61,476 nt of DNA, taken from positions 1-61,476 of the forward strand of contig JAFGFL010000058.1 of assembly GCA_016931055.1 (NCBI GenBank). Reading direction: 5' to 3'. The notes beneath the pieces were generated by a model. It did not search any database. It saw only the letters and a program-made list of their open reading frames with translations, and was not told where the DNA came from. Numbering within the stretch: position 1 is the stretch's first letter; each line of letters begins with the position of its first letter. The stretch comes from Candidatus Omnitrophota bacterium (GTDB taxonomy: Bacteria; Omnitrophota; Gorgyraeia; Zapsychrales; Zapsychraceae). This document shows, piece by piece, positions 1 to 61,476 of this stretch. A program made the translations under genes and the position numbers.

Positions 1-92
1 ATTGTTGACCACCTCCTAAGTAAATTTTCCCATTCTTATTCGGGTGGTCAACTGTTTGTTTAACTATTTATGAGATAACTTCTAGTAAGGAG

Positions 93-1310
93 CTAAACTA
101 ATAGTCTTGGCAATTCTTGCCAGGGGACGGCTGTGACATTGTCGGCCAGCTTAAATCTGCGCGGGCTGCGGCAGACAATATAGCCCGCCTCAGCTTCTTT
201 ATACTCCTCAAGGAAAATCTGCAACCCTTTTGCGTCCTTGATGGAAGGGGCCTCGCTCCACTTAACTTCAAAGGGGACATAGGAGGCTTGTGTCTCAACA
301 ACCCAATCCACTTCGGGCCCGTTAGGGTCTCTCCAAAATTTCAACTGTGCCGTCTTGCTCGATAGGCGAATGGATTTGAGCAGCTCTAACCCGACAAACT
401 GTTCAAAGAGTTTTCCCATTGTTTCCCGGGGCAAAGACGTCCCTTCCTTTGCGGCCAACCGGCGCACGCCAAGATCAAAGAAAAGATATTTGCTGGACTT
501 CGTAAGTTTTTTCCTCGTTAAGCTTTTCGATATGGGATCAATGCGCTCAATAATAAGGCAATCCTCAAGGATCTGAAAATATGAAGCGATGGTGGTGTGG
601 GCGGCTCCGATTTCCTGCGATAATTTCCGGAAGTTCATAATATTGCCCGATTCCGAAGCCGCATATTCCAGGAATTTGGCGAAAGACCCCAGACTTCGAA
701 CGATGGCTTCAGCCCGGACTTCCTCTTCCAAGTATGTTGTCACATAAGAATCCAGATCGGCATCCTTGGTTTTGTTTTCATTGAGAAGGACGATGCCGGG
801 CAGAGAGCCGTACAACAATAATTGCTGGATACTTTTTGTGGGGTATTCGGATAAAGAAAAGGGTGCCAGGTTTAATGAGACAACTCTGCCGGGAAGAAGA
901 TTGACATTAGATCCCCTTTTTAGTTTTCTGGCAGAGGAGCCTGTTAAAATAAAATTTGCAATCTTCCGGTCAATCAAATCTTGGACAGCATCCAAAAGAA
1001 CGGGGACTTTTTGGATTTCGTCAATTATGATAAGAGAGCGCGAGGATGGCGGGCCAGGATTAAGGGCTTCAACCTCAGAGGTCAACAGAGAAGGGTCCTT
1101 TTCGTAGCGCAATCGTAACTCAGGCCGTACCAAAGAGATAAACAGGTCACTTTTTAGTCGGCTGATGATCGTCGTCTTTCCTGTTTGGCGTGCGCCCAGG
1201 AGTAAAACGCTTTTATTACGGCTCAACGCCGAGAAGATTGACGATTCGATTTGCCTATTTATGTAGTCCATGCCATCCATTTTCCAAGAAATATGAGCAC
1301 ATGTCAACAA
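93..1310 (-). CDS. AAA+ ATPase, AAA_14/DUF4143-type ATP-binding protein
   Basis: 405-aa ORF. Walker A 'GARQTGKTT', Walker B-like 'LIIIDEIQ'. The C-terminal half resembles the DUF4143 family ('YLFFDLGV', 'EVDWVV'). Confidence 0.8.
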   Translation of the reverse strand: MLTCAHISWKMDGMDYINRQIESSIFSALSRNKSVLLLGARQTGKTTIISRLKSDLFISLVRPELRLRYEKDPSLLTSEVEALNPGPPSSRSLIIIDEIQKVPVLLDAVQDLIDRKIANFILTGSSARKLKRGSNVNLLPGRVVSLNLAPFSLSEYPTKSIQQLLLYGSLPGIVLLNENKTKDADLDSYVTTYLEEEVRAEAIVRSLGSFAKFLEYAASESGNIMNFRKLSQEIGAAHTTIASYFQILEDCLIIERIDPISKSLTRKKLTKSSKYLFFDLGVRRLAAKEGTSLPRETMGKLFEQFVGLELLKSIRLSSKTAQLKFWRDPNGPEVDWVVETQASYVPFEVKWSEAPSIKDAKGLQIFLEEYKEAEAGYIVCRSPRRFKLADNVTAVPWQELPRLLV

Positions 1311-1594
1311 TTTTATGTTTTATTCTGGCATTGCTCTTTTGGAAAGAAAAGCAAGTTTTGTGTTGAGACAGAAGGCCTTTCACACCCAAGAAACGGTTTT
1401 TATATGACTGAAAGATAGGGGGGGGAAAAGATTAGATAAGTCTGGTGAACGACCGTTTTCTGGTTGTTGAAACTTTGAAGGAAAAATCTTGTTAATTAAT
1501 TGAAGACGATTTACTATAACACATAAGAAATGAATATCAGATAATAATAGAAAATTTATTCGGCCTTTTTCAGGGGAAATGTAAAAGAGGGAAC

Positions 1595-2254
1595 ATGCAG
1601 ATGAAATTCAGAATCGTAAATATCTATGGTTTGCTGTTTTTTGTCATCGGTTTTTGTTGGCTTTTGATTATCTTTGCGCGGGGGGAATCTGTTTTGCCAA
1701 AGAAGCGAGGCCCCTCGAAAGTATCCTGTCAGAAAATCCAGGAGGAATTGACGGAGCGGATCCAAAAAAGATACCCCGAATTTTTCTCGGAAGGAAAACA
1801 TCCCAGGGCCTTTTCTCTTGCTAAACACTTGCCCAGGATGTTTGTCATGCAATTTTGGGCCATCGCCGCTCTGGAATTATGGTGCGCGGTCCTTTTCTTG
1901 TTGACCGGTCTGGCTTTGTTAAGAGGATATCCATTCCAAAGGCCTTTTGGCGCGGTCACATTGGCGACGGACATTATCTTAAAGACGCTGATCGTGACAT
2001 ATCATCAGTGCCTGGTGGTTCCGTTGCGGGATATTCTTGACGGGAAAAATATCTTATTGATGTATTTTGTGCCTGATGCCAACCCGGCGTCAAAAATTTC
2101 TTCCTATGTGTCAGGGGTCAAGCTGATTCAGGCCGACAAATTTTATTACGCCTTGTTGTATTCCGCCTTTTTTCTTATTTCTTCTTGGCTTTTTACTCAT
2201 GCAGGAGCAAAGAAGCATTTTGAAATCATAAGGGCCGAAGGCAAAGCTTCATAA
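1595..2254 (+). CDS. Hypothetical integral membrane protein
   Basis: 219-aa ORF with an ATG start and several hydrophobic helices ('LLFFVIGFCWLLIIF', 'FWAIAALELWCAVLFLLTGLALL', 'YYALLYSAFFLISSWLF'). No family recognised. Confidence 0.5.
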   Translation: MQMKFRIVNIYGLLFFVIGFCWLLIIFARGESVLPKKRGPSKVSCQKIQEELTERIQKRYPEFFSEGKHPRAFSLAKHLPRMFVMQFWAIAALELWCAVLFLLTGLALLRGYPFQRPFGAVTLATDIILKTLIVTYHQCLVVPLRDILDGKNILLMYFVPDANPASKISSYVSGVKLIQADKFYYALLYSAFFLISSWLFTHAGAKKHFEIIRAEGKAS

Positions 2255-2257
2255 ACA

Positions 2258-3199
2258 ATGCACCCAACTCTTCCCGCCCTCTTTTTAGAGAGGCTAAAAG
2301 ACATTGTCCCCGCAACAGAATATAGCCGCGTATTGGAAAGTTTTTCTTTCCCGAGGCCGCTGAGCGCGCGGATCAACACCTTAAAGGCGACAAAGGAAGA
2401 TGTTTTGAGCAATTTAAAAGAGAGAAATATCTCTATTAAAGAAGTTTCATGGATGGATGAAGCTCTCGTTCTTGAAGGGCTTTCGGTTGATGAATTCAGG
2501 AGGATGGATCTAGAGAGCAAGGGGATTATCTACCGCCAAGGGCTTTCAAGCATGCTTCCTGTTCTTACGCTGGACCCGCAGCCGGGGGAGAGCGTGTTAG
2601 ATATGTGCGCGGCTCCGGGGAGCAAGGCCACCCACATAGCGGCGCGGATGGAGAATCAAGGCCAATTGGTTTGCATTGAAGCGATCAGGAGCCGGTATTA
2701 TAAACTTAAAAACGTCGCGTTGTTAATGGGAGCGAAGAATATATCATTCTCCTTAATGGACGCGCGCCGTTTCCGTCCGCGAGGCCGGCTATTCGACAGG
2801 ATCCTTGTCGATGCGCCATGTTCTTCTGAAGGCAGGTTCGATGCAAATGACCCGGAGACATTCGCCTATTGGAGCCCCCGGAAAATCAATGAGATGGCCC
2901 ATAAACAAAAGGGATTGCTTCTGGCGGCAGGCCGCCTGCTGAAGCCGGGAGGGATTTTGGTTTATTCAACCTGTACGTTTGCCCCGGAAGAAAACGAAGG
3001 GGTTGTGGATTGGCTGCTGAAAAAAACAGGGGGTTGGCTGGAAGCGGAAAAAATCCACATTTCAGACGTGAGGACTTATCCGGCGATAACGGAATGGAAA
3101 GAAAGGCCCTTTCATTCTCAAGTGAAATGGGGACTGCGTGTTTTGCCTGGTCTCAATATGGAAGGATTTTTTGTTGCTAAATTCAAAAAGAATCAGTGA
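2258..3199 (+). CDS. RsmB/RsmF/NOP2-family SAM-dependent RNA cytosine-C5 methyltransferase
   Basis: SAM-binding motif 'DMCAAPGSKATH', catalytic Cys motifs 'DAPCSSEG' and 'YSTCT'. 313 aa, with no NusB-like N-domain. Confidence 0.85.
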   Translation: MHPTLPALFLERLKDIVPATEYSRVLESFSFPRPLSARINTLKATKEDVLSNLKERNISIKEVSWMDEALVLEGLSVDEFRRMDLESKGIIYRQGLSSMLPVLTLDPQPGESVLDMCAAPGSKATHIAARMENQGQLVCIEAIRSRYYKLKNVALLMGAKNISFSLMDARRFRPRGRLFDRILVDAPCSSEGRFDANDPETFAYWSPRKINEMAHKQKGLLLAAGRLLKPGGILVYSTCTFAPEENEGVVDWLLKKTGGWLEAEKIHISDVRTYPAITEWKERPFHSQVKWGLRVLPGLNMEGFFVAKFKKNQ

Positions 3200-3274
3200 T
3201 TGATGGCGGCGTGAGTTAATAGTATAATCTTTTAGAAATACAGGGGATTGAATAGGAATAAGGAGTTTATCAAA

Positions 3275-4645
3275 ATGGCCTCGAAAGAAAAAAGGCAAGC
3301 TTCAAGACGGCAGATCCAGGTCCCGATTGTGTGTTGGGGAGAATCGACCGGCCGGCACCCTGGCAAGGGGAAAGAGATCATCAGCAGGGACTTAAGCGGC
3401 GAAGGCATGGCTTTTTTTTCTGAGACGATCTATCCGATTGGGACGAATCTTCTCATTGATATTTTCCTTCCTAACTTTAAGGCGCCCATTTCCTGCAGTT
3501 TAAAAGTCGTCAGAATCGAGATCTTGCCTCAGAAAGATGAATACCTCATCGGCGGCGTATTTTTTGATATAGACGCGGCCCATAGGGAAGCTATTTCTTC
3601 CGCTTTAGGGAAGATGGACCTCTATGTTCTATTAAAAAGCACGGTTGAGGGAGGGGCTTCGGACCTGCATCTGACCGTTGGCCGGCCGCCGTTGGTACGG
3701 AAAGACGGACGGATTTTAATGATGGCGGGCGCATCCATCGAGCCCGGGCAAGTGGAAGCGATGCTGTATCCGCTATTAAACCGGGAACAGATAGAATATT
3801 TTGAGAAACATAAAGAAATGGATTTTGCCTTTTCTCCGGATGTAACCTCCAGGTTCCGCGTGAACATGCATTCTCAAAAAGGATATGTCGAGGCTGTTTT
3901 AAGGAATGTCCCCCCAGGGATCGAAGATTTTTCGGAATTAAACCTGCCGGAAGAAATCATGACGATGCTCTGCGGAGAAAAATCCGGGCTGATCCTGATT
4001 GCCGGGACGACCGGGTCAGGAAAGACCACAACCATGATGGCCATGGTCAATTATATGAATCAAATGTTTGAGAAAGTGATTATTACGATAGAGGATCCCA
4101 TTGAGCAAACGGTCGTGAGCAAGAAAAGCATTGTTAAGCAAAGGGAACTTGGGAGCGACACCAAGTCATACGCGGAGGCGTTGCGGCACGCCTTGCACCA
4201 GGACCCGGATGTTATCTGCGTCGGAGAGATCTTGGACGCAGAATGTTTAATGGCAGCCATGAAGGCGGCTGAAACCGGGCATTTGGTTATCACGACGGTT
4301 CACGCCCCGGGCGCGGTCACGGCGATAGAACGCAGTGTTAATTTGTTCCCGCCGGAGCATGCCCAGAATATCCGCCAGCAATTATCCTCATGCCTTCTCG
4401 GGGTCATATTCCAGATCCTTGTTCCGGACAACATAAACGGAGGGAATACTATCGCAACGGAAGTCCTCCTGTGCAACACGGCCATGAAAAATTTGATCCG
4501 GGAAGGGAATTATAAGCTCATGGAGAACGTTTTACAGACCGGCCGCGCCCAGGGGATGTATAAGCTTAAGGACAACTTGAAAGAGCTTTTGGATAAAGGG
4601 ACGATTGACATCGAGGTCTATAAGAAATTGGCTAAAGAAGGATAA
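3275..4645 (+). CDS. pilT: PilZ-domain / PilT-family type IV pilus retraction ATPase fusion
   Basis: The track ORF starts at TTG 3248. ATG 3275 lies 9 nt after an AAGGAG RBS. The N-terminus has PilZ motifs RxxxR ('RQASRR') and DxSxxG ('DLSGEG'). The C-terminal part has Walker A 'GTTGSGKTTT', 'ITIEDPIE', 'DPDVICVGE' and 'ETGHLVITTVHA', typical of PilT/PilU. Confidence 0.8.
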   Translation: MASKEKRQASRRQIQVPIVCWGESTGRHPGKGKEIISRDLSGEGMAFFSETIYPIGTNLLIDIFLPNFKAPISCSLKVVRIEILPQKDEYLIGGVFFDIDAAHREAISSALGKMDLYVLLKSTVEGGASDLHLTVGRPPLVRKDGRILMMAGASIEPGQVEAMLYPLLNREQIEYFEKHKEMDFAFSPDVTSRFRVNMHSQKGYVEAVLRNVPPGIEDFSELNLPEEIMTMLCGEKSGLILIAGTTGSGKTTTMMAMVNYMNQMFEKVIITIEDPIEQTVVSKKSIVKQRELGSDTKSYAEALRHALHQDPDVICVGEILDAECLMAAMKAAETGHLVITTVHAPGAVTAIERSVNLFPPEHAQNIRQQLSSCLLGVIFQILVPDNINGGNTIATEVLLCNTAMKNLIREGNYKLMENVLQTGRAQGMYKLKDNLKELLDKGTIDIEVYKKLAKEG

Positions 4646-4760
4646 GCGCTTTTGTCGGCGGATACCCTCAACTCCGCCGTCTTCCACGGCACCATTCTTT
4701 TCTGAAAACAGGCTTTCCGCGGTTTATCATCCCGATTGAAATATAGATAAGAGAGACAAT

Positions 4761-5732
4761 ATGATCGATGTGATGTTTTATGAAATGTTTGAGGAAGAAG
4801 AAAGGGAAATAAAGCGCATGCTTCCCCGGGACATAAGGGCCGGATTTACGCCCAAGACCATTCAGGAGGCGGGTGATACGGCGCCGCCCGCGACGGTTGT
4901 CAGCATACGGACGCAATCCAGGATCCCTTTGGATTGGGGCCGACGCGTGAAAGGCATATTAGCGCGTACCCAGGGGTATGATCACCTGGCCGTGTACCGA
5001 CGGGAATCCAAGGCGGGCATAAGCTACGGATTCTTAGGGAATTACTGCGCCCGCGCCGTTGCCGAGCAGGCGGCATTAATGATGATGGCCTTGATGAGGA
5101 ACCTTAAAAAACAGGAGAAGAATTTTGTTGCTTTTTCGCGCGACGGATTAACAGGAACGGAATGTAAGGGCAAGAGGGCCCTTGTGGTTGGCGTTGGCAA
5201 TATCGGACGGGAAATCGTGGATATTGGCCGGGGGTTGGGTATGGAGGCCAAAGGCGTCGACATTGCGCAAACCTTAAAGAAATTTGCGTATGTGCCGCTC
5301 AACGAGGGGATCGAGTGGGCGGATATTATTTTCTGCGCGCTTTCCCTGACAGAGAAGACAAACGGGATGCTCAATTATGAGGCACTTAATAAAGCCCGGA
5401 CAGGAGCAATCTTTATCAATATCGCCCGGGGAGAGATTGCCCCTCTCGAGGACCTGAAAAGGCTTTTGGATGAGGGAAAGATCTCTGGGATAGGGCTGGA
5501 TGTTTATGCGCAAGAGGGTTTTTTAGCGGACTCTTTGCGGGCTGGGAAATCTGACGAAACGCCGCAGGGCAAATTGGTTTTAGAACTCGCCCAAAGCGAT
5601 AAGGCCGTCCTTACGCCGCATAATGCCTTTAATACAAAAGAGGCCTTGGCCCGGAAAGCGGCTCTCACCGTTGAGTCCGTCGTTTCCTGTCTGAAGAAAG
5701 GGACGTTCCCTCACCCGGTCCCTCTTTTATAA
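4761..5732 (+). CDS. D-isomer-specific 2-hydroxyacid dehydrogenase (NAD-binding)
   Basis: Rossmann motif 'VGVGNIGREI', 'NIARGEI', 'LDVY..E', and catalytic His context 'TPHNAF'. Confidence 0.75.
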   Translation: MIDVMFYEMFEEEEREIKRMLPRDIRAGFTPKTIQEAGDTAPPATVVSIRTQSRIPLDWGRRVKGILARTQGYDHLAVYRRESKAGISYGFLGNYCARAVAEQAALMMMALMRNLKKQEKNFVAFSRDGLTGTECKGKRALVVGVGNIGREIVDIGRGLGMEAKGVDIAQTLKKFAYVPLNEGIEWADIIFCALSLTEKTNGMLNYEALNKARTGAIFINIARGEIAPLEDLKRLLDEGKISGIGLDVYAQEGFLADSLRAGKSDETPQGKLVLELAQSDKAVLTPHNAFNTKEALARKAALTVESVVSCLKKGTFPHPVPLL

Positions 5733-5813
5733 ACACGTTGCTTTTTCTATATGGAGGATTTAAAATAAAAAGCTTTTATTTTGCGGACGAGAAATAGTGT
5801 CGGAGGAATAGAC

Positions 5814-6488
5814 ATGCTGAAAATATACGGCGCGGACCTGTCTGGCCCCGCGAATAAAGTGAGGATGGCCGCCCATGCTTTGGGGATAGAATATGAATAT
5901 ATCCGCATCAGCATAAGAAAAGGGGCGAACCGCACGGAAGAATACTTGAGGCTGCATCCCGCCGGTAAAATCCCTGTCATTGATGATGACGGTTTTATCT
6001 TGTTTGAAAGCGACGCGATCATCAAATATTTGGCCTCTAAAAAAGGGTCTCCCTTGTATCCCGCTGATCTCAAGCAAAGGGCGCTCATCGACCAATGGAT
6101 GGATTTTATCACTATCCATGTCGGAGGATCGATGGGGAAGGTGGTTTATAACAGGGTCTTCGCGTCTTTTGCGGGCGCTGCCGTCGATGAAAATTCGCTG
6201 GAGGAGGGGCTAAAATTCCTCCGCCGCTTCTTGCCTGTTATTGATAATCAATTGTTCAAAAACGCCTTTGTGGCTGGAAAACAATTTTCTCTGGCGGACA
6301 TCGGGCTTTTGGCCGCGATGGACCCGGCCGAAGCTGCCGGGATTGACCCGGCCCCGTATAAACGGCTTTCGCAATGGCGGAAAGATCTTCAACAAAAAGA
6401 GTTCTACACGCGGTGCCACTCTTCTTATGAGGAAGCCTTGAAAAAATTAATGGCAAAACAAAAATCTGGTTCAAGCGCGGGAAAATAG
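5814..6488 (+). CDS. Glutathione S-transferase
   Basis: The track ORF starts at 5781. ATG 5814 follows a GGAGGA RBS. N-terminal thioredoxin-like GST fold signature 'HPAGKIPVIDDDGFILFESDAIIKYL', followed by a C-terminal helical domain. Confidence 0.8.
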   Translation: MLKIYGADLSGPANKVRMAAHALGIEYEYIRISIRKGANRTEEYLRLHPAGKIPVIDDDGFILFESDAIIKYLASKKGSPLYPADLKQRALIDQWMDFITIHVGGSMGKVVYNRVFASFAGAAVDENSLEEGLKFLRRFLPVIDNQLFKNAFVAGKQFSLADIGLLAAMDPAEAAGIDPAPYKRLSQWRKDLQQKEFYTRCHSSYEEALKKLMAKQKSGSSAGK

Positions 6489-7283
6489 ATGAAGGCAGCT
6501 ATTGTTCAGCTTAAATCCGGAAGCGATAAGGGCAAAAATATCAAAAAGGCTCTCTGTCTTGTTCAATGCGCTGTGGCACGCGGGGCAGAATTCATTTTAT
6601 TGCCGGAAATGTTTAATTTTCGCGGAAAGGCCGATCCCCGAAAAGGATTTAAGGATATCGCCGAGAACATCCCGGGGCCGTCAACGGCCCCTTTGATGGA
6701 GGCAGCGAGAAAAAACAGAATCGCCATTTTAGCCGGGTCGATATGCGAGAAATCCGCCGGGCAGAGAAAGGTTTATAACACCTCTGCTTTGATCGATGCT
6801 CGAGGCGATATCATTGCCAAATACAGGAAATCACATCTCTTTGACGCGAAGATCGGGGCGGCGAATATTAAGGAATCCCAGTATTTTGCCGCGGGGCAAA
6901 AACATGCGATGGCGTCCCTCGGCCCTTGGAAGATAGGATTATCGATCTGTTTCGATTTAAGGTTTCCGGAATTTTACAGGAAATATAGGGAGGGGAATGC
7001 GGATATCCTGTGCGTTCCCTCAGCATTCGCCAAAATAACCGGCCGGGCGCATTGGGAAGTCCTCCTGAGGGCCCGGGCCGTCGAGAACATGTGCTACGTC
7101 CTGGCGCCGAACCAAATCGGCATGGACGGGAAAGGGGTGACGGCTTACGGCAACAGTATGGTTGTTGATCCATGGGGGGAAATATTGGCCCGCGCTTCCG
7201 CTGATCAGGAAGAGATCCTTTTTGCCGAGCTTGACAAGGGCTTAATAAAAGAAAAACGTTCGGTATTGGGCTTTAGGAATTAA
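6489..7283 (+). CDS. Carbon-nitrogen hydrolase (Nit / omega-amidase-like)
   Basis: Glu-Lys-Cys triad contexts 'LLPEMF', 'YRKSHLF' and 'LSICFDLRFPE'. 264 aa. Confidence 0.85.
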   Translation: MKAAIVQLKSGSDKGKNIKKALCLVQCAVARGAEFILLPEMFNFRGKADPRKGFKDIAENIPGPSTAPLMEAARKNRIAILAGSICEKSAGQRKVYNTSALIDARGDIIAKYRKSHLFDAKIGAANIKESQYFAAGQKHAMASLGPWKIGLSICFDLRFPEFYRKYREGNADILCVPSAFAKITGRAHWEVLLRARAVENMCYVLAPNQIGMDGKGVTAYGNSMVVDPWGEILARASADQEEILFAELDKGLIKEKRSVLGFRN

Positions 7284-7332
7284 GGGAAACGTTAAACGCT
7301 ATTTTTGAATAATAAAATTACGAGGATAACCG

Positions 7333-7530
7333 ATGAACATGAAAGAAAAAGAGAGAGTTGTTTCTCAAGCAGGTCAAAGCCTTATTGAATACATCCTATT
7401 GGTCGCGATTGTCACGGCCATACTCATCGCTTTCTTCCGCCCGGGAGGGTATTTTCAGCAGGTTTTTTTGAACGTGGCAGATCAAGAGACATCCTATGTT
7501 TTAAATACGGCTGAAATGATCTTTCATTAA
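7333..7530 (+). CDS. Orphan Flp-like pilin
   Basis: 65 aa. Leader followed by 'AGQSLIEYILLVAIVTAILIAF', which fits the G/xxxxEY Flp prepilin motif plus a hydrophobic helix. It lies 10 kb away from the main pilin cluster. Confidence 0.55.
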   Translation: MNMKEKERVVSQAGQSLIEYILLVAIVTAILIAFFRPGGYFQQVFLNVADQETSYVLNTAEMIFH

Positions 7531-7572
7531 ATAATGGCCTGAAGGAAGATGCGGCCGAGATAGGCCTTGAAG

Positions 7573-8556
7573 ATGGCAAGAAAAACAATCAAGATTGCGG
7601 TTACAGGCGCTGCCGGGAATATAGGTTATGCCTTATTGTTCAGGCTGGCTTCCGGGGAGGCCTTTGGGCCGGAAACAGATATCATCTTAAGCCTGTTAGA
7701 GATTGAACCGGCGATTCCCGCTTTAGAGGGGGTTGTCATGGAATTGGAAGATTGCGCCTTTCCTCTTCTCAGAGACGTTCTCAGGACAGCGGATCCCAAT
7801 GAGGCCTTCAAGGATGCTGATTGGGCTCTTCTGGTTGGGAGCATTCCCCGAAAAGCGGGAATGGAACGGGGAGATTTATTGAAAATCAATGGAAAAATAT
7901 TTGCCGTACAAGGGAGGGCTATTTCGACCTATGCCAAGCCGACGTGTAAGGTCTTGGTTGTTGGCAACCCTTGCAATACAAATGCTTACATAGCAAAAAC
8001 TTGCGCGCCCAATATACCGGGAGAGAGCTTTTTTGCCATGACCATTTTGGACCAAAACAGGGCTTGCGCGCAATTAGCCCGAAAAGCCGGGGTGGCGGCC
8101 AAAGAGGTTAAGAATGTGGCTATTTGGGGCAATCATTCGGCGACACAATATCCGGATTTTTACCATGCGACTATTTCCGGAAAACCGCTATTAGAGGTTA
8201 TTTTAGATGATAGATGGCTTAAAACCTCTTTTATCGAGACGGTCCAAAAACGGGGCGCATCCATAATCCAGGCACGAGGGCTTTCTTCGGCAGCTTCGGC
8301 CGCAAATGCCGTCATTGATACGGTCCGGAAAGTCATTACCCCCACCAGGAAAGGAGAATTCTTTTCAATGGCGGTTTCCTCTGATGGAAGCTACGGGATA
8401 GAAAAGGGGGTCATGTTCAGTTACCCTTTGCGTTCGGATGGAAAGAAATGGGAAATTGTGAAAGGTTTGGAGCATAATGATTTTGCAAAAATGAAAATCG
8501 GGACAACGTATAACGAGCTTCTTTTTGAAAGGGATGAGGTTAAAGAGTTCCTTTAA
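7573..8556 (+). CDS. mdh: Malate dehydrogenase (LDH2-type MDH)
   Basis: '[23 protein letters not shown]', '[10 protein letters not shown]', '[12 protein letters not shown]'. The track start 7567 is TTG; ATG 7573 is more likely. Confidence 0.9.
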
Positions 8557-8624
8557 CCTTTAAATGAAGTACGATGAACGGTTACATGAAAAATTGGAAA
8601 AAATACAAAAATCTTTAAATATGC

Positions 8625-8653
8625 TTGTCTTCACGTTTGAAAGCGTTTATACT
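8625..8653 (+). promoter_or_regulatory. Candidate sigma70-type promoter for the PPIase-cpaB-cpaC-cpaEF block
   Basis: TTGTCT (8625-8630), a 17-nt spacer, then TATACT (8648-8653), 45 nt upstream of ATG 8698. Confidence 0.4.
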
Positions 8654-8697
8654 CATATATATATTTATACTAAAGCTTTGCTAACGGGGAGGAATTT

Positions 8698-9657
8698 ATG
8701 CCGGTTTTAAAGGACCAAAGGACACGAATTTTTTGTTTTATTTTAATTTTAGCGATGGCCGCTCCGGGATGCGACTTGATCAAATCGATAAAGGAATATT
8801 TTCAGGAACCTGCCAATCCCCCTGCTTCTCAAACAGTTACAGCTAAAGAAATCGCAACTGTTAAGACACCGGCAATACCGGCACCGGCTTCTCCTATGAC
8901 GGCCAACACGCTGGCCCGCGTGGGCGGCTGGTCTATTACACTCGAGGAATTCCAAGAAAGGCTTGATGCTTTAAAAGAGGTTGTCCCGGAATATGACATC
9001 ACAGACCTGGAAGCGAAGAAACTTGTCCTTGATGAATTGATTAATCAACAGGTGCTTGTGTTAGGGGCGGAAAAAACGGGATTGTCTCGAGAAAAGGATA
9101 TTCAGGCCGCGGTCGAAGAATTCCGCCGGACGCTCATCGTCCGTGAAGTCGCCCGCCAGCTTACCGAGAATGTTGCGTTCTCTGAGAAAGAAGCCCGGGC
9201 ATTTTATGACGAGAATCAGGCGGAAATGGTTGGCCCGGCAGAGTGGCATGTCAGAGAGATTGTCGTCGATGCCAAAGACGAGGCAACGAGGATCTTAACG
9301 GAAATCTTAAATGGCGCAGATTTCGCCGAGACGGCCAAACTATATTCTACCAGCGAAACAGCGGGAAAAGGCGGGGACCTCGGCTTTATTACGGAAGAAC
9401 CTTTCCCCCAGATGGGCAGCGCTTTACTGCCGTTGGAGGAAGGAGATGTCAGCAGCGTATTTAAGGGCCCTGCCGGATATTACATTGTCAAATTGGAAGA
9501 GAAAAAAGGCGGGAACGTGCTTGGCTTTGATGAAATCAAAAAAGACATCATGGAATCGCAAACATTAATGAAACAACAGCAGGTGATCCTGGATCATTTA
9601 GAGCAATTGAAGAAAGATATGGAGATTGAAATCAACGAACCATTATTGTCGCAATAG
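8698..9657 (+). CDS. Parvulin-type peptidyl-prolyl isomerase lipoprotein (SurA/PrsA-like)
   Basis: Lipobox 'MAAPGC', SurA-like N-domain, and PpiC rotamase signature 'GGDLGFITEE...GYYIVKL'. Confidence 0.8.
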   Translation: MPVLKDQRTRIFCFILILAMAAPGCDLIKSIKEYFQEPANPPASQTVTAKEIATVKTPAIPAPASPMTANTLARVGGWSITLEEFQERLDALKEVVPEYDITDLEAKKLVLDELINQQVLVLGAEKTGLSREKDIQAAVEEFRRTLIVREVARQLTENVAFSEKEARAFYDENQAEMVGPAEWHVREIVVDAKDEATRILTEILNGADFAETAKLYSTSETAGKGGDLGFITEEPFPQMGSALLPLEEGDVSSVFKGPAGYYIVKLEEKKGGNVLGFDEIKKDIMESQTLMKQQQVILDHLEQLKKDMEIEINEPLLSQ

Positions 9658-9721
9658 AAAAGGATAGATCGCCTATTGGGGGCGACGGGCGGCAAGCCGC
9701 GCTCCCCACGGAGGGAATATT

Positions 9722-10594
9722 ATGAATATTGAAAACAAAAGGCAGTTCGCCACAATCCTCTTGGCCGTCGGGCTTGGGCTGGTGGCAGCGATGCTGATGA
9801 GCAAGGTGGTCAGCGATAAGGTTGATCAACAGACAAAGATTATCGCGAAGGAATACCAGGGAAGAAGCGCCGCTTTGATCAAAGAAATGGATGAGACCAA
9901 GCAAACTTTGAAAAAATTGGCGAAAGACCATGCGGAACTTGCTAAACGGGTCGCGCAACAACCCAAAACGATTGTGCAGCAAACCGCCGCCCCCACTCCT
10001 GAGAAGCCAACCATTCAGGAGATGGCATTTTCTTTACGGACTCCGCCGGGCAAAAGGGCCATCACGATCAGCATCAATGCCCTTTCAGCGGTCGGCGGCC
10101 TCTTGAATCCCGGAGATTTTGTCGACATCATCGGGCATCTGGACCTTCCGGACGGGAATGATCAATCTTCTGCGAAGAAACAAACAGCAAAGGGAGAAGA
10201 AAAAGTCATAACCGTTTTGTTCCAGAATATCCAGGTATTGGCCGTCGGGACCAACTATAACCCGATGGGAGAGATCCCTCCGTACGAAACGCAGCAAAAG
10301 GCAAAGACGTTAAACGTGACATTGGCCGTAAGCCCTGAGGAGGCAGGCCTTTTGACTTTTGCCGAAGCGCACGGGGAGCTTCAACTGTCGTTGAGGTCGC
10401 CGGCAGAGACAGAAGAACGGGTGTTACAGCAAGTTGCTTCTTGGGACGCATTATCAGAATTTGTTTTGGAGCAGCAGGGGACAGATTTGAAGGTCCCCGT
10501 GAAAAAATCAACGATCGCACCGGGAGGCGAAGAAGAAGTAGGAGAAGAAACCAAACCATTTATCCAGATCTTCCGGGGAGGCAGGGAGCTATAA
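9722..10594 (+). CDS. cpaB: Flp pilus assembly protein CpaB/RcpC
   Basis: N-terminal TM helix. C-terminal RcpC/CpaB signature 'PGKRAITISINALSAVGGLLNPGDFVDIIGH...VLAVG...VTLAVSPEEAGLLTFAEAHGELQLSLR'. A coiled-coil region replaces the usual SAF domain. Confidence 0.75.
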   Translation: MNIENKRQFATILLAVGLGLVAAMLMSKVVSDKVDQQTKIIAKEYQGRSAALIKEMDETKQTLKKLAKDHAELAKRVAQQPKTIVQQTAAPTPEKPTIQEMAFSLRTPPGKRAITISINALSAVGGLLNPGDFVDIIGHLDLPDGNDQSSAKKQTAKGEEKVITVLFQNIQVLAVGTNYNPMGEIPPYETQQKAKTLNVTLAVSPEEAGLLTFAEAHGELQLSLRSPAETEERVLQQVASWDALSEFVLEQQGTDLKVPVKKSTIAPGGEEEVGEETKPFIQIFRGGREL

Positions 10595-10597
10595 GTT

Positions 10598-12250
10598 ATG
10601 CGAATGGGCAGATTATTTAAGACAACGGCCGGTTTTGGAGTAGGACTATTTCTCTATCTGGCATTGGGGGCAAATCCTGTTATGGCGGATATGGATGAGC
10701 ATTCAGACACGTTAGATTCCATTTATGCCGATGAGATCTATATGGTCAAAGGAGAGCTTGTCACTTTGAAGGTTTATTCGCTGTCGAGGGTTTCGGTGAC
10801 AGACCCGATGATAGCGGACATTGCTGACGCCAATGATGAGGAAATTCTGTTGGTTGCCCAAAGGAGCGGGGAAACCGCCTTGTTCATTTGGGATGAGCAC
10901 GGGAAACGGACGCTCATGGTTTATGTCTATAACCGGAGCTTAGACCTTGTTGCGGACAGGACAAAAAGACTTCTTAAGGATGTTGGCATTCAGGGGCTGA
11001 AGATAACAGCAAATGAAAAGGAGGGGAAAGTTGTTATTACAGGGGAAGTGCCGGAAGATAAAAGAAGGCTTTATGATGAAATCGTCATGAGATTCAGCGA
11101 TGATATTATCAATCTTGTCGAAGAGGAAGTCATAGTGGACCTTGTCCAGATCGATATGCAGATTACGGAACTGAGCACAACTCTTTCCGAGAGCCTAGGG
11201 ATTGATTGGTCCACAGGAAGCGTTCCGGGCATTGCCCCGCAATATGAGGAAGAAGTGCCAGACTTCGACGGCAGCATCAGCGATTTCTTTAAGATAGGGG
11301 ATTTTTATAGGACAGGGCAGCTGGTGGCCGCCGTTAATGCGCTGGTCACCGAAGGGAAAGGCCGCATCCTTTCGAAACCGAAGCTTGTGGTCATAAGCGG
11401 AGAAGAAGCAAGGTTCCTCGTTGGCGGTGAAATCCCCATCCGGACAACAACGTTTTCCGAATCGGGCTCCTCGCAGGAAAACGTGTCGTTCAAGGAATAC
11501 GGGATCAGCATGACCATCACTCCGACGATCAAGAAGGAAAAAGTGGATGTTGTTATGAATCTCGAAGTGAGCGAAATAGACGCTTCGACCGCGACAACGA
11601 TTTCCGAAGAAGTCGCTTTTTCAACGCGGTCCGCGAGCACGCATCTGTATCTGGATAACGGCCAAACGATCGTCCTTGCCGGCCTGATTAAACATCTGGA
11701 AAGCAAGACATTGAGCAAGGTTCCTTTTCTCGGCGATATCCCTATTTTGGGGCTGCTGTTCAGGAGCCGGGTTAATCCTGTCCCCCAACAGGACCAGGAG
11801 CTTGTCATCGCGTTAACCCCGTCTATCATGCGGCAGAAAGAATCGGCAGAATCCCAAAAGGCCCCTGTTGTTGAGGGAAAAAATGTGCTTCCGTTGGCGG
11901 CAAGAACTGCCCCGTCCTTTAAGGATGTGGCACCTTATTATTTGGGCATTCCTAAAGAAATGACCGGATATGTCCATAATGTTCAGCAGAAGATATCTCA
12001 AGCGATTGTGTACCCGAATGAAGCCCGGCAATACGGCTGGGAAGGAACGGTAAAGATAGGAATGCTGATTTTAAACGATGGCACGCTCGCTTTTGCTTTA
12101 ATCAAAGAATCTTCAGGGCATGATGTTTTCGATGAAGTCACTTTGAATACGACGAAAAAACTGGCACCTTTTGAGGCGTTCCCTCCCGACACGGACCTGC
12201 AGGAACTGAATGTCACAATACCTATTGTGTATAGTTTGCGTAACAATTAA
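10598..12250 (+). CDS. cpaC: CpaC/RcpA-type secretin with C-terminal TonB_C domain
   Basis: Signal peptide. Pilus N-terminal domain ('RVSVTDPMIADIA...EILLVAQRSGETALFIW'). Secretin core ('LSKPKLVVISGEEARFLVGGEIPI', 'VPFLGDIPILGLLFRS...ELVIALTPSI'). The last ~90 aa, 'IVYPNEARQYGWEGTVKIGMLILNDGTL...ESSGHDVFDEVTL', match the TonB C-terminal domain pattern. Confidence 0.8.
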   Translation: MRMGRLFKTTAGFGVGLFLYLALGANPVMADMDEHSDTLDSIYADEIYMVKGELVTLKVYSLSRVSVTDPMIADIADANDEEILLVAQRSGETALFIWDEHGKRTLMVYVYNRSLDLVADRTKRLLKDVGIQGLKITANEKEGKVVITGEVPEDKRRLYDEIVMRFSDDIINLVEEEVIVDLVQIDMQITELSTTLSESLGIDWSTGSVPGIAPQYEEEVPDFDGSISDFFKIGDFYRTGQLVAAVNALVTEGKGRILSKPKLVVISGEEARFLVGGEIPIRTTTFSESGSSQENVSFKEYGISMTITPTIKKEKVDVVMNLEVSEIDASTATTISEEVAFSTRSASTHLYLDNGQTIVLAGLIKHLESKTLSKVPFLGDIPILGLLFRSRVNPVPQQDQELVIALTPSIMRQKESAESQKAPVVEGKNVLPLAARTAPSFKDVAPYYLGIPKEMTGYVHNVQQKISQAIVYPNEARQYGWEGTVKIGMLILNDGTLAFALIKESSGHDVFDEVTLNTTKKLAPFEAFPPDTDLQELNVTIPIVYSLRNN

Positions 12251-12356
12251 CGACGAAACACACAGAGCAAAAGCGGCATCGGCCTAGATATGGGTTAACG
12301 AGTGGCATTCCTGAATAAGATAATACAAACTTTTATAACCGGTACAGAATTTTATT

Positions 12357-14537
12357 ATGAGCTCCAAGACAATCGCGGTCTTCAGCAACAAAGGCGGAGT
12401 AGGAAAAACATTTGTCGCTGTGAATTTGGCCACGGCCTTAGCCCACGCCAGGAGAAAGGTCCTTCTCCTCGATTTTGATTTCCAGGCGGGACAGGATATG
12501 GCCAGGATGCTCAACCTCTCCCCCCGCAATGCGATTGTCGATGTTCTGGCGGGATTTGAAGCCGACAGTAAAGCGGATATCAAAGAATACGCCGCCATCC
12601 ATTCCAGCGGCCTGCATTTCCTTCCGGTGGTCAAAAGCACCCAACAAATCGGACGGGTCACCCCGGAAAACATAAAACCTTTCTTTAAAAAAGCCGCGGC
12701 AGAGTATGATTACATCCTTGTCGATGCGGGCAGGTCGCTGAACGAAACATTGATTACGGTGTTCGATTATTCCAACCTGATCCTTCTGGTGTCAACTCCG
12801 GATATCTTGGCCGTCTACCAGGTCAAGAGGTCTCTCGACGTTTTGCAGAGCCTGCAGTTCCCTTTAAAAATGGTAAAGCTTATCTTGAACCGATCGGAAA
12901 GCCGGGGAAGCGTCGCTTGGCAGGAAGTGCGCTCGGCCTTGCCCTGCGAAATATTCAGCCATATCCCTTCGGACGGCAAAACGGTCGGGATAGCCTTAAA
13001 CCGGGGGATCCCTTGCGTTATCGACAGCCCGAAGAGCAAGGTGGCTGAAGCTTTTTTGAAGATGGTCCCGGTGCTCCGACGGGAAGATTTATACGTTCCC
13101 GCGACAGAGGTCGAGAAATTAAGGAACACGGAAGGGCTGGACAAGCCGGGACAGTTTTGGGAAAAGTTCGGGATCACGCAGCACGGCGCCGTGGAGGAAA
13201 AGGCGTATTCGAGCGAAGACGACGAGATCCTCCTTTTGAAGAAAAGGATCCATGAAAAACTTGTTGAGCGGCTGAACCTGGACGGGATCGCCGCCGAACT
13301 CTTAAGCAATCCGGAAGCCGTTGTCCATGTGAAGAAATCCGCCGAAGAGGTTGTGACCAATCTGCTGACCGATGAAGCCGGAGGGAAAATCGCTTCTTCG
13401 GAAGAGCGCCGGCGGCTGGTCAACGATATCGTCAACGAGGCCTTGGGCCTCGGCGCGCTCGAGGATTATCTTGCCGACCAGGACGTGACCGATATTATGG
13501 TCAACAGCAAGGATGAGCTCTATATCGAGAAAAACGGGAAACTGATCCTCACTAACAAGAGGTTTGTTTCGGATGAAAAAATGCGGTCCATCATTGAGAG
13601 GATCATCGCGCCGTTAGGCCGGCGCATCGATGAATCAACCCCCATGGTGGACGCGCGCCTTCCCGATGGGTCGAGGATTAACGCGATTATCCCGCCCTTG
13701 TCGCTCAATGGCCCGATGATCACCATACGGAAATTCGGCAAAGAAAGGCTGCAGGCCGGGGATTTGCTCCATAAGCACCATAGTTTGACGCAGGACATGT
13801 CCGATTTCCTGCATGCCTGTGTGCTTGGGCGCCAAAACATCATTGTTTCCGGAGGAACGGGCGCGGGCAAGACGACGCTTTTAAACGTTATTTCCGAATT
13901 TATCCCTGACGGAGAGCGCATCATTACCATCGAAGACGCGGCTGAGTTAAAGCTGAAAAAGAGCCATTGGGGGCGCCTTGAGTCCCGCCCGCCGAATATC
14001 GAAGGCAGAGGGGCGGTGACCATCCGGGACCTATTTATCAACAGCCTCCGCATGCGCCCTGACCGCATTGTCATCGGGGAATGCCGCGGCGCGGAAGTCT
14101 TGGACATGCTCCAGGCGATGAATACGGGCCACGACGGGTCCATGACAACGCTTCACGCCAATTCGACAAAGGATGTTTTGACCCGCATGCATTCGATGAT
14201 CCTCTTAAGCGGCATCGAGCTCCCGGTCCGGGCTATCAACGAAATGGTCTCATCGGCGATCAATATCATTGTCCACATAAACCGTTTTTCCGATGGGACA
14301 AGAAAAATCACCGGGATTACGGAAACGGAAGGCCTAAGCGAAGACTACCAGTTGAAACTCGCGGACATCTTTGTTTTTAAACAAACGGGGATCGACAGTG
14401 ACGGCCGGGTCCTCGGGGAATTCCAGCCCACGGGCCGTATCCCGCGCTGCTACGATGATTTTATCACAAGAGGCCTTCCGATTAACAAGGAAATGTTCCA
14501 GCCGAAAAAGAGCAGTGATATCCGGGAAGATGCTTAA
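12357..14537 (+). CDS. cpaF: CpaE/TadZ-like (MinD/ParA) - CpaF/TadA secretion ATPase fusion
   Basis: N-terminal deviant Walker A 'SNKGGVGKTF', as in MinD/ParA-type CpaE. The C-terminal part has Walker A 'GGTGAGKTTLLN', 'ITIEDAAEL', 'RMRPDRIVIGECRGAE' and 'NTGHDGSMTTLHAN', as in CpaF/VirB11-like ATPases. One 726-aa ORF. Confidence 0.85.
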   Translation: MSSKTIAVFSNKGGVGKTFVAVNLATALAHARRKVLLLDFDFQAGQDMARMLNLSPRNAIVDVLAGFEADSKADIKEYAAIHSSGLHFLPVVKSTQQIGRVTPENIKPFFKKAAAEYDYILVDAGRSLNETLITVFDYSNLILLVSTPDILAVYQVKRSLDVLQSLQFPLKMVKLILNRSESRGSVAWQEVRSALPCEIFSHIPSDGKTVGIALNRGIPCVIDSPKSKVAEAFLKMVPVLRREDLYVPATEVEKLRNTEGLDKPGQFWEKFGITQHGAVEEKAYSSEDDEILLLKKRIHEKLVERLNLDGIAAELLSNPEAVVHVKKSAEEVVTNLLTDEAGGKIASSEERRRLVNDIVNEALGLGALEDYLADQDVTDIMVNSKDELYIEKNGKLILTNKRFVSDEKMRSIIERIIAPLGRRIDESTPMVDARLPDGSRINAIIPPLSLNGPMITIRKFGKERLQAGDLLHKHHSLTQDMSDFLHACVLGRQNIIVSGGTGAGKTTLLNVISEFIPDGERIITIEDAAELKLKKSHWGRLESRPPNIEGRGAVTIRDLFINSLRMRPDRIVIGECRGAEVLDMLQAMNTGHDGSMTTLHANSTKDVLTRMHSMILLSGIELPVRAINEMVSSAINIIVHINRFSDGTRKITGITETEGLSEDYQLKLADIFVFKQTGIDSDGRVLGEFQPTGRIPRCYDDFITRGLPINKEMFQPKKSSDIREDA

Positions 14538-14560
14538 AGTTTGACCGCAGGAAAATCCGA

Positions 14561-14911
14561 TTGATAGCCATCACCAATACAACCAAGAATACGCTCATTG
14601 CCCGCAACGGGCGCTTGGCCGATACGTTCTTCTCCCGCATGATCGGCCTTCTTAACCGGCCTTGCCTCCCAAAGGACGAAGCCCTTATCATTACGTGCTG
14701 CCAATCGATTCATATGTTCTTCATGCGCTTTGCGATCGATGCCATTTTTGTAGACAAAAAGGATTGCGTGGTTGGCATTGTTAAAAGCATCAAACCATTC
14801 CGTTTAAGCCCAATTTTCTTTAAGGCAAGTTATGTCATCGAAGTCCCAGAAGGGGCTATTGTCCAATCTGAGACGTCTATCGGTGACAAAATCCAGGTAC
14901 AAAATAACTAA
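14561..14911 (+). CDS. DUF192 domain protein
   Basis: 116 aa with a TTG start. 'ADTFFSRMIGLLNR...IHMFFMRFAIDAIFVDKKDCVVGIV' fits the DUF192 pattern. Confidence 0.6.
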   Translation: MIAITNTTKNTLIARNGRLADTFFSRMIGLLNRPCLPKDEALIITCCQSIHMFFMRFAIDAIFVDKKDCVVGIVKSIKPFRLSPIFFKASYVIEVPEGAIVQSETSIGDKIQVQNN

Positions 14912-14942
14912 TCCAGGAAGACGATAGCGAAATTTTCAGGCT

Positions 14943-14970
14943 GTAGGGACAGGTCTAGACCTGTCCCTAC
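14943..14970. repeat. GTAGGG...CCCTAC palindromic (REP-like) hairpin
   Basis: Perfect 28-nt palindrome 'gtagggacaggtctagacctgtccctac', 32 nt after the DUF192 stop. Same outer arms as the elements at 27246 and 32611. Confidence 0.8.
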
Positions 14971-14999
14971 AAAAGAAGGATTTTTGCCAGACTTTAACA

Positions 15000-15027
15000 T
15001 TGACCTGGAACCTTTCCGTGCTATACT
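15000..15027 (+). promoter_or_regulatory. Candidate sigma70-type promoter
   Basis: TTGACC (15000-15005), a 16-nt spacer, then TATACT (15022-15027), 69 nt upstream of ATG 15096. Confidence 0.5.
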
Positions 15028-15095
15028 GAAATTAATATTAATGTCCAATCTGGGATTCTTGATATTCTACCTGTATATTGAGAGAATAAGGCGAT

Positions 15096-16991
15096 ATGGG
15101 CGTTATTCATAAACTCAAAAAAGATGTAGCTTCATTTATAATCACATTAAAGCAAAATAATCCCTCCATTGGGGTCCGCCAGCTTGCTTCATTAACGAGT
15201 GAACAATTCCACATACAAGTTTCCAAATCATCCGTAAACAATCTGCTAAAAAACAGCGGGATGAGCAGTTTGATAGGAAGAAGGCCGGGAAGCGTCGTAC
15301 GAGCAGAAAAATTCTCTATTCCGGAAGGAAAAAAAAGGCAGATTTCCAAGAGCCTGGAAGAAACAGGATTTATTAAGGAAGACGTCTCTTTGGCTGTTAA
15401 AAGGGAAGATGATCTGGATAAAAGGGAGCACAGAGAACAGCCGATAGCAGAGGAAAGCGCGGGAGGTCTATCGATCCCTGATTTGCCCATAAAGGAAAAA
15501 GTCCTTCCATTGGAAGGTGAGCCTATTAAGGAAAGACAAATTGTTAAAGAGAAGCCGTCGAAAAAAGAAATATTTGATGCCGAAAGATTTAAGGCTTTTG
15601 TTGAATCAGAACGCCGGAAGAAAAAGACGAATGGAATGCCGATTCCGGGAGGCTGCGGATTTATTTTCCTGAAAGCGGCGCAATGGGACATCTCAAGGCA
15701 TTCTTTGCCGGGGGAACTGATCAAAAAATATATCCGCGCTCCTGTTTCCCGGCATTTTGATGCTGTCAGCGACATGTTCCTGTTTTTTAAATTCCTGAGG
15801 GCCGAATCCATTGACCATTTTGCGGCGTACAGGGGCCATGGCCTGTGGGTATTTAACAATTTTTGCGCCTCTGACGGCAGTGAAGAAAAGGACCTGCTGG
15901 AGCTGCAGGAGCTGTTTCAATGGGAGAAAGCAATGAAAGCGGATCCGTCGGCGGAAAATCTTTTTATGGAATATGATAAGACCAAAGAACAAGCCTTCTT
16001 AGAGGTCAAAGGGTTTAAATTGCTGCTGGAAGATAAATCCGAACTGGCTATGGACGCCTCCATGGTCTCCTTCGAAAGCGGCGGCCGCATCCCGAGTTTT
16101 TCTTACAGCTCGTCTCCGGTCCAAAAGGCAATGGAGCGTTTATCGAATTGCCTGGTGAGCAATATCCAAAACGCTGTTTTCCAAAGGGCCCCGGGGGAGG
16201 ACAGGCTTGACAGGGCGTTTTATGATATGGCCGCTGTTTTCGAGAATGTTCCAGGAAAAAGGATCATTCGGGCAAGCGTTATCGATGAGCAGGATGAAGA
16301 AATCGCCGGGTTTTCAACCATTCCGTTTCAAAAAAGAAATTTTTTGATGGGAATCGGGCCGCAGCAAAAGGAATTCAGGGAATTGGCCGGGCAACAGAAG
16401 CAATCCGGGAAAGCCACTTTTTATCATGCTCAGACCGACAGGGTTTTCTATTACACAGAAGCTGAAACTGCCTTTTTGGGAAAACAGATCTATAGGGACA
16501 TAAAAGAAGCTAAGGCCGTCATGGTCTGGAAAGAGGGGGAAAATAATCCTTGTTGGGCCGTTTTGACCAATAACCGAAAGGGGGGCGGAAAGGATATCCT
16601 CAATACATATCTTTCACAGTGGCCATATTTGGGCGAAACCCTTAAAGAAGACCCTATTTTAATGCTGGATTCGGGCATAAAAGACCAAAATTTAGATAAA
16701 AAGAAAGAAAATTCAACGTTTGACATATTTGTCGATTTTGTTGAATCTCTGCACAGGTATTGTCAAAGATATTTCTTTCCAAAGGCTTACTGTAAAATTG
16801 ATATAACTCAATTAATTACAGGTATTTATAGTGTACCTGGCGCCTGTTGGGGATCGGCAGATTCTTTGAGGGTTTCATTGGATGTTGATAGGAATTCTGT
16901 CTATCGTAATGACCTTGAATATGCCGTCAAAAGGGTGAACGAACGGCATATTAGGGATTATTTGGACCGAAGGCTCTGGCTTGAAATCTGA
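15096..16991 (+). CDS. Hypothetical 631-aa protein with N-terminal HTH-like segment and Lys/Glu-rich linker
   Basis: Long ORF with an ATG start and its own promoter. The N-terminus 'SIGVRQLASLTSEQFHIQVSKSSVNNLLK' looks like a helix-turn-helix. aa ~70-180 are charged and low-complexity. The rest matches no family I recognise. Confidence 0.5.
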   Translation: MGVIHKLKKDVASFIITLKQNNPSIGVRQLASLTSEQFHIQVSKSSVNNLLKNSGMSSLIGRRPGSVVRAEKFSIPEGKKRQISKSLEETGFIKEDVSLAVKREDDLDKREHREQPIAEESAGGLSIPDLPIKEKVLPLEGEPIKERQIVKEKPSKKEIFDAERFKAFVESERRKKKTNGMPIPGGCGFIFLKAAQWDISRHSLPGELIKKYIRAPVSRHFDAVSDMFLFFKFLRAESIDHFAAYRGHGLWVFNNFCASDGSEEKDLLELQELFQWEKAMKADPSAENLFMEYDKTKEQAFLEVKGFKLLLEDKSELAMDASMVSFESGGRIPSFSYSSSPVQKAMERLSNCLVSNIQNAVFQRAPGEDRLDRAFYDMAAVFENVPGKRIIRASVIDEQDEEIAGFSTIPFQKRNFLMGIGPQQKEFRELAGQQKQSGKATFYHAQTDRVFYYTEAETAFLGKQIYRDIKEAKAVMVWKEGENNPCWAVLTNNRKGGGKDILNTYLSQWPYLGETLKEDPILMLDSGIKDQNLDKKKENSTFDIFVDFVESLHRYCQRYFFPKAYCKIDITQLITGIYSVPGACWGSADSLRVSLDVDRNSVYRNDLEYAVKRVNERHIRDYLDRRLWLEI

Positions 16992-17175
16992 GATCTTGCA
17001 GCCATCTTCCAGATTGGAGTTAGCTCCCTTATTAGAGATTTCTAAACGAATAGGATAGACCAAAGAAAATGCTTTCATATTCTAAAGGATTCTTTTTGTC
17101 TCCAGAACCTAGTCTGGGCGTAAGATTAGGGGAAATTCCTGAAACAAATTGTATAAAAACTATAGGATTGTGAAC

Positions 17176-17203
17176 TTGACAGGCAGATTCCATATGATAT
17201 ACT
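17176..17203 (+). promoter_or_regulatory. Near-consensus sigma70 promoter with no obvious ORF downstream
   Basis: TTGACA (17176-17181), a 16-nt spacer, then TATACT (17198-17203). Confidence 0.5.
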
Positions 17204-17422
17204 TTTGATGTAACTGCCTGCGTTTGAAAACGCTGGTTTTTAGTAAATTTTGAGATTTCCAAAGTTCGCGTTTTTTAATCAGAAGAGGCCATTCCTGAAA
17301 GAATTGGGAAATGGTCTCCTCCAAAGCCACGGGGAAAACAGTGAACGTTCTTGGATATAGATTTAGAGAAGCAAGACCATATTCTGCGCATACGTATTTC
17401 GCAGGAGCCAATGAGTAGTTTT

Positions 17423-17456
17423 AAGCCTCCATGTCTTTTTGGGAGGCTTTTTTGTT
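17423..17456 (+). terminator. Rho-independent terminator
   Basis: 8-bp stem AAGCCTCC/GGAGGCTT (17423-17430 / 17442-17449) followed by 'ttttgttgttg'. Confidence 0.7.
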
Positions 17457-17637
17457 GTTGTTCTTTTAAATGGCTAAATACGCCGAAAGGCGTTTTAATC
17501 CTTGGCTTGCTCGTTTAAGAGGCCGGGGATGCCGGCGGCCGAAAAGGCGCCGGCAATAAAGCCCTTTGGAATTCTGGCCTTACCAAGAAAGGTAAGGAAA
17601 GGGCAGGATTATTTGTGAGGCACGTAAGGTGGCCGCG

Positions 17638-17799
17638 ATGAGGCTAACAGGTAAATGGAATCATAAAGGTCAAAGTCTAATCGAATATGCCATGGTCGCG
17701 GCGATCGTTTCGGCAGCCATTATTGCCATGAGCACCTACGTGTACCGTTCGGTTCAGTCAACCCAGCAAATGATTCAAGAAGAATTCAGCAGTCATTAA
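17638..17799 (+). CDS. Flp-like pilin (53 aa; below the ORF-track size cutoff)
   Basis: Hand-translated: MRLTGKWNHKGQSLIEYAMVAAIVSAAIIAMSTYVYRSVQSTQQMIQEEFSSH*. It has the 'KGQSLIEY' prepilin motif plus a hydrophobic helix, with 'aaggtgg' upstream. Confidence 0.6.
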   Translation: MRLTGKWNHKGQSLIEYAMVAAIVSAAIIAMSTYVYRSVQSTQQMIQEEFSSH

Positions 17800-17933
17800 G
17801 TACCTTCAGCACGATTTTGTCAGCGCGGAAGTTATTTGTCCCAGGAGCAATCTTGGCCATTTAACCAGAGAGCGTGTCTGGCAAAGAAGTTTTGAAGGTA
17901 CTTTGAGCATAAAAATCTTAAGGAGGGAATACA

Positions 17934-18146
17934 ATGCTTAAAAGGAATATCATGTTAAGGCCTCAGAAGAAGAAAGGTCAAAGCACGGTTGAGTACATCA
18001 TCCTTGTTGCGGCGATCATCGGAGCGCTGATTATCTTCTTGCCGGGGACGTTTAAAACCGCATATAACGCCGCTTTAATGAGCGGTACCGATGGTATGGA
18101 GAACATGGCAAACCGGCTTGCTGAGTCCAGACCGTTGTCTCCGTAA
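17934..18146 (+). CDS. Flp-like pilin
   Basis: 'KKKGQSTVEYIILVAAIIGALIIF'. AAGGAGGG RBS. Confidence 0.7.
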   Translation: MLKRNIMLRPQKKKGQSTVEYIILVAAIIGALIIFLPGTFKTAYNAALMSGTDGMENMANRLAESRPLSP

Positions 18147-18181
18147 TTAAGCCTAATGATTAAAATCAGGAGGAAATATCA

Positions 18182-18547
18182 ATGTTTAGAAAATTGATGA
18201 AAAATAAGAAAGCGCAAAATACCGCCGAATATGCGATTCTCATATCGCTTGTTGTGGCCGGTATTATTGCCATGCAGACCTATGCTCAAAGAGCATTGCA
18301 GGCAAGGGTTCGCGACGCTGGGCAATACCTGAAGAGTGAAACAGAAATCCTAGGGTCAACGGTCCAGTACGAGCCTTATTACCTGGAAACGAATTATGAA
18401 GTTTTTCGTAATGAAAGTGATACACAGAGATTAGACAGCAATACGACCCGGCAAGAAACGGATTCAACAAGGACCCGGACACAGGATGGTTATCAGGTAT
18501 CTACTTATAACACAACAATGTACAACGCCCTTGTTAACGGCATCTAA
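18182..18547 (+). CDS. Pilin/pseudopilin-like protein
   Basis: 'KNKKAQNTAEYAILISLVVAGIIAMQTYAQRALQARVRDA'. AGGAGGA RBS. Confidence 0.65.
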   Translation: MFRKLMKNKKAQNTAEYAILISLVVAGIIAMQTYAQRALQARVRDAGQYLKSETEILGSTVQYEPYYLETNYEVFRNESDTQRLDSNTTRQETDSTRTRTQDGYQVSTYNTTMYNALVNGI

Positions 18548-18603
18548 TTTTTGCAGGAATAATCTTCTTCTTGTAAGGAGGTTAAACTTAGGAGGATAAA
18601 TCA

Positions 18604-18933
18604 ATGTTCAAGTATTTAAATAGAAAAAGACAAAAAGGGCAAAGCACCTTGGAGTATGCAGTCCTGATTATCATCATCATAGGCGCGCTTCTGTCCATCC
18701 AGGTGTATATCAAGCGTGGTGTTCAAGGCCGGCTGAAAAGCGCTACCGATGATATCGGGACGCAATTCTCTCCGGGGAATACCAACGTGGTCAAGATTAT
18801 GACGACCTCAAGCCAGTCTCGAGAGACATTCTTCAGCGGTGAAACCAAATCCACATTATTGGGCAATGAAGTCACCAGAGACTTAATGAACTCTGATATT
18901 ATGAACATCGAGCAGGAATACTGGGGCGGATAA
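18604..18933 (+). CDS. Pilin/pseudopilin-like protein
   Basis: 'RQKGQSTLEYAVLIIIIIGALLSIQVYIKRGVQGRLKSATDDIG'. AGGAGGA RBS. Confidence 0.7.
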   Translation: MFKYLNRKRQKGQSTLEYAVLIIIIIGALLSIQVYIKRGVQGRLKSATDDIGTQFSPGNTNVVKIMTTSSQSRETFFSGETKSTLLGNEVTRDLMNSDIMNIEQEYWGG

Positions 18934-18954
18934 CCGCAGGCAGGTCGTTAATAT

Positions 18955-19008
18955 AAAAAACATGGCTTACTTGGGGAAGTATGTCCTTCAGGTAAGCCAT
19001 GTTTTTTT
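18955..19008 (+). terminator. Strong rho-independent terminator inside the pilin cluster
   Basis: 12-bp stem AACATGGCTTAC/GTAAGCCATGTT, flanked by an A-run on the 5' side and a T7 run on the 3' side. It begins 22 nt after the stop at 18933. Confidence 0.8.
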
Positions 19009-19142
19009 GGAAGGATTTGCGTCTTCTATTCGGCCATTTTTCATAAGTTTTGGGCTTTTCACATATAAATATGAAATCAAGGATGTTATTCATTGCCAAA
19101 AAGTGTATAATGAAAGAAAAATTTATATTAGGGTAAACACGC

Positions 19143-19532
19143 ATGCTCAGGGCTCTTAAAAACAGGAATGCGCAGGCTGTGATGGGGGAATATGTCGTCG
19201 TTATTTTTTTGGTGATGGCCGTTCTGATGGCCATGACGATGTATTTTAAAAGGGCCCTTCAGGCCAGGATCCACGATGCCCGGGACTACATGGTCACCGA
19301 AGTCAGGGCGCGCAGTGCGGGGTCGTTCAACGGGGATTTGTACAGGGAATACGAGCCGTATTACACCAACACGCTATCGAATGTCGCAAGGGCTATAGAG
19401 TTTGAAACAAGGCTCTTGCCGTCAGGCTCGTCGGGGATATTCCAGAAGATTTTTAATGAAATATTGAGCGTGTCGGTGAACAGCGAAACAGCGCCGCCGC
19501 GTGATTATAATTTGACAACACCGACTCGTTAG
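19143..19532 (+). CDS. Pilin/pseudopilin-like protein
   Basis: 'KNRNAQAVMGEYVVVIFLVMAVLMAMTMYFKRALQARIHDA'. Confidence 0.6.
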   Translation: MLRALKNRNAQAVMGEYVVVIFLVMAVLMAMTMYFKRALQARIHDARDYMVTEVRARSAGSFNGDLYREYEPYYTNTLSNVARAIEFETRLLPSGSSGIFQKIFNEILSVSVNSETAPPRDYNLTTPTR

Positions 19533-19599
19533 GCCGTTGATGGGCGGTTTCAGGGAAGAAGCGGTAAGATGGAAGGGGGCAGTGAGAAAAGAGGGGGCT

Positions 19600-19941
19600 A
19601 TGTTACGGCGGGCATTAAAAGGGAACGCGAAAGCGCAGGTCTTCCTGGAATACACGATCATTATCGGCGTCATTGTCACGGTCTTAATCGCCATGAACAC
19701 GATGATCAAAAGGGGCATCCAGGGGATGGTCAAATCCGTGAGCGACCAAATAGGCGCCCAGGCCAACGCTGAGCAAAAGTTCGATGAGGGCGGCCATCTG
19801 GAGGCGCAATATTCGACATCGCGTACTACGGCGGATCAAACAACGACGGAGCTTATGGGCATTACAAACTATATATACGATGACATCGCCGCATACGCCT
19901 CCAATACGGTTACGAATTTAGGGTTTATGGAAGGGGATTAA
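19600..19941 (+). CDS. Pilin/pseudopilin-like protein
   Basis: The track ORF starts at TTG 19537. ATG 19600 after 'gagggggc' gives 'MLRRALKGNAKAQVFLEYTIIIGVIVTVLIAMNTMIKRGIQGMVKSVSDQIG'. Confidence 0.65.
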   Translation: MLRRALKGNAKAQVFLEYTIIIGVIVTVLIAMNTMIKRGIQGMVKSVSDQIGAQANAEQKFDEGGHLEAQYSTSRTTADQTTTELMGITNYIYDDIAAYASNTVTNLGFMEGD

Positions 19942-19996
19942 AAGGCCGGTAATCCCGTCCTAAAACAGGACGCAAAAAAACAACAGGAGCGGCAAA

Positions 19997-20314
19997 ATGA
20001 TATTTCGCGGCAATAAAACTGGGCAGACAGCGGTCGAATATACGGTCCTGCTGATTCTTTGCATAGGGGCGTTTATCGGGATCCAGAATTACGCGAAGCG
20101 CGGGATCCAGGGGCGGTGGAAGTCCCACATCGATGAGATGGGCGACCAATACGACCCAAGGACCGCGGACACGAATCTCCGGCAGACCCTGACTTCCAGC
20201 ACGAACACGACGATCATCGTCATGAACACGCAGGGAGGGTACTGGACCCGGCGGACGGATGAATCGGCTTCAACAGAACAAAAGACGGGATATACTGCGG
20301 TCGGGTCGTATTAA
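19997..20314 (+). CDS. Pilin/pseudopilin-like protein
   Basis: 'NKTGQTAVEYTVLLILCIGAFIGIQNYAKRGIQGRWKSHIDEMGDQY'. AGGAG RBS. Confidence 0.7.
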   Translation: MIFRGNKTGQTAVEYTVLLILCIGAFIGIQNYAKRGIQGRWKSHIDEMGDQYDPRTADTNLRQTLTSSTNTTIIVMNTQGGYWTRRTDESASTEQKTGYTAVGSY

Positions 20315-20345
20315 CGGGAGAACCGCCCGATCATTGACAGGGGAC

Positions 20346-22133
20346 ATGGACATCCTTAAAAACAAAACAGCGCAAACGGCTGTTGAACTTGCCGTCTTCG
20401 GTTCGATATTGATTTTTGTCATGGGGTCTATCATCAAGACGGTCGTCAGCCAATCCCAGCAGCACGGCGCTCTTTTGAGGGCCACCCGGATGGCCCTGAC
20501 GTTATCCCATTTGACGACAGAAGAAGAGAAAATGGCCGGACGGAATTCGGCGTCGGTCTTGATCGTCGAGGACCGGCTGACGGCAGCCTCTTCGAAATAC
20601 GGCGCGATTGACCGGATCCCTTTTATGACCCAGGGTTCCGGGACGCACAGCCGGCATTTGTTTATGCCCGTTGATTTCGGAGATACCGACGATTTGCCTT
20701 TGTTCGATCTGTTCGTGAACGGAAAGCATTTTGTTTTCAGCACGGCGGGTTTTAAATATGTGAATTTAGCGGCGAACTGCGAAGACGTGCCACCTTGCCC
20801 TGCCGATTGTCCAATTTGTAATGTTGGAACTCCATGTTATTGTCGGGGACAGCCCGAAGCACCCATAGACGGGATCCCTGTTGAGGGGATCCCGGCCGGG
20901 GCTGATTATTGGGAGCCCGATTGCCTTGAGAGCACCACGGTCACAACACAGACCAATTCCTGCGCCGATACCAGCGCTGTCTTGCCCGATGTAGACCCTC
21001 CTTACGAATGCCCTGACCCCATCTGTTTAGACTGCTCGCCGGTATCGACACAAACCTATCAAGATATTACAACGCAGACCCAGATGATCGGGTGCGCCAA
21101 ACTGTACACGGTTGTTGAAAACCATCCGCTTATTCCGGATTGGTGTGATGGCGGTTCGAGGCCATGTCCGGCGACTTGTCCAACAGGGCCGGGGGTGCCG
21201 TGCAATTTATCAGTTGACGAGAGGTTTAATTTGGACCGGGCCAATGCGACAGACCCGGATGGGCTGGACGGCCTTCCGGGCTCGGTCACAGTCCCTGTGG
21301 GTGAACGGCCGGGATTTTCGTGGCAGTGGTTTCTTGTCGCGCCTGTGGACGAGACCATTGTGCCGCCGTTGAATTATGATGAGGCGAGTTTAATGCAAAG
21401 CCCTATCCTCAACATGTGGACCACCCACACGACAAGGGTCGCTGCGGGTGAAGGGATTGTTCTTCCCGGAGGGGAAGCGGAGGCGAAAAATATCAGCCTG
21501 GACGCCGATTATGACCTTAAGCTCGAATACATCATGGCGAACGTCGAAGAGAATAACGTGCAGCCGAACATTGTTGACGACAACGGAGTCATTATCCGCA
21601 TTGGCGTCATGGACCCGCAGTTAGGTGACATTGATATGACCTACGATGACAGCGACAAGTTAAAAGGGATTGAACCGTTCGGGTTCACGAGAGACTTAAA
21701 GGTTTACACGTTTGTCCGGGGCAATGTGCCTGATGGCGGGACATATTTCGAGATTGACGAAGGGCAATTGTTCGCGGCAGACACGCGGCAATTTATCCGG
21801 ACGGCCTCCAAGAAAGACCAGGTCGACCTTATCGAAAGGGTGTTCCGGTTAAGCCGTAATACTGGAGGGTATTGCCTTCCTGACGGCACCAAACGTTCTG
21901 GCGCAGAATTCCGCGAATTTTACGGGATTTTAAACAACAGCGAACCCAACCCCGTTGAGGCCTGCGAGAATGTGACCGGGGCTTGTTTCAACGGCGCGAA
22001 CATCAACCTGACATGCATGGATACGACTACCGATACCATTTTCATAAGAAGCCGGATCCAGGACCTTCACGGGCGCAAATGGGTTACGGAGACAGGGTCT
22101 GATCCGTATGTTAATTTTGACATTAATAATTAG
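20346..22133 (+). CDS. Large Cys-rich TadE/TadF-like pseudopilin (595 aa from ATG 20346)
   Basis: The track ORF starts at 20259 and overlaps the preceding gene. ATG 20346 gives 'MDILKNKTAQTAVELAVFGSILIFVMGSII'. A Cys-rich central part follows, with 'PCPADCPIC' and 'PCPATCPTG' motifs. Confidence 0.65.
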   Translation: MDILKNKTAQTAVELAVFGSILIFVMGSIIKTVVSQSQQHGALLRATRMALTLSHLTTEEEKMAGRNSASVLIVEDRLTAASSKYGAIDRIPFMTQGSGTHSRHLFMPVDFGDTDDLPLFDLFVNGKHFVFSTAGFKYVNLAANCEDVPPCPADCPICNVGTPCYCRGQPEAPIDGIPVEGIPAGADYWEPDCLESTTVTTQTNSCADTSAVLPDVDPPYECPDPICLDCSPVSTQTYQDITTQTQMIGCAKLYTVVENHPLIPDWCDGGSRPCPATCPTGPGVPCNLSVDERFNLDRANATDPDGLDGLPGSVTVPVGERPGFSWQWFLVAPVDETIVPPLNYDEASLMQSPILNMWTTHTTRVAAGEGIVLPGGEAEAKNISLDADYDLKLEYIMANVEENNVQPNIVDDNGVIIRIGVMDPQLGDIDMTYDDSDKLKGIEPFGFTRDLKVYTFVRGNVPDGGTYFEIDEGQLFAADTRQFIRTASKKDQVDLIERVFRLSRNTGGYCLPDGTKRSGAEFREFYGILNNSEPNPVEACENVTGACFNGANINLTCMDTTTDTIFIRSRIQDLHGRKWVTETGSDPYVNFDINN

Positions 22134-22145
22134 AGAAGGGTTAAC

Positions 22146-22345
22146 GGTGAATGGCTGATAGTGAATGGTGAATGGAAATTGGGGATACAAGCGGGAGTAA
22201 CGAAATGCTCAAAGGATTAAAAAGAAAAGAAAAGGAAAAAGCAGAAAACGGGACAAATGCATTTAACAATTTCCGATCAATGCCCCACGATTCGATAAAA
22301 ACAAACAACGATTTACCATTAACTATTCACCATTCACCATTCACC
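22146..22345. mobile_element. MITE-like element with ~30-bp imperfect terminal inverted repeats
   Basis: The left arm 'ggtgaatggctgatagtgaatggtgaatgg' (22146-22175) is the imperfect reverse complement of the right arm 'ccattaactattcaccattcaccattcacc' (22316-22345). Confidence 0.55.
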
Positions 22346-22591
22346 GACAAAGCCCAGGTCCTGCTTGAATTCACTTTTTGCATGGTCATTATACTGCTTA
22401 TGCTCTACGGAATCACGAAAGTCTTGACTTGGACCGGGCGCGAATATGTCGGCCGGAGCAGGGCTCATGACAACGTTCTTTATCAAAATATTGACAGGGA
22501 CTACCAGATCATCGGCGAAGGCCCCGCGAAGCAGATTGACCCGTATTATTATACGCCCGTTAAGTTGAACGCGATTTGGGGGGAGAAGTGA
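22280..22591 (+). CDS. TadE-like pseudopilin (start uncertain: 22172, 22205 or 22280)
   Basis: 'DKAQVLLEFTFCMVIILLMLYGITKVL' pilin-like motif. All candidate ATGs lie inside the MITE-like element at 22146-22345. Confidence 0.5.
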   Translation: MPHDSIKTNNDLPLTIHHSPFTDKAQVLLEFTFCMVIILLMLYGITKVLTWTGREYVGRSRAHDNVLYQNIDRDYQIIGEGPAKQIDPYYYTPVKLNAIWGEK

Positions 22592-22601
22592 GGAAAACAA
22601 T

Positions 22602-22875
22602 GTGAACGTAAGACGTAAGAAGTAAGACGTGAGACGTGAGACGTGGTTGAATTGAAAAACAGAATTAAAATTTTAAATAATAAACACCAAAAAACAATAG
22701 ATTCCAATGACTACATGTTCAATGACCGAGACCAGAGATGAAAGCAAAGAGGATTGTGACTAATACTTTTATAAAGGTTTGGTAATTTTGGATTTGGAAT
22801 TTTGAAATTTCCGATTGTTTAAAACGGTGTTTCAAACTGGACGTCTTACGTTTCACGTCTTACATCTTACGTGCG
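22602..22875. mobile_element. MITE-like element with ~40-bp terminal inverted repeats built from GTAAGACGT units
   Basis: Left arm 'gtgaacgtaagacgtaagaagtaagacgtgagacgtgagacgtgg'. Right arm 'ggacgtcttacgtttcacgtcttacatcttacgtgcg'. The core between them is AT-rich and non-coding. Confidence 0.55.
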
Positions 22876-22887
22876 TGTGGAGAACCG

Positions 22888-25800
22888 ATGATAAAACTTT
22901 TGAATAACCTGTTCAGGACAAAGCTGAAAAGAGCATTAGGCTCTTCCGCCGGCCAAGTGGCGATCGTCTTGATTTTGGTCATTGCCGTGGCGCTTATTTT
23001 CTACGCCGTTTCCCTTAATTTAGGGTGGTTTACCCAATCCAGGATTCTTGTGACGATGGCGTCCAATACCAGCGCGAGCTTGCTGGCGTCGGACATGGCC
23101 AGCTACGGACAAATGCTTTCGGAATCAAGCCTTCAAGGAGAGAAGAAAAAATGCGCGTGGACAGGGGTTATGGCCGCAATCGTAGCAGTTATAGTAATTA
23201 TTGCCATGGTTATTGCCTCGATTTATACCGGAGGCACAGCTTCGTGGATTTTTATTCATTTGCTTAAATCGGTAACTAATATTGTGTTAGGCCTTGTGTT
23301 TGCGGCAGCTTCGATTGTTTTACAAGCCACAGTTATTCAGCCGGGGATTTCGAATGCCTGGAACTCAATTGTAAGCGAATTATTGTCGCAAAGGAACCAG
23401 TTCACGGAAGGGGCGATTCAGAACGCTTTGGGCAAAGCTGTGACAGACCCTGTTTTGGTCCCGGATGTCAACGACCAGGACCAGGACAGGGTATGGGTCC
23501 TGCCAACTAAAGACGCTGTCGAAAATTCGCCTTATGCTGATGAGGTCAGCCGGTTTTCCATGTATTACGCGTGGAGGCTTCAGCAAATTAAGAAATCGGG
23601 GGCGGAGGACATCTCTCAATTCATCAACGCGTTAAGGGAGCTTCTTTATGAGGGGACTGACGGTTGGGGGCTTCATGACCCTATGCCGGGCGATAATTGC
23701 CGCGGCAGGGCGGAATGCCATCCGTGCTGCACGCCTTATTCGTACACTTCCCTTGATGGGGAAACGTATGAAGGATTGCGGTCGGAGAGATGTGAACATT
23801 ATACAGATGATGCGTATTGGGAACAGCAGTGCATCCCGGCGAGCCCGTATAAGTATCATCCAAGCTATCCTTTTCTTTTTGACTTGTATTTCGAGAATCC
23901 CTACAACGCATTTTTGTCCTTTCGCGAGCTGGTTGGGGTTGATGACGAACATCCAAAATATTGGAAAGACTTGTTCGATCCTAACTCAGAGCCGGTGCCG
24001 CCGCGGCCGCCGCAAAACTCGCACGCGTTGTCTAATCCTGTTTCAGACGAGGGTTTCCGCATGGAAGACGCGACGGGTTATTATGCCCCGCCGAACCCGG
24101 TTCAAACAGACCCCTTAAAAGGCATATTCCCGTTCTTCTGGAAAATGGCGGACTGGGGAGTGGACTTGTTGCCGGTTCAGAATGCGGTTGAGAACGGAAC
24201 GCCTCTTCCAAGGGACGGGCAGCCGCTCGATAAAACCGACAGGGAATGCCATTGGTGCGATATAAACGATCCAAGCGGAAACTGCCCTCTTTGTGAAGGG
24301 TTGGCTCCCCATCCGCATCCGCCGGAAATCCCGCAGCTCACTTTGCCCAATACGGATACCACATGGCTGATTTACAACACGTCCCATGTTGTCGACGGGG
24401 CTTTCAATGACAGGGACCTGCGCTATTTCGCCCCCGCTGTTATACAGCCGTTTCCTCCGACGGGGGTGGACAGGGTGACCCTTCCGGAGAATATTGTTGC
24501 CGCCGATAATATCTGCGCCGAGGACACTCTGTATCCCGTTGCCGCTTCCGAAGGCTTTTGGAAACGGGGAGCGGACCGCTTCTGCAAGGAAGAGGCGCCT
24601 TATTTTCTGGAATGCCCTAAATGCACGGATGTTGATTGCCACTGCAGCGACGGTGACCCGACAAAATTTTACAGCGATGTTATTGACAAGATTATTTATT
24701 CGCTGCCTGATTTCTTTGAATGGGCCAAGATCCTGCTGGCTAAGGCGGCTGATATGGAATCGCTTTACGAGGACTTTCCAAACTGGTATCCGGAGGCGGC
24801 GCTCTGGATAGAGCCTCTGGCTCCGGCAGCCCCCGCGCCTGACGCGAGCGTCCCTTGTTTCATATGCGGGAACCTCCAGATGCCGGACGGGACGCCGATT
24901 CCTGAGGGGATATTGTGGATATGGCTTAAAGAAATTACCGAAATGAGGGACAGGATTTTAGGGTGGGTCTTCAATCATAATTGGGTGACTGATATCGACG
25001 AAGGATGGGGCGGTGATGCGTGCACTGACGTATGGTGCCTTCCAGACGGCTCCCTTGCATGTCCGGAGGTCCCCGATTCAGAAGGGGAAGAGGAAGTTTT
25101 TGACAGCAATTATAACGGATTTCAAGGGGATATGGAAGATGTTGTCGGCTGCCTGAATTACAATACCAACGGATATGACCATGTGGCGGCAGAGAAGTTT
25201 AAATACTGCCGTGACAACTGCGATGCTGCTAATTGTGAGGTGGGCGTGACCCTCCCTGAATTTCATTTAGACGGGCTTACGCCTTACGAATTCCCTGACC
25301 CGGCAGTGACGCCGTTTGATTGCGTTGACTGGGGAGGAAGTCCGGGGGACAACCTATGGTATGACGCTGTCGTTAAAAACATACATTCTGCGGTTAATCC
25401 TCCTTCGATCAAGCAGGGTAACGATTACAGGTATGCAAAATGCGCGGCGAACTGCACTCTGGAATATTGTTTCAGATTGCCGCGGTCCATGGTGCCGTAT
25501 GCATCGGACCATCTCTACCGGCCTAATAAGTTAAATCCAGATGTGCCGCCGGGGAGCGTTTCGCTTGTTCCCCTTTGGGGCTTCCAAGCCCCTGTGATTT
25601 ACGGGGACGGGTTCAGGGATTGGCTGGATTTAACAGCCTTAAACGATTGCCTCACAAATTGTAATCCAAAGACTTGTAGAGTGGGAGTCAGGCTGCCTGT
25701 ACATATCCACAATACCGCGGAAGATTATTTTTACCCCGGGGTTGCTCCAGATATGCTGAATGATTGTCTTGACCCGGGCTGGGGAATGCCTGGAGGGAAC

Positions 25801-27234
25801 ATGTGGTCCGATGCTCTGGTTCATAACAAAAATCGTGTGAAATTTATTCGGGGCCGGATCGATGAGGAAACGGCGCTGCCTATTATGATTTCGTGTTTTA
25901 CAGATTGTAGCGGGGCTGCAGATGTCAATAAGAATGGTACGGAAGATTGCCAGGAGTCCCTAACCTTGCCTTACGATTGGAGTATTACAACGGGGGGCAT
26001 CCCTGATTGTGGATTAGATAAGCATCCTGTTAATACTATTCAAGACCCTCCATTGATTGATTTTTATGACCGGATTGTTGAAAATATTTTGATTGCCGGA
26101 GGGACAGGATGGGATGGGGTAGGGAGTTGCGACATGAGTTATACGCCGGGCTACGTGCTGGCTCTTGACCCTCAGGTCGATCCGCCGGACGGGTGGCTTT
26201 ACTCAACGCTGCAAAGTTCCCTTGAGGCGCAAAATCAAGTGGCAAAGTTCGAATTGCGCCGGGATTTCCTGAAAAACCGGTTGATAGAGGCCAACAACAT
26301 CCTGGATGTTTTTGGCAGGGATTTAGACGGCAACGGCACGGCTGATACGGGGATCATTTATAAACTCGAAGAATTTCTGGAGCTTGGGGAAGACATCCCT
26401 TGCGCGGACCTGTTTCTCTGTCCGGCGGCATGTTCTGGTGATTGTGGCCCCGCCTCGACGGCAACATATGACGGCCCTACAGGGAAACTGATTAGGGCCA
26501 GGATTAACTATAAGTCGGGTGAAGATGGGCTGCCGTACCAGGCTGTTTACGGGTGGAGAGATGAGGACGAGATTCTCCCCGGAGGGATTACGAAACGCGG
26601 TAAATGGCATATTGTTAAGACTGAGGCGCGTGTTCCGGGCATGTGCGATGAGAGTTGTTCAGCTGACCAGGAGGGCCCCGATCCCAGATGGCCGAGGATC
26701 GAGACCTACACCAAGAATTGGGGGACAAGGCGGTGCTACGAGTTGTTCAATACGGAGGGGAGCGTGAAATTCCGGACGACCCGCTGGGACGAAGACAAGT
26801 CGTCAAAGTCTTGCGCGGGGCTTTCCCCTTGTCCGGCGGCATGTTCCGATTGCGGGCCGGGCTCGATGTCCACATACAAACCGCTTTTAACATTCCCGAA
26901 CGGCACGCCGATATGGTCTTTTAAAAGCGGCCATCCGTTAAGGCCCATTGATCCGGTCCACAATCCCGATGATCTCGACGCGTTATGCGCGCAAAGCATG
27001 ATCTTGGAAATACCCGGGACGAATACGGGCACAACGGCTTACGGCGGCGCGTTCATAATGAATAAGTATGTTCCGTGGGACGATCCGGAAGACGAGCCCA
27101 ATGGCTCATGCTGGAACCTGGCGCATGAGCTTCTGGCGGCAGGGGTGGTCAACGAGACATGCGCGCGATATTATTGGCACGAAGGGCTTAATCAGGGTAT
27201 GGGCATTGAATTCGTCCCGTGCAAGGAATTTTAA
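22888..27234 (+). CDS. Giant Cys-rich TadG-like pseudopilin / pilus-associated protein (1,448 aa)
   Basis: The N-terminus 'LGSSAGQVAIVLILVIAVALIFYAVSLNLG...LLASDMASYG' resembles the TadG N-terminal region. More hydrophobic helices follow at aa ~90-165, then ~1,250 aa with dozens of Cys and internal repeats. Confidence 0.65.
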   Translation: MIKLLNNLFRTKLKRALGSSAGQVAIVLILVIAVALIFYAVSLNLGWFTQSRILVTMASNTSASLLASDMASYGQMLSESSLQGEKKKCAWTGVMAAIVAVIVIIAMVIASIYTGGTASWIFIHLLKSVTNIVLGLVFAAASIVLQATVIQPGISNAWNSIVSELLSQRNQFTEGAIQNALGKAVTDPVLVPDVNDQDQDRVWVLPTKDAVENSPYADEVSRFSMYYAWRLQQIKKSGAEDISQFINALRELLYEGTDGWGLHDPMPGDNCRGRAECHPCCTPYSYTSLDGETYEGLRSERCEHYTDDAYWEQQCIPASPYKYHPSYPFLFDLYFENPYNAFLSFRELVGVDDEHPKYWKDLFDPNSEPVPPRPPQNSHALSNPVSDEGFRMEDATGYYAPPNPVQTDPLKGIFPFFWKMADWGVDLLPVQNAVENGTPLPRDGQPLDKTDRECHWCDINDPSGNCPLCEGLAPHPHPPEIPQLTLPNTDTTWLIYNTSHVVDGAFNDRDLRYFAPAVIQPFPPTGVDRVTLPENIVAADNICAEDTLYPVAASEGFWKRGADRFCKEEAPYFLECPKCTDVDCHCSDGDPTKFYSDVIDKIIYSLPDFFEWAKILLAKAADMESLYEDFPNWYPEAALWIEPLAPAAPAPDASVPCFICGNLQMPDGTPIPEGILWIWLKEITEMRDRILGWVFNHNWVTDIDEGWGGDACTDVWCLPDGSLACPEVPDSEGEEEVFDSNYNGFQGDMEDVVGCLNYNTNGYDHVAAEKFKYCRDNCDAANCEVGVTLPEFHLDGLTPYEFPDPAVTPFDCVDWGGSPGDNLWYDAVVKNIHSAVNPPSIKQGNDYRYAKCAANCTLEYCFRLPRSMVPYASDHLYRPNKLNPDVPPGSVSLVPLWGFQAPVIYGDGFRDWLDLTALNDCLTNCNPKTCRVGVRLPVHIHNTAEDYFYPGVAPDMLNDCLDPGWGMPGGNMWSDALVHNKNRVKFIRGRIDEETALPIMISCFTDCSGAADVNKNGTEDCQESLTLPYDWSITTGGIPDCGLDKHPVNTIQDPPLIDFYDRIVENILIAGGTGWDGVGSCDMSYTPGYVLALDPQVDPPDGWLYSTLQSSLEAQNQVAKFELRRDFLKNRLIEANNILDVFGRDLDGNGTADTGIIYKLEEFLELGEDIPCADLFLCPAACSGDCGPASTATYDGPTGKLIRARINYKSGEDGLPYQAVYGWRDEDEILPGGITKRGKWHIVKTEARVPGMCDESCSADQEGPDPRWPRIETYTKNWGTRRCYELFNTEGSVKFRTTRWDEDKSSKSCAGLSPCPAACSDCGPGSMSTYKPLLTFPNGTPIWSFKSGHPLRPIDPVHNPDDLDALCAQSMILEIPGTNTGTTAYGGAFIMNKYVPWDDPEDEPNGSCWNLAHELLAAGVVNETCARYYWHEGLNQGMGIEFVPCKEF

Positions 27235-27245
27235 ATGTTACGTGA

Positions 27246-27273
27246 GTAGGGGCGTATTGCAATACGCCCCTAC
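27246..27273. repeat. GTAGGGGC...GCCCCTAC palindromic (REP-like) hairpin
   Basis: Perfect 28-nt palindrome 'gtaggggcgtattgcaatacgcccctac' between the 1,448-aa gene and the next pilin gene. Confidence 0.8.
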
Positions 27274-27294
27274 ATGATGGGAAGGAAAAAATTA

Positions 27295-27642
27295 ATGTTA
27301 CGGCGGAACCGAAAAAACTTTGGGCAATCGGTAATGGAATTTGCGGCGCTCATTATATTTATCCTGGCGGTCTTTATCGTCTTTCAAAAATACATCGTGA
27401 GGGGATTCACCGGAAGGTGGAAAAGCATCGGGGACGGGTTGGGCGAAGGCAGGATTTACGATCCAAAGAAGACCATCGAATGCGCGGCGAGCAAGTTTTT
27501 CGATGATTGGCCGAATCCGATATGGTACAACCGGACGTGTTTTGAGAAAGAATGCGAAGACGAGTGTCTGCGCTCGACCAGGGAAAGCGGCGCGTGCGCG
27601 GGTTGCTTAACAGGCACTTGTTCCAGCCCGTATTGTGATTAA
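27295..27642 (+). CDS. Pilin-like protein with Cys-rich C-terminus
   Basis: The track start is 27274. ATG 27295 after 'ggaagga' gives 'MLRRNRKNFGQSVMEFAALIIFILAVFIVFQKYIVRGFTGRWKSIGDGLG'. The C-terminal 55 aa contain 9 Cys. Confidence 0.65.
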   Translation: MLRRNRKNFGQSVMEFAALIIFILAVFIVFQKYIVRGFTGRWKSIGDGLGEGRIYDPKKTIECAASKFFDDWPNPIWYNRTCFEKECEDECLRSTRESGACAGCLTGTCSSPYCD

Positions 27643-27791
27643 GGCGTTCTGGCGTCCGAAAAAATTCTATTTTTTCTGCACAACAGGCGGTTTCAAGGTA
27701 TACTGAAGTAGTAACGGCATGGAAAAATCTTAATGGGGGAGAACATGCTGCCGCATCAAGTCCCCTTGACGTTCCATAAGGGAAATCAAAA

Positions 27792-28649
27792 ATGATGGTC
27801 TTGGCTTTATTCTTGTGTTTTGTCACCGTGGCCCTGATCGGGTATGTGGTCGCGCCGATGGTCTACAGCCGGGCGCTGATCGAAAGCGGGAGACAGCAGC
27901 AGCGGCTGTCCAACAAGATGGAGCAGCTGATGTCGCGCCGGGAAGCGAACAAAATCAGCCGCCTGTTTATCGTCGCGCCATTGGTCCTCGCCGGCGGTTT
28001 TTATCTGGTTTTCCCGGAAGGCCTGCGCCTGTTCGGGGTCATTTTCGGGGTCGTCGTCGGGTTGGTCTTCCCCGGCATCTACGTCCAGGCTCTTACCAAG
28101 AGGACCAAAGAGCAGTTCAACAACCAGTTGATCGATGCGCTGATGATCATGTCGAGTTCGTTTCGGGGGGGCTTAAGCCTGGTGCAGGCGCTTGAGGCGG
28201 TTGTTGACGAGATGCCCGATCCGATCAACAAGGAATTCGGCATTGTCCTTGGGGAGAACAAGATGGGGGTTTCCCTGGAAGAGGCGCTGAACCACCTTTA
28301 TACCCGCATGGCCTCGCCGGCCCTGCAGCAGATGATCACGGCGATCCTCCTGGCGCGGGAGACCGGCGGGAACCTGCCCGTTATTTTCAACCGTATCGTC
28401 AACAATATCCGCGAGAGCAAGAAGATACAGCAGAACCTGGACACCTTGACGATCCAGGGGAAGATCCAGGGGGTCGTCATGAGCATCCTGCCGGTCGCCT
28501 TCGCGTTTCTGCTTTATTCGTCGAACCGGAGGGTTTTTGATAATATGCTGGTCTCCGAGCTCGGCAGGACGCTTTTGATTTACGCGGTGATTTCCGAGAC
28601 GATCGGGGCGTTCTTGATTTGGAAGATCAGCTCGTTTAAGGACTTTTAA
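27792..28649 (+). CDS. tadB: TadB (type II secretion system F-family platform protein)
   Basis: 285 aa. N-terminal TM helix and T2SSF-like core ('LIDALMIMSSSFRGGLSLVQALE', 'ARETGGNL'), followed by C-terminal TM helices. Confidence 0.75.
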   Translation: MMVLALFLCFVTVALIGYVVAPMVYSRALIESGRQQQRLSNKMEQLMSRREANKISRLFIVAPLVLAGGFYLVFPEGLRLFGVIFGVVVGLVFPGIYVQALTKRTKEQFNNQLIDALMIMSSSFRGGLSLVQALEAVVDEMPDPINKEFGIVLGENKMGVSLEEALNHLYTRMASPALQQMITAILLARETGGNLPVIFNRIVNNIRESKKIQQNLDTLTIQGKIQGVVMSILPVAFAFLLYSSNRRVFDNMLVSELGRTLLIYAVISETIGAFLIWKISSFKDF

Positions 28650-28652
28650 TGA

Positions 28653-28760
28653 GGGCTTGACTTACGGAACGTATGTTTTTCCTTAATTTTGATTTAGAGG
28701 AAAACATTACGTACCCAATTGTAAGACAATCGGGTACGAAGTGAACGTAAGTCAATGCCC
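28653..28760. repeat. Multi-hairpin palindromic element in the tadB-tadC gap
   Basis: The outer arms 'gggcttgacttacg' and 'cgtaagtcaatgccc' are inverted repeats. Inner arms are 'gaacgtatgtttttcc' / 'ggaaaacattacgtac' and 'gtaccc' / 'gggtac'. It shares the 11-mer 'gtgaacgtaag' with the MITE-like arm at 22602. Confidence 0.55.
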
Positions 28761-28893
28761 GAATTAATCCCGAGCTTCAATGGTTCAACAATGAGAAGCG
28801 AGGGATCAATGCCGTATATCGTGTTTCGTTAAAAAAAGCTCCAAAGCCCGATGTGTTGCGATATACGATCTACGATTATAATTTGGAGTTACA

Positions 28894-29772
28894 ATGATTA
28901 CCTTACTTTTCCTCTGCGCTTATTTCTGCGCTTTCAGTTTTGTCCTCGGGTTTATGCCCATGGAATGGGAAAGGCGCCCGACGCTGGAGGCCCTGGGGAT
29001 GTCCCCCCTCGCGAAGAAAAAGAAAAGGAAGATATTTTCTCTCCTCTTTGCGGCGTCCGTGATCAATAGGCCCCTCTGCAAAGGGCCCGTCCGTGCGCGG
29101 CTCATCAAGGATCTGTCGGTCGCGCGCGTCAATTTAACGCCGGAAGAGTTCTTCCTGGTCAAGGAAATAGGGGTCTTGGTCATCCTCGTGTTGACTTACC
29201 CGTCCGTGAGCCCCGAATATATATTCGGCTGGATCGCGATGGGGTTTGTCGGAGGCTACATGGTCCCCGAGTTCTGGCTGAAGGCGAGGATCAAGAAGAT
29301 CAAGAATACCATCGTCAAGGAGCTTCCGGACGCGATAGACCTCCTGGGGCTTTGCGTGAACGCGGGGCTTGACTTCATGCTTTCCCTAAAATGGGTGGTT
29401 GAGAAATCCGCGCCCTCCGTGATGATTGATGAGCTCAATACGATCCTGCAGGAGATCAATGTCGGGAAGACCCGCCGCGATGCCATCAAGGACCTGGCGG
29501 GCCGTTATGAGCTGCCGGACCTGTCCACCTTTTCGCGGACGCTGATCCAGGCGGACAAAATGGGGACTTCCGTGACCGAGGCCTTGAACATCCTTTCGGA
29601 GGATATGCGGATCTCGCGCTACCGCCGCGGCGAGCAGATGGCCCTGAAGGCCCCGATGAAAATGCTGGTCCCTCTTCTTGCGTTCATCTTTCCCGTTGTC
29701 GGCATCCTTGTCGCCGGCCCTATCCTGATCGATTTCATGGAGAACAATCCGTTCAAACAAGTCGCGAGGTAA
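28894..29772 (+). CDS. tadC: TadC (type II secretion system F-family platform protein)
   Basis: 292 aa. T2SSF-like core ('LPDAIDLLGLCVNAGLDFMLSL', 'LIQADKMGTSVTEAL') with flanking TM helices. Confidence 0.75.
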   Translation: MITLLFLCAYFCAFSFVLGFMPMEWERRPTLEALGMSPLAKKKKRKIFSLLFAASVINRPLCKGPVRARLIKDLSVARVNLTPEEFFLVKEIGVLVILVLTYPSVSPEYIFGWIAMGFVGGYMVPEFWLKARIKKIKNTIVKELPDAIDLLGLCVNAGLDFMLSLKWVVEKSAPSVMIDELNTILQEINVGKTRRDAIKDLAGRYELPDLSTFSRTLIQADKMGTSVTEALNILSEDMRISRYRRGEQMALKAPMKMLVPLLAFIFPVVGILVAGPILIDFMENNPFKQVAR

Positions 29773-29783
29773 CCCCTTCCCTA

Positions 29784-29853
29784 CCCACTTCGGGAGTGCT
29801 TACTCAATCACACCCCGGGAGTGTGATTTTTTATCACACTCCCGGGGTGTGAT
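29784..29853. repeat. REP-like palindromes flanking the RAYT gene (3' side of the minus-strand gene)
   Basis: 'cccacttcgggagtg' (29784-29798). Also two mutually inverted copies, 'atcacaccccgggagtgtgat' (29807-29827) and 'atcacactcccggggtgtgat' (29833-29853). Confidence 0.7.
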
Positions 29854-29998
29854 TGGTTGCTATTCGATGACCAGGCCTTTGACCAGGGCCAATTCCTTTT
29901 GGTATGAAATATGGTCAATGACAAATGAACGATAATCTCCAGGCATAATATCGGAAAGGTCATCGGTCCGGCATAAGGCGTCAGGAGAAGCCGGTCTT

Positions 29999-30520
29999 TT
30001 ATTTGGTATACTCTGCGTATGAGGAAAATACCCAATCTTCCGGAGAAGAGACAAGATTTGCTGTCACAGGATTTAGGTGAATATATCTGGTCAAGTGCAG
30101 GAGCTGTTCATCCGTTTTCACTAAAACGTTCTTAAACCTTCCCTCCCAAAGTGGTCCCTTCCTTGTGTGTTTAATATTAAAATATCTGGCATAACTGTTC
30201 TGGACATTTGCCATAAACCGTGTGATCCCGTTGTCTGCTGCCTGCTTGACAATAAGATGAAAATGGGTCGGCATAAGACAGTAGGCGATCAGGTTGACTG
30301 GTTTTATTGATGGCTGCTGCCTTGCTTTGTTGGAAAGACAGAGGGTATTTGCGTGAATATGATCGGAAAACTTTCCGGGAGTTAAGGAGCTTTGATAATG
30401 GCGAAGGGTTTGTACCATATGGGAATATTCATGCGAGTTACTGAAAATAACATAGCCGGCAATGCTACGGTTGAACACATGATAAATTTGATCTGTATGT
30501 AAGCTATCTCTTCTTGGCAT
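29999..30520 (-). mobile_element. REP-associated tyrosine transposase (RAYT) / IS200-like Y1 transposase
   Basis: 173 aa. HUH motif 'MPTHFHLIV' and catalytic Tyr context 'LTRYIHLNPV'. Palindromic repeats on both sides. Confidence 0.8.
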
Positions 30521-30640
30521 CAGAAAAACCTATTTAAAGGCAGGGGATTCAACGGGGATTTTGGGATAGTGACTTAAAATAGCATTCATGTTTTAATAAG
30601 TCAAGAAATATGTTTAAATTAATGAGATTTCACCCATTCA

Positions 30641-30696
30641 CCCACTTTGGGAGTGGGAACTGGGACTGGAATCCCGAATCCCACTCCCGAAGTGGG
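30641..30696. repeat. REP-like inverted pair upstream of the RAYT gene
   Basis: 'cccactttgggagtggg' (30641-30657) and 'cccactcccgaagtggg' (30680-30696) are reverse complements with 1 mismatch. Same motif as at 29784. Confidence 0.7.
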
Positions 30697-30960
30697 TTAT
30701 TACATAAAATTACATAAAATATACCACAAATTTCTGTACTGTACTACAAGAATTTATTCAAATTTCTGTATTTTGCAATGACGCATTTATACTGGTGAAT
30801 TAACGGCAAGACAAGAGCTTTATACAGATTTATACTGTCAATACAAATTTGTATAAACTTTGTTAAGCCTCAATATAGAAAGAATCTAAGAAAAAATCAG
30901 CAGTGACCGGTCTAGAGTTTCAATAGATACTATGTGAGAATCAAGAATTATGACAGAATG

Positions 30961-31003
30961 TCCAGTCTGACTGTCAGACTGGACAATATTGTCCAGACTG
31001 GAC
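30961..31003. promoter_or_regulatory. Array of three overlapping perfect palindromes built from GTCCAG/CTGGAC
   Basis: 'tccagtctgactgtcagactgga' (30961-30983, 11-bp arms), 'ctggacaatattgtccag' (30979-30996) and 'gtccagactggac' (30991-31003). Confidence 0.4.
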
Positions 31004-31536
31004 ATTCATTTATGTGTAATCTTGGCAATGAGCCGAAATGGTTTCAAGATTCAGTTTGTGGAATGAAAGGATCATAACAATCCTGGGATCCTTCCATTTG
31101 GCCTGAACGAGAACCCTTTGGCTCATGGGCAGAATGGCAGGATTCAACCAATGCCTCGGTGGTCTGGCTGGGTTGATTTTTTCTGGCGTTAAAAATATTG
31201 ACAGATTAGCCGGTTATGGAAATTTACCGGAATTTTCCCGCAAGGGGAAACCGATGATCATTGAAAGCGCTGTTAAAACAGGTTTGATTTGTATTTTTCC
31301 GGGCAAAATAGGTGAAAATTCAAGTGAAATTGAAGAGTTGTTTTTGAGGCATTAATTCCGACGAGGATTTTAGTGAAAAAATAGGAAACGCTTTCTATTT
31401 TCTGCTTCTTTTGGCCCCTGTTTGTCGTCGACGGGAAAGGCGCAGGAATTAGCAATAAAAAATCAAATATATTTACAGAATAACGTAACTCATTGCGCAA
31501 GAAGGGGATTGCTTCGCAGAAAAATGAACAGTTTGC

Positions 31537-31564
31537 TTGAACTCGACGCGCAATATGGTATACT
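31537..31564 (+). promoter_or_regulatory. Candidate extended -10 sigma70 promoter upstream of the giant gene
   Basis: TTGAAC (31537-31542), a 16-nt spacer ending in TGg, then TATACT (31559-31564). Confidence 0.5.
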
Positions 31565-31664
31565 TCTAATGTCATTAGAAAGTTAAATGAAAGTTGGTTG
31601 AGATACGATAAAGGGACCCCATGAGAATCGCAACCAAAAACTTATTCAGATCCGCCATCAAGAC

Positions 31665-31700
31665 AAGGCTGCCAAAACCAACGGCAGCCTTTAATTTTTT
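31665..31700 (+). terminator. Rho-independent terminator / possible attenuator in the giant-gene leader
   Basis: 9-bp stem AAGGCTGCC/GGCAGCCTT (31665-31673 / 31683-31691) followed by 'taatttttt'. Confidence 0.6.
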
Positions 31701-32151
31701 AACCCAGAAGAGCATTGACCGGTAACCATGGCCGTGAATTTACAAAAATTCGCGAATAATATTTCTATTAGTATCGTGTTGTTTATAAATACTATAAGCA
31801 ATGCCGCGCGCTGTGTGCGGCAACAGGCAAAAACCGCAGCGGGGAGATTTGCCATCGTCGGGATTGATAATTTCGGCTTAAGTTTCTTGGAGGAAATGTT
31901 GTCAGGGACAAGAAGCCGATTAGAGTATCGTCGTCGGGAAAAAGGATTGAATTATGCAAAGAATTCCCCTCCCCTTTGGGGAGGGGTAAGGGAAGGGGGA
32001 GCTCCGATGATGTCACCCCCACCTAACCTCCCCCATCAAGGGGGAGGGAATCCTGGTCTGAGGGAACCCGTGTTTTTCGAACTTAAAAGGATGCAAATCG
32101 GACAGATTGAAATTTTTGGCAGTATGCTAAATAAACAAAAGGCCTGGAAGC

Positions 32152-35100
32152 ATGAGCGATAGACCCGACAATTTTGAGTTACCCGGCTCTTGGATGGTCC
32201 CTTATGAGTCCCCTTCCCACAAGGGCGATAAGACCTTTGCCAAGGCGGCGGATATCTCTGCGTCCGATGTCATGCGGATGCAAAATATCAACAACGTAGG
32301 GGCAGGCTTTACGCCTGCCCAAAGGCAAGACGGTGGCGTTTTCAGGAGCCGTTTCAGCGGCTGGGTCCGCACGGTCGCTTTAGCCGTCGTTTTGGTCTTC
32401 CTTCCGGAACAGGCCAGCTGGGCATTCAATTATAACCCGATGACGTTATGGGGCCGCAAGGGCCAAGACGTTGTTTCCGTCAGCCCCGACGCCTCTCCGG
32501 ATGAGGCCGTCTCCGCCCGCATCGCGGCCAGCGTCAGTAATCTTTTAAACCAAATCGCGTACAAAGAAAACGCGCGGGTTCAATTGCAATTGGCCGCGGA
32601 TCACGATCACGTAGGGGCAGGCTTTACGCCTGCCCAAAAGGGACAAGGGCACCCGCAAGGGGTGCCCCTACTCATTGACTCTGAAACCGTCTTCACCAAT
32701 AACCGCATCCGCAGGATCACCGAGTGGCTCCGGCAGCCGGAGATTCATCCCTTAAACTGCGGGGTCTACGCCCTTAAGGACATCCTGGCCAGCTACGATG
32801 TCGACGCCCCGCTGGAAGAGCTGTCGGTTTCCTCTTTAATGGTCGACCTCCTTAACGATATTGTCCAGCCGGGGGAGGAGAAACTGAAGACTTCGCTTTT
32901 TGCCATCCACAAGATCGTCGAGGCCTACGGGCTGGGCCTCAAGGCCGCCAAGCTCGCGCCGGAGGATGTGCTGAAACTCAAGACGCCGTTCATCGCCAAT
33001 TTCGAATCCGAGCACTTTGTGACCGTCAATTCCGTTGACAATTCCCGCGTCTATTATTCCGACATCGGCCGCGCCCAGGTCCTATCCATCCCGGAATTCA
33101 CCGCCCAGCTGACCGGATTCGTCCTTGCCCCTGACCTCGAAGAACAGGAAAACGCCGCCTTTGAATATCTGCCGGATTCCCTGACTCCCTTTATCTGGGG
33201 GAACAAATATGTTGACAGGTCCGACGAACTGCCCGGGCTGATTAGTGGATGGTCATTAGGCATAGGCGCGGCCATACAGGTGGGCGCGGCATTTGGAGCC
33301 GCGTATTTAACTACTCTGGGCGGAGCGTTAGGGGCTATTGGCGGCTTTATGGGCGGTAACAGCAGTTTTGTCTTTTCCCTGGGAGTCAGCCAGTTCGCCG
33401 GGTCAATGGCGCAGGTCTGCATGATGAAATGGGGCTGCAGCGAAATGCAGGGGATGATCTTGAGCACAGCTATTTCAACCGGGGCAACGATGGGGCTCGC
33501 GGCGGCTGAAAAAGCGTTGGCTCAAAATGCGGCGGCCGCGTCTTTAGAAAATCAGGCTGGATCGATGGCAAATACCATGGCAGGTTCGGCGGAAGCAATG
33601 GTGGGTGCGGCAGCATATAATGGGGTGGCCGAATCGATGAAAACTTCAGTCTGGCAAGCTGCCCTGATCGGTGTGGCCAAAGGCCTCGCGATCGGAGCGG
33701 GAAGCACATACATCGAATACAAAGTTGCTGAGGGGCTTGATGAAATATTGCCTGAAGGGATGAACCAGGTGATCCGTGACGGGATCATCAGCATTGGTTC
33801 TTCATTCGCCGGCCAAGGCGCGGTCTTGGGAGGAGCCGGCGCGATCGGAGGGGCTATTAGCGGAGCCGGCAGCGAAGGCCAGGGATGGTTTAAAGGCATG
33901 CTTAGCGGGATGAAAACGGGATTTGTGAATAACATGAATCTGGTGTTCAACAAAAATGCGTTAAAAGGCCTAGGATTCAAATTCGCCGCCCTTGGCCTGC
34001 GCGCCTTGCTCGATTGGGCCGATGGCGGCAAAGGCGCCTTCGCCGGCGATTCTATGTTGTCGCAGGCGATCGGCATGTTTACTGAGGTTTTTCTTATGTC
34101 ATTTACCCAGGACAGCGCGCTGGAGGCCAAACACAAGGCGGTTGCGGCAGAAGAAGGGAAAAAAGCTTATGATGCCGCGATAAGGACGCAAGCGGGAGTT
34201 TCAGATGACATCTCGGTTAAAGACGCTCTTGGCAAAGCGGGTGACGCGCTACAAAAAGCGATTTGGGAACAAAAGGCTAAAGAAGTGCACGACGAAACGT
34301 ATGAGGCAACCCTGACTAAATTAGAGAATCTGCATGAGATTGCCTTCGCTGACAAAGACGACAAGGCTGACGTTGATATCGCTGATGGTCAACTGACTGT
34401 TAAGAAGGGAGATAAGCTTGGTACTTTTCAAATCGCCACGGCAAAAGAGTTATACGCAGACAAGATGGCTGGCGTCTTTTTGGATGAAACAACGAAGGCA
34501 GGGAATCTCGCCATGGCGGATCTTAAAGTTAAAACAGAGGAATCGGGAGAAGCGGAAACAGACGAAACAAAGCAGCTTTATTTGGCTGCCATGGCTGAAG
34601 CTTCGGGAATAGAAGAGGCTGATCCTGAAGGAGATTTGAAAGCTGCTTTCACAAGAGGCCGGAGAAATGAAGCCCTTTCGCAAGTGCAGGCCCTTATGGA
34701 TGGTGAAACGAACGCCTGGAAGAGTATTGCGATGAAAGGATTTATTTCCATGGCCCTGGCCTACGCGATGGACGCCATCGAAGAAGGCCGCGTCAAGGGG
34801 CCGCGGGCCGGCGACCGCCAGACCGACAGGATGACCCTCCTGAAACTGAGAGGCATATGGTCCCTCTCGGGCGCCCTTTACAGCACGGGGGCAACGCTGT
34901 TGTCAAATGTGTTTAGGCCGGCAGAACCGTTAGAAAAAGGAAATAACGATGGATTGGTAGCGGATCTGAGCAAATTGAATCCAGAGGAACTGAAGGAAGC
35001 AAGAAAGATATACGAAGCGCAAGGAAAGCTGGAACAATTTGAAGCCGAATTAACCATGAATAAATCGCTTCTTCTTACGGCGCTTGATGAATATATCGCC

Positions 35101-38100
35101 GAGCCGATGTTGGGCATGCTCGCGGACATCGGGACGCTTGACGGGATATTGACCGAATATGAGCGGCCGGGGAGCTTCGCGTACGGATACCTTCCTGAAG
35201 AAGCCGCTGCCGCCGCCTTGCTCGGCTTTATGAAATGGAATGATGCCATCAGCGAAATGAACGGCTGGACACCGACACGGACCCTCTGGCTGGCGAAGAC
35301 GAATGAACAGACCGAAGAGGGCATGCGCCGGGCCAACAGGATGAGCAGGGTCGCTCCCAAGACCATCAAAGAGGTGTATGAAATGGTGGAGAGAAGGAAA
35401 ACCCGACTATCGCCGGAGGACCTGGAAAAGAATATCGAGAACCAGAAGACCCTGAACCTGGCCCGGATGATGGACCCCGGGGAAAATTTAATGAACTACT
35501 TCCTGGACGCCCTGACCAGCAAGCTTGGATTCCACATGATTTCCGAAGAGTCTCCGTTCTTGGTCGGGTCGGAGTATCTGGCCTCCACGGCCGGCGCCGG
35601 CGGCGCCTTGAAAAAGATAGGCCTCAACGAGCGTTATCTGTCGAAAATCGCGTTGAATGTTAATCCGAATCCCGACGGCACGTTAAATTTTGACAAGGCC
35701 AGCTATTACTATGTCGGCATGCGGGGCCGGGAACATTACGCCGGCGAGGGGAAAACCGACATCCTCCTCGGCCGCCTGCTGGGCCACGGCCGCCGGGGGG
35801 ATTTTTATTTCGAAGGCGACGGCGGCACGCAAAGGGATTTTAATTTCAGCGGGCTGTTCTTGAAAGAAAGAGAAAAACTGGGGTTGGACAAAGGCGCGAT
35901 TGTTTATACGGATAAGGACGGCCGAAGGGTTGTTAGGACGGTTGGCAAGGGCGGAGAGATATCGCTTGAAGAAGGCTTGATGAATAGCGACGCCATCCTC
36001 GTCCTTGGCGGGGTGTTTCAGCCTGTCGCCGGCGTTGAAACCACAGTTAATTTTGGGACGTTCCGGAATCAAAGGAAAGAAATCGCGCTTAGCGCTGGGT
36101 TAGAGAAGACAACGGATGTCCAAGGGCGGCTGCAGAATAAGGTTGTTGTGAATCAGACGGAGCGCACAGCCCCCGATGGGAGACTGCATTATGATAACGG
36201 CCTGGCCATGCTGGCGAAGGCCAAGGAGGAAAATCCGCTTCTTTCTCTTGAGGAACAAAGGGCTGCTTATTGGAATGGAGTCCTGGGCTACAAGGATGAC
36301 GTCGCCACGCGGGTGCTGGGAGCGACGCAGGATTGGGTCGAAAGCCCGAGCGGCCCGGAGGCCGTTGCCAAGGCAGAGAAGCAGAAACGAGAAGATTGGG
36401 ACAAGTCCATGTATGAGAATATGGCTGCTTTTATAAGAGGGGAAGAGATGCCAACATCCCCATGGTTGACCGACGAGGAGAAAACGAAAATTTTCACTGA
36501 GGCAGAGGAGGGCAGGGAATCTTATGTCGCCGGATTGGACAATAACGGTGTTCCGATTATTAAGCAAGGAAAAAGAGTTCATGTCGCCTTTGCCGAGTCA
36601 AGCGGTGTGAGGGATGAGTCGGGCGAGCAGGACCAGCGTATGCAGCGGGTATCTTTGGCCGGAGACGGGACGCAAACCGCCTTGGCGGCGGAAGAAGTCA
36701 GCCGGTTATCGGAAGTGCAGCATTTCCGCAATAACGGGACGCTGACCCGGGAAGACATTGGACAACTCGCCGCGTTATACGAAGAGCACCACGCGGACAA
36801 AAGCGTTTACAGTATTGAGAAGTTTATCGACGAAACCTTCCAATTTTCACCCAGATCCAAATTAGGGAAAGAACTGAAAGCGGGGCTAGAATTTTATCTT
36901 GCGGGACGGGAAGGAGGGTCACCCGATGCAACCTTTGACCTAGACCTTTACGATAAGAGGCCGGAAGACGGCGGCACGCTAACGATGGGCATCCTCAGCA
37001 AGTCCCAAACGCCAAAAGGCGCCACACAATTAAAATCAGAAACACTCTTCACGTTACCCGCGAATGCCGAAGGGAAAAGGAATTATCTGATGCAGCAGCT
37101 CGATGCTGACAAGGGCCGGGGAGGGTTTATTCAGCAGATCATCTCCGACGCGCCGCTTGCCGCCATAAGCGGGTGGCAGGAGTTTACGGGCATGAAAGAC
37201 ACATTTAACGTGGCCAGCGAAGGCGGCGTCCTGCAGGCGGAACGCGCGGTTTACAGCCACAGCAATTTGGTTGGATTGCATACTCCCGGGGCCCTTGATG
37301 ATTTGAAGAAATTGATGGTTATCGAAAGCGTCAAGCAAATCGTAAGAGAGATACAGGATTTACCCTCGTCGGTAAGCGGCGCCCATGGGCGGAAGTTTGA
37401 CTTTAAGGTGCTTTTAGGGCGGCTGAAGGCCAGCGGCAACCCGGTCAACGAGAAGGATATTGCTTTTTATGAAGAGCAATTTGCCAGCATTAATGGCGAC
37501 ACAAAGAAACTGACGCGGGGGCAAATGATTGCTATTGAAGCGGCGATCGGCGCGTATCAGATTTCGAACGGGAAAAAGGCGACCTTTGATTTTGATTGGA
37601 AAGATTGGGAAGGGGCTTTGCCCGAGGGTGGTATGGATCAAGAGGGTGAAGCCAAGCCCACCAGCAGTCCCCTGCCGTGGTATGAGCACAGCTACAACGG
37701 ATTGGGCAACCTGCTGGTTCATTTATATCCCGATAGTTTAGAAACGGGCGATAACGCCCTTATAAAGGTAGCCCTTGCCATTAAAACACTCCCTACAACC
37801 GACGCAGAAGCGCTGAATGCGCAAGTTCAGTTGGCCTTGCAGGGGATAAATCTCAATGAACCTGTTGTTGAGACGCCGACATCGAAAGCATTTGTTGATA
37901 TGCTGGCCCTGAAGATGAAGGGCGGAGATGGAAAAACGTATATTAATCTTGGATTGGATGAGGACGAGAAATTAACAGGGTTTCAATTAGACGGGTATCT
38001 TGTCCGTGATGAGTCGCCCGAGGCGCTGGCCCGCGGCGTTACCAATCAGACGCTTTACCGGATCGGGAAGGAAGGCGGATCTCCAATGGGAGAAGAGTTT

Positions 38101-41100
38101 AGCATCGCCATGTTCGGCCGTCCGGATGATGCCGTCCTTGGGCTTGATCCTGATATGCGTTTACTGAAACTGGCCAACAATTTCGACCAGCTTGAACAGC
38201 ATGGATTTGAAACGAAGTTCGGAATGGGAAGCTATTTTTATACCGGAGAATTGGGTGAAAACGACAAAGGGGCCCTTCTCCCGACGCAGGGTTCGTTCAT
38301 TGGCCCGGGTGGCAAACTGGCGGTCGGCACGGCCGTCAAGAATTACGGCCTCGGCATTTTAAGAGGAAGCGACGGCAAGCCGGAGTATTTCCATCAGGGG
38401 CTCTACAGAAAGCAAGCCACGGCAACATTGCTGGCAATGGAGCAGCAGAATGAGAAATTGTATTATCAGGAATTGGAGTCAGGAGGCTATGATCAAAGAG
38501 TCCTGATTGAAGGCGACCTGAAAGCGGCTTACGGGCAGGATGACACAGTTGACCGCTTTTATCTGGATGAATCGACCAATGTATGGCGCATCAAAGGATT
38601 ACCATGGTTCCCGATTTCATTCTTAAACGTAAAAACAAAAACGGGGAAAAAAGTTGTAAAGGATTTTATCGATGAGAATGGGATTAGCGAAGAAAGGCTG
38701 GAGCAATATCTTCTGGCCAAAATGCCGCACTTAGCAGGAAAAATCAAATTTGATAGAGTCAAAGATGAGAAAACCGGCGAAGAAGACATGGTTGTTTCTT
38801 CCGAGGCGACCTACAGCAGAGTGCATCAAACAGCAGGCGACTTTTTGATGGCCATGCCGACGCCGGAAGAGGAGGAAACTAATGCCTATTTGAACTGGGC
38901 GATGATTAACGCCATATCCAAGGGCACGCTCAATGATACAACCCGTGATATGAAATTACACAAAGGAAGTTATTTAAATCCAACTACAGGCGAGTTCGGA
39001 ACAGCGAATGATGGGAATTTTGTTCCTCAGAATTCGGAGATGATCATTATTAACAGGAAGAAAGAGGTGGAATCAAAAGCAGCTGATGATACCGGCAGGA
39101 AAATGGCGGAAACCATGAAATATGGCGCAAGCCCATTGAAATCCGATAATGAAACGATTGTTTCACCCGGTGAAGCAAGGATTTCCCCTGTCGTCAACGG
39201 ACTTATCAATGCAGTGACAGGTTCTTCCGGATGGATCCTTGGCCGGGGGGAAACTTTCTTTTCCATGGAAGGCAATGTCGGCCAGAACAAAGGGACGATC
39301 GACGATGTTGATTTCTCTGAATTGGGAGCCAAGAAAAATGAGGATGGTCAATTGACCCCAGGGCCCGGGGAAAGAGGGACAAGATTTATCACTATGCTAA
39401 ACCGCAGGTTGGGGAATTTCACCTTTGACGGGTCGGTGAGTCCTTTGACCAAAAACGATATCACGTTCGGCCTCAACAACGGCGTTCTTGATTTCAGCAT
39501 CGACTTGGCAGGCGGCGACATCCAGGGGATTGGCAGGACCTATGATGAAAACGGTTTGGTGGACATCTCTTCTTTTATACAGGCGTCCTTTGGCCTGAGG
39601 GGAGAAGGGGACAGGATGGTTAAGGAAGGCGGCGAAGGGGATCCAAGGTATAAGAGTTATGCAACGGTCAATAATAATGCGGCGTATGGCATTCAGAATG
39701 GGGAGTTTGTTACGGAAAAAAATATAGCGCCGGATAGTTTTGTCCTTACAAAGGGAGTTCCTAATAAATTAACCGCGTTCGCGCGGGATAATCAGACTGA
39801 GCAAAACGAGCCGGAAAAAATAGAAGTGGATTTTGACAATATTACTGTTGATGATGGACGCCTTATTTTACAAGCCTTTTCAAAGGGAAATGAAGGGTCT
39901 CAAGGCGTCTTTGCTCTCAATGATTTGTTAAAGGCTGTCAGCCAAAAACCAAAAGGGCAAACTTCTCTGAGCCAGAACAACGAGGGAAAAGAAAAAGAAC
40001 CTTCCGCTGTGGCGAGCGATGTAGATCTGGAGAAATTGGACAGAAGCAATAAGATTGTCAAGTTGACGCTGGACCCGGAGAAGAAGAATCAGGTGCTGAA
40101 TATGCAATTGACGACCGGCGGTCCTAAATTCAACGCCTTTGAGGCAGGGAATAAGTTCTTTGTCAAACCCGGCGACTTTTCTTCTAAAGACCAGAATGGT
40201 CAAGAAAAGTCCGAAAAGGAAAGAAGATGGTTGTCGACCGGAAGGCGCACGGATGAGGTTGATGAGAACGGCAACCCGACCGGCAGGCTGTTCCACCAGG
40301 ACAGGGACAAGACATATTATGAGGGGACGGATCCGGTCACTATCGCTATCCTCGGCAACGGGATCATTGATTGGGGCAGCGCCGACTGGAGAGGGGAAAC
40401 GAAGGAAAAGGGCGTTGGCCTGGCGCCGAGATTCACGAATAAGCCATTGCCTGAGGGGGCCCGAAAGGGAGTTATTGATTACGAAGCGGCGGGAATGCAG
40501 TCAAGCCGGCAAAAGGAAAAAGGAGGGCCCTTCACGTTTGGCTGGGACCGGATCTATGCGGATACGGTTAAAGGCAAAATGTACACGCCCGGCCCCGACG
40601 GGCAAAATCGGATGGTGTTGGCAAGAATCGTCGGCACAATGAATACCAGCGAAGGATGGGCGCTTACCTTCCGCGGGGAAATGTCACAGCCGGATATTGA
40701 TGCCAAAGGTGATTCAAGCGGGAAGGCAGGCATTCTTTTCGGTCAACAAAGGTTCCGCTATGAAGACATGGTCCTTAACGGCGAAAAAGCGAGCCTGGTT
40801 CACGCTGACAGCGCGGGAGAATCCTACAATCTTGTCCTTGGCGATGTTGACCAAGACTTGAACATCTTCCTCGGCCCGACGGCGAATTTCGTCAATTCAA
40901 CAAAAGTTAAGCCAGAGGGTTATGGGATGCGTTCTATAACTCAGGAAAAAATCAAGGCTGCGGAGACGGTCTTGGCCCTTATGCAAAAAGCCAAAGAGGG
41001 GAAGCTGCCCGATGTTGAGCTTTCAAAGGACCAGTTTGGCCGTGAAACAAAAAGCGCTTTAAGAGTTGAGTTAATGCGACTTGCGGCTTTAGCGGGGAAA

Positions 41101-44100
41101 GAATATGCGCAATATGCTGAGGCTGTTCATGCCAATCCGGATCTTCTCAACATTGCTATTACAGGACTAAGTACGGAAGGCGTTGCAGTTTCAGTTGACG
41201 AAGGCCTGCTTCAATCCCTTATTACCCAATGGTATGGAGAAAAAGTCCCCATAGAAACTGTAACGAAAAATTGGGGTGATGGCATGGTCACCCAACAAAC
41301 TGTCTCCGTTGAGAAAGATGAGATGGGACAGGAGAAAAGAGTAGCCAGAAAAGTGGTGCCCTATATTTTTGGCCAGAAAAACGGGGAAAATCAAGTGGTC
41401 AATATTCTTATCGGCGATGGCGATACGGGCATTATGCATCCCGTGATTTTCGGAAGCGATGGGAAAAGAATTTTTGGCGATACTGAAATTGCAGTCCAGG
41501 GGAAGGAACAAAACGGACAAATTGCCTTGAATTATGACTATGGCAATGACGGTCTGATAGAGGCGACCGTCGAGGGAAAACCCGTCAGTCTCTATATGGA
41601 TACCACAAACGAAAACAATCTAAGGGTTCTCAATCCAGGACAAAGCACAACAATCATAGGTCAAGAGAATGAAGATGGCCTACGGGATAAGACGGTCGTA
41701 TCACCCGGGCAAGTTCCCCAGCAATCAATTCTCTTAGGATCGAGAGAATACAAGCTTATCTATATGGCAGAAGGCAACAGGATGTATCGCAATGCAGAAG
41801 GCGCCTTGATTTATAGAGATGATGTCGGACGTATTATTTCTGAAGAGCAATATGCCAAAGACATTGCGCCAATAAACCAAAGACTTGTTAAACAATTCAA
41901 AAAAGAAGTTGTATTTGGGGATATATCCGGAGGGGAAAATGCTTCATGGAGAGCTGCCCCATCGACATGGCAAAGACTTAAGAATGCAGTGCTCAACCCT
42001 ATCGATTGGATAAGCGCGGAATACCAATCGGCAAGACATGATGAGTCCCGCCGCCAAAAGTTTGAAAAAGAAACAGGGGTTTTTACATCACCAAAGCTAT
42101 CAGGAATATTAGTACAGCTAACAGAAGAGCCTTTAGGCGTTCTTCAGTTATCCGCTGCGGGTTTTGGGGTGGCAGTAAACGGATTTGAGTATGGGCCAAA
42201 AACACTTCAGCTGGGTAATCAAGGGATGCACCAAATATTGAGCGAAGGAGTTGATTCTTCTTTTGAGGCATCTTCGACAGAAATACAATTTTCGAGGGGC
42301 GAACAGCGCGCAGCTCTAGTAGGGGGGCTTCTTGATCTTGCTGTTGTTGCGGCTCCCTTAGCGAGAGGAACTGCGGTAGGTCTAGAGGCCGTCGGAAGTT
42401 CGATACTGCCAAGATTGGCTCCTCTGAGCCTAAAAGCTGCGGGATATACGGTTGGAGCATCAACGGGCATTACGGCTCTGGATTTAGCTTTGGAACCTGA
42501 TTCAGGGAACAGAAATAGTTCTGGTTTGATTCTGTTGGGTATGCTCGAAGATCTTGGGGGAAGGCAGGTTATCCGAACAGTCGATAGAAAGCTAGATATG
42601 TTGGGCATAACAGAGGGAGGGCTGGCAGCGAGAATTGACAAACAAAGATCGGATGAGAAAGCAGCGTTGATTGATTCTCTGAACGGAAATGCTTTTGGGA
42701 TAGCTGCTTTGGGGGGCATCTCGACAGCAAAGGCGTATCTGCAATGGGCGACAGGGGCTATGGCTCTTGAAATACTTGGCAATCCACAGGAAGCAGGAGA
42801 AGGTCTTGTCGATACGGCTAAATACATTCTAAACTTCAAGGGATCAGAAGATTTGCCAAAGAATCCGGATGGGTCTATTGATTGGGCGGCTGTGGTTTAT
42901 GCTGGTGGAAGTTTACTGGGCACAATGAAAGGCGCTCCAGCTTTCGGAAAAAATCTTAATGCGCTGTCCGTCGGCAGAGTTGGATATATTGCTAAACCTT
43001 TGAGGGGTCTAGCCGCAGCAGCAAAAGCCACCCCGATGACCGCGGCAACTATGACAGGACTGAGTATTGTTATCCCAAATTTCTTCCAAAATGTACCATT
43101 CGCTCAAGCGGTAAACAGTACGGCAACCAATATGGATTCGATTATAAGGGATTCTTTTGTTTATGGAGGCCTTGGAAGCGGGATATCAGCATTAAAAAAT
43201 TCGGCGTTTATGCCGGGACCTGCTTGGGTAAAAGCATCTGGTCTTTCCTTGGGGATGGGCGGATTGTCTGTTGGGGCCGATTATTTAAGCTCGTTATTAC
43301 ACGGCGAGGATTACGGATGGGGAAGAGGGTTCACAGCATTCGGTACAGGGGTGGCTTTAGCTTTAGCTAGTGGTGGTCTTGCTAAAGCAACAGGATTAGG
43401 CGCAAAGATTGGAAAACTTTCTCAAGGGAAACAAGCGCTTGTCTATGGGCCAACGGCGGGGATCATTTCAGGGATAAGCGGTTCTGCCGCAACATCGATG
43501 TTCGGAGGGACTGGAACATTTGGAGATTGGAAATCTTTTGGCGCGCATGTTGTATTACCGGGGGCGCTTGCGGGAATGGCAGCCAAAGCCCCGCGCAATC
43601 TCTCCGGGGCAGATATAGGTGGCGGACATATGCTCTTTTGGGAAAGAGTAGCCAACAAATTTGGGTTAACCACACGAGAAGTGTTGAAAAGTAAATTTGA
43701 TGGCACCCCGTATCTTTCAAGTGCTGGTAAGATGCTGCGCTTAAATTTTACAACTAAATCTGGAGGAATCAATTGGTATGGAATCAGACAGGCGTCGCCT
43801 TTGGCCACGGGACTTACTGCAGCCGTTTCAGTCAGCGCATTGCCTGATTCATTGTTTGGAGACACAAGAGCGGAAGCTATTCAAAACAAAATAGCTTGGC
43901 AGAAAGCCATAGGGGCCGCAACGGCAACAGTAATGTTCTGGGGGCTGAGAGGAAAGGATACAAGCGGAAAAGGATTGAAGGCATTTATAGAAGAAGGTAA
44001 GGGGCTGAGACAGGGAAAACTGTATGGAAATATTTTAAGCGCAGGGGGAGTAGGGTTGGCTGTTTTTGCGCCTGACTCATGGTACAAAGGATTAGGATTA

Positions 44101-47100
44101 GATGAGGAAAAAGCAGCGAAGGTAAAGAGCGTTGTTCAGACTTTAGCAGTGGCTAATTTACTTACAGGCATAGCCGGATATAGGAATGTGTGGAAAGCGT
44201 CAAAGAAATCCGCCCTTTTTGAAAAAGAAGGAATGATGGCTAATGTGGCAAAAAGTGGTGTTGGCCGTTTGTTAAAAGCAGGTCGATTAGAGAGCGGTGG
44301 TTTAAAAGTAGGATTAATGCCGAAATTGGCAAGAGGGGCCAATACAACTTTACAATATGGCGCTAAGGCTGCGAATTTTGCTTCAAAAAGCGGCATTTAT
44401 TGGCCGGCAACATTTGCTTTTCCTTATGCTTGGAATGCTATTCTAGGTGAGAATACTAAACCGGAGTTTCGCACAGGCATGGCTTTAGCATTAATTGCTG
44501 GAGGTATCATGATACCTGGAATGAGGCCTTTTTATAAAGATATGGGCCAGAAATACCACATGCTTGAAACTGGAAAATTTGGTTTGTTCAGTTACAAAAT
44601 TGCGGAAACAGCTCTTCCGGTGATCCCTGCACTAACGATAGGCATGGCATTTATGACTGATATTCAGTCAATGGTGTTCCATAAAGAAGGGCCGTGGATG
44701 AATTTGCTTCAGATCGGATTAGGAAAGGACGATTTTAACCAGATGTTGGAACAAACTGAAATAGATGGAATGCGAAAGACCTATGACGAGCACTATAATC
44801 GGTTAAAAGGACAAATGAGTGGAAGCCAGGCTTTCTGGTATTTGCAGGGAAAAATGTTGGCGGCATCAACATTAAATGACATAGGAAAGCGGGAAGCATC
44901 AGGCGAAATAACTCCAGAACAGGCTAAAATAGAAAGAGAAAGCATCACAGCTGTCACAGATTTTGGCGTCGTAAGCGGTTTTCGTAACAGGATACGGGCG
45001 AACAGTGCCTGGGAAGGCTTTAAAACGGCTCTTTATTTTGGTCCAATACTGTCCTTTGCCCGTCCGTTGTTGGCTGAGGGGTTAGGAAGAGTACCGATTA
45101 TGGGACAGTTTCAAGCTTTTGCAGGAGAGGGAGGAGCAGGAAAAGGAATTGGCGACCGGTTGTTCCGTATGCGTTACTTATCTCCCAGGACGCTTGGCGC
45201 AAGGTATGCCAACAATCTGCTTAAAGCGGTTGATATGACCCAAGGACTGGCGATGGAAGAATATGTCCGGGAAGTTGTTGCTCAACGCCTCTTCATAGAC
45301 CCGTTATTCCAGAAATCAGGCATGAAGATTTATTCTGATGTGGATTCCCCTGAATTCGCGCGGCAGCAGTTTGGATTTGAGACGTTCCAGGAAAGTTTTG
45401 AGTCTGTTGGAAAGTTTAGCGCGTCACGCATTGGCGCGGCTGTCTTAGAAGGGATGACAAGTGATGCTATTAGAGCCGCAAAACTGGAATATTCCAGGGG
45501 CGCGGGAATGAATCCATCTGTTCAACTGCCTTCCGTCGATGAAATTAATGCGTTACTTGCTTCTGGCAATTTAGCCGACCAGCAAGAAGGATTCAGATTA
45601 ATTCAAACGCTCCCCAAAGGCGCGGAACTGACATTGGAAGTTTTAAATGTTGCCGGGAAGCCGGCCTACATGGATGCCGGCAACTATATTTTTGAAGTTG
45701 AAAACCAATCTTCCTGGGCTCAGCCGATGGAGGTTTATACAAAGCATTTAAGCAATGTGGCAAATGGCGCTACTGATCTTCAGCTCATGGATACATTAAG
45801 TTCAGAGGGTGACGCGGCAATGGAGACGACAAAAGAGGCGGCGGCGTTCACTTTATCTCAAAGATTTGATCCTGAAACGATGGCCAGAATATTGGCCGAA
45901 CGCGACTCCAATGGGACAATCTCTCTTCCTGGCGAGAACATGCCGATTGTCCAAACAAGCGTCCTTTTACCCCACATTTACCAGAGAATCGGGACAACAG
46001 AAGGTTTAATGGACCAGGTACATGAAGCTTTCAGTAGACTTGTTAGTCCGCAGGCACAAAGCCTACCGGCAACTTCGGACTTTGTCGTTTCTTCCTTACG
46101 CACATATCAATCTCCTCTGATCGGGCAGTATTCTGGCGTTTCAAAGACAGCGCAGCAACTTGTGGCGACAGATTTTAACAGTCATTCGCTTATGAGCGAT
46201 TATTACAGGACGTATAGCTCTTATATTATCCCCGAGCTGGAATGGACCCAGGAAGAAGGCGAAAGGCTGGAGGCGAAGTTAGGATACCGTCTTAGCCTTG
46301 CGGAATCAGGTGTTTCGAGCCCCATGCAATATTTAGTGAATCCTTTCCGGAGAGGAGTTGTCAGACGAGAGATTATAAGCAGGGAATATTCAAACGGTGT
46401 GAATCGGCGCAATGAGATCAGCCGGCAAATAGATCTGATTAAGAAAGCCGATTTAAAGAATTATAAAGAACAACATTTGAGAGCATTTTTGATTGAATCA
46501 GGAATGAGCTCTGAACAGGTCGATGAATATATAGTTAAAGCGACCGACGAAGAATTAAAAGTAATGCAGAGCCAGCATGTAAAGAAACTTGGCCAGGAAG
46601 TTAATTATTTGGAAAGGATTATCGGATATCAGGAAGGCCAACTCGGGAAAGTTTTGTCCGGTGAGCGGCCGAAAACATCTCTCCTGCAAAGAGTGCTTCC
46701 GGGGCCGACGACAAGAAAACTTGCTGTTCAAGCATATTTCGACCAAAAGGAATCAAAGTCGGAAATTGCTCAGGTATCTTTAAGTATGGGGCTCACGCCG
46801 GAAGACCAGGGATGGCAAGACATTATGTCTGTACGCAGGGATAAGGCTAAAGTCAGCCATGACAGCGAAACGGGGAGGATCGTCAAGAAAGTTGACCTGT
46901 CCGGTTTTAGCGGGGATAAAGAGGCGCTTGGACAGCACCTAGCATCAAAAATCAGGTCATTAAATAGCTTTTCTGTTTCTGGATTTGATTCAAAGGTTGA
47001 AGTAAGTGGCATAATCGATGGCAAGGTTGTCATTTCGTATAATGAGATCACGCCAACACAAGGCCTTCGAGGCCTAGCCTTGCTTGATAGAGCGTCTTTA

Positions 47101-50100
47101 ATTATGGAGGAAATTAGGGGGAAAAATATCATTGAAGCGAGCAGAATCGCAGGGGCAGGAGGGGGAAATATAGGGCTTTGGTTAAACAATATTGAACGAA
47201 GCGATCGCTATAATATGAGTGATGCTGCTTATACTCTCTCGGGAATCCTAGGCTCATCACTTGGCCCTTCAGTGAATGGTGTTGGTGGAGTTGGCAGGCT
47301 TACCAGGCAATTGGAAAACAGCGCTTATCAGGAAGCGATTGATGAATATAGACAGGAACAAGAACTTCAACAGGCTGCTGGCGCCGCAGGAAGGCAGGAT
47401 ATAGTAGAAAGATCTGAAGGGGCCCTTGATATGATGAGATTCATCTGGAAGAGATCTTCCCAGGAAGGCAAAAGGGGAGGGTTCACTGCGCCTAACGCAA
47501 GAGCCAAAGGGATAAAGCGGATATCAGAGGAAATGCTGGTTCTGCCGGATACTCACATGGACCTGACATTCAGGGCAAAGGGAGAAGCAAAAGCTCAAGA
47601 AATGATTAATAGTGAAAGTCGGAAGAAAAAGATATTGAAGAAAACCATAAAGACACTCAACAAATTAGAGAGTTTAGGTATCGATAAACGAAAGCTAGAA
47701 GGACTTGACTATAACACAATATTCAATTTCAGCGATATCCTAGTTCATTTAACAAATCCGGAAGCGACCGAGCACGGCGGGCCGGCTGAATCTTTGCCTG
47801 GAACAGGGAGCGGAGATCCTTTTAGTGTGAGACTCAATATACGGACATTATTGACCAATGGAGATTATTCGTCAGACATTGACGCAATCTTAAACCATGA
47901 ACTTACGCACATTGTCTTGCACCGCGTTGCGCAAGAAACGGGAATGAACGACAAAGGATTAAGGATTGGAGAAATGGCGAATGAGCGCATGGTCGACGCT
48001 GTTACGCCGAGAGAAATCGAGGATATGGCTTATTACGGGACAGTAAGATTTCCGCGGACAACATCAGGACCAAGTATTTTGGGATCAACGGGAACTCCGG
48101 GCGGCCATGCTGGTGCGCACGACGGGCAATTCAGGCAGCGCGCCGACTTGGATCCGGCCAGGAACAGGGCGAAGCAAGTAGGTACTTTTGGCCAGGGAAC
48201 AAACGCTTATGAGATTTATATTGTTGATGGTTTGGAAGCAGATGGTTTCGGTAAGGGTTTTGGCGAAGACAATAAAGTTTATGTTGACCAGGAATCTTGG
48301 GATGCCAATCCGAATGTTGCAGACAATGTTGATGTGCAGCATGAGATCAAGGAATTAGCGCAAGCGAACCGTATCGGCCGCGGGCTTCAAGGGAAGACCG
48401 CCGCTGAGATGACACCGACAGAAGCTTTTTCAAGAGTTAACCAGAATCAACGCGAAATCGAAGTGCTTGGGTTGTCTCATGAGAACGCACAAATTAAAGT
48501 GCCTGAGATGGATATCAAAGAAGCTCAAGCCCCGCCGGTTATGGCGCAGGGTCAAATTGCCCCGATTGCGCCTGTTCTTTCTGCGCCAATTGTTCAGCCA
48601 CAACTCCCAGATTTAACTCCAAACATAATCACGCCAGCAGCGCCCATTACACCCAACATTATTTCTTCGCCGGTCCTGATTCTCGGCAGCAACAATCAGC
48701 CGTCCAGTCTTAAAGATAAAGCTATGATGACTAATCCCGAAGCTCTGGCCGGTGAGGTGAAGGCAGAAACAGCTCAGTTCATCAATAGAGGGGCCTCGGA
48801 CATCCGCATTCCAGGTTCCGATTTGACGTTCCGTCCGGGGGATCAACTCATTTACGACCGGCCGCAAACCATCGCCATCCCTAAGGCCGATGGCAGCGTT
48901 GATCAAATCTTGGTTCGGGAACAGACGATTGCCGCGCCGACGGTCATCAATGGCACGCGCCTTGAGCCCGGCGACAAAGTCGTTTCCTATGACAATAACA
49001 CTTCTGCAGTTCAGGACCGCTCGACGGGTGAAATCAAGTTAGCTTTAAGAGGCGGCACCCAGATGCCGGCCATGCCGAAAACTCAGGCCGTGAAAGTGAA
49101 TGATCAACAGTTTGCGAATTTTGAATTGGCCGATGTGTTTGATCTATCTAGGGAATCGCCGCAACGCACGGCGGTCCAGTTGGACAATCCGTCCATAAGA
49201 GTTCGGCTCTTTGTTGCTTCCTCCGATATCGGCGTTGAAACGAATGCCCAAGAGCCGGTGATTCTCGATAATGATCATCAAAACAAAGTCAGCGCTAGGA
49301 TTGAATTACCTGAGACAATTGGAAGATTCCAAAATGTCTTTGTCACCGAGCAAAGACGCGAGCATGCTGCGCAGGAATACCGGTATGACCCTTCTCTTAA
49401 TGAAGCGGACATCCAAGATTCATTCCAAGCGGCTATTCATGAGGCCGCCAAAATAGAACCGTCGATCAAAGATGCCAAGATTTACAAGGTGACGGCGCCG
49501 TTATCGACGATCAAGCAGGAATTTGAGACGTTCTTGGCTGATGCCTATGGGCAAGATAGCGTCCGCTATGATATGGCCAAGGCCTTGACGCGCAATGAAG
49601 TCCCGGCGGCCTACGCGATGCCGGAGATGGAAGATGGCCGTAAGGTCATTGTTGTTTATGAACAGGCCGCGCAGACGCGGTATGGGTTGCATGAAAATCC
49701 CATTGTCGCCGCGCTTGAACACGAAGCTTTGGCCCAAGCGGAATTAAGCGACACGGAAGTGATTGCTACGCAATTGGCGCGAAGGACTGTTATGGTCCAG
49801 CCCGTGACTCCGACCCAGTTTTCCGCCCAGGTTGCGCGCGATACATATGCGCAAAAGACAGGCTTCGAAGTTATTGACTTCAAAGATCTTCCAGCGGCAA
49901 CACCTGGTGTTGCGGTGGGGCAATCTATGGCAAGGCCCGACGTTGCCGCCGCGCGACCGCTTTCCTCGCCGCTCATGATCCTCGGCAGCAACCAAACAAT
50001 AGGCACTTCATCATTCAATGTCGCGAAGGCAAAGCCGATCGCGCTGGTCGAAACAAACATAAAAGACCAGGCTCAGCGCATTCCTCTCCCTGGGCGAATA

Positions 50101-53100
50101 AGTGAGAATGTGGAAAGGATCTACAATCCTGTAAACCGAGTAACGACCCTTAACAACCTCACTGGCAGGCCGATATTTATTGAGAGCTTAAGAACAACGA
50201 TACCTGCCGGCGTCACGAGCTACACGGATGTCCTCGCAGTGCCGTTAGCGGACGGCACCGTCGAGCAGGCCCTGGTCAACGGCGACAGTCTGGCCGCTCC
50301 GTTCAAAGAATATAAGGCCGGGGATCCGGTGTTCAGAAACGGGAATGATGTTATTCTCATGAACCGGGATGATCCGCAGCAAAGCATGGTCTTCCAGTTC
50401 CGTCCCGGGATCGCCATGCCCGAGGCGCCCGAAGTGCAAACGGTTAAAACCGGACGCAAGATCGGGGAGCACCTCACTATCGAAAGTGAAGACTTTAACC
50501 GGGCCGGAGAATCGGTTAAAACCAGATTTAGCGTTGATTATGAGTTAGCGCGTCAAATCGAGACAGCGACAGGCAGAAAAATTAAGATCGGCACAAACGA
50601 GATGACAACGCAGGAATTCAGAAGCCTGTTCAGCGGCGTCAATGAACTTAAAACACTACAGAGAGAAATTATTAATACGGAAACCCCGAAGGGCATTGAG
50701 GCCGTCCAAGGGGACATAGACATATTAGAGAAGAAACTCGCCGGGTTGGGCGAAGAGACAAAACCGGAAAGGGACCGGCTGGCCCGCATTAAGGATAAAG
50801 ATAATACTGACGCGCAAATGTTTGTTTATGAGATGGCGCCGGCGGCCATAGACAAACATATTGCAGATCAAATGGCCTCTTTTGATTTAACGGCCTTGCA
50901 GAAGACCCGGTTGCTGTTTGAATTAAACGACCAAACTTTGGGCGGCTTTGCCGAGAAGACAAATGACGGGAAAGAAGCTGTTTATGTATTTAAAGAAATC
51001 GCGCAAAACAATCCCCGTTTCCCGGAGACGCCTGTCGCCGAGGTCATTCACCATGAGTTATTGGCGCTTAACGGGGCAGCGGACGGGGAGAATTTAAAAA
51101 TTCAGATGGACAGGGCCGGCGCGACAGAAGTCAGAGGATCCGTCCAAACGCCAAGCGAATTCCAGGCTTCTATGGTGCTTGATGCGCATAAGGCAGAAGC
51201 CGGGTACAGAACATTGAGCCTTTCGGATTATGCGGCGCAGAACAACATCGATATGACGGAACTCACCCGCAAGATGCAGACCATGCGCGAAGAAACGGTA
51301 ATGGGAACACCAATCGAGCCCATTTCAACTCCCGAAGTTAAAGCGGGCCAATATGCTTTAAGGGCCAGCAGCCCGGCAGCCAGAGAAGTTGCGAAAAGGC
51401 TTATGAATGAACTAGGGGTTCCAGAGGCTTCGTCAAGTATAACGAGGACAGTGAGTGGGGACAGTTTTGAAACGGACTACCAGACACAGCAAGAGCGCGC
51501 GCTTGCGGGTTCGTCGCCGATAGGCCTGCCGCCGGCATCGCAAACAAGAGATAGTTTAAGGCCGGCAGGAACAGTGTCCAGCCCGACGCAAGCAGATCGT
51601 CTCTATGATAGCCGGATAAATCCCATGACTACCGGCCCGCCAATTTCAAAAATGGACCCGCCGGCGGCTATGTCGTCCCCGATGATCCGAGAAGTTTCCC
51701 GTGCGGTTTCTTCCCCAGCGGACTCGCTCAGGACTGGCGGTGAGGTTAGCCGAACCACCAGCTCGCCGGTTGCGGTCGAGCGCCCGGCCGTTTCCTCGCC
51801 GATGTTGGTAAGAAAGATGGGGTCACTTGGAAAAGGAATCACATTGCTTGATATGCGCGAGAAGACGTTTCTAAGAGCGTGGCCTTACAATTCTGAACAC
51901 GCCGGGTTTGACCTTGGCAGGGAGATGCCAGCTGCTCAATCTGCTTTTAGGAAATGGCAAGTTGCTTCCCAAAGGCCAGTAAAAAATCCGTTTAAAGGAA
52001 TTTTCTCTGCTGTTTCGGTCCGATCCATTAATGTAGCCGATGTTGATAATCTGACAGAGATGGCTGTAAGACAAAGAAATTTTACGGAAATGGTGCGGTC
52101 TGCCATAACACTGACGGAAAGTCAAAAGAACCGGATCGAAGAAAGGAAAAATAACGGCGAAAAAGAGAACGGATTCGTTAAGGCCCAAAAGATATTCAAT
52201 CTTAAGGCTGTGGCTTCACGGATCGATTTAAATATTGTTAACGCACAAGAGGCCACGTTGTTGTTTGCCGCGTTCAAAGATCTTGGGGATTTCGAATCAG
52301 CCGCTTATATTTATGAAAATGTGCCTGACCAGGATTTTAGAGGTTCAACGGTTAACCGGGAATTTTATGCGGTGGCACTTAACAAGATCGGGGAAACGGA
52401 CCGCAGTATAGCCGTCAGCGAACAGCTTATCAAGGAAGGGCATGGAAATGGGGAGGTTTATGCAGCTCTCGGGAAGGCCTATAAATTAAAAGGGGACATA
52501 CATAAGTCTTACGAGTATTATCGCGACGGATTCTTAAAGGATTTTGAATACTACCCCGGTATCAACGCGGCATATAACCTGATCGAAATGGGCCAGGATC
52601 AACAGGGTGAGCGGATGAGTAAGATGGTTTATTTTACGGCTGAAATGGCCGGCGGGCTTCGTTCCAATGATTATTGGGCGGTGGCAACGATGCTTGAGGC
52701 GGCGCTTATGGCACGGCAATATGAAACCGGTGAAGGGATTAAAAGGATAGAGAACGCTCTTAACAGAGTTGATCAAGTCGGCCGGCATGAATGGGAGATT
52801 GATTCGACATTAGGCAATATGAAAAAACTGCGGGACGCACGAGCGGGTAAAAACGAAGACGTGACGATTTTTGACAAGGCTATTACCCGTTTGAAAACCA
52901 AGAGAGATTCGATCCATACGCTGGATGCTCAGGAAACAGCGGTTCCTATCATTGACGACAGGAACGATCTTACAAGGGCATTCATCAAAGTTGCGTTTCA
53001 TTATAAAGGAATAAATTCAAGCTTCGTGGTCGGGAATTACAGAGTCGGGGCAAAGCTTAATGACCATACCATTAATCGCGTTGACCTGGCGACAGTTCGG

Positions 53101-56100
53101 TCTATTTTGGAAACAGTGGGCCTAAGCGGAACGACCGATGTGGAAAAATTCAAGCGCAGCATTGATAAAGTGATACGGGCCCAATTCGATACAGAACACA
53201 TGGAAGATTTGCACGGTGCTAGGCATGATGTTTTCGACCGGCACGCGGCGGGCACGAAAGAAATAAGCGGGGCGGACATTACCGGCGATTCAAGAACAAA
53301 TGTCATAACGGACTTTTTGATCGGCCAGGGAGACTGCCGCCACCATGCTTATTTCAAACAGCTTGCCTTTGATGTATGGAAAAGAGACAGCTTAAATCGG
53401 CTTTTACAAAAGGCCTATAATGCGAATATGGGGGGAGACGTTGCGGGGTATGAACAGTATATGCGTGATGCCGTAGAATTGGATCGAACACAAATGTATG
53501 TCGTTGACCAGCAGGTGTGGCCGGAAATCGAAGTGGAAGAGTTATATGTTGCCAAGACGGATAAAGAGGGAAAGTATATAAAAGCGGATTCCTTTCAGCA
53601 TTATGAGTCGCATACATTGAACGTTTTGGCAAAATTTGGTGAAGATGGCAATCTGGACCAATTAAAACAAGCAGATTCATTTTATCAGTCAAAGTATGAT
53701 TGGGCGGATCATGATGCGCGTCCGTCCCTTTCAAAAGACGGAGAGCTCATTCTTGATGGGGGAACGATCAAAGCCATCGGGGAGAATGGGAAGGAAGTGG
53801 AAGCCCGTGTTGTACTTAAGCCGGAACCTTTCTCCGGACAAAGGGATCAAGCGAGTGCGGATGAATACAGTCAAACAAGGTTTAGAGGGGTAACAATTGA
53901 TCGGCCTGCCGATCCCACGAAGCTCATGCACAACAGCGCTTTCGATACGGGATTTCATCAAGCGATCAAGCAATTCGCGTTCTCCGTGGGCAAGTATTCT
54001 CCGCAATCAATGAATGAAATTCAGAAAGCGAATGTCGCACGCATCCATGAGCTCACGAAACAGATAATTGGACGGGATCAGGTGACCCATCAGGATTATC
54101 AGGACGTTCAAGACTGGATCATTAATCCGTTGTTTGATAGATTCAGACCGGAAAGGATGGCCCGCGGTTCGTTTACGGAAGATACCTGGATCGCTTATCA
54201 GCATCACAAGGGGGTTGATCAATATGAAAAAGAGCCTTTCAAATGGGATGAATCAAAAGTCAATAAAGAAACGTTGGCCTTATTAATAGCTGCAGACAAG
54301 GTTCATGGCAAGGTCGCAGGCCTTATTGAAGACAGGTTCAGAAGTTCAGGCAGAGTGGAGCTCCTTTTAACGTTGGCGGCCGATAGTCATAACTCGTATT
54401 ACCGGGGCGAAGTCCGCAATATGCTTCAGGACAACGGGCTTGTCGCTGAGCTGGATTTCTTAACTGATTCGGATATAGCACTATATATGAATGAGGGGAA
54501 AGGAGGCTTTTCGGAAAAGTTTAAGGCGAGGAGAACCAATCCAAAATACAAGGATAAATTGAAATTATCAGATGTGAAAGAAGGGAAAAGAGCTGAATTT
54601 TTGTCAAAAGCGCTCAATCATCAATTGGAAACGATGGAAAGTTCCCTGGGACAGGAAGCTTACCGTGATGCTGCAAAAGAATTGTATGATCCGATGAAAG
54701 AAAAATACGCTTCCATGCTGGCCAGGGTTAATGATATTCAGAAAACATCCAATACGCCGGAAGAGGTTGAGCAAAAGGTTATGGCCGAATTCGGGGGACA
54801 TAAGATTAATACAATCGCTCAACCGTGGAAGACTCTTGTTCAGGAAGCCAATAATTATGGGCAAAGCCGAACAGCCCGGACGGATTATTTATATGGATTG
54901 CAAAGGGCGCCTGTCGTAACGAATATCATGGTTATGAATATGGACAATGTCATCGACGACCTGGCATTGAGGGCAGGAGAACGAGGCATTATGAAAGAGG
55001 CTGTCGACGAACCGTCTTTAAACAGCGCCGCTTTGCGTTCCGTAAATGCTCTATGGAGGGTGACAAACCCTTGGAATAGTTATGATGGGCAGATTAGCCT
55101 TGCGTTCAGCATTGAAGATGCGGACGGATTATTAGGAACAACAGAAATCAAAAAGGATGATGTGGTCCTAAGGCCAAATCTCTCTGCCATGTATCAAGCA
55201 GCCGCAAAAGCGACGGTGGGGCTTACAGATTTTGATCGATACTCGCCGCAAATAGAGCAATGGGCTGACTTAGATAGAAGAATAGATGAAGAGCTGGGGA
55301 AATTAGGCGTTGCGGCGAACGAGACGAATCGGAATGAGGTTAGAAAACTCCTTGACGTCTCCGGCACATTTGGAAGTGTTTCTTATGCCCCGTGGACGGT
55401 CGTGTTAAAGACGGGTCCGAGAGGGGAAGGCACACAATTTGTTCAAGATAGACAAACTGAAGTGGATAGACGCTTTTTTGAAGCAAAAAAACATATTAAC
55501 AATAATAATTTTGCTTTTGCTGAGACTTCTGTTAAAGGAGCGTTATCGTTTTTAAATAGTGTTTCTGCTTCCGGAACGGAGTCGGGAGCAGGATCTTTGC
55601 AAGACTATGGTCTTGCTAGGGATGTCTTAAGCTCTCTTGATAGAGCTGGACGGCTGCCTGAGGAGGGCAGACCAGTTCTTCAAGCCCTTAATCAAGGATT
55701 AAAAGGGGCTGATCTTGAAAGAGCGCTGACAGATTCATTATGGTCTATGCCTGTTCAGGCGCGTGTTCTTGAGAATGTTATCTCCGATGTGGATAAAGGC
55801 AATCTTGCACAGTTGCTTACTCAAGCGGAGCAATCTTCAGCTGGCGGAGAATTTGTCACAGTGACGGATTCATCGAGGAAACTACAGCCGCAAAGACAGA
55901 TGAAGGTAAGTGTACACGCAGATAGGTCAATAAAACTTAAACCGGAAGATACTATTGATATGCGCGAAAAAGATATGGATCACATGATTATCTTCGGCGA
56001 TCAGGAATTCGGTTATTTTGCGGCTCAGTATGATGGGCTTTCGAGCATGCCTCGGGTTTTCGGCTTGGTTGATCAAGAGATGAGGCCGATCAAAACAGAG

Positions 56101-59100
56101 ATTGACGGACAATTTGATCGCGGCATTCAATTCGTTGAAATAGAGGGCTTTAATCAAAATTATCTAATGGATTCATATGAGCATCATGTAAGGCTTTCTC
56201 AGCTTATACAAGAGAAAGAAGGGTTGGAAACACAAGCAAAGATGCTTCGAGATCAACAATTAGAGACTGTCGATCAAATCCAATTTACTCGAAATCACAA
56301 TGAAATACAAAGAGTACAACGTGCCATTAGGAATATTGATATTGAAATTCTGGAGAATCAGCGAGAACGAGGAGTCACGTACTATACTCGTATTTCACCG
56401 GTTATGGCGGCAGCATCCTCGCCCGCGATGATGGCGGAGCGCCAGGCGGTTGTGTTGAACACGCGCCTTTTCTCACCGATGCAAGCCAGACGGACATCTA
56501 TCGACACGCGGCCGTCGGTTTCTTCCGTCCGGTCCTGGGCAGCAAAGTCAGGTCATCGGATCAGCAGCGCGCAGGCAAATGAGGCGAGAAACCTTCTTAT
56601 CGAATATGAGTCGTTCACTTTCATCAAAGGCGGCAGAAAAGAAATCAGGGAATATTTGATCAAGCAAAATGTGGCGCCGCATACGGCGGATGTGGTTTCT
56701 TTCTTGGGGGATATACAAAGGACAATTCAGGAAGAAGTGAATCATATCGATGCGGTTCAGTCCTCGCTCGAAATGGGCGGTTCAGAAAGGGTTAGAAATA
56801 TCGCCTACCGGATCGCTGATGCCAAGGTCAATCATGGGTTGAACATTGATACGGTTACAGCTATTCCCTTGAGTGATGGAGTTGATATTACATATGTCAG
56901 AGACAGATTAGGCGATATTGACCCACGGCAAATTTTGTTCGTCGGACGTGAGAACGGGAAGGAAGTCTACCGCAATGGCAATCTGGAAATATATGAGAAC
57001 GGGGTCGAATCCATCAGCGGGAATGTCCGTGTCATTATCGGGCATGAGGGTATGATAGACCAACAAATCGGCAAAATGATCAACGATGCGATTACACGCA
57101 ACGCCGCCGCGGTCAGAGAGGGGACAGGGATGCCGCGGTATGTCGTTGGGGAAAACGGGGAGAGGGTTGTCTTGGAAACCATAGGTCAGGGGAATCAATT
57201 GAGGCTTGATCTGACATCCATGGATATGGACATGGACGCCATGGATAAGAAGGTGGACAGGAAAGCTATTGCGATCGCTTTAAGTAATTGGATCAGAGGA
57301 TTATCTACACAAAAATTCGAAGGCCAGGATCTGCGGATTCAAGACGTGCAGGTGTTCAGTCCGCAAGAGGCGCCGGAACTCCGCAGGGTGTTTCGGTTAG
57401 GGCCGGATTTGGACAGGGCCGCCATTGTCATCCGCGACCGCAACGGCAAGACCCGCCTCTTGGTGAGTTCTCTGGTAGTTTCAGAAATCGCCGCCCATCG
57501 GAAGGACCAAACAGGAACGGAACTCGGGAAATTAATATCGGAAGGGTTGCAATACCAAGAAGGCGAACAGGTGCGCAGTCCGATCGTTCAAGGGTTCCGC
57601 AACCTATTTGAATATGGGGCGGAAAAGGCGAGAGAGTTTATCCAATCGGATGTGGCGGATATCGAGATGGTGGACTTCGACGGAGATCTCATGGAACTGT
57701 CGACGGAACAAGCGCCGGTCTATTTCCCTCAAAAACCCGTCGAAACATATACTTTTGGTGAATGGGCCTCCTTGATAGATGGAAGAAGTATGGCGGCCGA
57801 ACGGATCCCAGGAATTCCTGAGCCGCCCGTGCCGACTTCAACCTCGCAGGTTGCACCCCGTCAATTAACCGGTGGGGTGCTACACCCAATCGGTAAATTA
57901 AGGGGTGTTGAAGTCGGTAAGCGCCCGGCCGTCTCCTCGCCGATGAGAGTCCAAATTCCTAAGCAGAGTCTCCCGACGGCCATGGGGCTGATGCTCCTTG
58001 GCGCGGGCGGAGTTTGGGTGGCGGCCGACAAGGCCTTAACCGGTCCGGACAAAGACATGTTCGCTGCAGGGCAACAGATATCCGTAAAGATTGAGCCGAA
58101 AGAGCTTCAAGTCCCAACGGGTCCTTCAGTGCCTTCAGTAGAGAATTATAAGGAAGTGGCCTTTAGCGTACTTTCGACTAAAAGAGGAAAATCTTATGCG
58201 GCCGAGAAGAGCCGGAAACTTCATAACGATATAAAGGAAAGACTTGGGAAAGACGTCCCGACAGCCATCGCTTCGAGCAAAGTCAAAGATCATTATTACG
58301 TTATTGCCTTCACGGATGAGGCGACTATCCAAGAGGCAAAGAAGAAGATCCCTGATGTCGAAGAATATTTCCCGCTCTGGCGGCTGACAGACGCCGGCAG
58401 GATTGAATTTGATGATGACTTTGAGATTATAAGAGCCGTCGACAATATTATTAACGAGATTCCTCGGCTTGATGCTGACAAGAGAGATTATCTCCGGAAT
58501 GTCTTAGTGGTCACAGGATTTTCCGAGACGAACGCCTTGCGTAAATTTACGGATCAGCTCAATGGCGGACCGGCGAAGGGCTGGTTCAATATGGAGCCGG
58601 CCACTGCTCTGGATATTATTCAAAATTTCATCAGGGGCAAGGAAGACCTTAAGAACGCGATCAAGACAGTGACTGAAAAAGACTGGGACAAAATCAGGAA
58701 GTGGAAGAAACCTTATTTGGCGCAGAAATTAAAGGATGATGGGAACTTTGCCGCTTTCATGGCAGGGATGCAGTATCTCCGGAAATGGACAGAAGTTGAA
58801 GGAAAGACATATGAGCAGGCCTATAAGGATGTTTACAACACCTGGAAAGGGAAGGCTGTCGTTGAGGAAGTCCGGGCGAAGGTCAGACAGGCCGATTTAT
58901 ATATGAAAAAAGCGGAGCAATTAAAAGGGGCAGGGCAGCCCAAATACAACCCTGCCGCCCGCGCAACAAGACCATCCTCCTCGCCGGTTGAAGTTTCCCG
59001 GCTGAAAGCGATATCTTTCTCGCCGGTGGTGAAAAAAGAAAGCGAGGCTATTTCTAGCCCCGCTTTCAAAGGTGCTACCCAGCTTCTATCTGAAACTGGG

Positions 59101-61476
59101 ACCTGGCCGAAACCCGTAAAAACTTTACCACGTAAATCTATGGGTGTCAATAACGATATTATTGGAAATGCGGAGGGCGTGGGAGTCGAACCCCTGACCC
59201 TTTCGGGCCGCCTGGGTTTCGGCCAGGTCCAGTCCACCCCTCTGGTAGCGCCCTCCGACTTATGGACCATTTCACCCTTAAATGACAAAGAAATGCCGTT
59301 GGCTGATAATGCAAACGGATTTAATGCTTATGCGTCGCAAACAAAAATTATAAGGGGATTAAAAATAAATCAGAGGGATATGACGAATGGTGTTACTTTA
59401 ACACAGACACCTCCTTTTGTCAACTCTGCGGCATTAGCATTAGCATTTCCCACGGCAGCTTCCGGAGCTGCGGCGGGTTCAGCGCCAAGGCTTTCCTCGC
59501 CGGCGCAACTTGCGCAGAGGGAAACAGTTCCAACGGCAGCACCTGGTGTGGCGCGAGAGCGCGCCGCTTCCTCCCCGGCACAAACCGGACTTCAGGAAAC
59601 CCAAACTCTTGCTGCCCGCACGACCAGGACTTCTTCATCGCCGATCACTCTGTCGAAAGCATCGAAATATATAACTCCTTTGGTAATGACTGCTGGATTG
59701 TTGTCTGGTTTGGGAGACCGGGGGGAGGTCGATCAGCGGGATTTACGCTGGAAAGCAGTAGATGTGAACGATATGAAACAGGCAAGCCAACCCAAGCTGA
59801 CCCGTATCACAGACAAGTACAACGTGCCTCCGACTTGGGATGCTTATGTCGCGTCCGCGAACAAGGGCACTTTTGATTTGTCCCGATATAAGTTCATGGT
59901 GCTCGCTCTTAGCCAGGAAGGTTCTGCGAGAAACATGGTGGTTGAGATCATCGATCAGAAGGGCCGAAGCAAGAGACTGAATGATGATCATGTGGGGCGA
60001 ATGGGAGACCTATCGGGAGAATGGGCCTTAAGCCATGTGTATACGCCGTCGTCTAAAGATACAACGGCGGTCATTAATCTCAATGATTTTATAAGAAAAG
60101 TTGATCTTAAAAAAGTGACCGAGATCAGGATAACCATGGGGGATAATTATTACACGGTTCCATTGAATACAGAGCGGGGCAATATCGTTATCAAGGGAGT
60201 GGATTTTACAAACGAAGAGATGACCGTAACGCCGAATGTCCCTTATAAGGAATTCAAGGAGTCTGCCCTCCGCAAGGCTGAAGAGATTAGGAAGCAAAGG
60301 GCCGCGACGGCTCAAAAACCTTCGCTTCCGAGAGGAGTGTTTGAAAGAGAAACAGCGGTTTTGGCGAAGGGCTTTCTGAAAAACCGGATTGCAACTATTC
60401 GGAGTCTTGTCGACAAGATCCGGAAAGGGTCAACGGAAGACCGGAAGTACGCCAAGACGTTGTTATTGCGCGAAGCCAACAGGCCGGAACAGCATATCAA
60501 TTTAAGGCGGTATATCTATAGCGAGCTCAAAAATATATTTGGCCCGGATATCTATAAGGACATTTGGGATGATTCGGTCAAGCGGGCTTATGAGGTCAGA
60601 GAGCCGATCGTTGTGGATCTCCTTTCGAATCAGCAAGTGAGGGATTGGGTTGCCGCGAAACGGCTGGCGATGGGGAAAGAGAATCCGCCTGAAATCAGGG
60701 AGCCTGTGGCCGTCCGCCATGTTTTGGACCGGAACGTCATGGAACGGCTCGCGTATTGGTCCATGGTCATGAATATCGATCCAATGACGGTTACGTTCCC
60801 GACGGTTTATACGGAATCCTTGTTAGGGGCGCACCCGGAGAAGACTTATAACATCATGACCGTTCATGCGGCGGACCAGGATGGCGCCCTGGATTCGGAA
60901 GGAAGAAAATTGAGGGATGCTGTCCTCGCGGAATTTGGGCAGGACAGTACGGACAGGATGCTGGATTTGAATATCGTGACAGGATTGATCCTGATGCAGA
61001 ACGGTTTTAACACTTATGAGAACGGGCAATTGGCACAACGCCTCCAAGGGTATAACGGTTATGGGCGGTATCCGTGGGCTCCGTTTGAAGGCGTGAGCAT
61101 GAGAGAGTTCCCCGCCATAGGGATGATGATTGAAAAGATCGGCCAAAAAATGCCGGCGGCCCTCCAGAAGATTGTGGACGAGACCGCAGCCAAATATCGT
61201 CTTACGGTCCCGAAACTCCCGTCCGACCTGCGGGGATATCAGATCGGAATAAAACGGGATACCCGTAAAGATGAAATGATGACATTGGTCAATGAAAAGA
61301 TCAACGATATGGTCGAAAGAGGGAAGATTCCTGCGCCGAAGAATTGGATCAGTCGGACGCTGGCGCAGCGGCCGGCCGCTTCCTCGCCGACTTCAACCTC
61401 GCAGGTTGCACCCCGTCAATTAACCGGTGGGGTGCTACACCCAATCGGTGAATTAAGGGGTGTTGAAGTCGGTGAG
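32152..61476 (+). CDS. Giant membrane-anchored multidomain protein, over 9,775 aa, 3' end beyond the window
   Basis: ATG 32152 is preceded by an in-frame TAA at 32128-32130. There is no frame-1 stop through base 61476 (29,325 nt). The track shows no stop-bounded + ORF in this frame. Hand translation of many stretches gave open, protein-like sequence. The N-terminus carries a TM helix and a C39-like peptidase motif pair. Confidence 0.85.
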   Translation, partial: MSDRPDNFELPGSWMVPYESPSHKGDKTFAKAADISASDVMRMQNINNVGAGFTPAQRQDGGVFRSRFSGWVRTVALAVVLVFLPEQASWAFNYNPMTLWGRKGQDVVSVSPDASPDEAVSARIAASVSNLLNQIAYKENARVQLQLAADHDHVGAGFTPAQKGQGHPQGVPLLIDSETVFTNNRIRRITEWLRQPEIHPLNCGVYALKDILASYDVDAPLEELSVSSLMVDLLNDIVQPGEEKLKTSLFAIHKIVEAYGLGLKAAKLAPEDVLKLKTPFIANFESEHFVTVNSVDNSRVYYSDIGRAQVLSIPEFTAQLTGFVLAPDLEEQENAAFEYLPDSLTPFIWGNKYVDRSDELPGLISGWSLGIGAAIQVGAAFGAAYLTTLGGALGAIGGFMGGNSSFVFSLGVSQFAGSMAQVCMMKWGCSEMQGMILSTAISTGATMGLAAAEKALAQNAAAASLENQAGSMANTMAGSAEAMVGAAAYNGVAESMKTSVWQAALIGVAKGLAIGAGSTYIEYKVAEGLDEILPEGMNQVIRDGIISIGSSFAGQGAVLGGAGAIGGAISGAGSEGQGWFKGMLSGMKTGFVNNMNLVFNKNALKGLGFKFAALGLRALLDWADGGKGAFAGDSMLSQAIGMFTEVFLMSFTQDSALEAKHKAVAAEEGKKAYDAAIRTQAGVSDDISVKDALGKAGDALQKAIWEQKAKEVHDETYEATLTKLENLHEIAFADKDDKADVDIADGQLTVKKGDKLGTFQIATAKELYADKMAGVFLDETTKAGNLAMADLKVKTEESGEAETDETKQLYLAAMAEASGIEEADPEGDLKAAFTRGRRNEALSQVQALMDGETNAWKSIAMKGFISMALAYAMDAIEEGRVKGPRAGDRQTDRMTLLKLRGIWSLSGALYSTGATLLSNVFRPAEPLEKGNNDGLVADLSKLNPEELKEARKIYEAQGKLEQFEAELTMNKSLLLTALDEYIAEPMLGMLADIGTLDGILTEYERPGSFAYGYLPEEAAAAALLGFMKWNDAISEMNGWTPTRTLWLAKTNEQTEEGMRRANRMSRVAPKTIKEVYEMVERRKTRLSPEDLEKNIENQKTLNLARMMDPGENLMNYFLDALTSKLGFHMISEESPFLVGSEYLASTAGAGGALKKIGLNERYLSKIALNVNPNPDGTLNFDKASYYYVGMRGREHYAGEGKTDILLGRLLGHGRRGDFYFEGDGGTQRDFNFSGLFLKEREKLGLDKGAIVYTDKDGRRVVRTVGKGGEISLEEGLMNSDAILVLGGVFQPVAGVETTVNFGTFRNQRKEIALSAGLEKTTDVQGRLQNKVVVNQTERTAPDGRLHYDNGLAMLAKAKEENPLLSLEEQRAAYWNGVLGYKDDVATRVLGATQDWVESPSGPEAVAKAEKQKREDWDKSMYENMAAFIRGEEMPTSPWLTDEEKTKIFTEAEEGRESYVAGLDNNGVPIIKQGKRVHVAFAESSGVRDESGEQDQRMQRVSLAGDGTQTALAAEEVSRLSEVQHFRNNGTLTREDIGQLAALYEEHHADKSVYSIEKFIDETFQFSPRSKLGKELKAGLEFYLAGREGGSPDATFDLDLYDKRPEDGGTLTMGILSKSQTPKGATQLKSETLFTLPANAEGKRNYLMQQLDADKGRGGFIQQIISDAPLAAISGWQEFTGMKDTFNVASEGGVLQAERAVYSHSNLVGLHTPGALDDLKKLMVIESVKQIVREIQDLPSSVSGAHGRKFDFKVLLGRLKASGNPVNEKDIAFYEEQFASINGDTKKLTRGQMIAIEAAIGAYQISNGKKATFDFDWKDWEGALPEGGMDQEGEAKPTSSPLPWYEHSYNGLGNLLVHLYPDSLETGDNALIKVALAIKTLPTTDAEALNAQVQLALQGINLNEPVVETPTSKAFVDMLALKMKGGDGKTYINLGLDEDEKLTGFQLDGYLVRDESPEALARGVTNQTLYRIGKEGGSPMGEEFSIAMFGRPDDAVLGLDPDMRLLKLANNFDQLEQHGFETKFGMGSYFYTGELGENDKGALLPTQGSFIGPGGKLAVGTAVKNYGLGILRGSDGKPEYFHQGLYRKQATATLLAMEQQNEKLYYQELESGGYDQRVLIEGDLKAAYGQDDTVDRFYLDESTNVWRIKGLPWFPISFLNVKTKTGKKVVKDFIDENGISEERLEQYLLAKMPHLAGKIKFDRVKDEKTGEEDMVVSSEATYSRVHQTAGDFLMAMPTPEEEETNAYLNWAMINAISKGTLNDTTRDMKLHKGSYLNPTTGEFGTANDGNFVPQNSEMIIINRKKEVESKAADDTGRKMAETMKYGASPLKSDNETIVSPGEARISPVVNGLINAVTGSSGWILGRGETFFSMEGNVGQNKGTIDDVDFSELGAKKNEDGQLTPGPGERGTRFITMLNRRLGNFTFDGSVSPLTKNDITFGLNNGVLDFSIDLAGGDIQGIGRTYDENGLVDISSFIQASFGLRGEGDRMVKEGGEGDPRYKSYATVNNNAAYGIQNGEFVTEKNIAPDSFVLTKGVPNKLTAFARDNQTEQNEPEKIEVDFDNITVDDGRLILQAFSKGNEGSQGVFALNDLLKAVSQKPKGQTSLSQNNEGKEKEPSAVASDVDLEKLDRSNKIVKLTLDPEKKNQVLNMQLTTGGPKFNAFEAGNKFFVKPGDFSSKDQNGQEKSEKERRWLSTGRRTDEVDENGNPTGRLFHQDRDKTYYEGTDPVTIAILGNGIIDWGSADWRGETKEKGVGLAPRFTNKPLPEGARKGVIDYEAAGMQSSRQKEKGGPFTFGWDRIYADTVKGKMYTPGPDGQNRMVLARIVGTMNTSEGWALTFRGEMSQPDIDAKGDSSGKAGILFGQQRFRYEDMVLNGEKASLVHADSAGESYNLVLGDVDQDLNIFLGPTANFVNSTKVKPEGYGMRSITQEKIKAAETVLALMQKAKEGKLPDVELSKDQFGRETKSALRVELMRLAALAGKEYAQYAEAVHANPDLLNIAITGLSTEGVAVSVDEGLLQSLITQWYGEKVPIETVTKNWGDGMVTQQTVSVEKDEMGQEKRVARKVVPYIFGQKNGENQVVNILIGDGDTGIMHPVIFGSDGKRIFGDTEIAVQGKEQNGQIALNYDYGNDGLIEATVEGKPVSLYMDTTNENNLRVLNPGQSTTIIGQENEDGLRDKTVVSPGQVPQQSILLGSREYKLIYMAEGNRMYRNAEGALIYRDDVGRIISEEQYAKDIAPINQRLVKQFKKEVVFGDISGGENASWRAAPSTWQRLKNAVLNPIDWISAEYQSARHDESRRQKFEKETGVFTSPKLSGILVQLTEEPLGVLQLSAAGFGVAVNGFEYGPKTLQLGNQGMHQILSEGVDSSFEASSTEIQFSRGEQRAALVGGLLDLAVVAAPLARGTAVGLEAVGSSILPRLAPLSLKAAGYTVGASTGITALDLALEPDSGNRNSSGLILLGMLEDLGGRQVIRTVDRKLDMLGITEGGLAARIDKQRSDEKAALIDSLNGNAFGIAALGGISTAKAYLQWATGAMALEILGNPQEAGEGLVDTAKYILNFKGSEDLPKNPDGSIDWAAVVYAGGSLLGTMKGAPAFGKNLNALSVGRVGYIAKPLRGLAAAAKATPMTAATMTGLSIVIPNFFQNVPFAQAVNSTATNMDSIIRDSFVYGGLGSGISALKNSAFMPGPAWVKASGLSLGMGGLSVGADYLSSLLHGEDYGWGRGFTAFGTGVALALASGGLAKATGLGAKIGKLSQGKQALVYGPTAGIISGISGSAATSMFGGTGTFGDWKSFGAHVVLPGALAGMAAKAPRNLSGADIGGGHMLFWERVANKFGLTTREVLKSKFDGTPYLSSAGKMLRLNFTTKSGGINWYGIRQASPLATGLTAAVSVSALPDSLFGDTRAEAIQNKIAWQKAIGAATATVMFWGLRGKDTSGKGLKAFIEEGKGLRQGKLYGNILSAGGVGLAVFAPDSWYKGLGLDEEKAAKVKSVVQTLAVANLLTGIAGYRNVWKASKKSALFEKEGMMANVAKSGVGRLLKAGRLESGGLKVGLMPKLARGANTTLQYGAKAANFASKSGIYWPATFAFPYAWNAILGENTKPEFRTGMALALIAGGIMIPGMRPFYKDMGQKYHMLETGKFGLFSYKIAETALPVIPALTIGMAFMTDIQSMVFHKEGPWMNLLQIGLGKDDFNQMLEQTEIDGMRKTYDEHYNRLKGQMSGSQAFWYLQGKMLAASTLNDIGKREASGEITPEQAKIERESITAVTDFGVVSGFRNRIRANSAWEGFKTALYFGPILSFARPLLAEGLGRVPIMGQFQAFAGEGGAGKGIGDRLFRMRYLSPRTLGARYANNLLKAVDMTQGLAMEEYVREVVAQRLFIDPLFQKSGMKIYSDVDSPEFARQQFGFETFQESFESVGKFSASRIGAAVLEGMTSDAIRAAKLEYSRGAGMNPSVQLPSVDEINALLASGNLADQQEGFRLIQTLPKGAELTLEVLNVAGKPAYMDAGNYIFEVENQSSWAQPMEVYTKHLSNVANGATDLQLMDTLSSEGDAAMETTKEAAAFTLSQRFDPETMARILAERDSNGTISLPGENMPIVQTSVLLPHIYQRIGTTEGLMDQVHEAFSRLVSPQAQSLPATSDFVVSSLRTYQSPLIGQYSGVSKTAQQLVATDFNSHSLMSDYYRTYSSYIIPELEWTQEEGERLEAKLGYRLSLAESGVSSPMQYLVNPFRRGVVRREIISREYSNGVNRRNEISRQIDLIKKADLKNYKEQHLRAFLIESGMSSEQVDEYIVKATDEELKVMQSQHVKKLGQEVNYLERIIGYQEGQLGKVLSGERPKTSLLQRVLPGPTTRKLAVQAYFDQKESKSEIAQVSLSMGLTPEDQGWQDIMSVRRDKAKVSHDSETGRIVKKVDLSGFSGDKEALGQHLASKIRSLNSFSVSGFDSKVEVSGIIDGKVVISYNEITPTQGLRGLALLDRASLIMEEIRGKNIIEASRIAGAGGGNIGLWLNNIERSDRYNMSDAAYTLSGILGSSLGPSVNGVGGVGRLTRQLENSAYQEAIDEYRQEQELQQAAGAAGRQDIVERSEGALDMMRFIWKRSSQEGKRGGFTAPNARAKGIKRISEEMLVLPDTHMDLTFRAKGEAKAQEMINSESRKKKILKKTIKTLNKLESLGIDKRKLEGLDYNTIFNFSDILVHLTNPEATEHGGPAESLPGTGSGDPFSVRLNIRTLLTNGDYSSDIDAILNHELTHIVLHRVAQETGMNDKGLRIGEMANERMVDAVTPREIEDMAYYGTVRFPRTTSGPSILGSTGTPGGHAGAHDGQFRQRADLDPARNRAKQVGTFGQGTNAYEIYIVDGLEADGFGKGFGEDNKVYVDQESWDANPNVADNVDVQHEIKELAQANRIGRGLQGKTAAEMTPTEAFSRVNQNQREIEVLGLSHENAQIKVPEMDIKEAQAPPVMAQGQIAPIAPVLSAPIVQPQLPDLTPNIITPAAPITPNIISSPVLILGSNNQPSSLKDKAMMTNPEALAGEVKAETAQFINRGASDIRIPGSDLTFRPGDQLIYDRPQTIAIPKADGSVDQILVREQTIAAPTVINGTRLEPGDKVVSYDNNTSAVQDRSTGEIKLALRGGTQMPAMPKTQAVKVNDQQFANFELADVFDLSRESPQRTAVQLDNPSIRVRLFVASSDIGVETNAQEPVILDNDHQNKVSARIELPETIGRFQNVFVTEQRREHAAQEYRYDPSLNEADIQDSFQAAIHEAAKIEPSIKDAKIYKVTAPLSTIKQEFETFLADAYGQDSVRYDMAKALTRNEVPAAYAMPEMEDGRKVIVVYEQAAQTRYGLHENPIVAALEHEALAQAELSDTEVIATQLARRTVMVQPVTPTQFSAQVARDTYAQKTGFEVIDFKDLPAATPGVAVGQSMARPDVAAARPLSSPLMILGSNQTIGTSSFNVAKAKPIALVETNIKDQAQRIPLPGRISENVERIYNPVNRVTTLNNLTGRPIFIESLRTTIPAGVTSYTDVLAVPLADGTVEQALVNGDSLAAPFKEYKAGDPVFRNGNDVILMNRDDPQQSMVFQFRPGIAMPEAPEVQTVKTGRKIGEHLTIESEDFNRAGESVKTRFSVDYELARQIETATGRKIKIGTNEMTTQEFRSLFSGVNELKTLQREIINTETPKGIEAVQGDIDILEKKLAGLGEETKPERDRLARIKDKDNTDAQMFVYEMAPAAIDKHIADQMASFDLTALQKTRLLFELNDQTLGGFAEKTNDGKEAVYVFKEIAQNNPRFPETPVAEVIHHELLALNGAADGENLKIQMDRAGATEVRGSVQTPSEFQASMVLDAHKAEAGYRTLSLSDYAAQNNIDMTELTRKMQTMREETVMGTPIEPISTPEVKAGQYALRASSPAAREVAKRLMNELGVPEASSSITRTVSGDSFETDYQTQQERALAGSSPIGLPPASQTRDSLRPAGTVSSPTQADRLYDSRINPMTTGPPISKMDPPAAMSSPMIREVSRAVSSPADSLRTGGEVSRTTSSPVAVERPAVSSPMLVRKMGSLGKGITLLDMREKTFLRAWPYNSEHAGFDLGREMPAAQSAFRKWQVASQRPVKNPFKGIFSAVSVRSINVADVDNLTEMAVRQRNFTEMVRSAITLTESQKNRIEERKNNGEKENGFVKAQKIFNLKAVASRIDLNIVNAQEATLLFAAFKDLGDFESAAYIYENVPDQDFRGSTVNREFYAVALNKIGETDRSIAVSEQLIKEGHGNGEVYAALGKAYKLKGDIHKSYEYYRDGFLKDFEYYPGINAAYNLIEMGQDQQGERMSKMVYFTAEMAGGLRSNDYWAVATMLEAALMARQYETGEGIKRIENALNRVDQVGRHEWEIDSTLGNMKKLRDARAGKNEDVTIFDKAITRLKTKRDSIHTLDAQETAVPIIDDRNDLTRAFIKVAFHYKGINSSFVVGNYRVGAKLNDHTINRVDLATVRSILETVGLSGTTDVEKFKRSIDKVIRAQFDTEHMEDLHGARHDVFDRHAAGTKEISGADITGDSRTNVITDFLIGQGDCRHHAYFKQLAFDVWKRDSLNRLLQKAYNANMGGDVAGYEQYMRDAVELDRTQMYVVDQQVWPEIEVEELYVAKTDKEGKYIKADSFQHYESHTLNVLAKFGEDGNLDQLKQADSFYQSKYDWADHDARPSLSKDGELILDGGTIKAIGENGKEVEARVVLKPEPFSGQRDQASADEYSQTRFRGVTIDRPADPTKLMHNSAFDTGFHQAIKQFAFSVGKYSPQSMNEIQKANVARIHELTKQIIGRDQVTHQDYQDVQDWIINPLFDRFRPERMARGSFTEDTWIAYQHHKGVDQYEKEPFKWDESKVNKETLALLIAADKVHGKVAGLIEDRFRSSGRVELLLTLAADSHNSYYRGEVRNMLQDNGLVAELDFLTDSDIALYMNEGKGGFSEKFKARRTNPKYKDKLKLSDVKEGKRAEFLSKALNHQLETMESSLGQEAYRDAAKELYDPMKEKYASMLARVNDIQKTSNTPEEVEQKVMAEFGGHKINTIAQPWKTLVQEANNYGQSRTARTDYLYGLQRAPVVTNIMVMNMDNVIDDLALRAGERGIMKEAVDEPSLNSAALRSVNALWRVTNPWNSYDGQISLAFSIEDADGLLGTTEIKKDDVVLRPNLSAMYQAAAKATVGLTDFDRYSPQIEQWADLDRRIDEELGKLGVAANETNRNEVRKLLDVSGTFGSVSYAPWTVVLKTGPRGEGTQFVQDRQTEVDRRFFEAKKHINNNNFAFAETSVKGALSFLNSVSASGTESGAGSLQDYGLARDVLSSLDRAGRLPEEGRPVLQALNQGLKGADLERALTDSLWSMPVQARVLENVISDVDKGNLAQLLTQAEQSSAGGEFVTVTDSSRKLQPQRQMKVSVHADRSIKLKPEDTIDMREKDMDHMIIFGDQEFGYFAAQYDGLSSMPRVFGLVDQEMRPIKTEIDGQFDRGIQFVEIEGFNQNYLMDSYEHHVRLSQLIQEKEGLETQAKMLRDQQLETVDQIQFTRNHNEIQRVQRAIRNIDIEILENQRERGVTYYTRISPVMAAASSPAMMAERQAVVLNTRLFSPMQARRTSIDTRPSVSSVRSWAAKSGHRISSAQANEARNLLIEYESFTFIKGGRKEIREYLIKQNVAPHTADVVSFLGDIQRTIQEEVNHIDAVQSSLEMGGSERVRNIAYRIADAKVNHGLNIDTVTAIPLSDGVDITYVRDRLGDIDPRQILFVGRENGKEVYRNGNLEIYENGVESISGNVRVIIGHEGMIDQQIGKMINDAITRNAAAVREGTGMPRYVVGENGERVVLETIGQGNQLRLDLTSMDMDMDAMDKKVDRKAIAIALSNWIRGLSTQKFEGQDLRIQDVQVFSPQEAPELRRVFRLGPDLDRAAIVIRDRNGKTRLLVSSLVVSEIAAHRKDQTGTELGKLISEGLQYQEGEQVRSPIVQGFRNLFEYGAEKAREFIQSDVADIEMVDFDGDLMELSTEQAPVYFPQKPVETYTFGEWASLIDGRSMAAERIPGIPEPPVPTSTSQVAPRQLTGGVLHPIGKLRGVEVGKRPAVSSPMRVQIPKQSLPTAMGLMLLGAGGVWVAADKALTGPDKDMFAAGQQISVKIEPKELQVPTGPSVPSVENYKEVAFSVLSTKRGKSYAAEKSRKLHNDIKERLGKDVPTAIASSKVKDHYYVIAFTDEATIQEAKKKIPDVEEYFPLWRLTDAGRIEFDDDFEIIRAVDNIINEIPRLDADKRDYLRNVLVVTGFSETNALRKFTDQLNGGPAKGWFNMEPATALDIIQNFIRGKEDLKNAIKTVTEKDWDKIRKWKKPYLAQKLKDDGNFAAFMAGMQYLRKWTEVEGKTYEQAYKDVYNTWKGKAVVEEVRAKVRQADLYMKKAEQLKGAGQPKYNPAARATRPSSSPVEVSRLKAISFSPVVKKESEAISSPAFKGATQLLSETGTWPKPVKTLPRKSMGVNNDIIGNAEGVGVEPLTLSGRLGFGQVQSTPLVAPSDLWTISPLNDKEMPLADNANGFNAYASQTKIIRGLKINQRDMTNGVTLTQTPPFVNSAALALAFPTAASGAAAGSAPRLSSPAQLAQRETVPTAAPGVARERAASSPAQTGLQETQTLAARTTRTSSSPITLSKASKYITPLVMTAGLLSGLGDRGEVDQRDLRWKAVDVNDMKQASQPKLTRITDKYNVPPTWDAYVASANKGTFDLSRYKFMVLALSQEGSARNMVVEIIDQKGRSKRLNDDHVGRMGDLSGEWALSHVYTPSSKDTTAVINLNDFIRKVDLKKVTEIRITMGDNYYTVPLNTERGNIVIKGVDFTNEEMTVTPNVPYKEFKESALRKAEEIRKQRAATAQKPSLPRGVFERETAVLAKGFLKNRIATIRSLVDKIRKGSTEDRKYAKTLLLREANRPEQHINLRRYIYSELKNIFGPDIYKDIWDDSVKRAYEVREPIVVDLLSNQQVRDWVAAKRLAMGKENPPEIREPVAVRHVLDRNVMERLAYWSMVMNIDPMTVTFPTVYTESLLGAHPEKTYNIMTVHAADQDGALDSEGRKLRDAVLAEFGQDSTDRMLDLNIVTGLILMQNGFNTYENGQLAQRLQGYNGYGRYPWAPFEGVSMREFPAIGMMIEKIGQKMPAALQKIVDETAAKYRLTVPKLPSDLRGYQIGIKRDTRKDEMMTLVNEKINDMVERGKIPAPKNWISRTLAQRPAASSPTSTSQVAPRQLTGGVLHPIGELRGVEVGE
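32296..32320. repeat. GTAGGGGCAGGC...GCCTGCCC palindromic element, in-frame in the giant ORF
   Basis: 'gtaggggcaggctttacgcctgccc' translates as VGAGFTPA. The identical 25-mer recurs at 32611. Confidence 0.75.
32611..32671. repeat. Compound nested palindrome, in-frame in the giant ORF
   Basis: 'gtaggggcaggctttacgcctgccc...gggcacccgcaaggggtgcccctac'. The outer arms GTAGGGGCA/TGCCCCTAC enclose two inner hairpins. Confidence 0.75.
32690..33150 (+). other. Peptidase C39-like (papain-fold Cys protease) domain of the giant protein
   Basis: 'HPLNCGVYALKDIL' (Cys codon 32758-32760), 'ESEHFVTVNSV' (His codon 33013-33015) and 'YYSDIGRAQVLSIPEF'. The order and spacing resemble C39 bacteriocin-processing peptidase domains. 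Confidence 0.45.
57832..57921 (+). repeat. 90-nt repeat, copy 1 (inside the giant ORF)
   Basis: 88/90 identical to 61387-61476. Encodes 'PTSTSQVAPRQLTGGVLHPIGKLRGVEVGK'. Contains the inverted arms CTTCAAC/GTTGAAG and GCACCCC/GGGGTGC. Confidence 0.85.
59171..59256 (-). other. tRNA-like (class II, degenerate) sequence antisense to the giant ORF
   Basis: The reverse complement folds with a perfect 7-bp acceptor stem (GGAGGGC/GCCCTCC). It has the T-loop context 'GGTTCGACTCC', a 5-bp variable arm with a GAAA loop, and a 5-bp anticodon stem with loop CCGAAAC. The T-stem has 2 mismatches, position 33 is C, and the D-arm is poor. Confidence 0.35.
61387..61476 (+). repeat. 90-nt repeat, copy 2 (truncated by the window end)
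   Basis: See copy 1. Differences are at the positions matching 57894 and 57919. Confidence 0.85.

Follow-up and report, generated by a model that had tools for sequence, protein, structure and literature searches.

We found that a pilus-type gene cluster and a giant gene stand side by side in this stretch of Omnitrophota DNA, a pairing that is genuine, strongly conserved and previously published. Within the window, by which we mean the whole analysed stretch of 61,476 nucleotides, a co-oriented Tad/Flp-type cluster spans 21 kb (8698-29772), and its 3' end lies 2.4 kb upstream of the giant open reading frame (ORF). Every gene that the initial annotation had listed for this cluster was found in its place. 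On balance, we read the locus as a Tad (type IVc, Flp) pilus machine in its Omnitrophota form, joined by the beginning of a gene for a giant, membrane-anchored surface protein, which comes after the machine in most of the Omnitrophota sampled. The link to Omnitrophota raised by the initial annotation is borne out by the named homologues, all of which are Candidatus Omnitrophica/Omnitrophota; judging from these matches, the source taxon is Candidatus Omnitrophota. Members of this phylum are widespread, ultra-small in size and seem to live as predators or parasites; the longest proteins so far known are encoded in their genomes.

The genomic linkage between the cluster and the giant gene is firm, as judged by comparing gene order across sequences. 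We took the GTDB species-representative loci in which 4 kb or more of sequence precedes a homologue of the giant N-terminus; in 58 of these 61, TadB and TadC come immediately before it in the same orientation, with a median gap of 1,089 bp. Where at least 9 kb was available upstream, the genes for the 1,448-aa and 122-aa proteins described below were present as well (48/50 loci). Metagenome contigs extending at least 3.5 kb downstream of TadC carried the giant N-terminus there in 25 of 27 cases. Absence of conserved synteny had been named beforehand as evidence against the association; adjacency and co-orientation are kept in nearly all loci of both sets. Five loci break the adjacency (L026, L064, L069, L119 and L151). 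The giant N-terminus itself has diverged to 31-52% identity, and aa 800-3000 of the giant protein were matched in only six loci. The reported fusions and large pilin set also proved real and conserved: both fusions, the DUF192 gene, the ~600-aa gene and the pilin genes occur in the same order in other Omnitrophota genomes. Ten of the 11 pilin genes have orthologues in order in three of these (L085-L087), and the 122-aa gene has its counterparts in the paired loci L010, L012 and L021. We infer that pilus and giant protein may be functionally coupled, and it is gene order that suggests export, display or anchoring of the giant protein by the machine.

The core machine genes, all on the plus strand, open with a lipoprotein PPIase (8698-9657; Pfam SurA_N and Rotamase_2; lipobox ending in AAPGC), the first gene of the conserved cluster, whose orthologues in L085-L087 are 49-51% identical. 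Next come CpaB/RcpC (9722-10594; PF16976, E = 6.4e-26; TIGR03177, 106.9 bits against a cutoff of 71) and an RcpA/CpaC-like secretin (10598-12250; T2SS-T3SS_pil_N; Secretin, E = 1.6e-42) that carries a C-terminal TonB_C domain at aa 470-547 (E = 1.3e-14), a fusion found also in L085, L086 and L087. A second fusion, 726 aa long (12357-14537), joins a MinD/CpaE(TadZ)-like half (AAA_31/ParA, aa 4-236) to a TadA/CpaF ATPase (T2SSE, aa 365-640, E = 2.7e-58). Its best NCBIfam match is the TadA-family model TIGR03819, at 317 bits and below the equivalog cutoff of 373; GspE and PilB models reach only 34-42 bits. Among the best 120 matches listed for this protein, nearly all are full length (~720 aa) and 66-92% identical, and the named organisms are all Omnitrophica. 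Of the three core components that had been described as carrying additional domains, two could be verified, namely the secretin and the ATPase. After the ATPase, here and in L085-L087, lies the DUF192 gene (14561-14911; PF02643, E = 1.4e-18), a conserved cluster member, followed by a gene for a conserved 631-aa protein with a weak N-terminal HTH (15096-16991), which holds the same position in those three loci. This protein belongs to no Pfam or NCBIfam family and has no PDB sequence match; an exhaustive HMMER search returned 694 cluster representatives at E <= 0.001, and longer forms of the family contain no informative domains, only weak recurrent HTH matches. By eye, it has no obvious hydrophobic stretch. 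The cluster ends with two platform proteins, each with one T2SSF domain: TadB (285 aa; 27792-28649; E = 2.1e-16), with homologues in 64 loci at 42-78% identity, and TadC (292 aa; 28894-29772; E = 5.8e-14), with homologues in 66 loci at 51-78% identity.

Between 17629 and 27642, 11 plus-strand ORFs carry class-III signal peptides, with a short basic leader, the motif (G/A)↓Q-x-x-x-E-(Y/F/L) and a hydrophobic helix in common. All 11 pilin-like genes of the initial annotation are in place; the 1,448-aa member differs in lacking Glu5 and carrying two extra transmembrane (TM) helices, and so is pilin-like only. Two Flp-size genes, encoding 56 aa (17629-17799) and 70 aa (17934-18146), bear a KG↓QSxxEY motif and are candidate fibre subunits. 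The shorter falls short of the Flp_Fap cutoff (27.4 against 32.2 bits; E = 2.8e-6), and the longer passes that of Class_IIIsignal (25.9 against 23.7 bits; E = 9e-6); their orthologues in L085-L087 are 53-71% identical. The other nine are minor-pilin genes. Five of them, encoding 105-134 aa (18182-18547, 18604-18933, 19143-19532, 19537-19941 and 19997-20314), combine a class-III leader with E5 and a hydrophobic helix, and have one-to-one orthologues in conserved order in L085-L087.

The last four form a Cys-rich block on the same strand. Its first member is a 595-aa TadE/F-like minor pilin with 20 Cys (20346-22133), a KTA↓QTAVEL leader and a single TM helix; it has no Pfam or PDB match, and its family occurs in 48 of 84 loci with a median of 492 aa and 10 Cys (34 complete ORFs). 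A small pilin-like gene follows (22172-22591; motif KA↓QVLLEF), annotated as a 139-aa ORF but probably starting further inside; in all 39 loci that have a homologue, it lies between the two large genes. The second large gene encodes a TadG/KilN-like protein of 1,448 aa with 54 Cys (22888-27234). Its N-terminus is class-III-like without Glu5, and two TM helices beyond the N-terminal one (aa ~92-113 and 125-148) precede a large ectodomain. It has 44 homologues, of which the named ones are all Omnitrophica. Five aspartates (D187, D193, D196, D198 and D200) are invariant and many Cys are conserved; across 49 complete ORFs the family has a median of 1,204 aa and 44 Cys. There is no PDB sequence match, and Foldseek searches with AF2 models of aa 150-860 and 1085-1448 (pLDDT 67.9 and 75.8) brought up nothing from the PDB at E <= 0.001; neither a fold nor an activity, adhesive or enzymatic, could be assigned. 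From its predicted topology, the protein appears TadG-like rather than a fibre pilin, and with three TM helices and no Glu5, an inner-membrane anchor fits it at least as well as a fibre tip. One homologue fused to a GH20 hexosaminidase (P0179) suggested modular, enzyme-bearing pilins; its similarity ends at aa 540 and its contig runs into efflux genes, not TadB/TadC, which makes it a probable assembly chimera, and we rejected the idea. The block closes with a 122-aa pilin-like gene with 8 Cys (27274-27642; motif FG↓QSVMEF), found immediately before TadB in 59 loci.

Classical Tad loci (Aggregatibacter tad, Caulobacter cpa) encode TadA/CpaF, TadB, TadC, RcpA/CpaC, RcpC/CpaB, TadZ/CpaE, Flp and TadE/F/G, with about 3-5 pilin-like genes. 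As the initial annotation had proposed, the window holds a machine of this type: a TadA-family ATPase, separate TadB and TadC, an RcpA/CpaC secretin with RcpC/CpaB, a TadZ/CpaE-like ATPase, Flp-size pilins with a G↓xxxxEY motif and TadE/F/G-like pseudopilins. It differs in that TadZ and TadA form one polypeptide, the secretin carries TonB_C, and the pilin-like genes number 11, a set larger than in classical loci, as had been claimed, and conserved in other Omnitrophota. The PPIase, DUF192 and 631-aa genes are additions, and TadD, RcpB and a dedicated prepilin peptidase (TadV/CpaA) were not found in the locus. No Peptidase_A24 match appeared among the scanned window ORFs or the called genes of L085-L087; the gene for this enzyme probably lies in another part of the genome.

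The giant gene occupies the end of the window (32152-61476, plus strand), which captures its 5' 29.3 kb: 9,775 codons without a stop, cut by the window end. Frame 1 is open from 32131, and the first ATG is at 32152. The protein has a TM helix at aa 68-84 and a Peptidase_C39 domain at aa 202-327 (nt 32755-33132; E = 4.9e-9), whose catalytic triad (C203, H288, D304) is invariant in 23 homologues. G/A-rich hydrophobic clusters lie at aa ~363-651 and ~3328-4169, and a TPR-S/MAP3K_TRAF_bd region at aa ~6675-6902. Pfam identified only this region and the C39 domain in the first 9,775 aa, the remainder lying beyond the window, and neither half of these 9,775 aa has a PDB sequence match. All homologues of the N-terminus are from Omnitrophota. 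We rejected C39 processing at a GG site before the TM helix, as the GG is not conserved in homologues.

The spacer between TadC and the giant ORF (29773-32151, 2,379 bp) holds a minus-strand RAYT and REP-like hairpins and is otherwise AT-rich non-coding DNA, in agreement with the earlier statement that only a RAYT module and a leader intervene. The RAYT, a Y1 transposase, lies at 29999-30520 within a module at 29783-30718, flanked by inverted REP-like hairpins (29783-29855 and 30619-30718), with GTAG-headed hairpins nearby. It matches Y1_Tnp (E = 5.3e-8) at 33.5 bits, above the cutoff of 23, and NF047646 at 71.9 bits, just under the cutoff of 80. RAYT-like matches occur in only 7 of 84 loci; on this distribution, the element is an insertion specific to the window and outside the system. 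Its opposite orientation and the 2.4-kb spacer make co-transcription of cluster and giant gene doubtful in the window, and a simple scan found terminator-like hairpins in the spacer. A conserved small gene in this interval was rejected: the small ORFs called at the corresponding place in L002-L004 show no conservation, and a 144-aa ORF at 31728-32162 is a low-complexity translation of G/C-rich repeats. Rfam detected no RNA families in the window.

The initial annotation implied that the association was new. The same association appears in West-Roberts 2023, Seymour 2023 and Nielsen and Lui 2026; since the core finding is already published, the value of the window is confirmatory and descriptive rather than one of discovery. 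West-Roberts 2023 (bioRxiv 10.1101/2023.11.21.568195, section 11, Fig. 7A) applies the term 'type II secretion system-like' to the locus that precedes the giant gene; the arrangement is confirmed by Nielsen and Lui 2026 (bioRxiv 10.64898/2026.06.07.730766), whose set comprises 176 complete Omnitrophota genomes. The window, from the same phylum, matches it: a gspD-like secretin, a gspE-like ATPase, gspF-like genes, rcpC, a Rotamase_2 PPIase (named by West-Roberts 2023 as a conserved member) and many small class-III signal-peptide genes directly precede, on the same strand, a giant gene whose product carries at its N-terminus a signal/TM segment followed by a C39 peptidase. It differs in the RAYT insertion. 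In the consulted portions of the two preprints, the locus is not called Tad, and the secretin-TonB_C and MinD-TadA fusions, DUF192, the ~600-aa gene and the large Cys-rich proteins are not described. Archaeovorin-type giants carry glycosyl transferase, methyltransferase, glycosyl hydrolase, peptidase, NUDIX and SecA_DEAD domains according to West-Roberts 2023. Candidatus Velamenicoccus archaeovorus (V. archaeovorus) LiM, also of this phylum, combines a Tad complex (CP019384.1, 12382-29832) with a giant multi-TM protein of 39,678 aa; the complex is expressed in Methanosaeta co-culture, and giant-protein peptides are ~3-fold higher in attached cells (Kizina 2022, as relayed by Seymour 2023, PMC10066038). 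The likeness is one of published description, LiM lying outside the 80 loci retained here.

A further comparison is with the Kil Tad pili of Myxococcus xanthus, which kill prey on contact through minor-pilin Tip complexes, KilL/M/N (Seef 2021, PMC8460266; Herrou 2025, PMC12075869). Both systems have a Tad-type ATPase, secretin, RcpC, TadB/C, a Flp major pilin, several TadE/F/G-like minor pilins and a predatory lifestyle. Kil lacks an adjacent giant gene, supplies a prepilin peptidase from within the system (KilA) and requires a needleless T3SS. The Kil Tip includes a large TadG-like subunit that is predicted to contain many disulfides and has a distal domain whose fold is not known, and by sequence HMMs the tip genes are restricted to Myxococcota (Herrou 2025). 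By analogy of architecture, our four-gene Cys-rich block resembles these Tip complexes; the large Omnitrophota protein is bigger than the Kil subunit and has two extra TM helices. The likeness is architectural.

We surmise that the Flp-size pilins would build an extendable fibre pushed through the secretin, and that the Cys-rich block might form a disulfide-stabilised tip or base complex, like TadE/F/G (KilL/M/N) Tips, that touches the host or prey cell. For the giant protein, we expect membrane anchoring through the N-terminal TM helix and the TM clusters further along, with an active-looking C39 peptidase lying just beyond the membrane. Encoded on the same strand immediately downstream, the giant protein may act in the same cell-contact process, attaching to and attacking the partner surface. 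It is unlikely, in our estimation, that the locus instead encodes a Tad-derived secretion device, with the minor pilins acting as a pseudopilus piston, as in T2SS, that drives giant-protein parts, C39-released fragments or other exoenzymes through the secretin. Such a device would suit the minor-pilin set, unusually large beside two Flp-size pilins, the tight adjacency in most genomes and the term chosen in West-Roberts 2023; the giant protein would also have to move extracellular segments across the envelope, and a conserved, active-looking C39 domain sits beside its first TM helix. Against it, the ATPase is TadA-type, scoring far under the GspE cutoff (TIGR02533, 42 bits against 630), the platform is split into two single-domain genes, TadB and TadC, in place of GspF, GspC/L/M families are absent among the window ORFs scanned, and the Flp-size pilins are conserved. 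In the giant protein, neither a secretion signal nor cleavage sites could be found. Somewhat less probable still is that the Tad-derived machine is a dedicated giant-protein apparatus, in which the three-TM 1,448-aa protein and its Cys-rich partners would serve as a membrane-anchored adaptor coupling the pilus motor and TonB_C secretin to the giant protein, so that its segments or C39-released fragments could be threaded or pushed across the outer membrane onto prey.

That cluster and giant gene are neighbours only, with independent host-associated functions and a vertically inherited order, seems to us about as improbable as the secretion device. Genes for 2-hydroxyacid dehydrogenase, nitrilase and Mdh, which have no evident pilus link, lie directly upstream and are likewise conserved there in L085-L087; with these housekeeping genes equally syntenic in the three genomes examined, gene order is a weak argument for function. 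The five loci that break adjacency and the mobile element within the window point the same way, and Seymour 2023 (PMC10066038) counts Tad (74/116) and giant ORFs (77/116) each on its own, with DTHP01, Fen-1317 and 4484-171 as families that lack Tad. Set against this, the adjacency persists across nearly all genome and metagenome loci, with strand and short gap conserved, even though the giant N-terminus retains so little identity and the remainder has diverged past recognition. We give very little credence to an artefactual origin of the giant ORF or of the large pilin-like ORFs, whether as assembly chimeras or as non-coding open frames. P0179 does resemble such a chimera, and REP-like repeats occur inside the giant ORF, but an open frame of 9,775 codons is impossible by chance, and dozens of homologues, in which Cys and catalytic residues are conserved, exist for the N-terminus and for the large pilin-like proteins, in the latter case at matching lengths.

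The preferred reading, a Tad pilus machine beside a giant surface-protein gene, makes the window a clean example of a conserved pairing. To the published picture we add the Tip-like Cys-rich block, the TadG-like three-TM 1,448-aa protein, the invariant C39 triad and the lack of a prepilin peptidase in the locus. With the fused ATPases, the secretin-TonB_C and the 11 pilin-like genes, these offer handles for structural and proteomic work. If a giant-protein-handling apparatus were borne out, it would represent a new functional class in the type IV filament superfamily.

Further upstream, a 219-aa membrane protein (1595-2254) was considered as a prepilin peptidase and set aside, having no family match at E <= 1. 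The ATPase reported near 3.3 kb is a 465-aa PilZ-PilT fusion (3248-4645, plus strand; PilZ, E = 2.7e-7; T2SSE, E = 5.6e-37) that scores 373.8 bits with TIGR01420 pilT_fam, above the cutoff of 319. It is peripheral, with housekeeping genes between it and the Tad cluster; it is absent from this position in L085 and L086, and in L087 a homologue with 56% identity occupies the same relative position.

The genes that the initial annotation had described, a Tad cluster with pilins, a giant ORF and a PilZ-PilT ATPase (3248-4645, plus strand), were all recovered by Pfam/NCBIfam searches and ORF analysis. Within the window's 61,476 bases, a co-oriented plus-strand run extends from 8698 to 29772. It opens with a PPIase carrying SurA_N and Rotamase domains and a lipoprotein signal (8698-9657), followed by CpaB/RcpC (9722-10594; TIGR03177 above cutoff), a secretin (10598-12250) whose N-terminal domain is typical of Tad systems and whose C-terminus carries TonB_C, a 726-aa fusion of a ParA/MinD-type ATPase N-half to a TadA/CpaF-type ATPase C-half (12357-14537), a DUF192 protein (14561-14911) and a 631-aa protein without a family (15096-16991). 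TadB (27792-28649) and TadC (28894-29772), each with a single T2SSF domain, close the run. Three core components had been read as fused; the secretin-TonB_C and MinD-TadA fusions are demonstrable, but the third is not. Both fusions were found in every Omnitrophota locus examined, and homologues of the 726-aa ATPase are full-length at 66-92% identity, the named ones among the matches listed being Omnitrophica. The exact TadC sequence was matched only on one short Logan contig. Because of its TadA-like ATPase, split platform, CpaB and Flp-size pilins, we classify the locus by gene content as Tad-type rather than T2SS. A prepilin peptidase gene is absent from the window locus and is not listed among the called genes of three other genomes (L085-L087).

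Eleven pilin-like ORFs lie between 17629 and 27642, with a pattern of a short basic leader, (G/A)↓Q-x-x-x-E-(Y/F/L) and a hydrophobic helix; the 56-aa ORF has a Flp_Fap hit and the 70-aa ORF a Class_IIIsignal hit. The 595-aa and 1,448-aa proteins contain 20 and 54 cysteines, respectively. Although the larger one (22888-27234), initially called a pilin, does have a class-III-like N-terminus, it lacks Glu5, and behind the class-III-like helix runs a conserved hydrophobic helical hairpin (aa 92-148). Since Glu5 is missing and two of its three TM segments are additional, conserved ones, the protein is best annotated as TadG-like, not as a fibre pilin. Across its family, D187, D193, D196, D198 and D200 are invariant, resembling a putative metal-binding site, and cysteines are conserved at many positions. 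AF2 models of two parts of the protein (pLDDT 67.9 and 75.8) had no PDB counterpart. All named homologues are Omnitrophica. The large Cys-rich proteins are a conserved trait of the Omnitrophota phylum, with median values of 1,204 aa and 44 Cys in the larger family versus 492 aa and 10 Cys in the smaller one. The 595/139/1,448/122-aa block before TadB resembles, in architecture only, the KilL/M/N minor-pilin 'Tip' clusters of Kil, the Tad-like predatory pilus of Myxococcus. The large TadG-like subunit of Kil Tips displays a distal domain whose fold is unknown and which many predicted disulfides stabilise (Herrou 2025, PMC12075869). We regard this likeness as an architectural analogy that does not imply homology. 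Separately, a 1,377-aa protein (P0179, L088 145-4278) matches the 1,448-aa family at 45% identity over its first 540 aa and continues as a GH20 hexosaminidase. We rejected it as a GH20-bearing relative because its contig, probably a chimeric metagenome assembly, runs on into OEP/RND efflux genes.

The giant ORF starts with an ATG at 32152 and stays open to the window end, spanning 9,775 codons with zero stops. Its product has a TM helix (aa 68-84), a C39 peptidase domain (aa 202-327) and further hydrophobic clusters. At aa ~6675-6902 (52174-52857), it matches MAP3K_TRAF_bd (E = 7e-12) and TPR-S (E = 3e-9); besides these and C39, no other Pfam family was detected in its 9,775 aa. In an alignment of 23 giant N-termini, the C39 Cys, His and Asp never vary; the peptidase is therefore probably active. 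The first 800 aa matched 22 homologues, the best at 58% identity. The link to Omnitrophota raised in the initial annotation holds for named homologues of the giant N-terminus, the ATPase fusion and the 1,448-aa protein, so the window comes from an Omnitrophota species; the one outlier, a homologue of the giant N-terminus, comes from a MAG labelled Elusimicrobia.

Conserved synteny, whose absence had been named as grounds for rejecting the proposed link, was clearly present. Scanning one genome per GTDB species with the giant N-terminus alignment yielded 110 relatives. We kept 80 loci, which all come from Omnitrophota or 'uncultured Planctomycetales'-labelled MAGs except one Elusimicrobia-labelled and one unclassified. 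Neighbouring genes were scored by tblastn with the window's proteins. In 58 of the 61 loci extending 4 kb or more upstream, TadB and TadC directly precede the giant gene on its strand (median gap 1,089 bp, range 400-5,832 bp), and 48 of the 50 extending 9 kb or more also carry the 1,448-aa and 122-aa genes. Reversing the search, we scanned metagenome contigs with a TadC alignment; of the 27 with at least 3.5 kb beyond TadC, 25 carry a co-oriented giant N-terminus there. In L085-L087, the order PPIase, RcpC, secretin-TonB_C, MinD-TadA fusion and DUF192 is kept, followed by a 550-660-aa unknown and orthologues of 10 of the 11 pilin-like genes; the eleventh, the 122-aa gene, then TadB, TadC and the giant come next in paired loci L010, L012 and L021.

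The Tad-giant pairing is thus real and biologically interesting, but not new. West-Roberts et al. (2023, bioRxiv 10.1101/2023.11.21.568195) describe giant-associated loci with gspD, gspE, gspF, rcpC, a Rotamase_2 PPIase and many small class-III signal-peptide genes, and C39 domains close to N-terminal signal peptides in giant proteins. Among 116 Velamenicoccia species, 74 have Tad complexes and 77 giant ORFs (Seymour et al. 2023, PMC10066038); the same paper reports that the V. archaeovorus LiM Tad complex is expressed in co-culture and that giant-protein peptides are ~3-fold more abundant in attached cells. Secretion or pilus genes flank 13/14 giants; a 'Tad-pilus assembly cassette' and flanks with TonB domains are among them (Nielsen and Lui 2026, bioRxiv 10.64898/2026.06.07.730766). 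Published work therefore already covers both the association and the predation hypothesis, and the window adds one more member.

Building on the observed family assignments and Tad-giant linkage, we lean towards a Tad pilus acting in the same host/prey contact process as the giant protein; the interpretation in the initial annotation is thus supported. Two Flp-size pilins would form the fibre, which the other nine pilin-like proteins may prime or cap; the fused ATPase would assemble it on TadB/TadC, and it would be extruded via the TonB_C-bearing secretin. The pilus and the inner-membrane-anchored giant, encoded immediately downstream, would then cooperate at contact. We think it unlikely that the same machinery, though derived from a Tad system, instead serves to secrete the giant protein or fragments of it. 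Mere neighbourhood of cluster and giant gene seems similarly doubtful. Conserved order without more is no proof of shared function, since genes for 2-hydroxyacid dehydrogenase, nitrilase (CN_hydrolase) and Mdh that immediately precede the PPIase (4761-8556) are equally syntenic in L085-L087. An artefact is very improbable.

The 2,379-bp spacer between TadC and the giant contains a minus-strand Y1/RAYT transposase gene (29999-30520) between inverted REP-like hairpins (29783-29855 and 30619-30718) with a common 16-nt core, ACCCACTTCGGGAGTG. A 23-bp perfect palindrome (29805-29855) lies right behind the TadC stop. As RAYT-like tblastn matches occurred in only 7/84 loci, the gene is an insertion outside the Tad-giant system. 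REP-like elements also lie in the giant's 5' end (32294-32323, 32609-32638 and 32647-32671), including two in-frame copies of an exact 30-nt repeat, ACGTAGGGGCAGGCTTTACGCCTGCCCAAA, with a GTAG head and hairpin, each encoding VGAGFTPAQ. Together with the inverted REP-like hairpin it is paired with, the second copy lengthens the linker ahead of C39 by ~11 residues compared with homologues. These look like REP/REPIN insertions tolerated within coding sequence, near the RAYT gene. A 144-aa ORF overlapping the giant start (31728-32162) reads through G/C-rich palindromic repeats (31966-32050), giving low-complexity PPLWGG.../HQGGG sequence; it is probably no gene, since small ORFs called at the same position in L002-L004 are not conserved. 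An 87-nt tRNA-Phe (GAA) called by ARAGORN antisense to the giant ORF (59170-59256, minus strand) is probably a false positive, because Rfam gave no tRNA at gathering score within the whole window. Relative to L085-L087, a GST gene (5781-6488) inside the 4761-8556 gene group upstream of the PPIase is present in the window only. At the window's left edge lies an AAA_14/DUF4143 ATPase gene (93-1310, minus strand); tblastn found AAA14 matches in 6 of the loci compared, and in L004 a gene of the same family (7941-9160), split in the assembly, lies directly upstream of the giant-N homologue.

Follow-up and report, generated by a model that had tools for sequence, protein, structure and literature searches.

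Eleven conserved pilin-like genes in a Tad-type locus of Candidatus Omnitrophota

Why should a single pilus locus carry eleven pilin-like genes, and are they copies of one gene or parts of one machine? The question is raised by a stretch of 61,476 nucleotides from a Candidatus Omnitrophota genome (GCA_016931055.1 JAFGFL010000058.1:1-61476), hereafter the window, in which the genes p01-p11 lie within a Tad-type (tight-adherence) locus. Ultra-small Omnitrophota bacteria encode such loci. West-Roberts et al. (2023, bioRxiv 10.1101/2023.11.21.568195) had already pointed out this locus and the class III signals of its "many small genes", and the name Omnitrophota Tad complex was used by Seymour et al. 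(2023, PMC10066038). The window is an instance of this locus, already published in outline, so that the novelty implied by an earlier note on this DNA was overstated, and the locus is better seen as an elaborate version of a known machine than as a new kind of system. Beyond those papers, the small genes are resolved here into orthologous groups, and an alpha1 motif family, a Glu5-less 1,448-aa protein, and a terminator after the fourth gene are described. Judged from the genes alone, p01-p11 are probably the full prepilin-type substrate set of a Tad-type (type IVc) pilus machine conserved in Omnitrophota.

The order of the genes is PPIase, RcpC, secretin, TadZ-TadA, DUF192, a 631-aa HTH protein, p01-p11, TadB, TadC, and a giant gene. 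The pilus gene cluster sits just upstream of this Omnitrophota giant surface-protein gene, which spans at least 9,782 codons from 32131 to the window end. The flanking Tad genes, all syntenic in related loci, support the assignment of the pilin-like genes to a Tad-type locus.

9722-10594, + strand: RcpC/CpaB (Pfam RcpC, 6e-26)
10598-12250, + strand: secretin with a TonB_C tail (Pfam Secretin, 1.6e-42; T2SS-T3SS_pil_N; TonB_C)
12357-14537, + strand: TadZ (ParA-like)-TadA (T2SSE) fusion (T2SSE, 2.7e-58, and AAA_31/ParA/CbiA in one polypeptide)
27792-28649, + strand: TadB, platform protein with a single T2SSF domain (Pfam, 2e-16)
28894-29772, + strand: TadC, platform protein with a single T2SSF domain (Pfam, 6e-14)

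By Pfam, the locus thus has a TadA-type T2SSE with TadZ, split TadB and TadC, an RcpA/CpaC secretin, and RcpC/CpaB. These components are common to the classical Tad/Flp systems (Aggregatibacter tad, Caulobacter Cpa), as are the G↓xxxxEY processing motif (the arrow marks the cleavage site) and putative TadE/TadF/TadG-type pseudopilins. The locus differs from the classical systems in the fusion of TadZ to TadA, the TonB_C tail of the secretin, and the number of pilin-like genes (11 vs. about 4). Its pilin-like proteins also differ, with Gln at +1 in all 11, short leaders of 9-15 aa, and a Flp_Fap score below the cut-off. Of the classical parts, TadV/CpaA and TadD were not found in the window. 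No prepilin peptidase (TadV/CpaA, A24) was detected among the window ORFs scanned or the genes called on a divergent locus, L021, and prepilin processing is for this reason assumed.

The same genes could also be read as a T2SS-like piston, in which a short periplasmic pseudopilus drives the giant protein, or else hydrolases, out via the secretin and no long adhesive fibre is made. The locus is tightly linked to the giant gene, whose ORF begins 5 nt after TadC in L021, and many low-abundance pseudopilin-like subunits together with a large Glu5-less subunit recall GspH-K. However, we consider a piston unlikely. The T2SS-defining GspC, L, and M, two-domain GspF, and G-F-T-L-I-E prepilins are missing: Pfam gave no GspC/L/M domains in the window ORFs scanned, there were no Pfam or NCBIfam prepilin N-methylation matches, and the +1 residue is Gln, not Phe, in 11/11 proteins. 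The Tad-defining TadZ, split TadB/C, RcpC, CpaC-type secretin N domain, and Flp-like p01 are present, and the giant protein has at its N-terminus a C39 peptidase domain of its own, which is typical of type I export. A piston and a Tad pilus are not mutually exclusive.

The proposed substrates of the Tad pilus are marked by their prepilin signals. In eleven + strand ORFs and one orphan at 7333, a class III (prepilin) signal, [K/R]-[G/A]↓Q-x3-E-[Y/F/L], precedes a hydrophobic helix. The positions and N-termini given for the eleven in the earlier note were all correct, and the orphan AGQSLIEY copy is indeed present.

7333-7530, + strand: orphan Flp-size prepilin, 65 aa (QAG↓QSLIEY), closest to the p02 group
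17176-17203, + strand: sigma-70-like promoter match (TTGACA, 16 nt, TG-TATACT; 11/12), a consensus match only, about 430 nt upstream of p01
17638-17799, + strand: p01, Flp-like prepilin, 53 aa (MRLTGKWNHKG↓QSLIEY; mature 42 aa)
17934-18146, + strand: p02, Flp-size prepilin, 70 aa (KKKG↓QSTVEY), without the Y-x-x-R-x-x-Q motif
18182-18547, + strand: p03, extended pilin, 121 aa, motif variant YAQRALQARVRDA, conserved QYEPYY in the head
18604-18933, + strand: p04, extended pilin, 109 aa, prototype of the motif family (QSTLEYAVLIIIIIGALLSIQVYIKRGVQGRLKSATDDIGTQFSPGNTN)
18955-19008, + strand: intrinsic-terminator hairpin (A-tract, 23-bp stem, U-tract), directly 3' of p04
19143-19532, + strand: p05, extended pilin, 129 aa (NA↓QAVMGEY, one-residue insertion; YFKRALQARIHDA)
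19600-19941, + strand: p06, extended pilin, 113 aa (KA↓QVFLEY; MIKRGIQGMVKSVSDQIGAQ)
19997-20314, + strand: p07, extended pilin, 105 aa (TG↓QTAVEY; YAKRGIQGRWKSHIDEMGDQYDPR)
20346-22133, + strand: p08, pilin-like, 595 aa (TA↓QTAVEL), one N-terminal TM helix, 20 Cys
22172-22591, + strand: p09, small pseudopilin (KA↓QVLLEF; mature about 78 aa), start uncertain (22172 or 22280)
22888-27234, + strand: p10, pilin-like, 1,448 aa (SSAG↓QVAIVL), without Glu5, 54 Cys
27295-27642, + strand: p11, extended pilin, 115 aa (FG↓QSVMEF; YIVRGFTGRWKSIGDGLGEGRIYDP), Cys-rich C-terminus, start may be 27274

The window was scanned in six frames for a strict form of the signal, [GA]Q-x3-E-[YFL] plus a 16-residue tail in which no more than one residue is polar or charged. 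Eight sites were found, all of them in + strand ORFs of the pilin set (8/8), whereas block-wise shuffles gave a mean of 0.005 and a maximum of 1. The genes outside the strict pattern deviate from it in ways common to their orthologues: p05 has one extra residue (AQAVMGEY), p10 has Ile/Val for Glu at +5 (QVAIVL), and in p07 and p11 the 16-residue tail contains Q, N, or K.

The eleven genes had been taken for one expanded family. Profile-profile comparison (hhalign) gives instead one homologous set of eight, p01-p07 and p11, with a common N-terminal module of about 50 aa (probability 91-99.9%), and three pilin-like proteins, p08, p09, and p10, with no relation to this set or to each other beyond the signal motif. 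Within the set of eight, p01 fits Flp/Fap (PF04964) in motif and size. Its Flp_Fap match (E 2.5e-6, 27.6 bits) is below the 32.2-bit cut-off, and 18/20 of its orthologues match at E<=0.01. With 53-84% amino-acid identity across 18 related loci, this 53-aa ORF is a real gene, as had been proposed, and a candidate for the major fibre subunit. The p02 protein scores above the 23.7-bit cut-off of Pfam Class_IIIsignal (PF04021; 25.9 bits). Its gene follows a strong SD, AAGGAGG, and has orthologues in 18 loci, with 2-3 copies in L016-L018.

The other six proteins, p03-p07 and p11, form an extended-Flp family of 100-130 aa, with an alpha1 motif and a small head. Each head is its own, and the C-terminal heads are mutually unrelated with the exception of p03/p05. 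The motif, Y23-x-K25-R26-G-x-Q29-G-R31...D37..G40-x-Q42, is carried inside helix alpha1. In the AF2 model of p04 it falls within helix 15-52, which is followed by four low-confidence strands (beta part pLDDT about 50); no PDB fold match was obtained for this model. Most likely, the motif in alpha1-C is a common packing surface by which different paralogues can be accommodated in one helical lattice. It is kept in the orthologues of p04, p06, p07, and p11 (18604, 19600, 19997, and 27295), and its QRALQAR variant in those of p03 and p05 (18182 and 19143), so that both patterns seen in the earlier note are real. The view that the motif is foreign to classical Flp pilins also stands. Pfam Flp_Fap matched neither p03-p05, p07, and p11 nor any of 21 p04 orthologues, 13/21 of which matched Class_IIIsignal PF04021 weakly, and no model in Pfam or NCBIfam covers p03-p07 and p11. 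The family is large, with at least 1,600 clusters at 50% identity and 5,259 at E<=1e-3, and R26 is present in 149 of the 150 best matches of the family search.

Sequence identities and profile comparisons differ from gene to gene. The p04 protein, a candidate abundant fibre subunit, is conserved at 52-81% identity in 20 loci with 32 invariant columns. For p03, the values are 48-74% in 18 loci (hhalign 99.1% vs. p05 and 97.6% vs. p04), for p05, 32-57% in 18 loci, for p06, 33-52% in 17 loci (98.3% vs. p07), and for p07, 38-61% in 17 loci (99.9% vs. p04, E 5e-32); p11 has orthologues in 11 loci (99.2% vs. p07).

The three remaining proteins are candidates for a tip. In p08, conserved N- and C-terminal blocks flank a variable Cys-rich middle (27-49% identity, 17 loci). 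No Pfam match and no PDB sequence match were found, and 1/15 orthologues matches TadE (E 0.059). By size and position, p08 is proposed as a TadF/KilL-like tip component. The p09 protein is weakly TadE-like: 9/15 orthologues match Pfam TadE below threshold (best E 7.4e-5; window copy 0.36). The p10 protein is conserved in residues 1-780 and 1100-1448 and variable between them. Its 44 homologues, all Omnitrophota or metagenome where named, have Glu at +5 in 0/44 cases. The AF2 model of one orthologue (P0145; pLDDT 74, pTM 0.67) has a helix of 61 residues (17-77) and no PDB fold match. Weak, sub-threshold matches to PF13400 Tad (E 0.0017) were obtained for 2/14 N-termini. By analogy, p10 is proposed as a TadG/KilN-like tip or anchor subunit.

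A published parallel is the Kil system of Myxococcus xanthus, a Tad-like pilus with the major Flp pilin KilP, the Flp adapter pilins KilK/KilO, and KilL/KilM/KilN 'Tip' trimers (Herrou et al. 2025, PMC12075869; Seef et al. 2021, PMC8460266). The two systems share a Tad-type machine and a presumed bacterial lifestyle of contact with other cells, along with a small Flp pilin and further Flp-like minor pilins. Both also have three adjacent TadE/F/G-like pilins of very unequal sizes, the largest with a disulfide-rich distal domain of no known fold. The Kil-type 'Tip' gene pattern is present here in p08 (595 aa, 20 Cys), p09 (about 100 aa), and p10 (1,448 aa, 54 Cys), which are adjacent and all carry the signal. 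This trio and the Kil 'Tip' model fit the complex fibre or tip suggested earlier. In contrast to Kil, the pilin genes here are all grouped in a single cluster between tadA and tadB, six extended-Flp proteins are added that do not appear in the Kil papers, p10 is far larger and has an extra hydrophobic hairpin, and there is one tip set instead of four interchangeable ones; the comparison with KilL/M/N is by published description.

Alternatively, p10 and perhaps p08 might be inner-membrane-anchored assembly or sensor proteins with a pilin-like first helix, so that only the small proteins enter the pilus. The hydrophobic segments of p10 (22-45, about 90-112, and about 125-150) are conserved in homologues, and the two extra ones would make extraction into the fibre harder and are just as compatible with a role as a membrane anchor. 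Glu5 is missing, and just 2/14 N-termini resemble Tad. TadG was first described as such an anchored protein. Nevertheless, this arrangement seems quite improbable. In the T2SS, it is the minor pseudopilin at the very tip, GspK, that lacks Glu5. The Kil studies place large TadG/KilN proteins at the tip in their models, and an exposed position suits the outer region of p10, which is Cys-rich, variable, and partly enzyme-bearing (GH20 domains in the homologue P0157).

A local expansion had been suggested, and the conservation of the genes speaks against it. Positional orthologues of each of the 11 occur in about 15-20 Omnitrophota genomes (p11: 11 loci), and all are found in the divergent lineage of L021; the 11-gene set is therefore old and fixed. 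Conservation of the small ORFs in related genomes, which the earlier note had set as a check, was found, e.g., for p01-p05 in 18-20 loci. That the small ORFs arose by chance or by recent genome-specific tandem expansion, for which their small size and lack of database family matches speak and nothing else, is refuted by positional orthologues at 23-84% protein identity in up to 20 genomes, by eight signals against 0.005, and by p04 alone, which has 1,392 homologues (all named ones Omnitrophota).

The cluster also has a conserved internal boundary. The terminator after p04 folds with dG -41.2 kcal/mol (z -7.0). Among the strongest local folds in the pilin cluster, no other is an intergenic hairpin with an A-tract, stem, and U-tract. 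A strong hairpin lies 3' of almost every p04 orthologue in the 19 loci examined, and 10 of the 18 pairs aligned over 16 loci have compensatory changes; it was not evident 3' of p04 in L021. AGGAGG-type SDs precede p02-p04. In terms of sequence features, p01-p04 form a transcription unit that is closed by this terminator and has the strongest ribosome-binding sites.

In the proposed Tad pilus, a prepilin peptidase encoded outside the window would first cut after the Gly/Ala preceding the invariant Gln. As in the known family, the TadZ-TadA ATPase and the TadB/TadC platform would lift the subunits from the inner membrane by their N-terminal helix, and the fibre would grow via the RcpC/secretin channel. 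The abundant subunits would be p01 and p02-p04. With the same alpha1 module and different heads, p05-p07 and p11 may be minor or adapter pilins made in smaller amounts via read-through. By analogy, p08/p09/p10 would be the counterpart of TadF/TadE/TadG or KilL/KilM/KilN, a priming complex capping the fibre, in which the Glu5-less, Cys-rich p10 might expose a large variable domain for host or prey contact.

The signals also resemble those of archaeal class III pilins (PF04021, UPF0333; EppA-dependent Epd pilins) in the short basic leader, Gly/Ala cleavage, Gln at +1, and Glu at +5, and several p04 homologues are named 'UPF0333 family' by JGI. The locus differs from the archaeal systems in its bacterial diderm machinery with a secretin and RcpC, in the Flp-type EY pair, and in the alpha1-C motif, which lies outside PF04021. 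The orphan at 7333 matches Pfam Class_IIIsignal with E 4.7e-4 and 20.4 bits, below the 23.7-bit cut-off, and its tblastn matches in related loci land on p02 positions.

Eleven pilin-like genes, referred to as p01-p11, lie within a Tad-type locus whose features, assigned with Pfam in the case of the neighbouring proteins, are listed below.

Features of the locus (strand given where recorded)
8698-9657, PPIase (Rotamase_2)
9722-10594, RcpC/CpaB
10598-12250, + strand, secretin with CpaC-type N domain and TonB_C tail
12357-14537, + strand, ParA-like TadZ fused to a T2SSE ATPase
14561-14911, + strand, DUF192 protein of 116 aa
15096-16991, + strand, 631-aa protein whose single domain is an N-terminal HTH
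17638-27642, + strand, eleven pilin-like genes (starts: p01 17638, p02 17934, p03 18182, p04 18604, p05 19143, p06 19600, p07 19997, p08 20346, p09 22172 or 22280, p10 22888, p11 27295)
18955-19008, terminator-form hairpin in the p04-p05 spacer (perfect A-tract, 23-bp stem, U-tract)
27792-29772, TadB and TadC, two single-domain T2SSF proteins
29999-30520, minus strand, IS200-like Y1 transposase gene, between TadC and the giant open frame
32131-61476, + strand, giant open frame of at least 9,782 codons, running off the window end

The machinery of the locus is of the Tad (type IVc) kind, with split TadB and TadC, TadZ, RcpC and a CpaC-type secretin as its hallmarks, and it is accompanied by eleven conserved prepilin-like substrates. 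Membership of the T2SS was rejected on the basis of Gln at position +1 (directly after the cleavage site), the missing match to the prepilin N-methylation family and the absence of T2SS-specific parts from the window in the Pfam search. No prepilin peptidase was found by the Pfam scan of the ORFs in the window. The secretin-TonB_C and TadZ-TadA fusions also occur in the divergent locus L021. Practically all related loci have the DUF192 and HTH proteins in this position, after tadA and before the pilin genes, with identities of 47-63% and 21-43%, respectively. In the giant frame, a Peptidase_C39 domain at residues 209-334 is the only Pfam domain in the first 5,000 residues, and the frame matches the description of Omnitrophota giant genes in published passages.

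An earlier note had proposed the pilin-like genes from their N-termini, and all eleven + strand ORFs with those N-termini were found, as was the orphan at 7333. The six frames of the window were scanned for the strict pattern [GA]Q-x3-E-[YFL] followed by 16 residues, no more than one of them polar or charged. Eight sites were obtained, every one among these ORFs, against a mean of 0.005 in block-wise shuffles of the window. Chance ORFs are thus rejected, and the class III-type signal and helix bear out the pilin-like character of the genes. A relaxed scan of the window revealed no further pilin-like ORFs. Departures from the strict pattern are common to the respective orthologues: in p05 one residue is inserted (AQAVMGEY), position +5 of p10 is Ile/Val instead of Glu, and in p07 and p11 polar residues occur towards the end of the helix. 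The predicted cleavage site, [K/R]-[G/A]↓Q, is kept in all eleven orthologue groups, and Glu at +5 (+6 in p05) in every group except p10.

A search with p04 (109 aa) retrieved 1,392 homologues, and all hits with an organism name are Candidatus Omnitrophota/Omnitrophica. A scan of species-representative genomes yielded 20 loci from Omnitrophota MAGs, four of which carry the submitter labels Planctomycetia/Planctomycetales yet bear the same locus. In these four (L004, L010, L013 and L015, 'uncultured Planctomycetia/Planctomycetales bacterium'), p04 shows 62-71% identity and the synteny is the same; their labels are probably wrong. When every window protein was compared with the 20 loci by tblastn and blastp, the gene order proved identical throughout, with a positional orthologue for each of p01-p11, so that the small ORFs are indeed conserved in related genomes.

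Protein identity between window genes and their positional orthologues
p01, 53-84%
p02, 30-78%
p03, 48-74%
p04, 52-81%
p05-p07, 32-61%
p08, 27-49%
p09, 29-48%
p10, 23-37%
p11, 28-53%

The 53-aa ORF absent from the gene track (p01) is therefore a real gene, among the two best conserved of the cluster. A divergent motif-family member from the search of representative proteins (P0294) sits in the same type of locus, L021, on an 85-kb metagenome contig, where pilin-like genes, small and large, again form a full series. Since the order and the positional orthologues are preserved, the divergent locus included, the pilin set is old and fixed, and a recent local expansion in the window's genome is rejected. 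Some variation in copy number does occur. In L016 (7566-10400) the p02-p03-p04 triplet is tandemly duplicated, giving three p02-like, two p03 and two p04 genes, and L017 and L018 have two p02-like genes each, a pattern which suggests that p02-p03-p04 may act as a unit.

The eleven proteins do not form the single expanded family that had been supposed. Profile-profile comparison of orthologue alignments of mature sequences linked p01-p07 and p11 to one another (probabilities 91-99.9%) through their first 27-52 residues, most strongly in the pairs p04-p07 (E 5e-32), p07-p11 (99.2%) and p03-p05 (99.1%). All probabilities for p08, p09 and p10, against these eight and against each other, were below 35%. 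Past residue 52, the heads (C-terminal parts) in p03-p07 and p11 show no relationship apart from a QYEPYY segment common to p03 and p05. Eight of the proteins consequently make up a homologous set in which each member combines the same N-terminal helix (alpha1) module with a head of its own; the other three are heterologous pilin-like proteins of very unequal size.

Within the set of eight, the Flp_Fap search gave a divided outcome: p01 (mature 42 aa) matches with E 2.5e-6 and 27.6 bits, under the curated cut-off of 32.2, with E<=0.01 in 18 of 20 p01 orthologues, and none of the 21 p04 orthologues match, in agreement with the view that the conserved motif is not that of classical Flp pilins. 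Class_IIIsignal is exceeded at its Pfam cut-off by p02, the nearest group to the orphan at 7333, and is weakly matched by 13 of the 21 p04 orthologues. For p03-p07 and p11 (105-129 aa) no Pfam or NCBIfam family was found, and an NCBIfam scan of ten paralogues returned no meaningful family. A 61-position profile of six window paralogues, searched against 1.84 billion representative proteins, matched 5,259 clusters (50% identity) at E<=1e-3, of which 1,604 reach E<=1e-10; for ten divergent members, a cluster look-up yielded no names of organisms. The consensus of the top 150 matches, in mature numbering, is Q1-s-T-l-E5-Y6 ... M20-Q21-x-Y23-x-K25-R26-G27-x-Q29-G30-R31-[LW]-[KR] ... D37-D-[IML]-G40-[DE]-Q42-[YF]-[SD]-P45, with R26 in 149 and Y23 in 140 of them; the core Y23-x-x-R26-x-x-Q29 is common to p01 as well. 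The AlphaFold2 model of p04 (64 aligned sequences) shows a single helix at 15-52, with pLDDT up to 95, and four strands of low confidence beyond it. Because the motif lies inside this helix, it is the amphipathic second half of alpha1 and not a separate element; the motif itself stands, and its placement after the helix does not. Foldseek found no match for the p04 model, which is of low confidence outside the helix. Searches of PDB by sequence or profile (p10, p08, the motif profile and the p01 profile) gave nothing below E 0.15, the best matches being to the hydrophobic helix of Geobacter pilins.

The three remaining proteins differ greatly. The smallest, p09, is a small pseudopilin; nine of 15 orthologues weakly match Pfam TadE (best E 7.4e-5). 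The 595-aa p08 has one N-terminal helix and 20 Cys, with a variable Cys-rich middle between conserved N- and C-terminal blocks, and gave no hit in Pfam or PDB. The 1,448-aa p10 retains the signal and the helix and contains 54 Cys; Glu5 is present in none of 44 homologues. Conservation covers its residues 1-780 and 1100-1448, the repeat-bearing middle being variable, and PF13400 'Tad (TadE/G-like)' is weakly matched by two of 14 p10 N-termini. One p10 homologue (P0157, 1,377 aa) contains the GH20 glycosidase domains PF00728 and PF02838 according to Pfam, which points to a large pilin-like protein with potentially swappable enzymatic modules. Two additional hydrophobic segments occur at about residues 90-150 of p10. 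In the AlphaFold2 model of a 1,039-aa p10 orthologue (P0145; pLDDT 74, pTM 0.67), a 61-residue N-terminal helix leads into a hydrophobic hairpin that is poorly defined; the body beyond is helical and the C-terminus rich in beta structure. In PDB, Foldseek found no relative (best E 0.94).

A terminator follows the fourth pilin gene. The hairpin in the p04-p05 spacer (dG -41 kcal/mol, z -7) was detected through conservation of the spacer, examined on both strands, in related loci; the built-in terminator scan, which showed no terminator excess, had missed it. In almost all of 19 loci examined, the p04 orthologue has a strong hairpin behind it, and none is evident in L021. An alignment of 16 loci contains 18 pairs, ten with compensatory changes; it is biased towards pairing, as the sequences were selected for being the best local hairpins. 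Of the 14 local folds that rank strongest in the interval from 7 to 32 kb, no other both lies between pilin genes and has the A-tract/stem/U-tract form. Shine-Dalgarno sequences are of the AGGAGG type at p02, p03 and p04 and AAGGTGG at p01, and they are weak or missing at p05, p08, p09 and p10. A sigma-70-like sequence, near-consensus and recognised by that match only, lies at 17176-17203, about 430 nt upstream of p01. Together, the hairpin, the Shine-Dalgarno pattern and the promoter match suggest that p01-p04 would be made in bulk and the remainder by read-through. The spacer upstream of p01 spans 646 nt (16992-17637); it contains a strongly structured segment (17498-17557, -35 kcal/mol) and just short conserved patches among related loci. 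An Rfam scan of the whole window returned no family and thus no riboswitch in the 430-nt p01 leader.

The Omnitrophota, a widespread group of uncultured, ultra-small bacteria, are thought to be predators or parasites. In the T2SS, GspK is the outermost subunit. The locus type was known in outline beforehand: it was published by West-Roberts et al. (2023; bioRxiv 10.1101/2023.11.21.568195), was called a Tad complex by Seymour et al. (2023, PMC10066038), who noted its expression in V. archaeovorus, known from the LiM enrichment, where it occupies CP019384.1:12382-29832, and a 2026 preprint again places Tad and pilus genes beside giant genes. The passages of these three sources matched by term searches do not resolve the small genes. 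The best functional analogue is the Myxococcus Kil Tad pilus, with the major Flp pilin KilP, the Flp-like adapters KilK and KilO, and the disulfide-rich trimers KilL/KilM/KilN, TadE/F/G homologues that form interchangeable tips in which the large pilin has a distal domain of unknown fold (Herrou et al. 2025, PMC12075869; Seef et al. 2021, PMC8460266). The Omnitrophota set may follow the same logic. It differs from Kil in having all pilin genes in one cluster, six extended-Flp paralogues of an unnamed family, a much bigger large subunit, fused TadZ and TadA, and a link to a giant gene.

In the proposed mechanism, prepilins would be cleaved before Gln1 by a peptidase encoded elsewhere, and the fibre would be built of p01, with or without p02-p04. 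The conserved C-terminal motif of alpha1 could provide a common packing surface, allowing paralogues with different heads to fit the same lattice. Low-copy adapters would be p05-p07 and p11, and p08-p09-p10 would form a priming and tip complex, with the Glu5-less p10 outermost and its variable, sometimes enzyme-bearing domain presented to the host or prey surface. The interpretation in the earlier note is right in part: its genes are pilin-like, their motif is not that of classical Flp pilins, and a tip is plausible from the Kil analogy and the p08-p10 trio. The main caveat is the extra hydrophobic hairpin of p10, which suits a membrane-anchored TadG-like role just as well. A bolder reading, which we regard as improbable, is that the fibre is a true heteropolymer of co-abundant p01-p04, with different heads on one lattice defined by Y23/R26/Q29, capped by the 1,448-aa Glu5-less subunit with its swappable enzyme-bearing modules, with the same machine used to deploy or dock the adjacent giant protein onto host cells. 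If true, it would be a kind of Tad filament without counterpart elsewhere.

These results are of value mainly because they supply a defined list of parts for a host-contact machine that is poorly understood. The vague annotation of 'many small class III signal-peptide genes' is replaced by eleven conserved orthologous groups, a large pilin family that has no name and whose diagnostic motif could be turned into an HMM, candidate major, minor and tip subunits, and a regulatory terminator. Proteomics, cryo-ET labelling and multimer modelling are thereby given concrete targets, and the recent idea of Tad pili customised through minor-pilin tips is extended to a distant phylum.

Two further features of the region deserve mention. 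The Y1 transposase gene is flanked by two long near-perfect palindromes, at about 29804-29856 (-47.6 kcal/mol) and 30640-30697 (-45 kcal/mol), and the segment 29798-30697 resembles an inserted REP/RAYT-type element that separates TadC from the giant gene. The giant ORF of L021, unlike that of the window, directly follows TadC. Finally, an ATPase of the PilT/T2SSE type, whose N-terminal domain is a c-di-GMP-binding PilZ, is encoded on the + strand at 3248-4645, 5 kb upstream of the Tad genes, and could serve regulated retraction or act as an accessory motor.

Follow-up and report, generated by a model that had tools for sequence, protein, structure and literature searches.

Two large, cysteine-rich pilin-like proteins encoded in a Tad/Flp pilus locus upstream of an Omnitrophota giant gene

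Introduction

What are two oversized, cysteine-rich proteins doing in a pilus locus that lies directly upstream of an Omnitrophota giant gene? The window analyzed here, a stretch of 61,476 nucleotides from a Candidatus Omnitrophota bacterium (GCA_016931055.1, contig JAFGFL010000058.1), is an Omnitrophota Tad/Flp pilus locus. It encodes protein A (595 aa; 20346..22133), which its leader, helix and homologues mark as a putative large modular minor pilin of the TadE/F type, and protein B (1448 aa; 22888..27234), by leader and homologues a TadG-like giant minor-pilin-like protein; these and all features below lie on the + strand. We consider it somewhat probable that A and B are large, modular, disulfide-braced minor pilins of the TadE/F/G type in the tip or priming complex of a Tad pilus.

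Results

The genes in the window are arranged in the order RcpC, secretin, TadZ-TadA fusion, DUF192, p631 (a 631-aa unknown between DUF192 and the Flp genes), seven Flp genes, A, p139, B, p122, TadB, TadC and a giant ORF; a Rotamase_2 PPIase is also part of the locus. Pfam matches define the upstream machine core (9722..14537), comprising RcpC/CpaB (9722-10594), a secretin with a TonB_C tail (10598-12250) and the TadZ-TadA fusion ATPase (12357-14537). The seven small Flp-type pilin genes (17629..20314; singly 17629-17799, 17934-18146, 18182-18547, 18604-18933, 19143-19532, 19600-19941 and 19997-20314) share the motif [GA]/Q..xEY, the slash denoting the predicted cleavage site, and yield a Flp_Fap match (E 2.8e-6) and a Class_IIIsignal match of 25.9 bits, above the gathering score. 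Two small pilin-like proteins accompany A and B: p139 (22172..22591; N-terminal motif KA/QVLLEF; weak TadE match, E 0.36), whose true start is probably internal, and the cysteine-rich p122 (27274..27642; FG/QSVME, with Glu5). The platform proteins TadB (27792-28649; T2SSF match, 2.1e-16) and TadC (28894-29772; T2SSF match, 5.8e-14) are followed by the giant ORF (32152..61476), which encodes at least 9,775 aa, is still open at the end of the window and carries Peptidase_C39 at aa 202-327. Neither a prepilin peptidase nor a Dsb-type oxidoreductase was found within the window.

The window exemplifies the conserved 'type II secretion-like' locus that West-Roberts et al. (bioRxiv 10.1101/2023.11.21.568195) describe ahead of Omnitrophota giant genes. 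Shared components are the Rotamase_2 PPIase, RcpC, a GspD-like secretin, GspE-/GspF-like proteins and numerous small genes with class III signal peptides, followed by a giant gene whose product has a C39 peptidase at the N-terminal end. Seymour et al. (PMC10066038) deal with the Tad complex of Velamenicoccia. The portions of both papers that concern the locus do not describe the two large cysteine-rich proteins, their leaders, their dichotomy at Glu5 or their repeat modules.

A and B are conserved core genes of this already described secretion/pilus locus. The 84 homologues of A are about 500-640 aa long. For B there are 44 close homologues and, at profile level, 808 cluster representatives of about 1100-1700 aa; these match along their entire length and stem from many independent assemblies. 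The order TadZA-DUF192-p631-Flps-A-p139-B-p122-TadB-TadC-giant was found again in 18 other loci. Of the 16 loci having both A and B, 15 carry a p139 orthologue between them, and a p122 orthologue directly follows B in every locus with sequence past B. With the exception of L006, all related contigs reaching several kb past TadC have a giant gene 3' of the locus (after TadC in L001, L005, L009-L011, L013 and L016-L018). Across the 18 other loci, identities are 27-50% for A and B versus 57-74% for TadB and TadC; A and B diverge far more rapidly than the machine core, which would be expected of exposed parts.

Proteins of this size could have arisen from smaller genes joined by a frameshift or a chimeric assembly. 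Chimeric contigs do occur in the B family, as P0037 illustrates: here a B-like N-terminus (aa 1-515) continues into a GH20 hydrolase, and the neighbouring genes are RND efflux genes instead of p122 and TadB. However, A and B have full-length collinear homologues in dozens of independent assemblies, including one on a 3.35-Mb contig, contain no internal stops and give confident AlphaFold2 (AF2) models (pTM 0.82 for A, 0.70 for B). We therefore regard both as genuine oversized genes, as they were first annotated, and an artefact in this window, refuted by the collinear homologues, as having a negligible probability.

Neither protein could be assigned to a described family or fold, in agreement with the first-pass annotation. 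A and B had no match in Pfam, NCBIfam or PDB sequences, and Foldseek searches of the models (aa 250-1448 for B) against PDB and BFVD returned no pilin and nothing else. None of the 84 A-family members matches TadE (PF07811) or any other Pfam family. In the B family, PF13400 (TadE/G-like) gave sub-threshold matches to 6 of 32 N-termini (best E 0.0021), and no curated family threshold was reached by A or B.

The pilin-like leader and hydrophobic helix proposed for both N-termini are borne out, and both leaders are of the type-IV-filament class III kind. Protein A starts with the canonical leader MDILKNKTA/QTAVE, and Glu5 is kept in 76 of 77 family members. Its AF2 model (pLDDT 84.6) predicts a 57-residue N-terminal helix followed by beta-strands (H2-58, E68-78, E90-100, E119-144); by conservation and occupancy, this alpha1-plus-strand part forms a cysteine-free conserved pilin-like module (aa 1-145; 20346..20780). 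The alignment then shows an indel-rich region (aa 145-290; 20778..21215) of low occupancy with 16 cysteines, conserved in occupied columns, and the PCPADC and PCPATC modules. Further downstream lies an invariant acidic motif (aa 386-430; 21501..21635) of the form D386-x-D388-x-D390-x3-E394 (DxDxDxxxE), D423 and G427-D428-x-D430. All 84 sequences have D386, D388, D390, E394 and D423, while 83 have G427 and D428 and 79 have D430, which makes the motif a candidate Ca2+ site.

The leader of protein B (...SSAG/QVAIV) and its hydrophobic helix (aa 1-49; 22888..23034) lack Glu5: of 142 relatives, 124 have I or V at position +5 and one has Glu. A hydropathy scan revealed a second hydrophobic stretch of helical-hairpin length (aa 89-152; 23152..23343), preceded by Cys89, which is conserved in 141 of 146 sequences; 133 of 142 relatives have a later hydrophobic span of 40 aa or more. 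A cysteine-rich domain conserved in 44 of 44 homologues follows (aa 165-760; 23380..25167), with the motif SFRExLGxDDEH and the CxxC motifs CHPCC, CHWC, CPKC and CFIC. At the other end, AF2 strands (pLDDT mostly 65-90; 71.4 for the whole model) outline a conserved beta-rich C-terminal domain (aa 1218-1443; 26539..27216). Cysteines 1253, 1257, 1283, 1367, 1408, 1425 and 1445 are at least 95% conserved among members with a residue there.

Between these domains, B carries repeats. The duplicated unit of about 60 aa noted earlier is real: u1 (aa 774-831; nt 25207-25380) and u2 (aa 921-980; nt 25648-25827) align with a local score of 108 versus 26.4 +/- 4.8 for 2000 shuffles, none of which reaches 108. 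Two weaker copies had also been suggested. One of them, u3 (CAANCTLEYCFRLP, 25441-25482), holds up with marginal significance against u2 (1 of 2000 shuffles) and turns out to be the ancestral unit of the whole family: its columns are occupied in 42 of 44 homologues. The other, u4 (CFTDCSGAAD...CQESLTLP, 25894-25971), is not significant on its own; near the equivalent position, relatives have a canonical CX3CX4C..MP unit, e.g. CFDNCSVANCSVMP in P0007. Together, u1, u3, u2 and u4 make up a region of four CX3CX4C...LP units defined by repeat statistics (aa 774-1028; 25207..25971). Copy number varies from 0 to 11 across the family, and u1 is found in only 9-11 of 44 homologues.

The short motifs quoted by the first-pass annotation are all present within a few bases of where it had placed them, namely PCPADCPIC (nt 20793-20819) and PCPATCPTG (nt 21162-21188) in A, and CPAACSGDCGPASTATY (26419-26469) and CPAACSDCGPGSMSTY (26830-26877), which are 3-4 nt off, in B. 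The identical 17-nt stretch tgtccggcggcatgttc likewise occurs exactly twice, at 26419 and 26830, embedded in a 37-nt repeat of 81% identity. This DNA repeat and alignment occupancy identify two copies of a CPAAC module in B (26399..26469, with columns occupied in 3-4 of 44 homologues, and 26810..26877) as lineage-specific insertions. The module appears at another site (about aa 291-297) in P0013, P0015 and P0037, and CPAxC modules occur at varying positions in 16 of 84 A relatives. The CPAxC motifs and u1 are thus lineage-specific insertions and not family hallmarks.

A contains 20 cysteines (3.4%) and B 54 (3.7%), compared with none in the secretin and RcpC and 4 in the 9,775 aa of the giant ORF; among the neighbours only the small p122 (8 in 122 aa) is also cysteine-rich. 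Most cysteine positions in both proteins are retained by at least 90% of members. The total is an even number in 59 of 63 A-family and 33 of 41 B-family members, a parity that favours paired cysteines and hence the disulfide-stabilised domains envisaged at the outset. Cys712 and Cys725 of B are gained or lost together (phi 0.74). Six CxxC motifs also occur in B, among them CHWC-x8-CPLC and CPKC-x4-CHC, so metal sites may exist. The clusters would then bind metal or be redox sites (Zn knuckles, Fe-S or redox-active CxxC) instead of forming structural disulfides, and A and B would serve in sensing or electron transfer. The additional CxxC motifs in A (two) and p122 (one) agree with this, and the parity also fits whole CxxC pairs gained or lost jointly. 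However, B contains no CxxCH haem motif, Cys466, which a CxxC...CxxC site would need, is present in only 12 of 150 relatives, and no known metal-binding family or fold was matched. Moreover, the topology places the domains beyond a class III leader and hence probably on the extracytoplasmic side, where cysteines usually end up in disulfides. Overall, we consider metal or redox sites improbable.

Discussion

Several features link A and B to known Tad tip complexes. In Myxococcus xanthus, KilL/M/N (TadE/F/G) tips, with a large KilN that has a domain of unknown fold, determine prey recognition (PMC12075869); Caulobacter CpaJ/K/L were modelled at the pilus tip (PMC13170226); and TadG of Bdellovibrio, described as a tip protein, is needed for prey invasion (bioRxiv 10.64898/2026.07.08.737194). 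The A and B genes likewise lie inside a tad locus beside Flp, TadB and TadC, their products share the class III leader and hydrophobic N-terminal helix of TadE/F/G-type minor pilins, and, as with KilN, there is a large subunit with extra domains lacking a PDB counterpart. As in the Bdellovibrio tad loci, TadZ and TadA are fused and TadV is absent from the locus (bioRxiv 10.64898/2026.07.08.737194), and the setting is again a predatory or host-dependent lineage.

There are also differences. Unlike TadE/F/G systems, A and B are very cysteine-rich in a locus otherwise nearly free of cysteine, do not match Pfam TadE or Tad at threshold, belong to four pilin-like genes instead of three and are encoded between the Flp genes and tadB, not after tadD; B has its conserved additional hairpin and, in contrast to CpaL, neither protein has a vWA domain. 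A and B, at 595 and 1448 aa, are also large for minor pilins and larger than is usual for TadE/F/G-type proteins. As the largest of four members and without Glu5, B resembles the cappers GspK and PilK(PilX) of T2SS and type IVa pili (PMC10191384). It differs from them by the extra hydrophobic helices, the absence of a sequence or fold match and a Tad-type system instead of T2SS or T4aP. B is several-fold larger than is usual for GspK-type proteins. The modular pilins PilB and PilC of Streptococcus sanguinis (cited in PMC10191384) similarly display grafted modules on a filament, but those of A and B are novel cysteine-rich domains with repeat expansion and belong to no known adhesin family (no vWA, no lectin).

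Several observations speak against a tip location. B's second hydrophobic stretch would have to exit the membrane, and we know of no tip pilin for which such a hairpin has been reported. The lack of a curated-threshold or fold match and of a prepilin peptidase or Dsb-type oxidoreductase within the window also counts against this reading, as do the anaerobic lifestyle of many Omnitrophota and the CxxC motifs of B. The conserved hairpin would fit an inner-membrane-anchored component as well: with three hydrophobic helices and no Glu5, B, perhaps together with A, might stay in the inner membrane as a periplasmic part of the secretion machine, in a short pseudopilus or alignment scaffold as in T2SS, and help to export or dock the neighbouring giant protein instead of decorating a long adhesive pilus. 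The strict coupling of the locus to a giant gene, its description as T2SS-like (10.1101/2023.11.21.568195), the contact of T2SS tip minor pseudopilins with secreted substrates and a review placing TadG in a cytoplasmic-membrane sub-complex, not the tip (PMC10191384), point in this direction. On the other hand, seven Flp genes, the TadZ-TadA fusion, RcpC and the secretin are a true Tad pilus signature, A has a canonical Glu5 leader, and both proteins evolve much faster than the machine core. The giant protein, moreover, has its own N-terminal C39 peptidase domain, a family associated with ABC-transporter or type-I-like export, which suggests this route rather than T2SS export. We therefore regard membrane anchoring as a rather unlikely alternative.

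According to the tip or priming reading, A, p139, B and p122 would form a four-member minor-pilin set, with A and B as its two large subunits, in a Tad/Flp-type (type IVc) pilus machine encoded directly upstream of the giant genes. A, p139 and p122 would have a cleavable class III leader with Glu5 and B a G/Q site without it, the hallmark of the capping subunit in type-IV-filament tip complexes (PMC10191384). Once inserted in the inner membrane, these four could use their hydrophobic N-terminal helices to assemble a priming complex at the TadB/TadC platform. Polymerisation of Flp below it by the TadZ-TadA ATPase would push this complex out through the secretin and RcpC as the conduit. In this way, the large acidic domains of A and B, rich in Pro and Cys, would come to lie at the distal end of the pilus, locked by disulfides between paired cysteines. 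The tip complexes with TadG, CpaL and KilN suggest by analogy a tip adhesin role, as first proposed. The conserved domains, i.e. the DxDxDxxxE domain of A and the N- and C-terminal domains of B, would serve as the scaffold, and the variable-number CX3CX4C units and wandering CPAxC mini-modules as a rapidly evolving surface that presumably touches host or prey cells.

Results

The window represents an Omnitrophota locus for a Tad/Flp (type IVc) pilus. The locus genes are, in order, a SurA-like PPIase (Rotamase_2 and SurA_N domains; 8698-9657, forward strand, +) directly 5' of RcpC/CpaB (9722-10594, +), followed by a Tad secretin with a C-terminal TonB_C domain (10598-12250, +; E 1.3e-14), a 726-aa ATPase in which TadZ (ParA/MinD-like) is fused to TadA (T2SSE ATPase) (12357-14537, +), a DUF192 protein (14561-14911), the 631-aa protein p631 of no assigned domain (15096-16991, +) and seven small Flp-type pilins (17629-20314, +). 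Next come the large Cys-rich protein A (20346-22133, +), its small neighbour p139 (22172-22591), the still larger Cys-rich protein B (22888-27234, +) and the small p122 (27274-27642), and then TadB (27792-28649) and TadC (28894-29772). B is encoded in this tad locus alongside TadE/F-like pilins, TadA/B/C, RcpA and RcpC, and the order TadZA-DUF192-p631-Flps-A-p139-B-p122-TadB-TadC-giant gene is kept in 18 related loci, one on a 3.35-Mb contig and 17 in GTDB species genomes. Across these loci A and B share 27-50% identity as compared with 57-74% for TadB and TadC. The window is an instance of the T2SS-like locus that West-Roberts et al. describe as conserved 5' of giant genes (10.1101/2023.11.21.568195), and it corresponds to the Tad complex of Velamenicoccia of Seymour et al. 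(PMC10066038). The accessible portions of these two papers do not discuss the two large Cys-rich proteins.

Several features of the locus deserve mention in their own right. The TadZ-TadA fusion is kept in all related loci, and the same atypical fusion has been reported for tad locus 1 of Bdellovibrio bacteriovorus (bioRxiv 10.64898/2026.07.08.737194). The secretin with TonB_C architecture also occurs on the 3.35-Mb contig. p631, whose N-terminus gives a weak match to a transposase-type HTH and nothing else, invariably has DUF192 on one side and the Flp genes on the other and shows 23-45% identity across 13 of the 18 related loci. The seven tandem Flp-type pilins fall into two size classes of 56-70 aa and 105-129 aa, are all Cys-poor and represent an unusually large pilin repertoire for a single tad locus. 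The gene for a second traffic ATPase (T2SSE; 3248-4645, +) is located about 5 kb 5' of the Tad locus, and its product has a PilZ (c-di-GMP-binding) domain at the N-terminus. The SurA-like PPIase, which is conserved at such loci according to West-Roberts et al. (10.1101/2023.11.21.568195), is a plausible candidate for a periplasmic chaperone of A and B, which are rich in Pro (7-8%), or of the giant protein. An Rfam scan of the whole window returned zero matches and therefore gives no riboswitch 5' of the pilin or giant genes.

Class III signal-peptide pilins of the Flp/TadE/TadF type are recognised by a short, basic leader with a G/A cleavage site, by Glu at position +5 and by a hydrophobic alpha1N helix some 20 residues long. 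All eleven proteins encoded from 17629 to 27642 carry a [G/A]↓Q motif (↓, cleavage site) followed by a hydrophobic helix, in agreement with the pilin-like start that the first-pass annotation had ascribed to A and B. In A, the class III leader reads KNKTA↓QTAVELAVFGSILIFVMGSII, and Glu5 is present in A and in 76 of 77 members of its family as well as in p139 and p122. No Peptidase_A24-like gene for a TadV/CpaA-type prepilin peptidase is found within the window; the leaders of A, p139, B and p122 are presumably processed. Pilin models match small neighbouring proteins only, with 25.9 bits for Class_IIIsignal (higher than its gathering score) and E 2.8e-6 for Flp_Fap. The A family is not matched by the curated models PF07811 (TadE), PF04964 (Flp_Fap) and PF04021 (Class_IIIsignal), and a Pfam scan of all 84 members gave no TadE or other pilin model at E ≤ 0.1. 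In the pilin fold, a long helix at the N-terminus packs against an antiparallel beta-sheet. In the AF2 model of A, a helix (aa 2-58) and strands at 68-78, 90-100 and 119-144 are predicted with high pLDDT; Foldseek against the PDB found no pilin (best E 0.6). The modelled helix and strands would fit a pilin module that ends at about aa 145, and the first Cys of A sits exactly at the end of this putative module.

B has the conserved G↓Q site and the helix but no Glu5. In its family, position +5 is I or V in 124 of 142 sequences and Glu in a single one. As in a capping pilin (GspK/PilK), Glu5 is absent from B while its partner pilins keep it. Sub-threshold matches to PF13400 (Flp pilus-assembly TadE/G-like) were obtained for 6 of 32 N-termini of the B family (best E 0.0021), and B itself gives weak matches to Flp1_like (E 0.03) and Arch_flagellin (E 0.14). 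A second hydrophobic stretch of about 60 residues (aa 89-152), which could accommodate a helical hairpin, is kept in 133 of 142 relatives; we found no description of such an extra stretch for tip pilins.

The Cys richness is specific to A (20 Cys in 595 aa) and B (54 in 1448 aa), together with the small neighbour p122 (8 in 122 aa), and the secretin and RcpC of the same operon contain no Cys at all. A lack of Cys conservation among homologues had been named as a refuting condition, but outside the repeat array and lineage-specific inserts most Cys columns of B are at least 90% Cys where occupied in a 150-member alignment (C271, 144/146; C717, 149/149; C1408, C1425 and C1445, 149/149 each). Likewise, four C-terminal Cys of A are invariant among the sequences with a residue there, and the mid-region Cys are conserved where columns are occupied. 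We approached the question of disulfides by Cys parity and co-occurrence: 59 of the 63 full-length relatives of A have an even number of Cys, as do 33 of the 41 relatives of B, and Cys712 and Cys725 of B are gained and lost jointly (phi 0.74). Conservation, parity and co-occurrence form the pattern predicted by paired disulfides, which probably form in both proteins. Haem binding as in a multihaem c-type cytochrome was considered and ruled out, as A, B and p122 contain zero CxxCH motifs.

The motifs that had first drawn attention to the two proteins are all present, and they belong to the variable part of A and B. PCPADCPIC (20793-20819) and PCPATCPTG (21162-21188) lie in A, where the Cys-rich region of aa 145-290 is the indel-rich part of the alignment. 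The two CPAAC...TY segments of B (26419-26469 and 26830-26877) share an identical 17-mer, at 26419 and 26830, within a 37-nt repeat of 81% identity and are shared by no more than 3-4 close relatives. The mini-module C-x4-5-PCPA[AED]C-x1-3-C-x3-S-x3-[YF], about 25 aa long, is found at varying sites in 16 of the 84 relatives of A and 8 of the 44 of B, among them P0013, P0015 and P0037 with a copy near aa 291-297. A 20-nt segment is 95% identical between A (21000-21019, PYECPDP) and B (25282-25301, PYEFPDP), both on the forward strand; it is too short to interpret and may be another mini-motif common to both proteins.

The reported duplication of about 60 aa in B is statistically solid. By Smith-Waterman alignment and shuffling, unit u1 (aa 774-831; 25207-25380) matches u2 (aa 921-980; 25648-25827) with a local score of 108 as against 26.4 +/- 4.8 in shuffles; BLASTP of B against itself did not report an internal repeat. 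Of the two weaker copies proposed, the short u3 (aa 852-865; 25441-25482) is marginal when taken alone (1 of 2000 shuffles) and holds as the ancestral unit, F-x2-C-x3-C-x4-C-x2-LPRS, whereas u4 (25894-25971) is not significant by itself, with a canonical unit near the corresponding position in relatives. u1, an extra copy of recent origin, was found in 9-11 of 44 relatives; family members carry between 0 and 11 copies of the unit. A large-database search with the repeat region (25195-25842) as query retrieved no sequences, members of the parent family included. Outside these variable parts, the conserved portion of B includes SFRExLGxDDEH. In A, an acidic motif (aa 386-430; 21501-21635, +) has D386-x-D388-x-D390-x3-E394 and D423 invariant in 84 of 84 sequences and a nearly invariant G427-D428-x-D430. 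By eye, its DxDxDxxxE part resembles a DxDxDG or PilY1-kind loop and could be a candidate Ca2+ site.

We found 84 homologues of A and, by a word-seeded search, 44 of B. A B profile search retrieved 808 cluster representatives at E ≤ 1e-3, 386 of them at E ≤ 1e-30; for most of the top scorers the match spans the entire protein. All named homologues come from Candidatus Omnitrophica or Omnitrophota. Both genes are intact, and the homologue families and related loci exclude an assembly or annotation artefact in the form of fused or frameshifted genes. hhalign of the two family profiles aligned the leader motif alone (17 columns, probability 9.7%); outside the leader, A and B are thus not paralogous. 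One B relative (P0037; 145-4278 of its contig) joins a B-like N-terminus of about 515 aa to a GH20 hexosaminidase and has its CPAxC module at a different site. This fusion was rejected as a functional hint because the contig continues into RND efflux genes and is probably chimeric or rearranged.

The earlier impression that these regions belong to no recognised family held in all database searches. No Pfam or NCBIfam model reached threshold for A, B, p139 or p122, and a Pfam scan of all 84 A-family members was likewise empty. Neither vWA nor any other Pfam domain was found in A, B and the five longest B relatives, and the latter contain no inserted known domains. PDB sequence searches with both family profiles returned no match at E ≤ 1, and Foldseek returned none at E ≤ 0.001 for the A and B models against the PDB and for the B model against BFVD. 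Despite this lack of known matches, AlphaFold predicted A (pLDDT 84.6, pTM 0.82) and aa 250-1448 of B (pLDDT 71.4, pTM 0.70) with confidence.

Downstream of TadC, an IS200-like/Y1 tyrosine transposase gene (29999-30520, reverse strand; Y1_Tnp, E 5e-8) precedes the giant gene, and the region of 30-32 kb after it is low in GC (0.40) and holds small ORFs only. The giant ORF starts with ATG at 32152 and its frame is open through the window end (32152-61476, +), giving at least 9,775 aa; the orthologous product on the 3.35-Mb contig has 60,566 aa. It contains an N-terminal Peptidase_C39 domain (aa 202-327) and, about 6,600-6,900 aa in, a TPR-S/MAP3K_TRAF_bd-like stretch. In sharp contrast to A, B and p122, it has only 4 Cys in 9,775 aa (0.04%).

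Discussion

The most economical reading of these data is that A, p139, B and p122 are TadE/F/G-type minor pilins of the Tad machine encoded in the window. An A-p139-B-p122 complex would prime Flp polymerisation and end up at the pilus tip, with B as its Glu5-less cap; in a type IV filament tip complex, the cap has been described as the sole minor pilin without Glu5 (PMC10191384). The target would then be contacted by an exposed surface made up of the fast-evolving, disulfide-braced modules of the two large proteins. We infer tip location and ligand binding for A and B, and by analogy with known tips a role of A and B as tip adhesins, as the first-pass annotation had proposed, is plausible. Its observations were confirmed and this interpretation is partly supported.

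The concept of Tad tip subunits is not new, and the locus itself is already in the literature. Caulobacter CpaJ/K/L have been modelled at the pilus tip (PMC13170226), in Myxococcus, prey recognition and the efficiency of killing are determined by the KilL/M/N tips, whose large KilN includes a domain of unknown fold (PMC12075869), and TadG of Bdellovibrio has been termed a tip protein and is required for invasion (bioRxiv 10.64898/2026.07.08.737194). The Bdellovibrio tad system shares with the window locus a TadZ fused to TadA and the absence of TadV from the locus. Compared with these minor-pilin tip subunits, A and B are unusually large and Cys-rich and their fold is unmatched, and B has extra hydrophobic helices. 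B shares the tad locus setting with TadG/CpaL/KilN; A and B have no vWA domain, unlike CpaL. With GspK/PilX, B has no sequence or fold similarity (family profile against the PDB; Foldseek at E ≤ 0.001). PilY1/PilC tip adhesins have a C-terminal beta-propeller (PilY1/Neisseria_PilC domain) and an EF-hand-like Ca site, whereas A and B show no Pfam or Foldseek match to a beta-propeller.

The main rival to a tip complex is that B, and perhaps A, remains an anchored inner-membrane protein and serves a secretion device, linked to the giant protein, as scaffold or pseudopilus. This rival is kept plausible by the extra hydrophobic hairpin of B, by how strictly the locus is linked to the giant gene and by an older assignment of TadG to the membrane sub-complex (PMC10191384). 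A metal or redox role of the Cys clusters is a minor rival that would be compatible with the other readings; metal sites are conceivable since B carries six CxxC motifs, none of them CxxCH. A further-reaching idea, which we regard as unlikely, is that A-p139-B-p122 goes beyond an adhesive cap and physically couples the Tad machine to the giant protein, that B, Glu5-less and with three hydrophobic helices, nucleates the filament alone and that the Cys-rich modules of A and B dock the almost Cys-free giant protein or help to deploy it onto host or prey cells. If true, this would constitute a new Omnitrophota-specific class of pilus-tip/effector system.

Omnitrophota are widespread, uncultivated, ultra-small bacteria that are thought to be predators or parasites, and the Tad locus with its adjoining giant gene provides the main genomic clues to how they attack their hosts. 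A and B are the largest unannotated components of this locus, with families of hundreds of sequence clusters, and they rank as its likeliest points of contact with the target or host cell, as well as its least understood parts. With them, domain databases gain two new protein families along with two small modules rich in Cys. Their assignment as TadE/F/G-type tip subunits would apply the recently proposed concept of adaptable Tad tips in predators to a phylum that branches deeply and would offer a concrete experimental handle on a system that is central to Omnitrophota biology.

What the first reader, a model, noticed from the sequence alone, without database searches (positions are those of the whole stretch)
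32152..61476. Uninterrupted 29.3-kb reading frame: a giant gene of over 9,775 codons that the ORF track cannot show
From ATG 32152 (in-frame TAA at 32128-32130 just upstream), frame 1 of the + strand has no stop through the last base of the window. That is 29,325 nt, or 9,775 codons, and the frame is still open. The supplied track lists only stop-bounded ORFs. Over these 29 kb it shows only short antisense or off-frame ORFs and nothing in frame 1, which is what a single run-off ORF predicts. I hand-translated stretches at 32.15-36.7, 37.0-38.4, 45.0-45.4, 47.7-51.1, 51.5-51.8, 56.4, 57.8-58.0, 58.9-59.7 and 60.8-61.5 kb. All are open, compositionally protein-like and mostly non-repetitive. Apart from a few motifs (reported separately), I recognise no family for most of it. 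Genes of this size are very rare in bacteria.
Basis: seen in the sequence. Interest (0 to 1): 0.95.

Follow-up and report, generated by a model that had tools for sequence, protein, structure and literature searches.

The report
Truncated giant surface-protein gene of Omnitrophota
The 29.3-kb open frame is real and is the front part of a giant, peptidase-headed gene next to a pilus/secretion cluster; such genes are already described as common in the tiny, probably predatory Omnitrophota bacteria, so this is a new example, not a new kind of thing.

Summary
Observation confirmed. Frame 1 from ATG 32152 to base 61476 has 9,775 codons and no stop; the other five frames have 313-619. Chance probability is about 1e-234. 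Codon-usage and period-3 signals are coding in every tile.

The reading 'one giant gene cut by the window end' is supported. The first ~450 aa (membrane anchor, conserved PEQxSWAFNYNP motif, C39 peptidase with intact Cys/His) recur in 107 species-representative genomes, almost all Omnitrophota. In 76 of 80 fetched loci that frame stays open to the end of the available DNA (up to ~3,900 codons).

The upstream genes match the locus published as preceding Omnitrophota giant genes: Rotamase_2 PPIase, RcpC, secretin, TadA-like ATPase, Flp-like pilins, TadB/C.

The body is lineage-specific. aa 2000-3199 has no relative among 1.84 billion proteins. Only a TPR-S module with an invariant Cys/His/Asp domain is recognisable.

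Proteins of 10,000 aa or more occur in about 94% of complete Omnitrophota genomes, so this is a new member of a known kind.

Side findings: extreme cysteine depletion, an enriched RPAxSSP motif, and REP-like and 91-nt palindromic elements sitting in frame. One 91-nt copy ends the window, so an assembly break is likely. Function (prey or host adhesion and surface attack) is inferred, not shown.

The parts
32152..61476 (+). Giant ORF, first 9,775 codons, still open at the last base of the window (3' end missing)
   Evidence: no stop, coding codon usage and period-3 signal throughout
32365..32439 (+). N-terminal membrane anchor (aa ~72-90) and the conserved juxtamembrane motif PEQASWAFNYNP (aa 85-96)
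   Evidence: invariant or near-invariant columns in 15 sequences; this motif served as the search pattern and recovered 107 relatives; hydrophobic segment 66-84
32755..33132 (+). Peptidase C39 domain (aa 202-327). Cys203 and His288 are the catalytic residues; Asp304 is also invariant
   Evidence: PF03412, E 5e-9, 36.5 bits against a cutoff of 22. C203, H288 and D304 invariant in 15 sequences. Cys and His align with the solved double-glycine protease 6MPZ
33244..34191 (+). Gly/Ala-rich hydrophobic zone (aa ~365-680) with the semi-conserved CxxKxxCS motif (Cys423, Cys429); possible membrane-embedded helices
   Evidence: TM status is not statistically demonstrable with the crude scale used
38149..41748 (+). 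Orphan beta-rich stretch (aa 2000-3199) with YD-like motifs
   Evidence: no hit in the word-indexed search; 0 hits at E<=1e-3 among 1.84 billion representative proteins
42289..44661 (+). Second Gly/Ala-rich hydrophobic cluster (aa ~3380-4170), inside a ~7-kb low-GC3 block (nt ~40.8-48 kb)
47896..47910 (+). Only HEXXH motif (HELTH, aa 5249-5253); possible metallopeptidase site, untested
48604..51405 (+). Diverged tandem duplication of a ~440-aa module (aa 5485-5942 and 5913-6418), each copy starting with SSP[VL][LM]ILGSN
   Evidence: 23-32% identity, E down to 1.6e-7.
51367..51801 (+). Linker rich in the R-P-A-x-S-S-P-[MAVI] motif (7 of the 19 SSP copies)
   Evidence: 19 SSP found against 1.7 expected; the most in 500 shuffles was 7
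52174..52857 (+). TPR-S / MAP3K_TRAF_bd tetratricopeptide solenoid (aa ~6675-6902)
   Evidence: E 7e-12 and 3e-9; model pLDDT 70.8. TPR solenoids are the top fold matches. ASK1 TPR region in PDB
53296..53838 (+). Alpha/beta domain with invariant GDCR Cys7062, His7154 and Asp7175; candidate Cys-His-Asp hydrolase
   Evidence: invariant in the three stand-alone ~750-aa homologues; the Cys lies at the N-terminus of a long helix; no significant fold match, so the fold is unassigned
57831..57921 (+). 91-nt palindromic element, copy 1, translated in frame
   Evidence: hairpin z = -5.4; only 2 of 6 frames are stop-free
61386..61476 (+). 91-nt palindromic element, copy 2 (98% identical), ending at the last base of the window
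32296..32671 (.). Three REP-like 'GTAGGGGC' hairpins in frame in the head (32296-32320, 32611-32635, and 32647-32671 in the opposite orientation)
   Evidence: 11-residue insertion relative to the closest relative, exactly at the doublet
8698..29772 (+). Upstream Tad/T2SS-like locus: SurA-like Rotamase_2 PPIase, RcpC/CpaB, secretin with TonB_C, ParA-TadA fusion ATPase, DUF192, about 7 Flp/TadE-like pilins (G-QSTxEY), conserved unknown proteins of 624, 139 and 1448 aa, TadB and TadC
   Evidence: conserved in relatives; the published locus description
29999..30520 (-). RAYT-like Y1 transposase between the Tad locus and the giant gene
   Evidence: PF01797. NF047646 REP-associated tyrosine transposase, E 4.9e-20, 71.9 bits, just under the cutoff of 80

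Best explanation
The window holds the 5' 29.3 kb of a real giant gene from an uncultured Omnitrophota bacterium. It belongs to the class of giant genes whose product starts with a membrane anchor and a catalytically intact C39 cysteine peptidase, and which lies directly downstream of a Tad/type-II-secretion-like pilus locus. Shown here: the frame is open and coding throughout; the ~450-aa head is conserved across more than 100 Omnitrophota species and almost always opens a multi-kb frame; the upstream pilus/secretion genes are syntenic; the body diverges so fast that even the closest relative is barely alignable after aa ~360. Inferred: the head is the constant anchoring, export and processing module. 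The near-cysteine-free body (4 Cys in 9,775 aa, all in conserved motifs) is a modular, mostly extracytoplasmic payload. That payload includes a TPR-S sensor/scaffold with a Cys-His-Asp domain, one HEXXH site, a duplicated module, and linkers marked by RPAxSSP motifs. By analogy with Velamenicoccus archaeovorus, the cell is thought to display the payload on its surface, together with the neighbouring Tad pilus, to attach to host or prey cells and attack their surface. The gene is cut by the end of the window, which falls exactly at the end of a repeated 91-nt element, so the most likely cause is an assembly break at that repeat. The true length is unknown and probably well over 10,000 aa.
For: Open, coding frame. 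Omnitrophota origin: all 14 N-terminal homologues are C39 proteins and 8 of the 9 that carry a source name are from Omnitrophota MAGs; 107 relatives in GTDB species representatives, nearly all labelled Omnitrophota. Head leads a giant ORF: 76 of 80 loci run open to the end of the available DNA, up to 3,700-3,900 codons. C39 is intact. Synteny with the Tad-like locus. [quoted passage not shown] Fast-diverging body: in line with 80% singleton clusters in the literature. Cysteine depletion is shared by the relatives at 0.03-0.3%. A giant ORF and the Tad complex are expressed in V. archaeovorus attached to prey. MAGs typically break these ORFs at contig ends.
Against: No expression or protein data exist for this locus. 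The contig could not be extended: the source is absent from both large collections. No adhesion or carbohydrate-active domain was found in these 9,775 aa, and no SecA_DEAD domain either, so the prey-attack role rests on analogy and neighbourhood. Multiple TM helices could not be demonstrated (9 candidate segments against ~10 in shuffles). The Cys-His-Asp domain has no significant fold match. In one relative on a long contig, the homologous region is called as consecutive genes of 968, 1943, 738 and 2265+ aa, so a single polypeptide is not universal, or that assembly carries frameshifts. GC3 swings from 0.36 to 0.72 within the ORF, and an in-frame repeat at 57.8 kb leaves room for a chimeric join.
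Confidence: 0.85

Rival explanations
1. The long frame is partly an assembly artefact: two or more giant-gene fragments, from one gene, from paralogues or from related strains, were joined in frame through a short repeat such as the 91-nt element.
For: Both copies of the 91-nt element are 98% identical and translated in the same frame, so a join through it would not break the ORF. The window ends exactly at the second copy, which shows the assembler had trouble there. GC3 is mosaic. Related giant genes are highly repetitive targets for misassembly.
Against: The GC3 changes are gradual and do not coincide with the repeat. Codon usage and period-3 signal are similar on both sides of 57.8 kb. No other long repeats lie inside the ORF. 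Even if the last 3.6 kb were misjoined, 25.7 kb of open frame would remain.
Confidence: 0.08
2. The ORF is a polyprotein. It is translated as one chain and then cut by its own C39 head and/or the internal Cys-His-Asp and HEXXH modules at recurring linker motifs (RPAxSSP), releasing separate surface or secreted proteins. This is compatible with the main explanation and refines it.
For: The C39 triad is intact. A second invariant Cys/His/Asp set and one HEXXH motif are present. The SSP motif is 11-fold enriched and sits at module boundaries: before the duplicated modules, before the TPR-S module, and before hydrophobic segments. The TPR-S + Cys module exists as a free-standing ~750-aa protein elsewhere. 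West-Roberts et al. raise self-cleavage by C39/S8 as a possibility.
Against: C39 peptidases cut after Gly-Gly, not at SSP (established knowledge). No conserved GG leader was seen; the GG at aa 60-61 is not conserved. SSP enrichment could not be tested in relatives beyond their first ~3,800 aa. There is no proteomic evidence.
Confidence: 0.25
3. The protein is mainly a cytoplasm-facing, membrane-tethered multi-enzyme or scaffold protein and not an extracellular adhesin/lysin.
For: Nielsen and Lui predict 46% of long Omnitrophota proteins to be TM-only, with the bulk on the cytoplasmic side. C39 domains of ABC exporters act in the cytoplasm (established knowledge). TPR-S and MAP3K_TRAF_bd are typically intracellular sensor modules (Pfam descriptions).
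Against: Extreme cysteine depletion, against 0.4-3.7% in cytoplasmic neighbours and 0% in the periplasmic/outer-membrane RcpC and secretin, points to an exported protein. Basic residues (RSRFSGWVR) directly before the anchor predict that the chain after it is outside. The gene is tightly coupled to a pilus/secretin locus.
Confidence: 0.15

Closest known systems
C39-headed giant proteins of Omnitrophota (West-Roberts et al. 2023, bioRxiv 10.1101/2023.11.21.568195; the 24-protein PF03412 architecture cluster of Nielsen & Lui 2026, bioRxiv 10.64898/2026.06.07.730766)
   Same: Omnitrophota origin; N-terminal anchor plus C39; few other annotated domains; preceded by the PPIase-RcpC-secretin-ATPase-pilins-TadB/C locus; transposase and TonB-domain genes nearby; body sequence essentially unique to the lineage.
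   Different: Only the first 9,775 aa are available, so total length, downstream pilZ/carbohydrate-import genes and any SecA_DEAD domain cannot be checked. This copy carries a TPR-S + Cys/His/Asp module and in-frame palindromic DNA elements, which the passages I read do not mention.
Velamenicoccus archaeovorus LiM giant protein (39,678 aa; 'Archaeovorin' type)
   Same: A giant membrane-associated ORF in the same phylum next to a Tad complex. In V. archaeovorus both are expressed during attachment to prey.
   Different: None of the Archaeovorin hallmark domains (glycosyl transferases/hydrolases, methyltransferases, NUDIX) was found in the window's 9,775 aa. No sequence similarity beyond the head was tested or seen.
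Peptidase C39 domains of bacteriocin/PCAT ABC exporters (e.g. LahT, PDB 6MPZ)
   Same: Same fold family by Pfam. The catalytic Cys and His align.
   Different: Not fused to an ABC transporter. It sits after a membrane anchor at the start of a giant protein, and the substrate is unknown.
Rickettsia palindromic elements and REP/RAYT systems (from memory: Ogata et al. 2000; Nunvar et al. 2010; Ton-Hoang et al. 2012)
   Same: Short palindromic DNA elements tolerated in frame inside protein-coding sequence. GTAG-headed GC-rich hairpins occur next to a RAYT-like Y1 transposase.
   Different: A different phylum and different sequences. Only 5 REP-like copies and 2 copies of the 91-nt element were seen in 61 kb. 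Mobility is not shown.

Membership tests
Omnitrophota giant genes (C39-headed class) | Encoded in an Omnitrophota genome | tested here: met
   all 14 homologues of the N-terminus are C39 proteins, and 8 of the 9 that carry a source name are from Omnitrophota MAGs; 107 relatives in GTDB species representatives. Nearly all are labelled Omnitrophota/Omnitrophica; some third-party (TPA) records are labelled 'uncultured Planctomycetales' and one 'Elusimicrobia'. No marker-gene phylogeny of the source genome was possible.
Omnitrophota giant genes (C39-headed class) | Single ORF of at least 10,000 aa (Nielsen & Lui) or more than 30,000 aa (West-Roberts 'giant') | tested here: inconclusive
   9,775 codons, still open at the window end. 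The true stop was not found, and the contig could not be extended.
Omnitrophota giant genes (C39-headed class) | N-terminal signal/anchor followed by a C39 peptidase domain | tested here: met
   anchor at aa ~72-90, C39 at aa 202-327, catalytic Cys/His conserved and aligned to 6MPZ.
Omnitrophota giant genes (C39-headed class) | Preceded by the conserved T2SS/Tad-like locus (Rotamase_2 PPIase, rcpC, gspD, gspE, gspF, small class III signal-peptide genes) | tested here: met
   every listed component is present at 8698-29772. TadB/C lie upstream of the head in 57-60 of 80 loci.
Omnitrophota giant genes (C39-headed class) | Numerous transmembrane helices | tested here: inconclusive
   9 candidate segments, not more than in shuffled sequence (~10). 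Only the N-terminal anchor is supported by conservation. DeepTMHMM was not available.
Omnitrophota giant genes (C39-headed class) | Divergent SecA_DEAD / SecA preprotein-binding domain (said to occur in 'most' full-length giants) | tested here: not met
   no hit even at E<=5 in the 9,775 aa available. It may lie downstream of the window. It is not universal in the family.
Omnitrophota giant genes (C39-headed class) | Followed by pilZ genes and carbohydrate-import genes | not testable with these tools
   The window ends inside the gene.
Omnitrophota giant genes (C39-headed class) | ~1,500-aa antiparallel beta-helix tubule | not tested
Archaeovorin-type giant proteins | Glycosyl transferase/hydrolase, methyltransferase, SAM-methylase and NUDIX domains | tested here: not met
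   none in the available 9,775 aa.
Dockerin-type giant proteins | Many dockerin and TSP3 repeats | tested here: not met
   no PF00404 or PF18884 hit.
Peptidase C39 (MEROPS/Pfam PF03412) | Score above the Pfam gathering threshold, with catalytic Cys and His in place | tested here: met
   36.5 bits against 22. C203 and H288 invariant; aligned to the catalytic positions of 6MPZ.
PCAT/AMS bacteriocin ABC exporters | C39 fused to ABC transmembrane and ATPase domains | tested here: not met
   no ABC_membrane or ABC_tran hit. TIGR03796 matches only through its peptidase part (21.7 bits against a cutoff of 853).
Papain/transglutaminase-like cysteine hydrolases (for the aa 7049-7229 domain) | Cys at the N-terminus of a helix, His and Asp on the following beta-sheet, and a fold match to known members | tested here: inconclusive
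   the residue pattern and secondary structure fit; no significant Foldseek match (best E 0.011) on a model with pLDDT 63.
REP/RAYT elements (side finding) | GTAG-headed GC-rich palindromes plus a RAYT-class Y1 transposase | tested here: inconclusive
   five GTAGGGRC palindromes. RAYT model at 71.9 bits, just below the cutoff of 80. The copy number is too low and genome-wide data are missing.

The most novel reading that the evidence does not exclude
Small palindromic mobile elements insert in frame into the giant gene, are tolerated there, and help remodel it. These are REP-like hairpins, presumably handled by the adjacent RAYT-like transposase, and an 86-91-nt hairpin element. The recurrent RPAxSSP linkers would then mark boundaries where modules are swapped or proteolytically released. 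This would give a concrete mechanism for the extreme divergence and mosaic composition of Omnitrophota giant genes.
Probability: 0.15. Interest if true: 0.65.

Novelty: new member of a known kind. Interest (0 to 1): 0.35.

Why it matters
The finding adds one more, highly divergent, C39-headed giant gene to a class whose function is still unknown. It shows that a ~450-aa head plus the upstream Tad-like locus is a reliable marker for finding such genes even when they are truncated on short contigs. The retained cysteines, the stand-alone homologues of the TPR-S/Cys module and the RPAxSSP linkers give small, testable handles on an otherwise dark protein. For a genome scan, the practical lesson is that a run-off ORF of this size in an Omnitrophota context is expected and not exceptional.

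Tried and rejected
- Whole-protein and 5,000-aa homology searches failed: too long and timed out.
- Extending the contig failed. The last 500 aa found nothing in the GTDB representative genomes and only a trivial 25-residue patch in the metagenome contigs.
- PDB sequence searches of both halves found nothing.
- Rfam found no RNA family anywhere in the window.
- NCBIfam and PADLOC added nothing for the giant protein.
- aa 2000-3199 has no relatives by either search, so no alignment could be built to test for the published beta-helix.
- The fold search of the full TPR-S + Cys model was dominated by TPR hits. The domain-only model was of low confidence and gave no significant match, so the transglutaminase/papain-like idea stays unproven.
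- A crude TM scan did not beat shuffled sequence, so I make no multi-TM claim.
- A conserved Gly-Gly leader for the C39 was looked for and not found.
- I rejected RTX/T1SS adhesin, RHS/polymorphic toxin and NRPS/PKS readings, because there are no such Pfam hits.
- I rejected a phage or plasmid origin, because housekeeping genes lie upstream.
Full report
**1. The observation**

Frame 1 of the + strand from ATG 32152 to base 61476 is 29,325 nt, or 9,775 codons, and contains no TAA, TAG or TGA. The in-frame TAA at 32128-32130 lies directly upstream. The other five frames of the same stretch carry 313-619 stops, and there are no Ns. At the window's base composition, the chance of 9,775 stop-free codons is about 1e-234.

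Codon-usage log-odds, trained on the 16 upstream genes, are positive in frame 1 and negative in the other two frames in all nineteen 1.5-kb tiles. GC1 exceeds GC2 throughout, as in the neighbouring genes. Period-3 power is 14-38 times noise in all nine 3-kb tiles, compared with 0.9 for the 1.6-kb intergenic stretch upstream and at most 2.3 for shuffles. The stop-bounded ORF list shows only short antisense or off-frame ORFs over this region.

**2. What organism and what kind of gene**

The first 1,200 aa find 14 proteins. All carry Peptidase_C39. Eight of the nine with a source-given name are from Omnitrophota MAGs (one is labelled Elusimicrobia), and most of those named are marked 'partial' and sit on short contigs.

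An alignment of these proteins shows a strongly conserved head. It consists of a hydrophobic anchor (aa ~72-90) preceded by basic residues, a near-invariant PEQxSWAFNYNP motif, and a C39 domain (aa 202-327; Pfam E 5e-9, above the gathering score). Cys203, His288 and Asp304 are invariant. The Cys and His align with the catalytic residues of the solved double-glycine protease LahT, 6MPZ.

Searching one genome per GTDB species with this head found 107 relatives, of which 80 loci were fetched. Almost all are labelled Omnitrophota. The closest is Omnitrophica WOR_2 RIFCSPHIGHO2_02_FULL_52_10 at 55% identity.

In 76 of these 80 loci, the frame that starts with the head stays open to the end of the DNA available, up to 3,700-3,900 codons. 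Only four stop earlier. The head is therefore a marker of giant ORFs across the phylum, and the open frame in the window is not an oddity of one assembly.

**3. Neighbourhood**

Genes upstream, all on the same strand:
- a SurA-like Rotamase_2 PPIase
- RcpC/CpaB
- a secretin with a TonB_C tail
- a ParA-TadA fusion ATPase
- DUF192
- about seven small Flp/TadE-like pilins with the G-QSTxEY prepilin motif
- conserved unknown proteins of 624, 139 and 1448 aa, and one of 631 aa that had no match in the relatives' loci
- two T2SSF (TadB/TadC) genes

TadB/C, the pilins and three of the unknown proteins (624, 139 and 1448 aa) are syntenic in relatives. TadB/C lie upstream of the head in 57-60 of the 80 loci.

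West-Roberts et al. describe this same locus as 'generally preceding' Omnitrophota giant genes: gspD, gspE, gspF, rcpC, a Rotamase_2 PPIase and small class III signal-peptide genes. They also report C39 domains near the N-terminus of full-length giants. Nielsen and Lui report a PF03412-only architecture cluster as the largest among 916 long proteins, with pilus/secretion, transposase and TonB-domain flanks. Further upstream are ordinary chromosomal genes, including RsmB/F, malate/lactate dehydrogenase and a CN hydrolase.

**4. Anatomy of the 9,775 aa**

Pfam recognises only the C39 domain and a TPR-S/MAP3K_TRAF_bd stretch at aa ~6675-6902. NCBIfam, PADLOC and PDB sequence searches add nothing.

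The body diverges extremely fast. Against 80 related loci, similarity ends at aa ~450-550, apart from three sporadic patches. Even the closest relative is about 80% identical through aa 360 and barely alignable after that. aa 2000-3199 has no hit in the word-indexed search and none at E<=1e-3 among 1.84 billion representative proteins read exhaustively. This fits the report that 80% of long Omnitrophota proteins are singletons at 30% identity.

The TPR-S region, together with the ~330 aa that follow it, exists elsewhere as stand-alone proteins of ~750 aa at 31-35% identity. The model (pLDDT 70.8, pTM 0.72) shows a TPR solenoid, confirmed by fold search. It is followed by an alpha/beta domain in which the invariant GDCR cysteine (Cys7062) caps a long helix, and the invariant His7154 and Asp7175 lie on the following sheet. 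A domain-only model was weak (pLDDT 63) and gave no significant fold match. 'Cys-His-Asp hydrolase' is therefore an inference, not a result.

Other features:
- one HEXXH motif at aa 5249
- a diverged tandem duplication of a ~440-aa module at aa 5485-6418
- two Gly/Ala-rich hydrophobic zones at aa ~365-680 and ~3380-4170

A crude free-energy scan gave 9 TM-like segments against about 10 in shuffled sequence, so multiple TM helices cannot be claimed here.

**5. Two compositional signatures**

Cysteine. The protein has 4 Cys in 9,775 residues (0.04%). The upstream genes range from 0 to 3.7%: 0.35-3.7% where any Cys is present, and 0% in the periplasmic/outer-membrane RcpC and secretin. All four Cys sit in conserved motifs: the C39 nucleophile, CxxKxxCS and GDCR. 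The relatives' long ORFs are similarly depleted, at 0.03-0.3%. I read this as a mark of an exported protein that has to stay unfolded or unoxidised during export. That is an inference from general knowledge of secreted giant adhesins.

SSP motif. The tripeptide SSP occurs 19 times against 1.7 expected; the most in 500 shuffles was 7. The consensus is R-P-A-[AV]-S-S-P-[MAVI]. The copies are concentrated in Pro/Ser/Ala/Arg-rich linkers at module boundaries. Its role is unknown. It could be a processing site, a glycosylation site or a chaperone/PPIase site.

**6. Why the frame stops at the window end, and the misassembly question**

The last 91 nt of the window (61386-61476) repeat 57831-57921 at 98% identity. 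The element is a long hairpin (z = -5.4), and both copies are translated in the same one of its two stop-free frames. If the window end is also a contig end, a break exactly at the end of a repeat is the usual signature of an assembly break. The literature notes that MAGs routinely cut these ORFs at contig ends.

The same repeat means that an in-frame chimeric join at 57.8 kb cannot be excluded from the sequence alone. GC3 also varies from 0.36 to 0.72 along the ORF, with a ~7-kb low-GC3 block, but the changes are gradual and not tied to the repeat. I put misassembly at under 10%. Even then, more than 25 kb of open frame would remain.

In one relative on a 348-kb contig, the region is called as consecutive same-strand genes of 968, 1943, 738 and 2265+ aa. 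Either the architecture is sometimes split, or that assembly carries frameshifts.

**7. How it most likely works**

Shown: a real, coding, run-off giant ORF; a conserved head with an intact C39; conserved coupling to a Tad-like pilus/secretin locus; a lineage-specific body.

Inferred: the head anchors the chain in the inner membrane and provides a processing peptidase. The cysteine-free modular body lies mainly outside the cytoplasm and, together with the Tad pilus, mediates contact with other cells and attack on them. This is the role proposed for V. archaeovorus, where peptides of the giant ORF increased 3-fold in cells attached to larger cells and the Tad complex was expressed in co-culture with the prey.

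A polyprotein mode, with cleavage at linker motifs, is possible but untested, and C39 specificity for Gly-Gly argues against SSP as its site. A mainly cytoplasm-facing scaffold is the main topological rival.

**8. Comparison and novelty**

The locus meets the tested defining features of the C39-headed Omnitrophota giant genes: phylum, head, and upstream locus. The length threshold is missed by 225 codons only because the window ends. SecA_DEAD, Archaeovorin and Dockerin hallmarks are absent from the part available.

[quoted passage not shown] This is therefore a new member of a known kind, of modest interest to a specialist. The in-frame palindromic elements, the SSP linkers and the TPR-S/Cys module are the parts that might repay further work.

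Noticed in passing
window 32296-32320, 32611-32635, 32647-32671 (inside the giant ORF); 14943-14970 and 27246-27273 (intergenic); 29999-30520 (-): A small family of GTAGGGRC-headed GC-rich palindromes that look like REP elements. Three of them are translated in frame in the giant protein's head (VGAGFTPAQ...GHPQGVP). The closest relative lacks 11 residues exactly at the doublet. A RAYT-like Y1 transposase (NF047646, 71.9 bits against a cutoff of 80) lies 1.6 kb upstream of the giant gene.
   Followed up: partly
window 57831-57921 and 61386-61476: A 91-nt, 98%-identical, strongly hairpin-forming element (z = -5.4) with inverted ends CCGACTTCAAC/GTTGAAGTCGG. It is present twice in the same reading frame of the giant ORF. 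The second copy ends the window, so the window probably ends at an assembly break. It resembles the in-frame palindromic elements of Rickettsia (from memory).
   Followed up: partly
giant ORF aa 4722-9744 (nt ~46.3-61.4 kb), clusters at aa 6406-6548 and 8943-9162: The motif R-P-A-[AV]-S-S-P-[MAVI] occurs 19 times against 1.7 expected, mostly in linker-like segments and often just before hydrophobic stretches or module starts. Three copies share a nearly identical 24-nt DNA sequence, while others use different codons.
   Followed up: partly
giant ORF, whole length; upstream ORFs 20259-22133 and 22888-27234: The giant protein has 4 Cys in 9,775 aa, all in conserved motifs. The conserved unknown 624-aa and 1448-aa proteins of the adjacent pilus locus are cysteine-rich by contrast (3.2% and 3.7%).
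   Followed up: partly
window ~40.8-48 kb (aa ~2900-5300) and ~55.0-55.8 kb (aa ~7626-7900): GC3 drops to 0.36-0.46 inside the ORF, against 0.55-0.72 elsewhere, while GC1+2 stays flat. This synonymous-site mosaic suggests segments with different histories, such as recombination or acquisition.
   Followed up: no
window 3248-4645 (+): A PilZ domain fused to a T2SSE-type ATPase, several genes upstream of the Tad-like locus. PilZ genes are reported downstream of other Omnitrophota giant genes.
   Followed up: no
L002 (ENA ERZ25039459 contig_38025), 10001-22907: In this relative, on a 348-kb contig, the C39-headed gene is called as 968 aa and is followed by same-strand ORFs of 1943, 738 and 2265+ aa; the first junction overlaps by 4 nt. 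Either this is a genuinely split version of the giant gene, or the assembly has frameshift errors.
   Followed up: no
window 10598-12250 (+): The secretin of the Tad-like locus carries a C-terminal TonB_C domain (Pfam E 1.3e-14), an unusual fusion. TonB-domain flanks of giant genes are mentioned by Nielsen and Lui.
   Followed up: no
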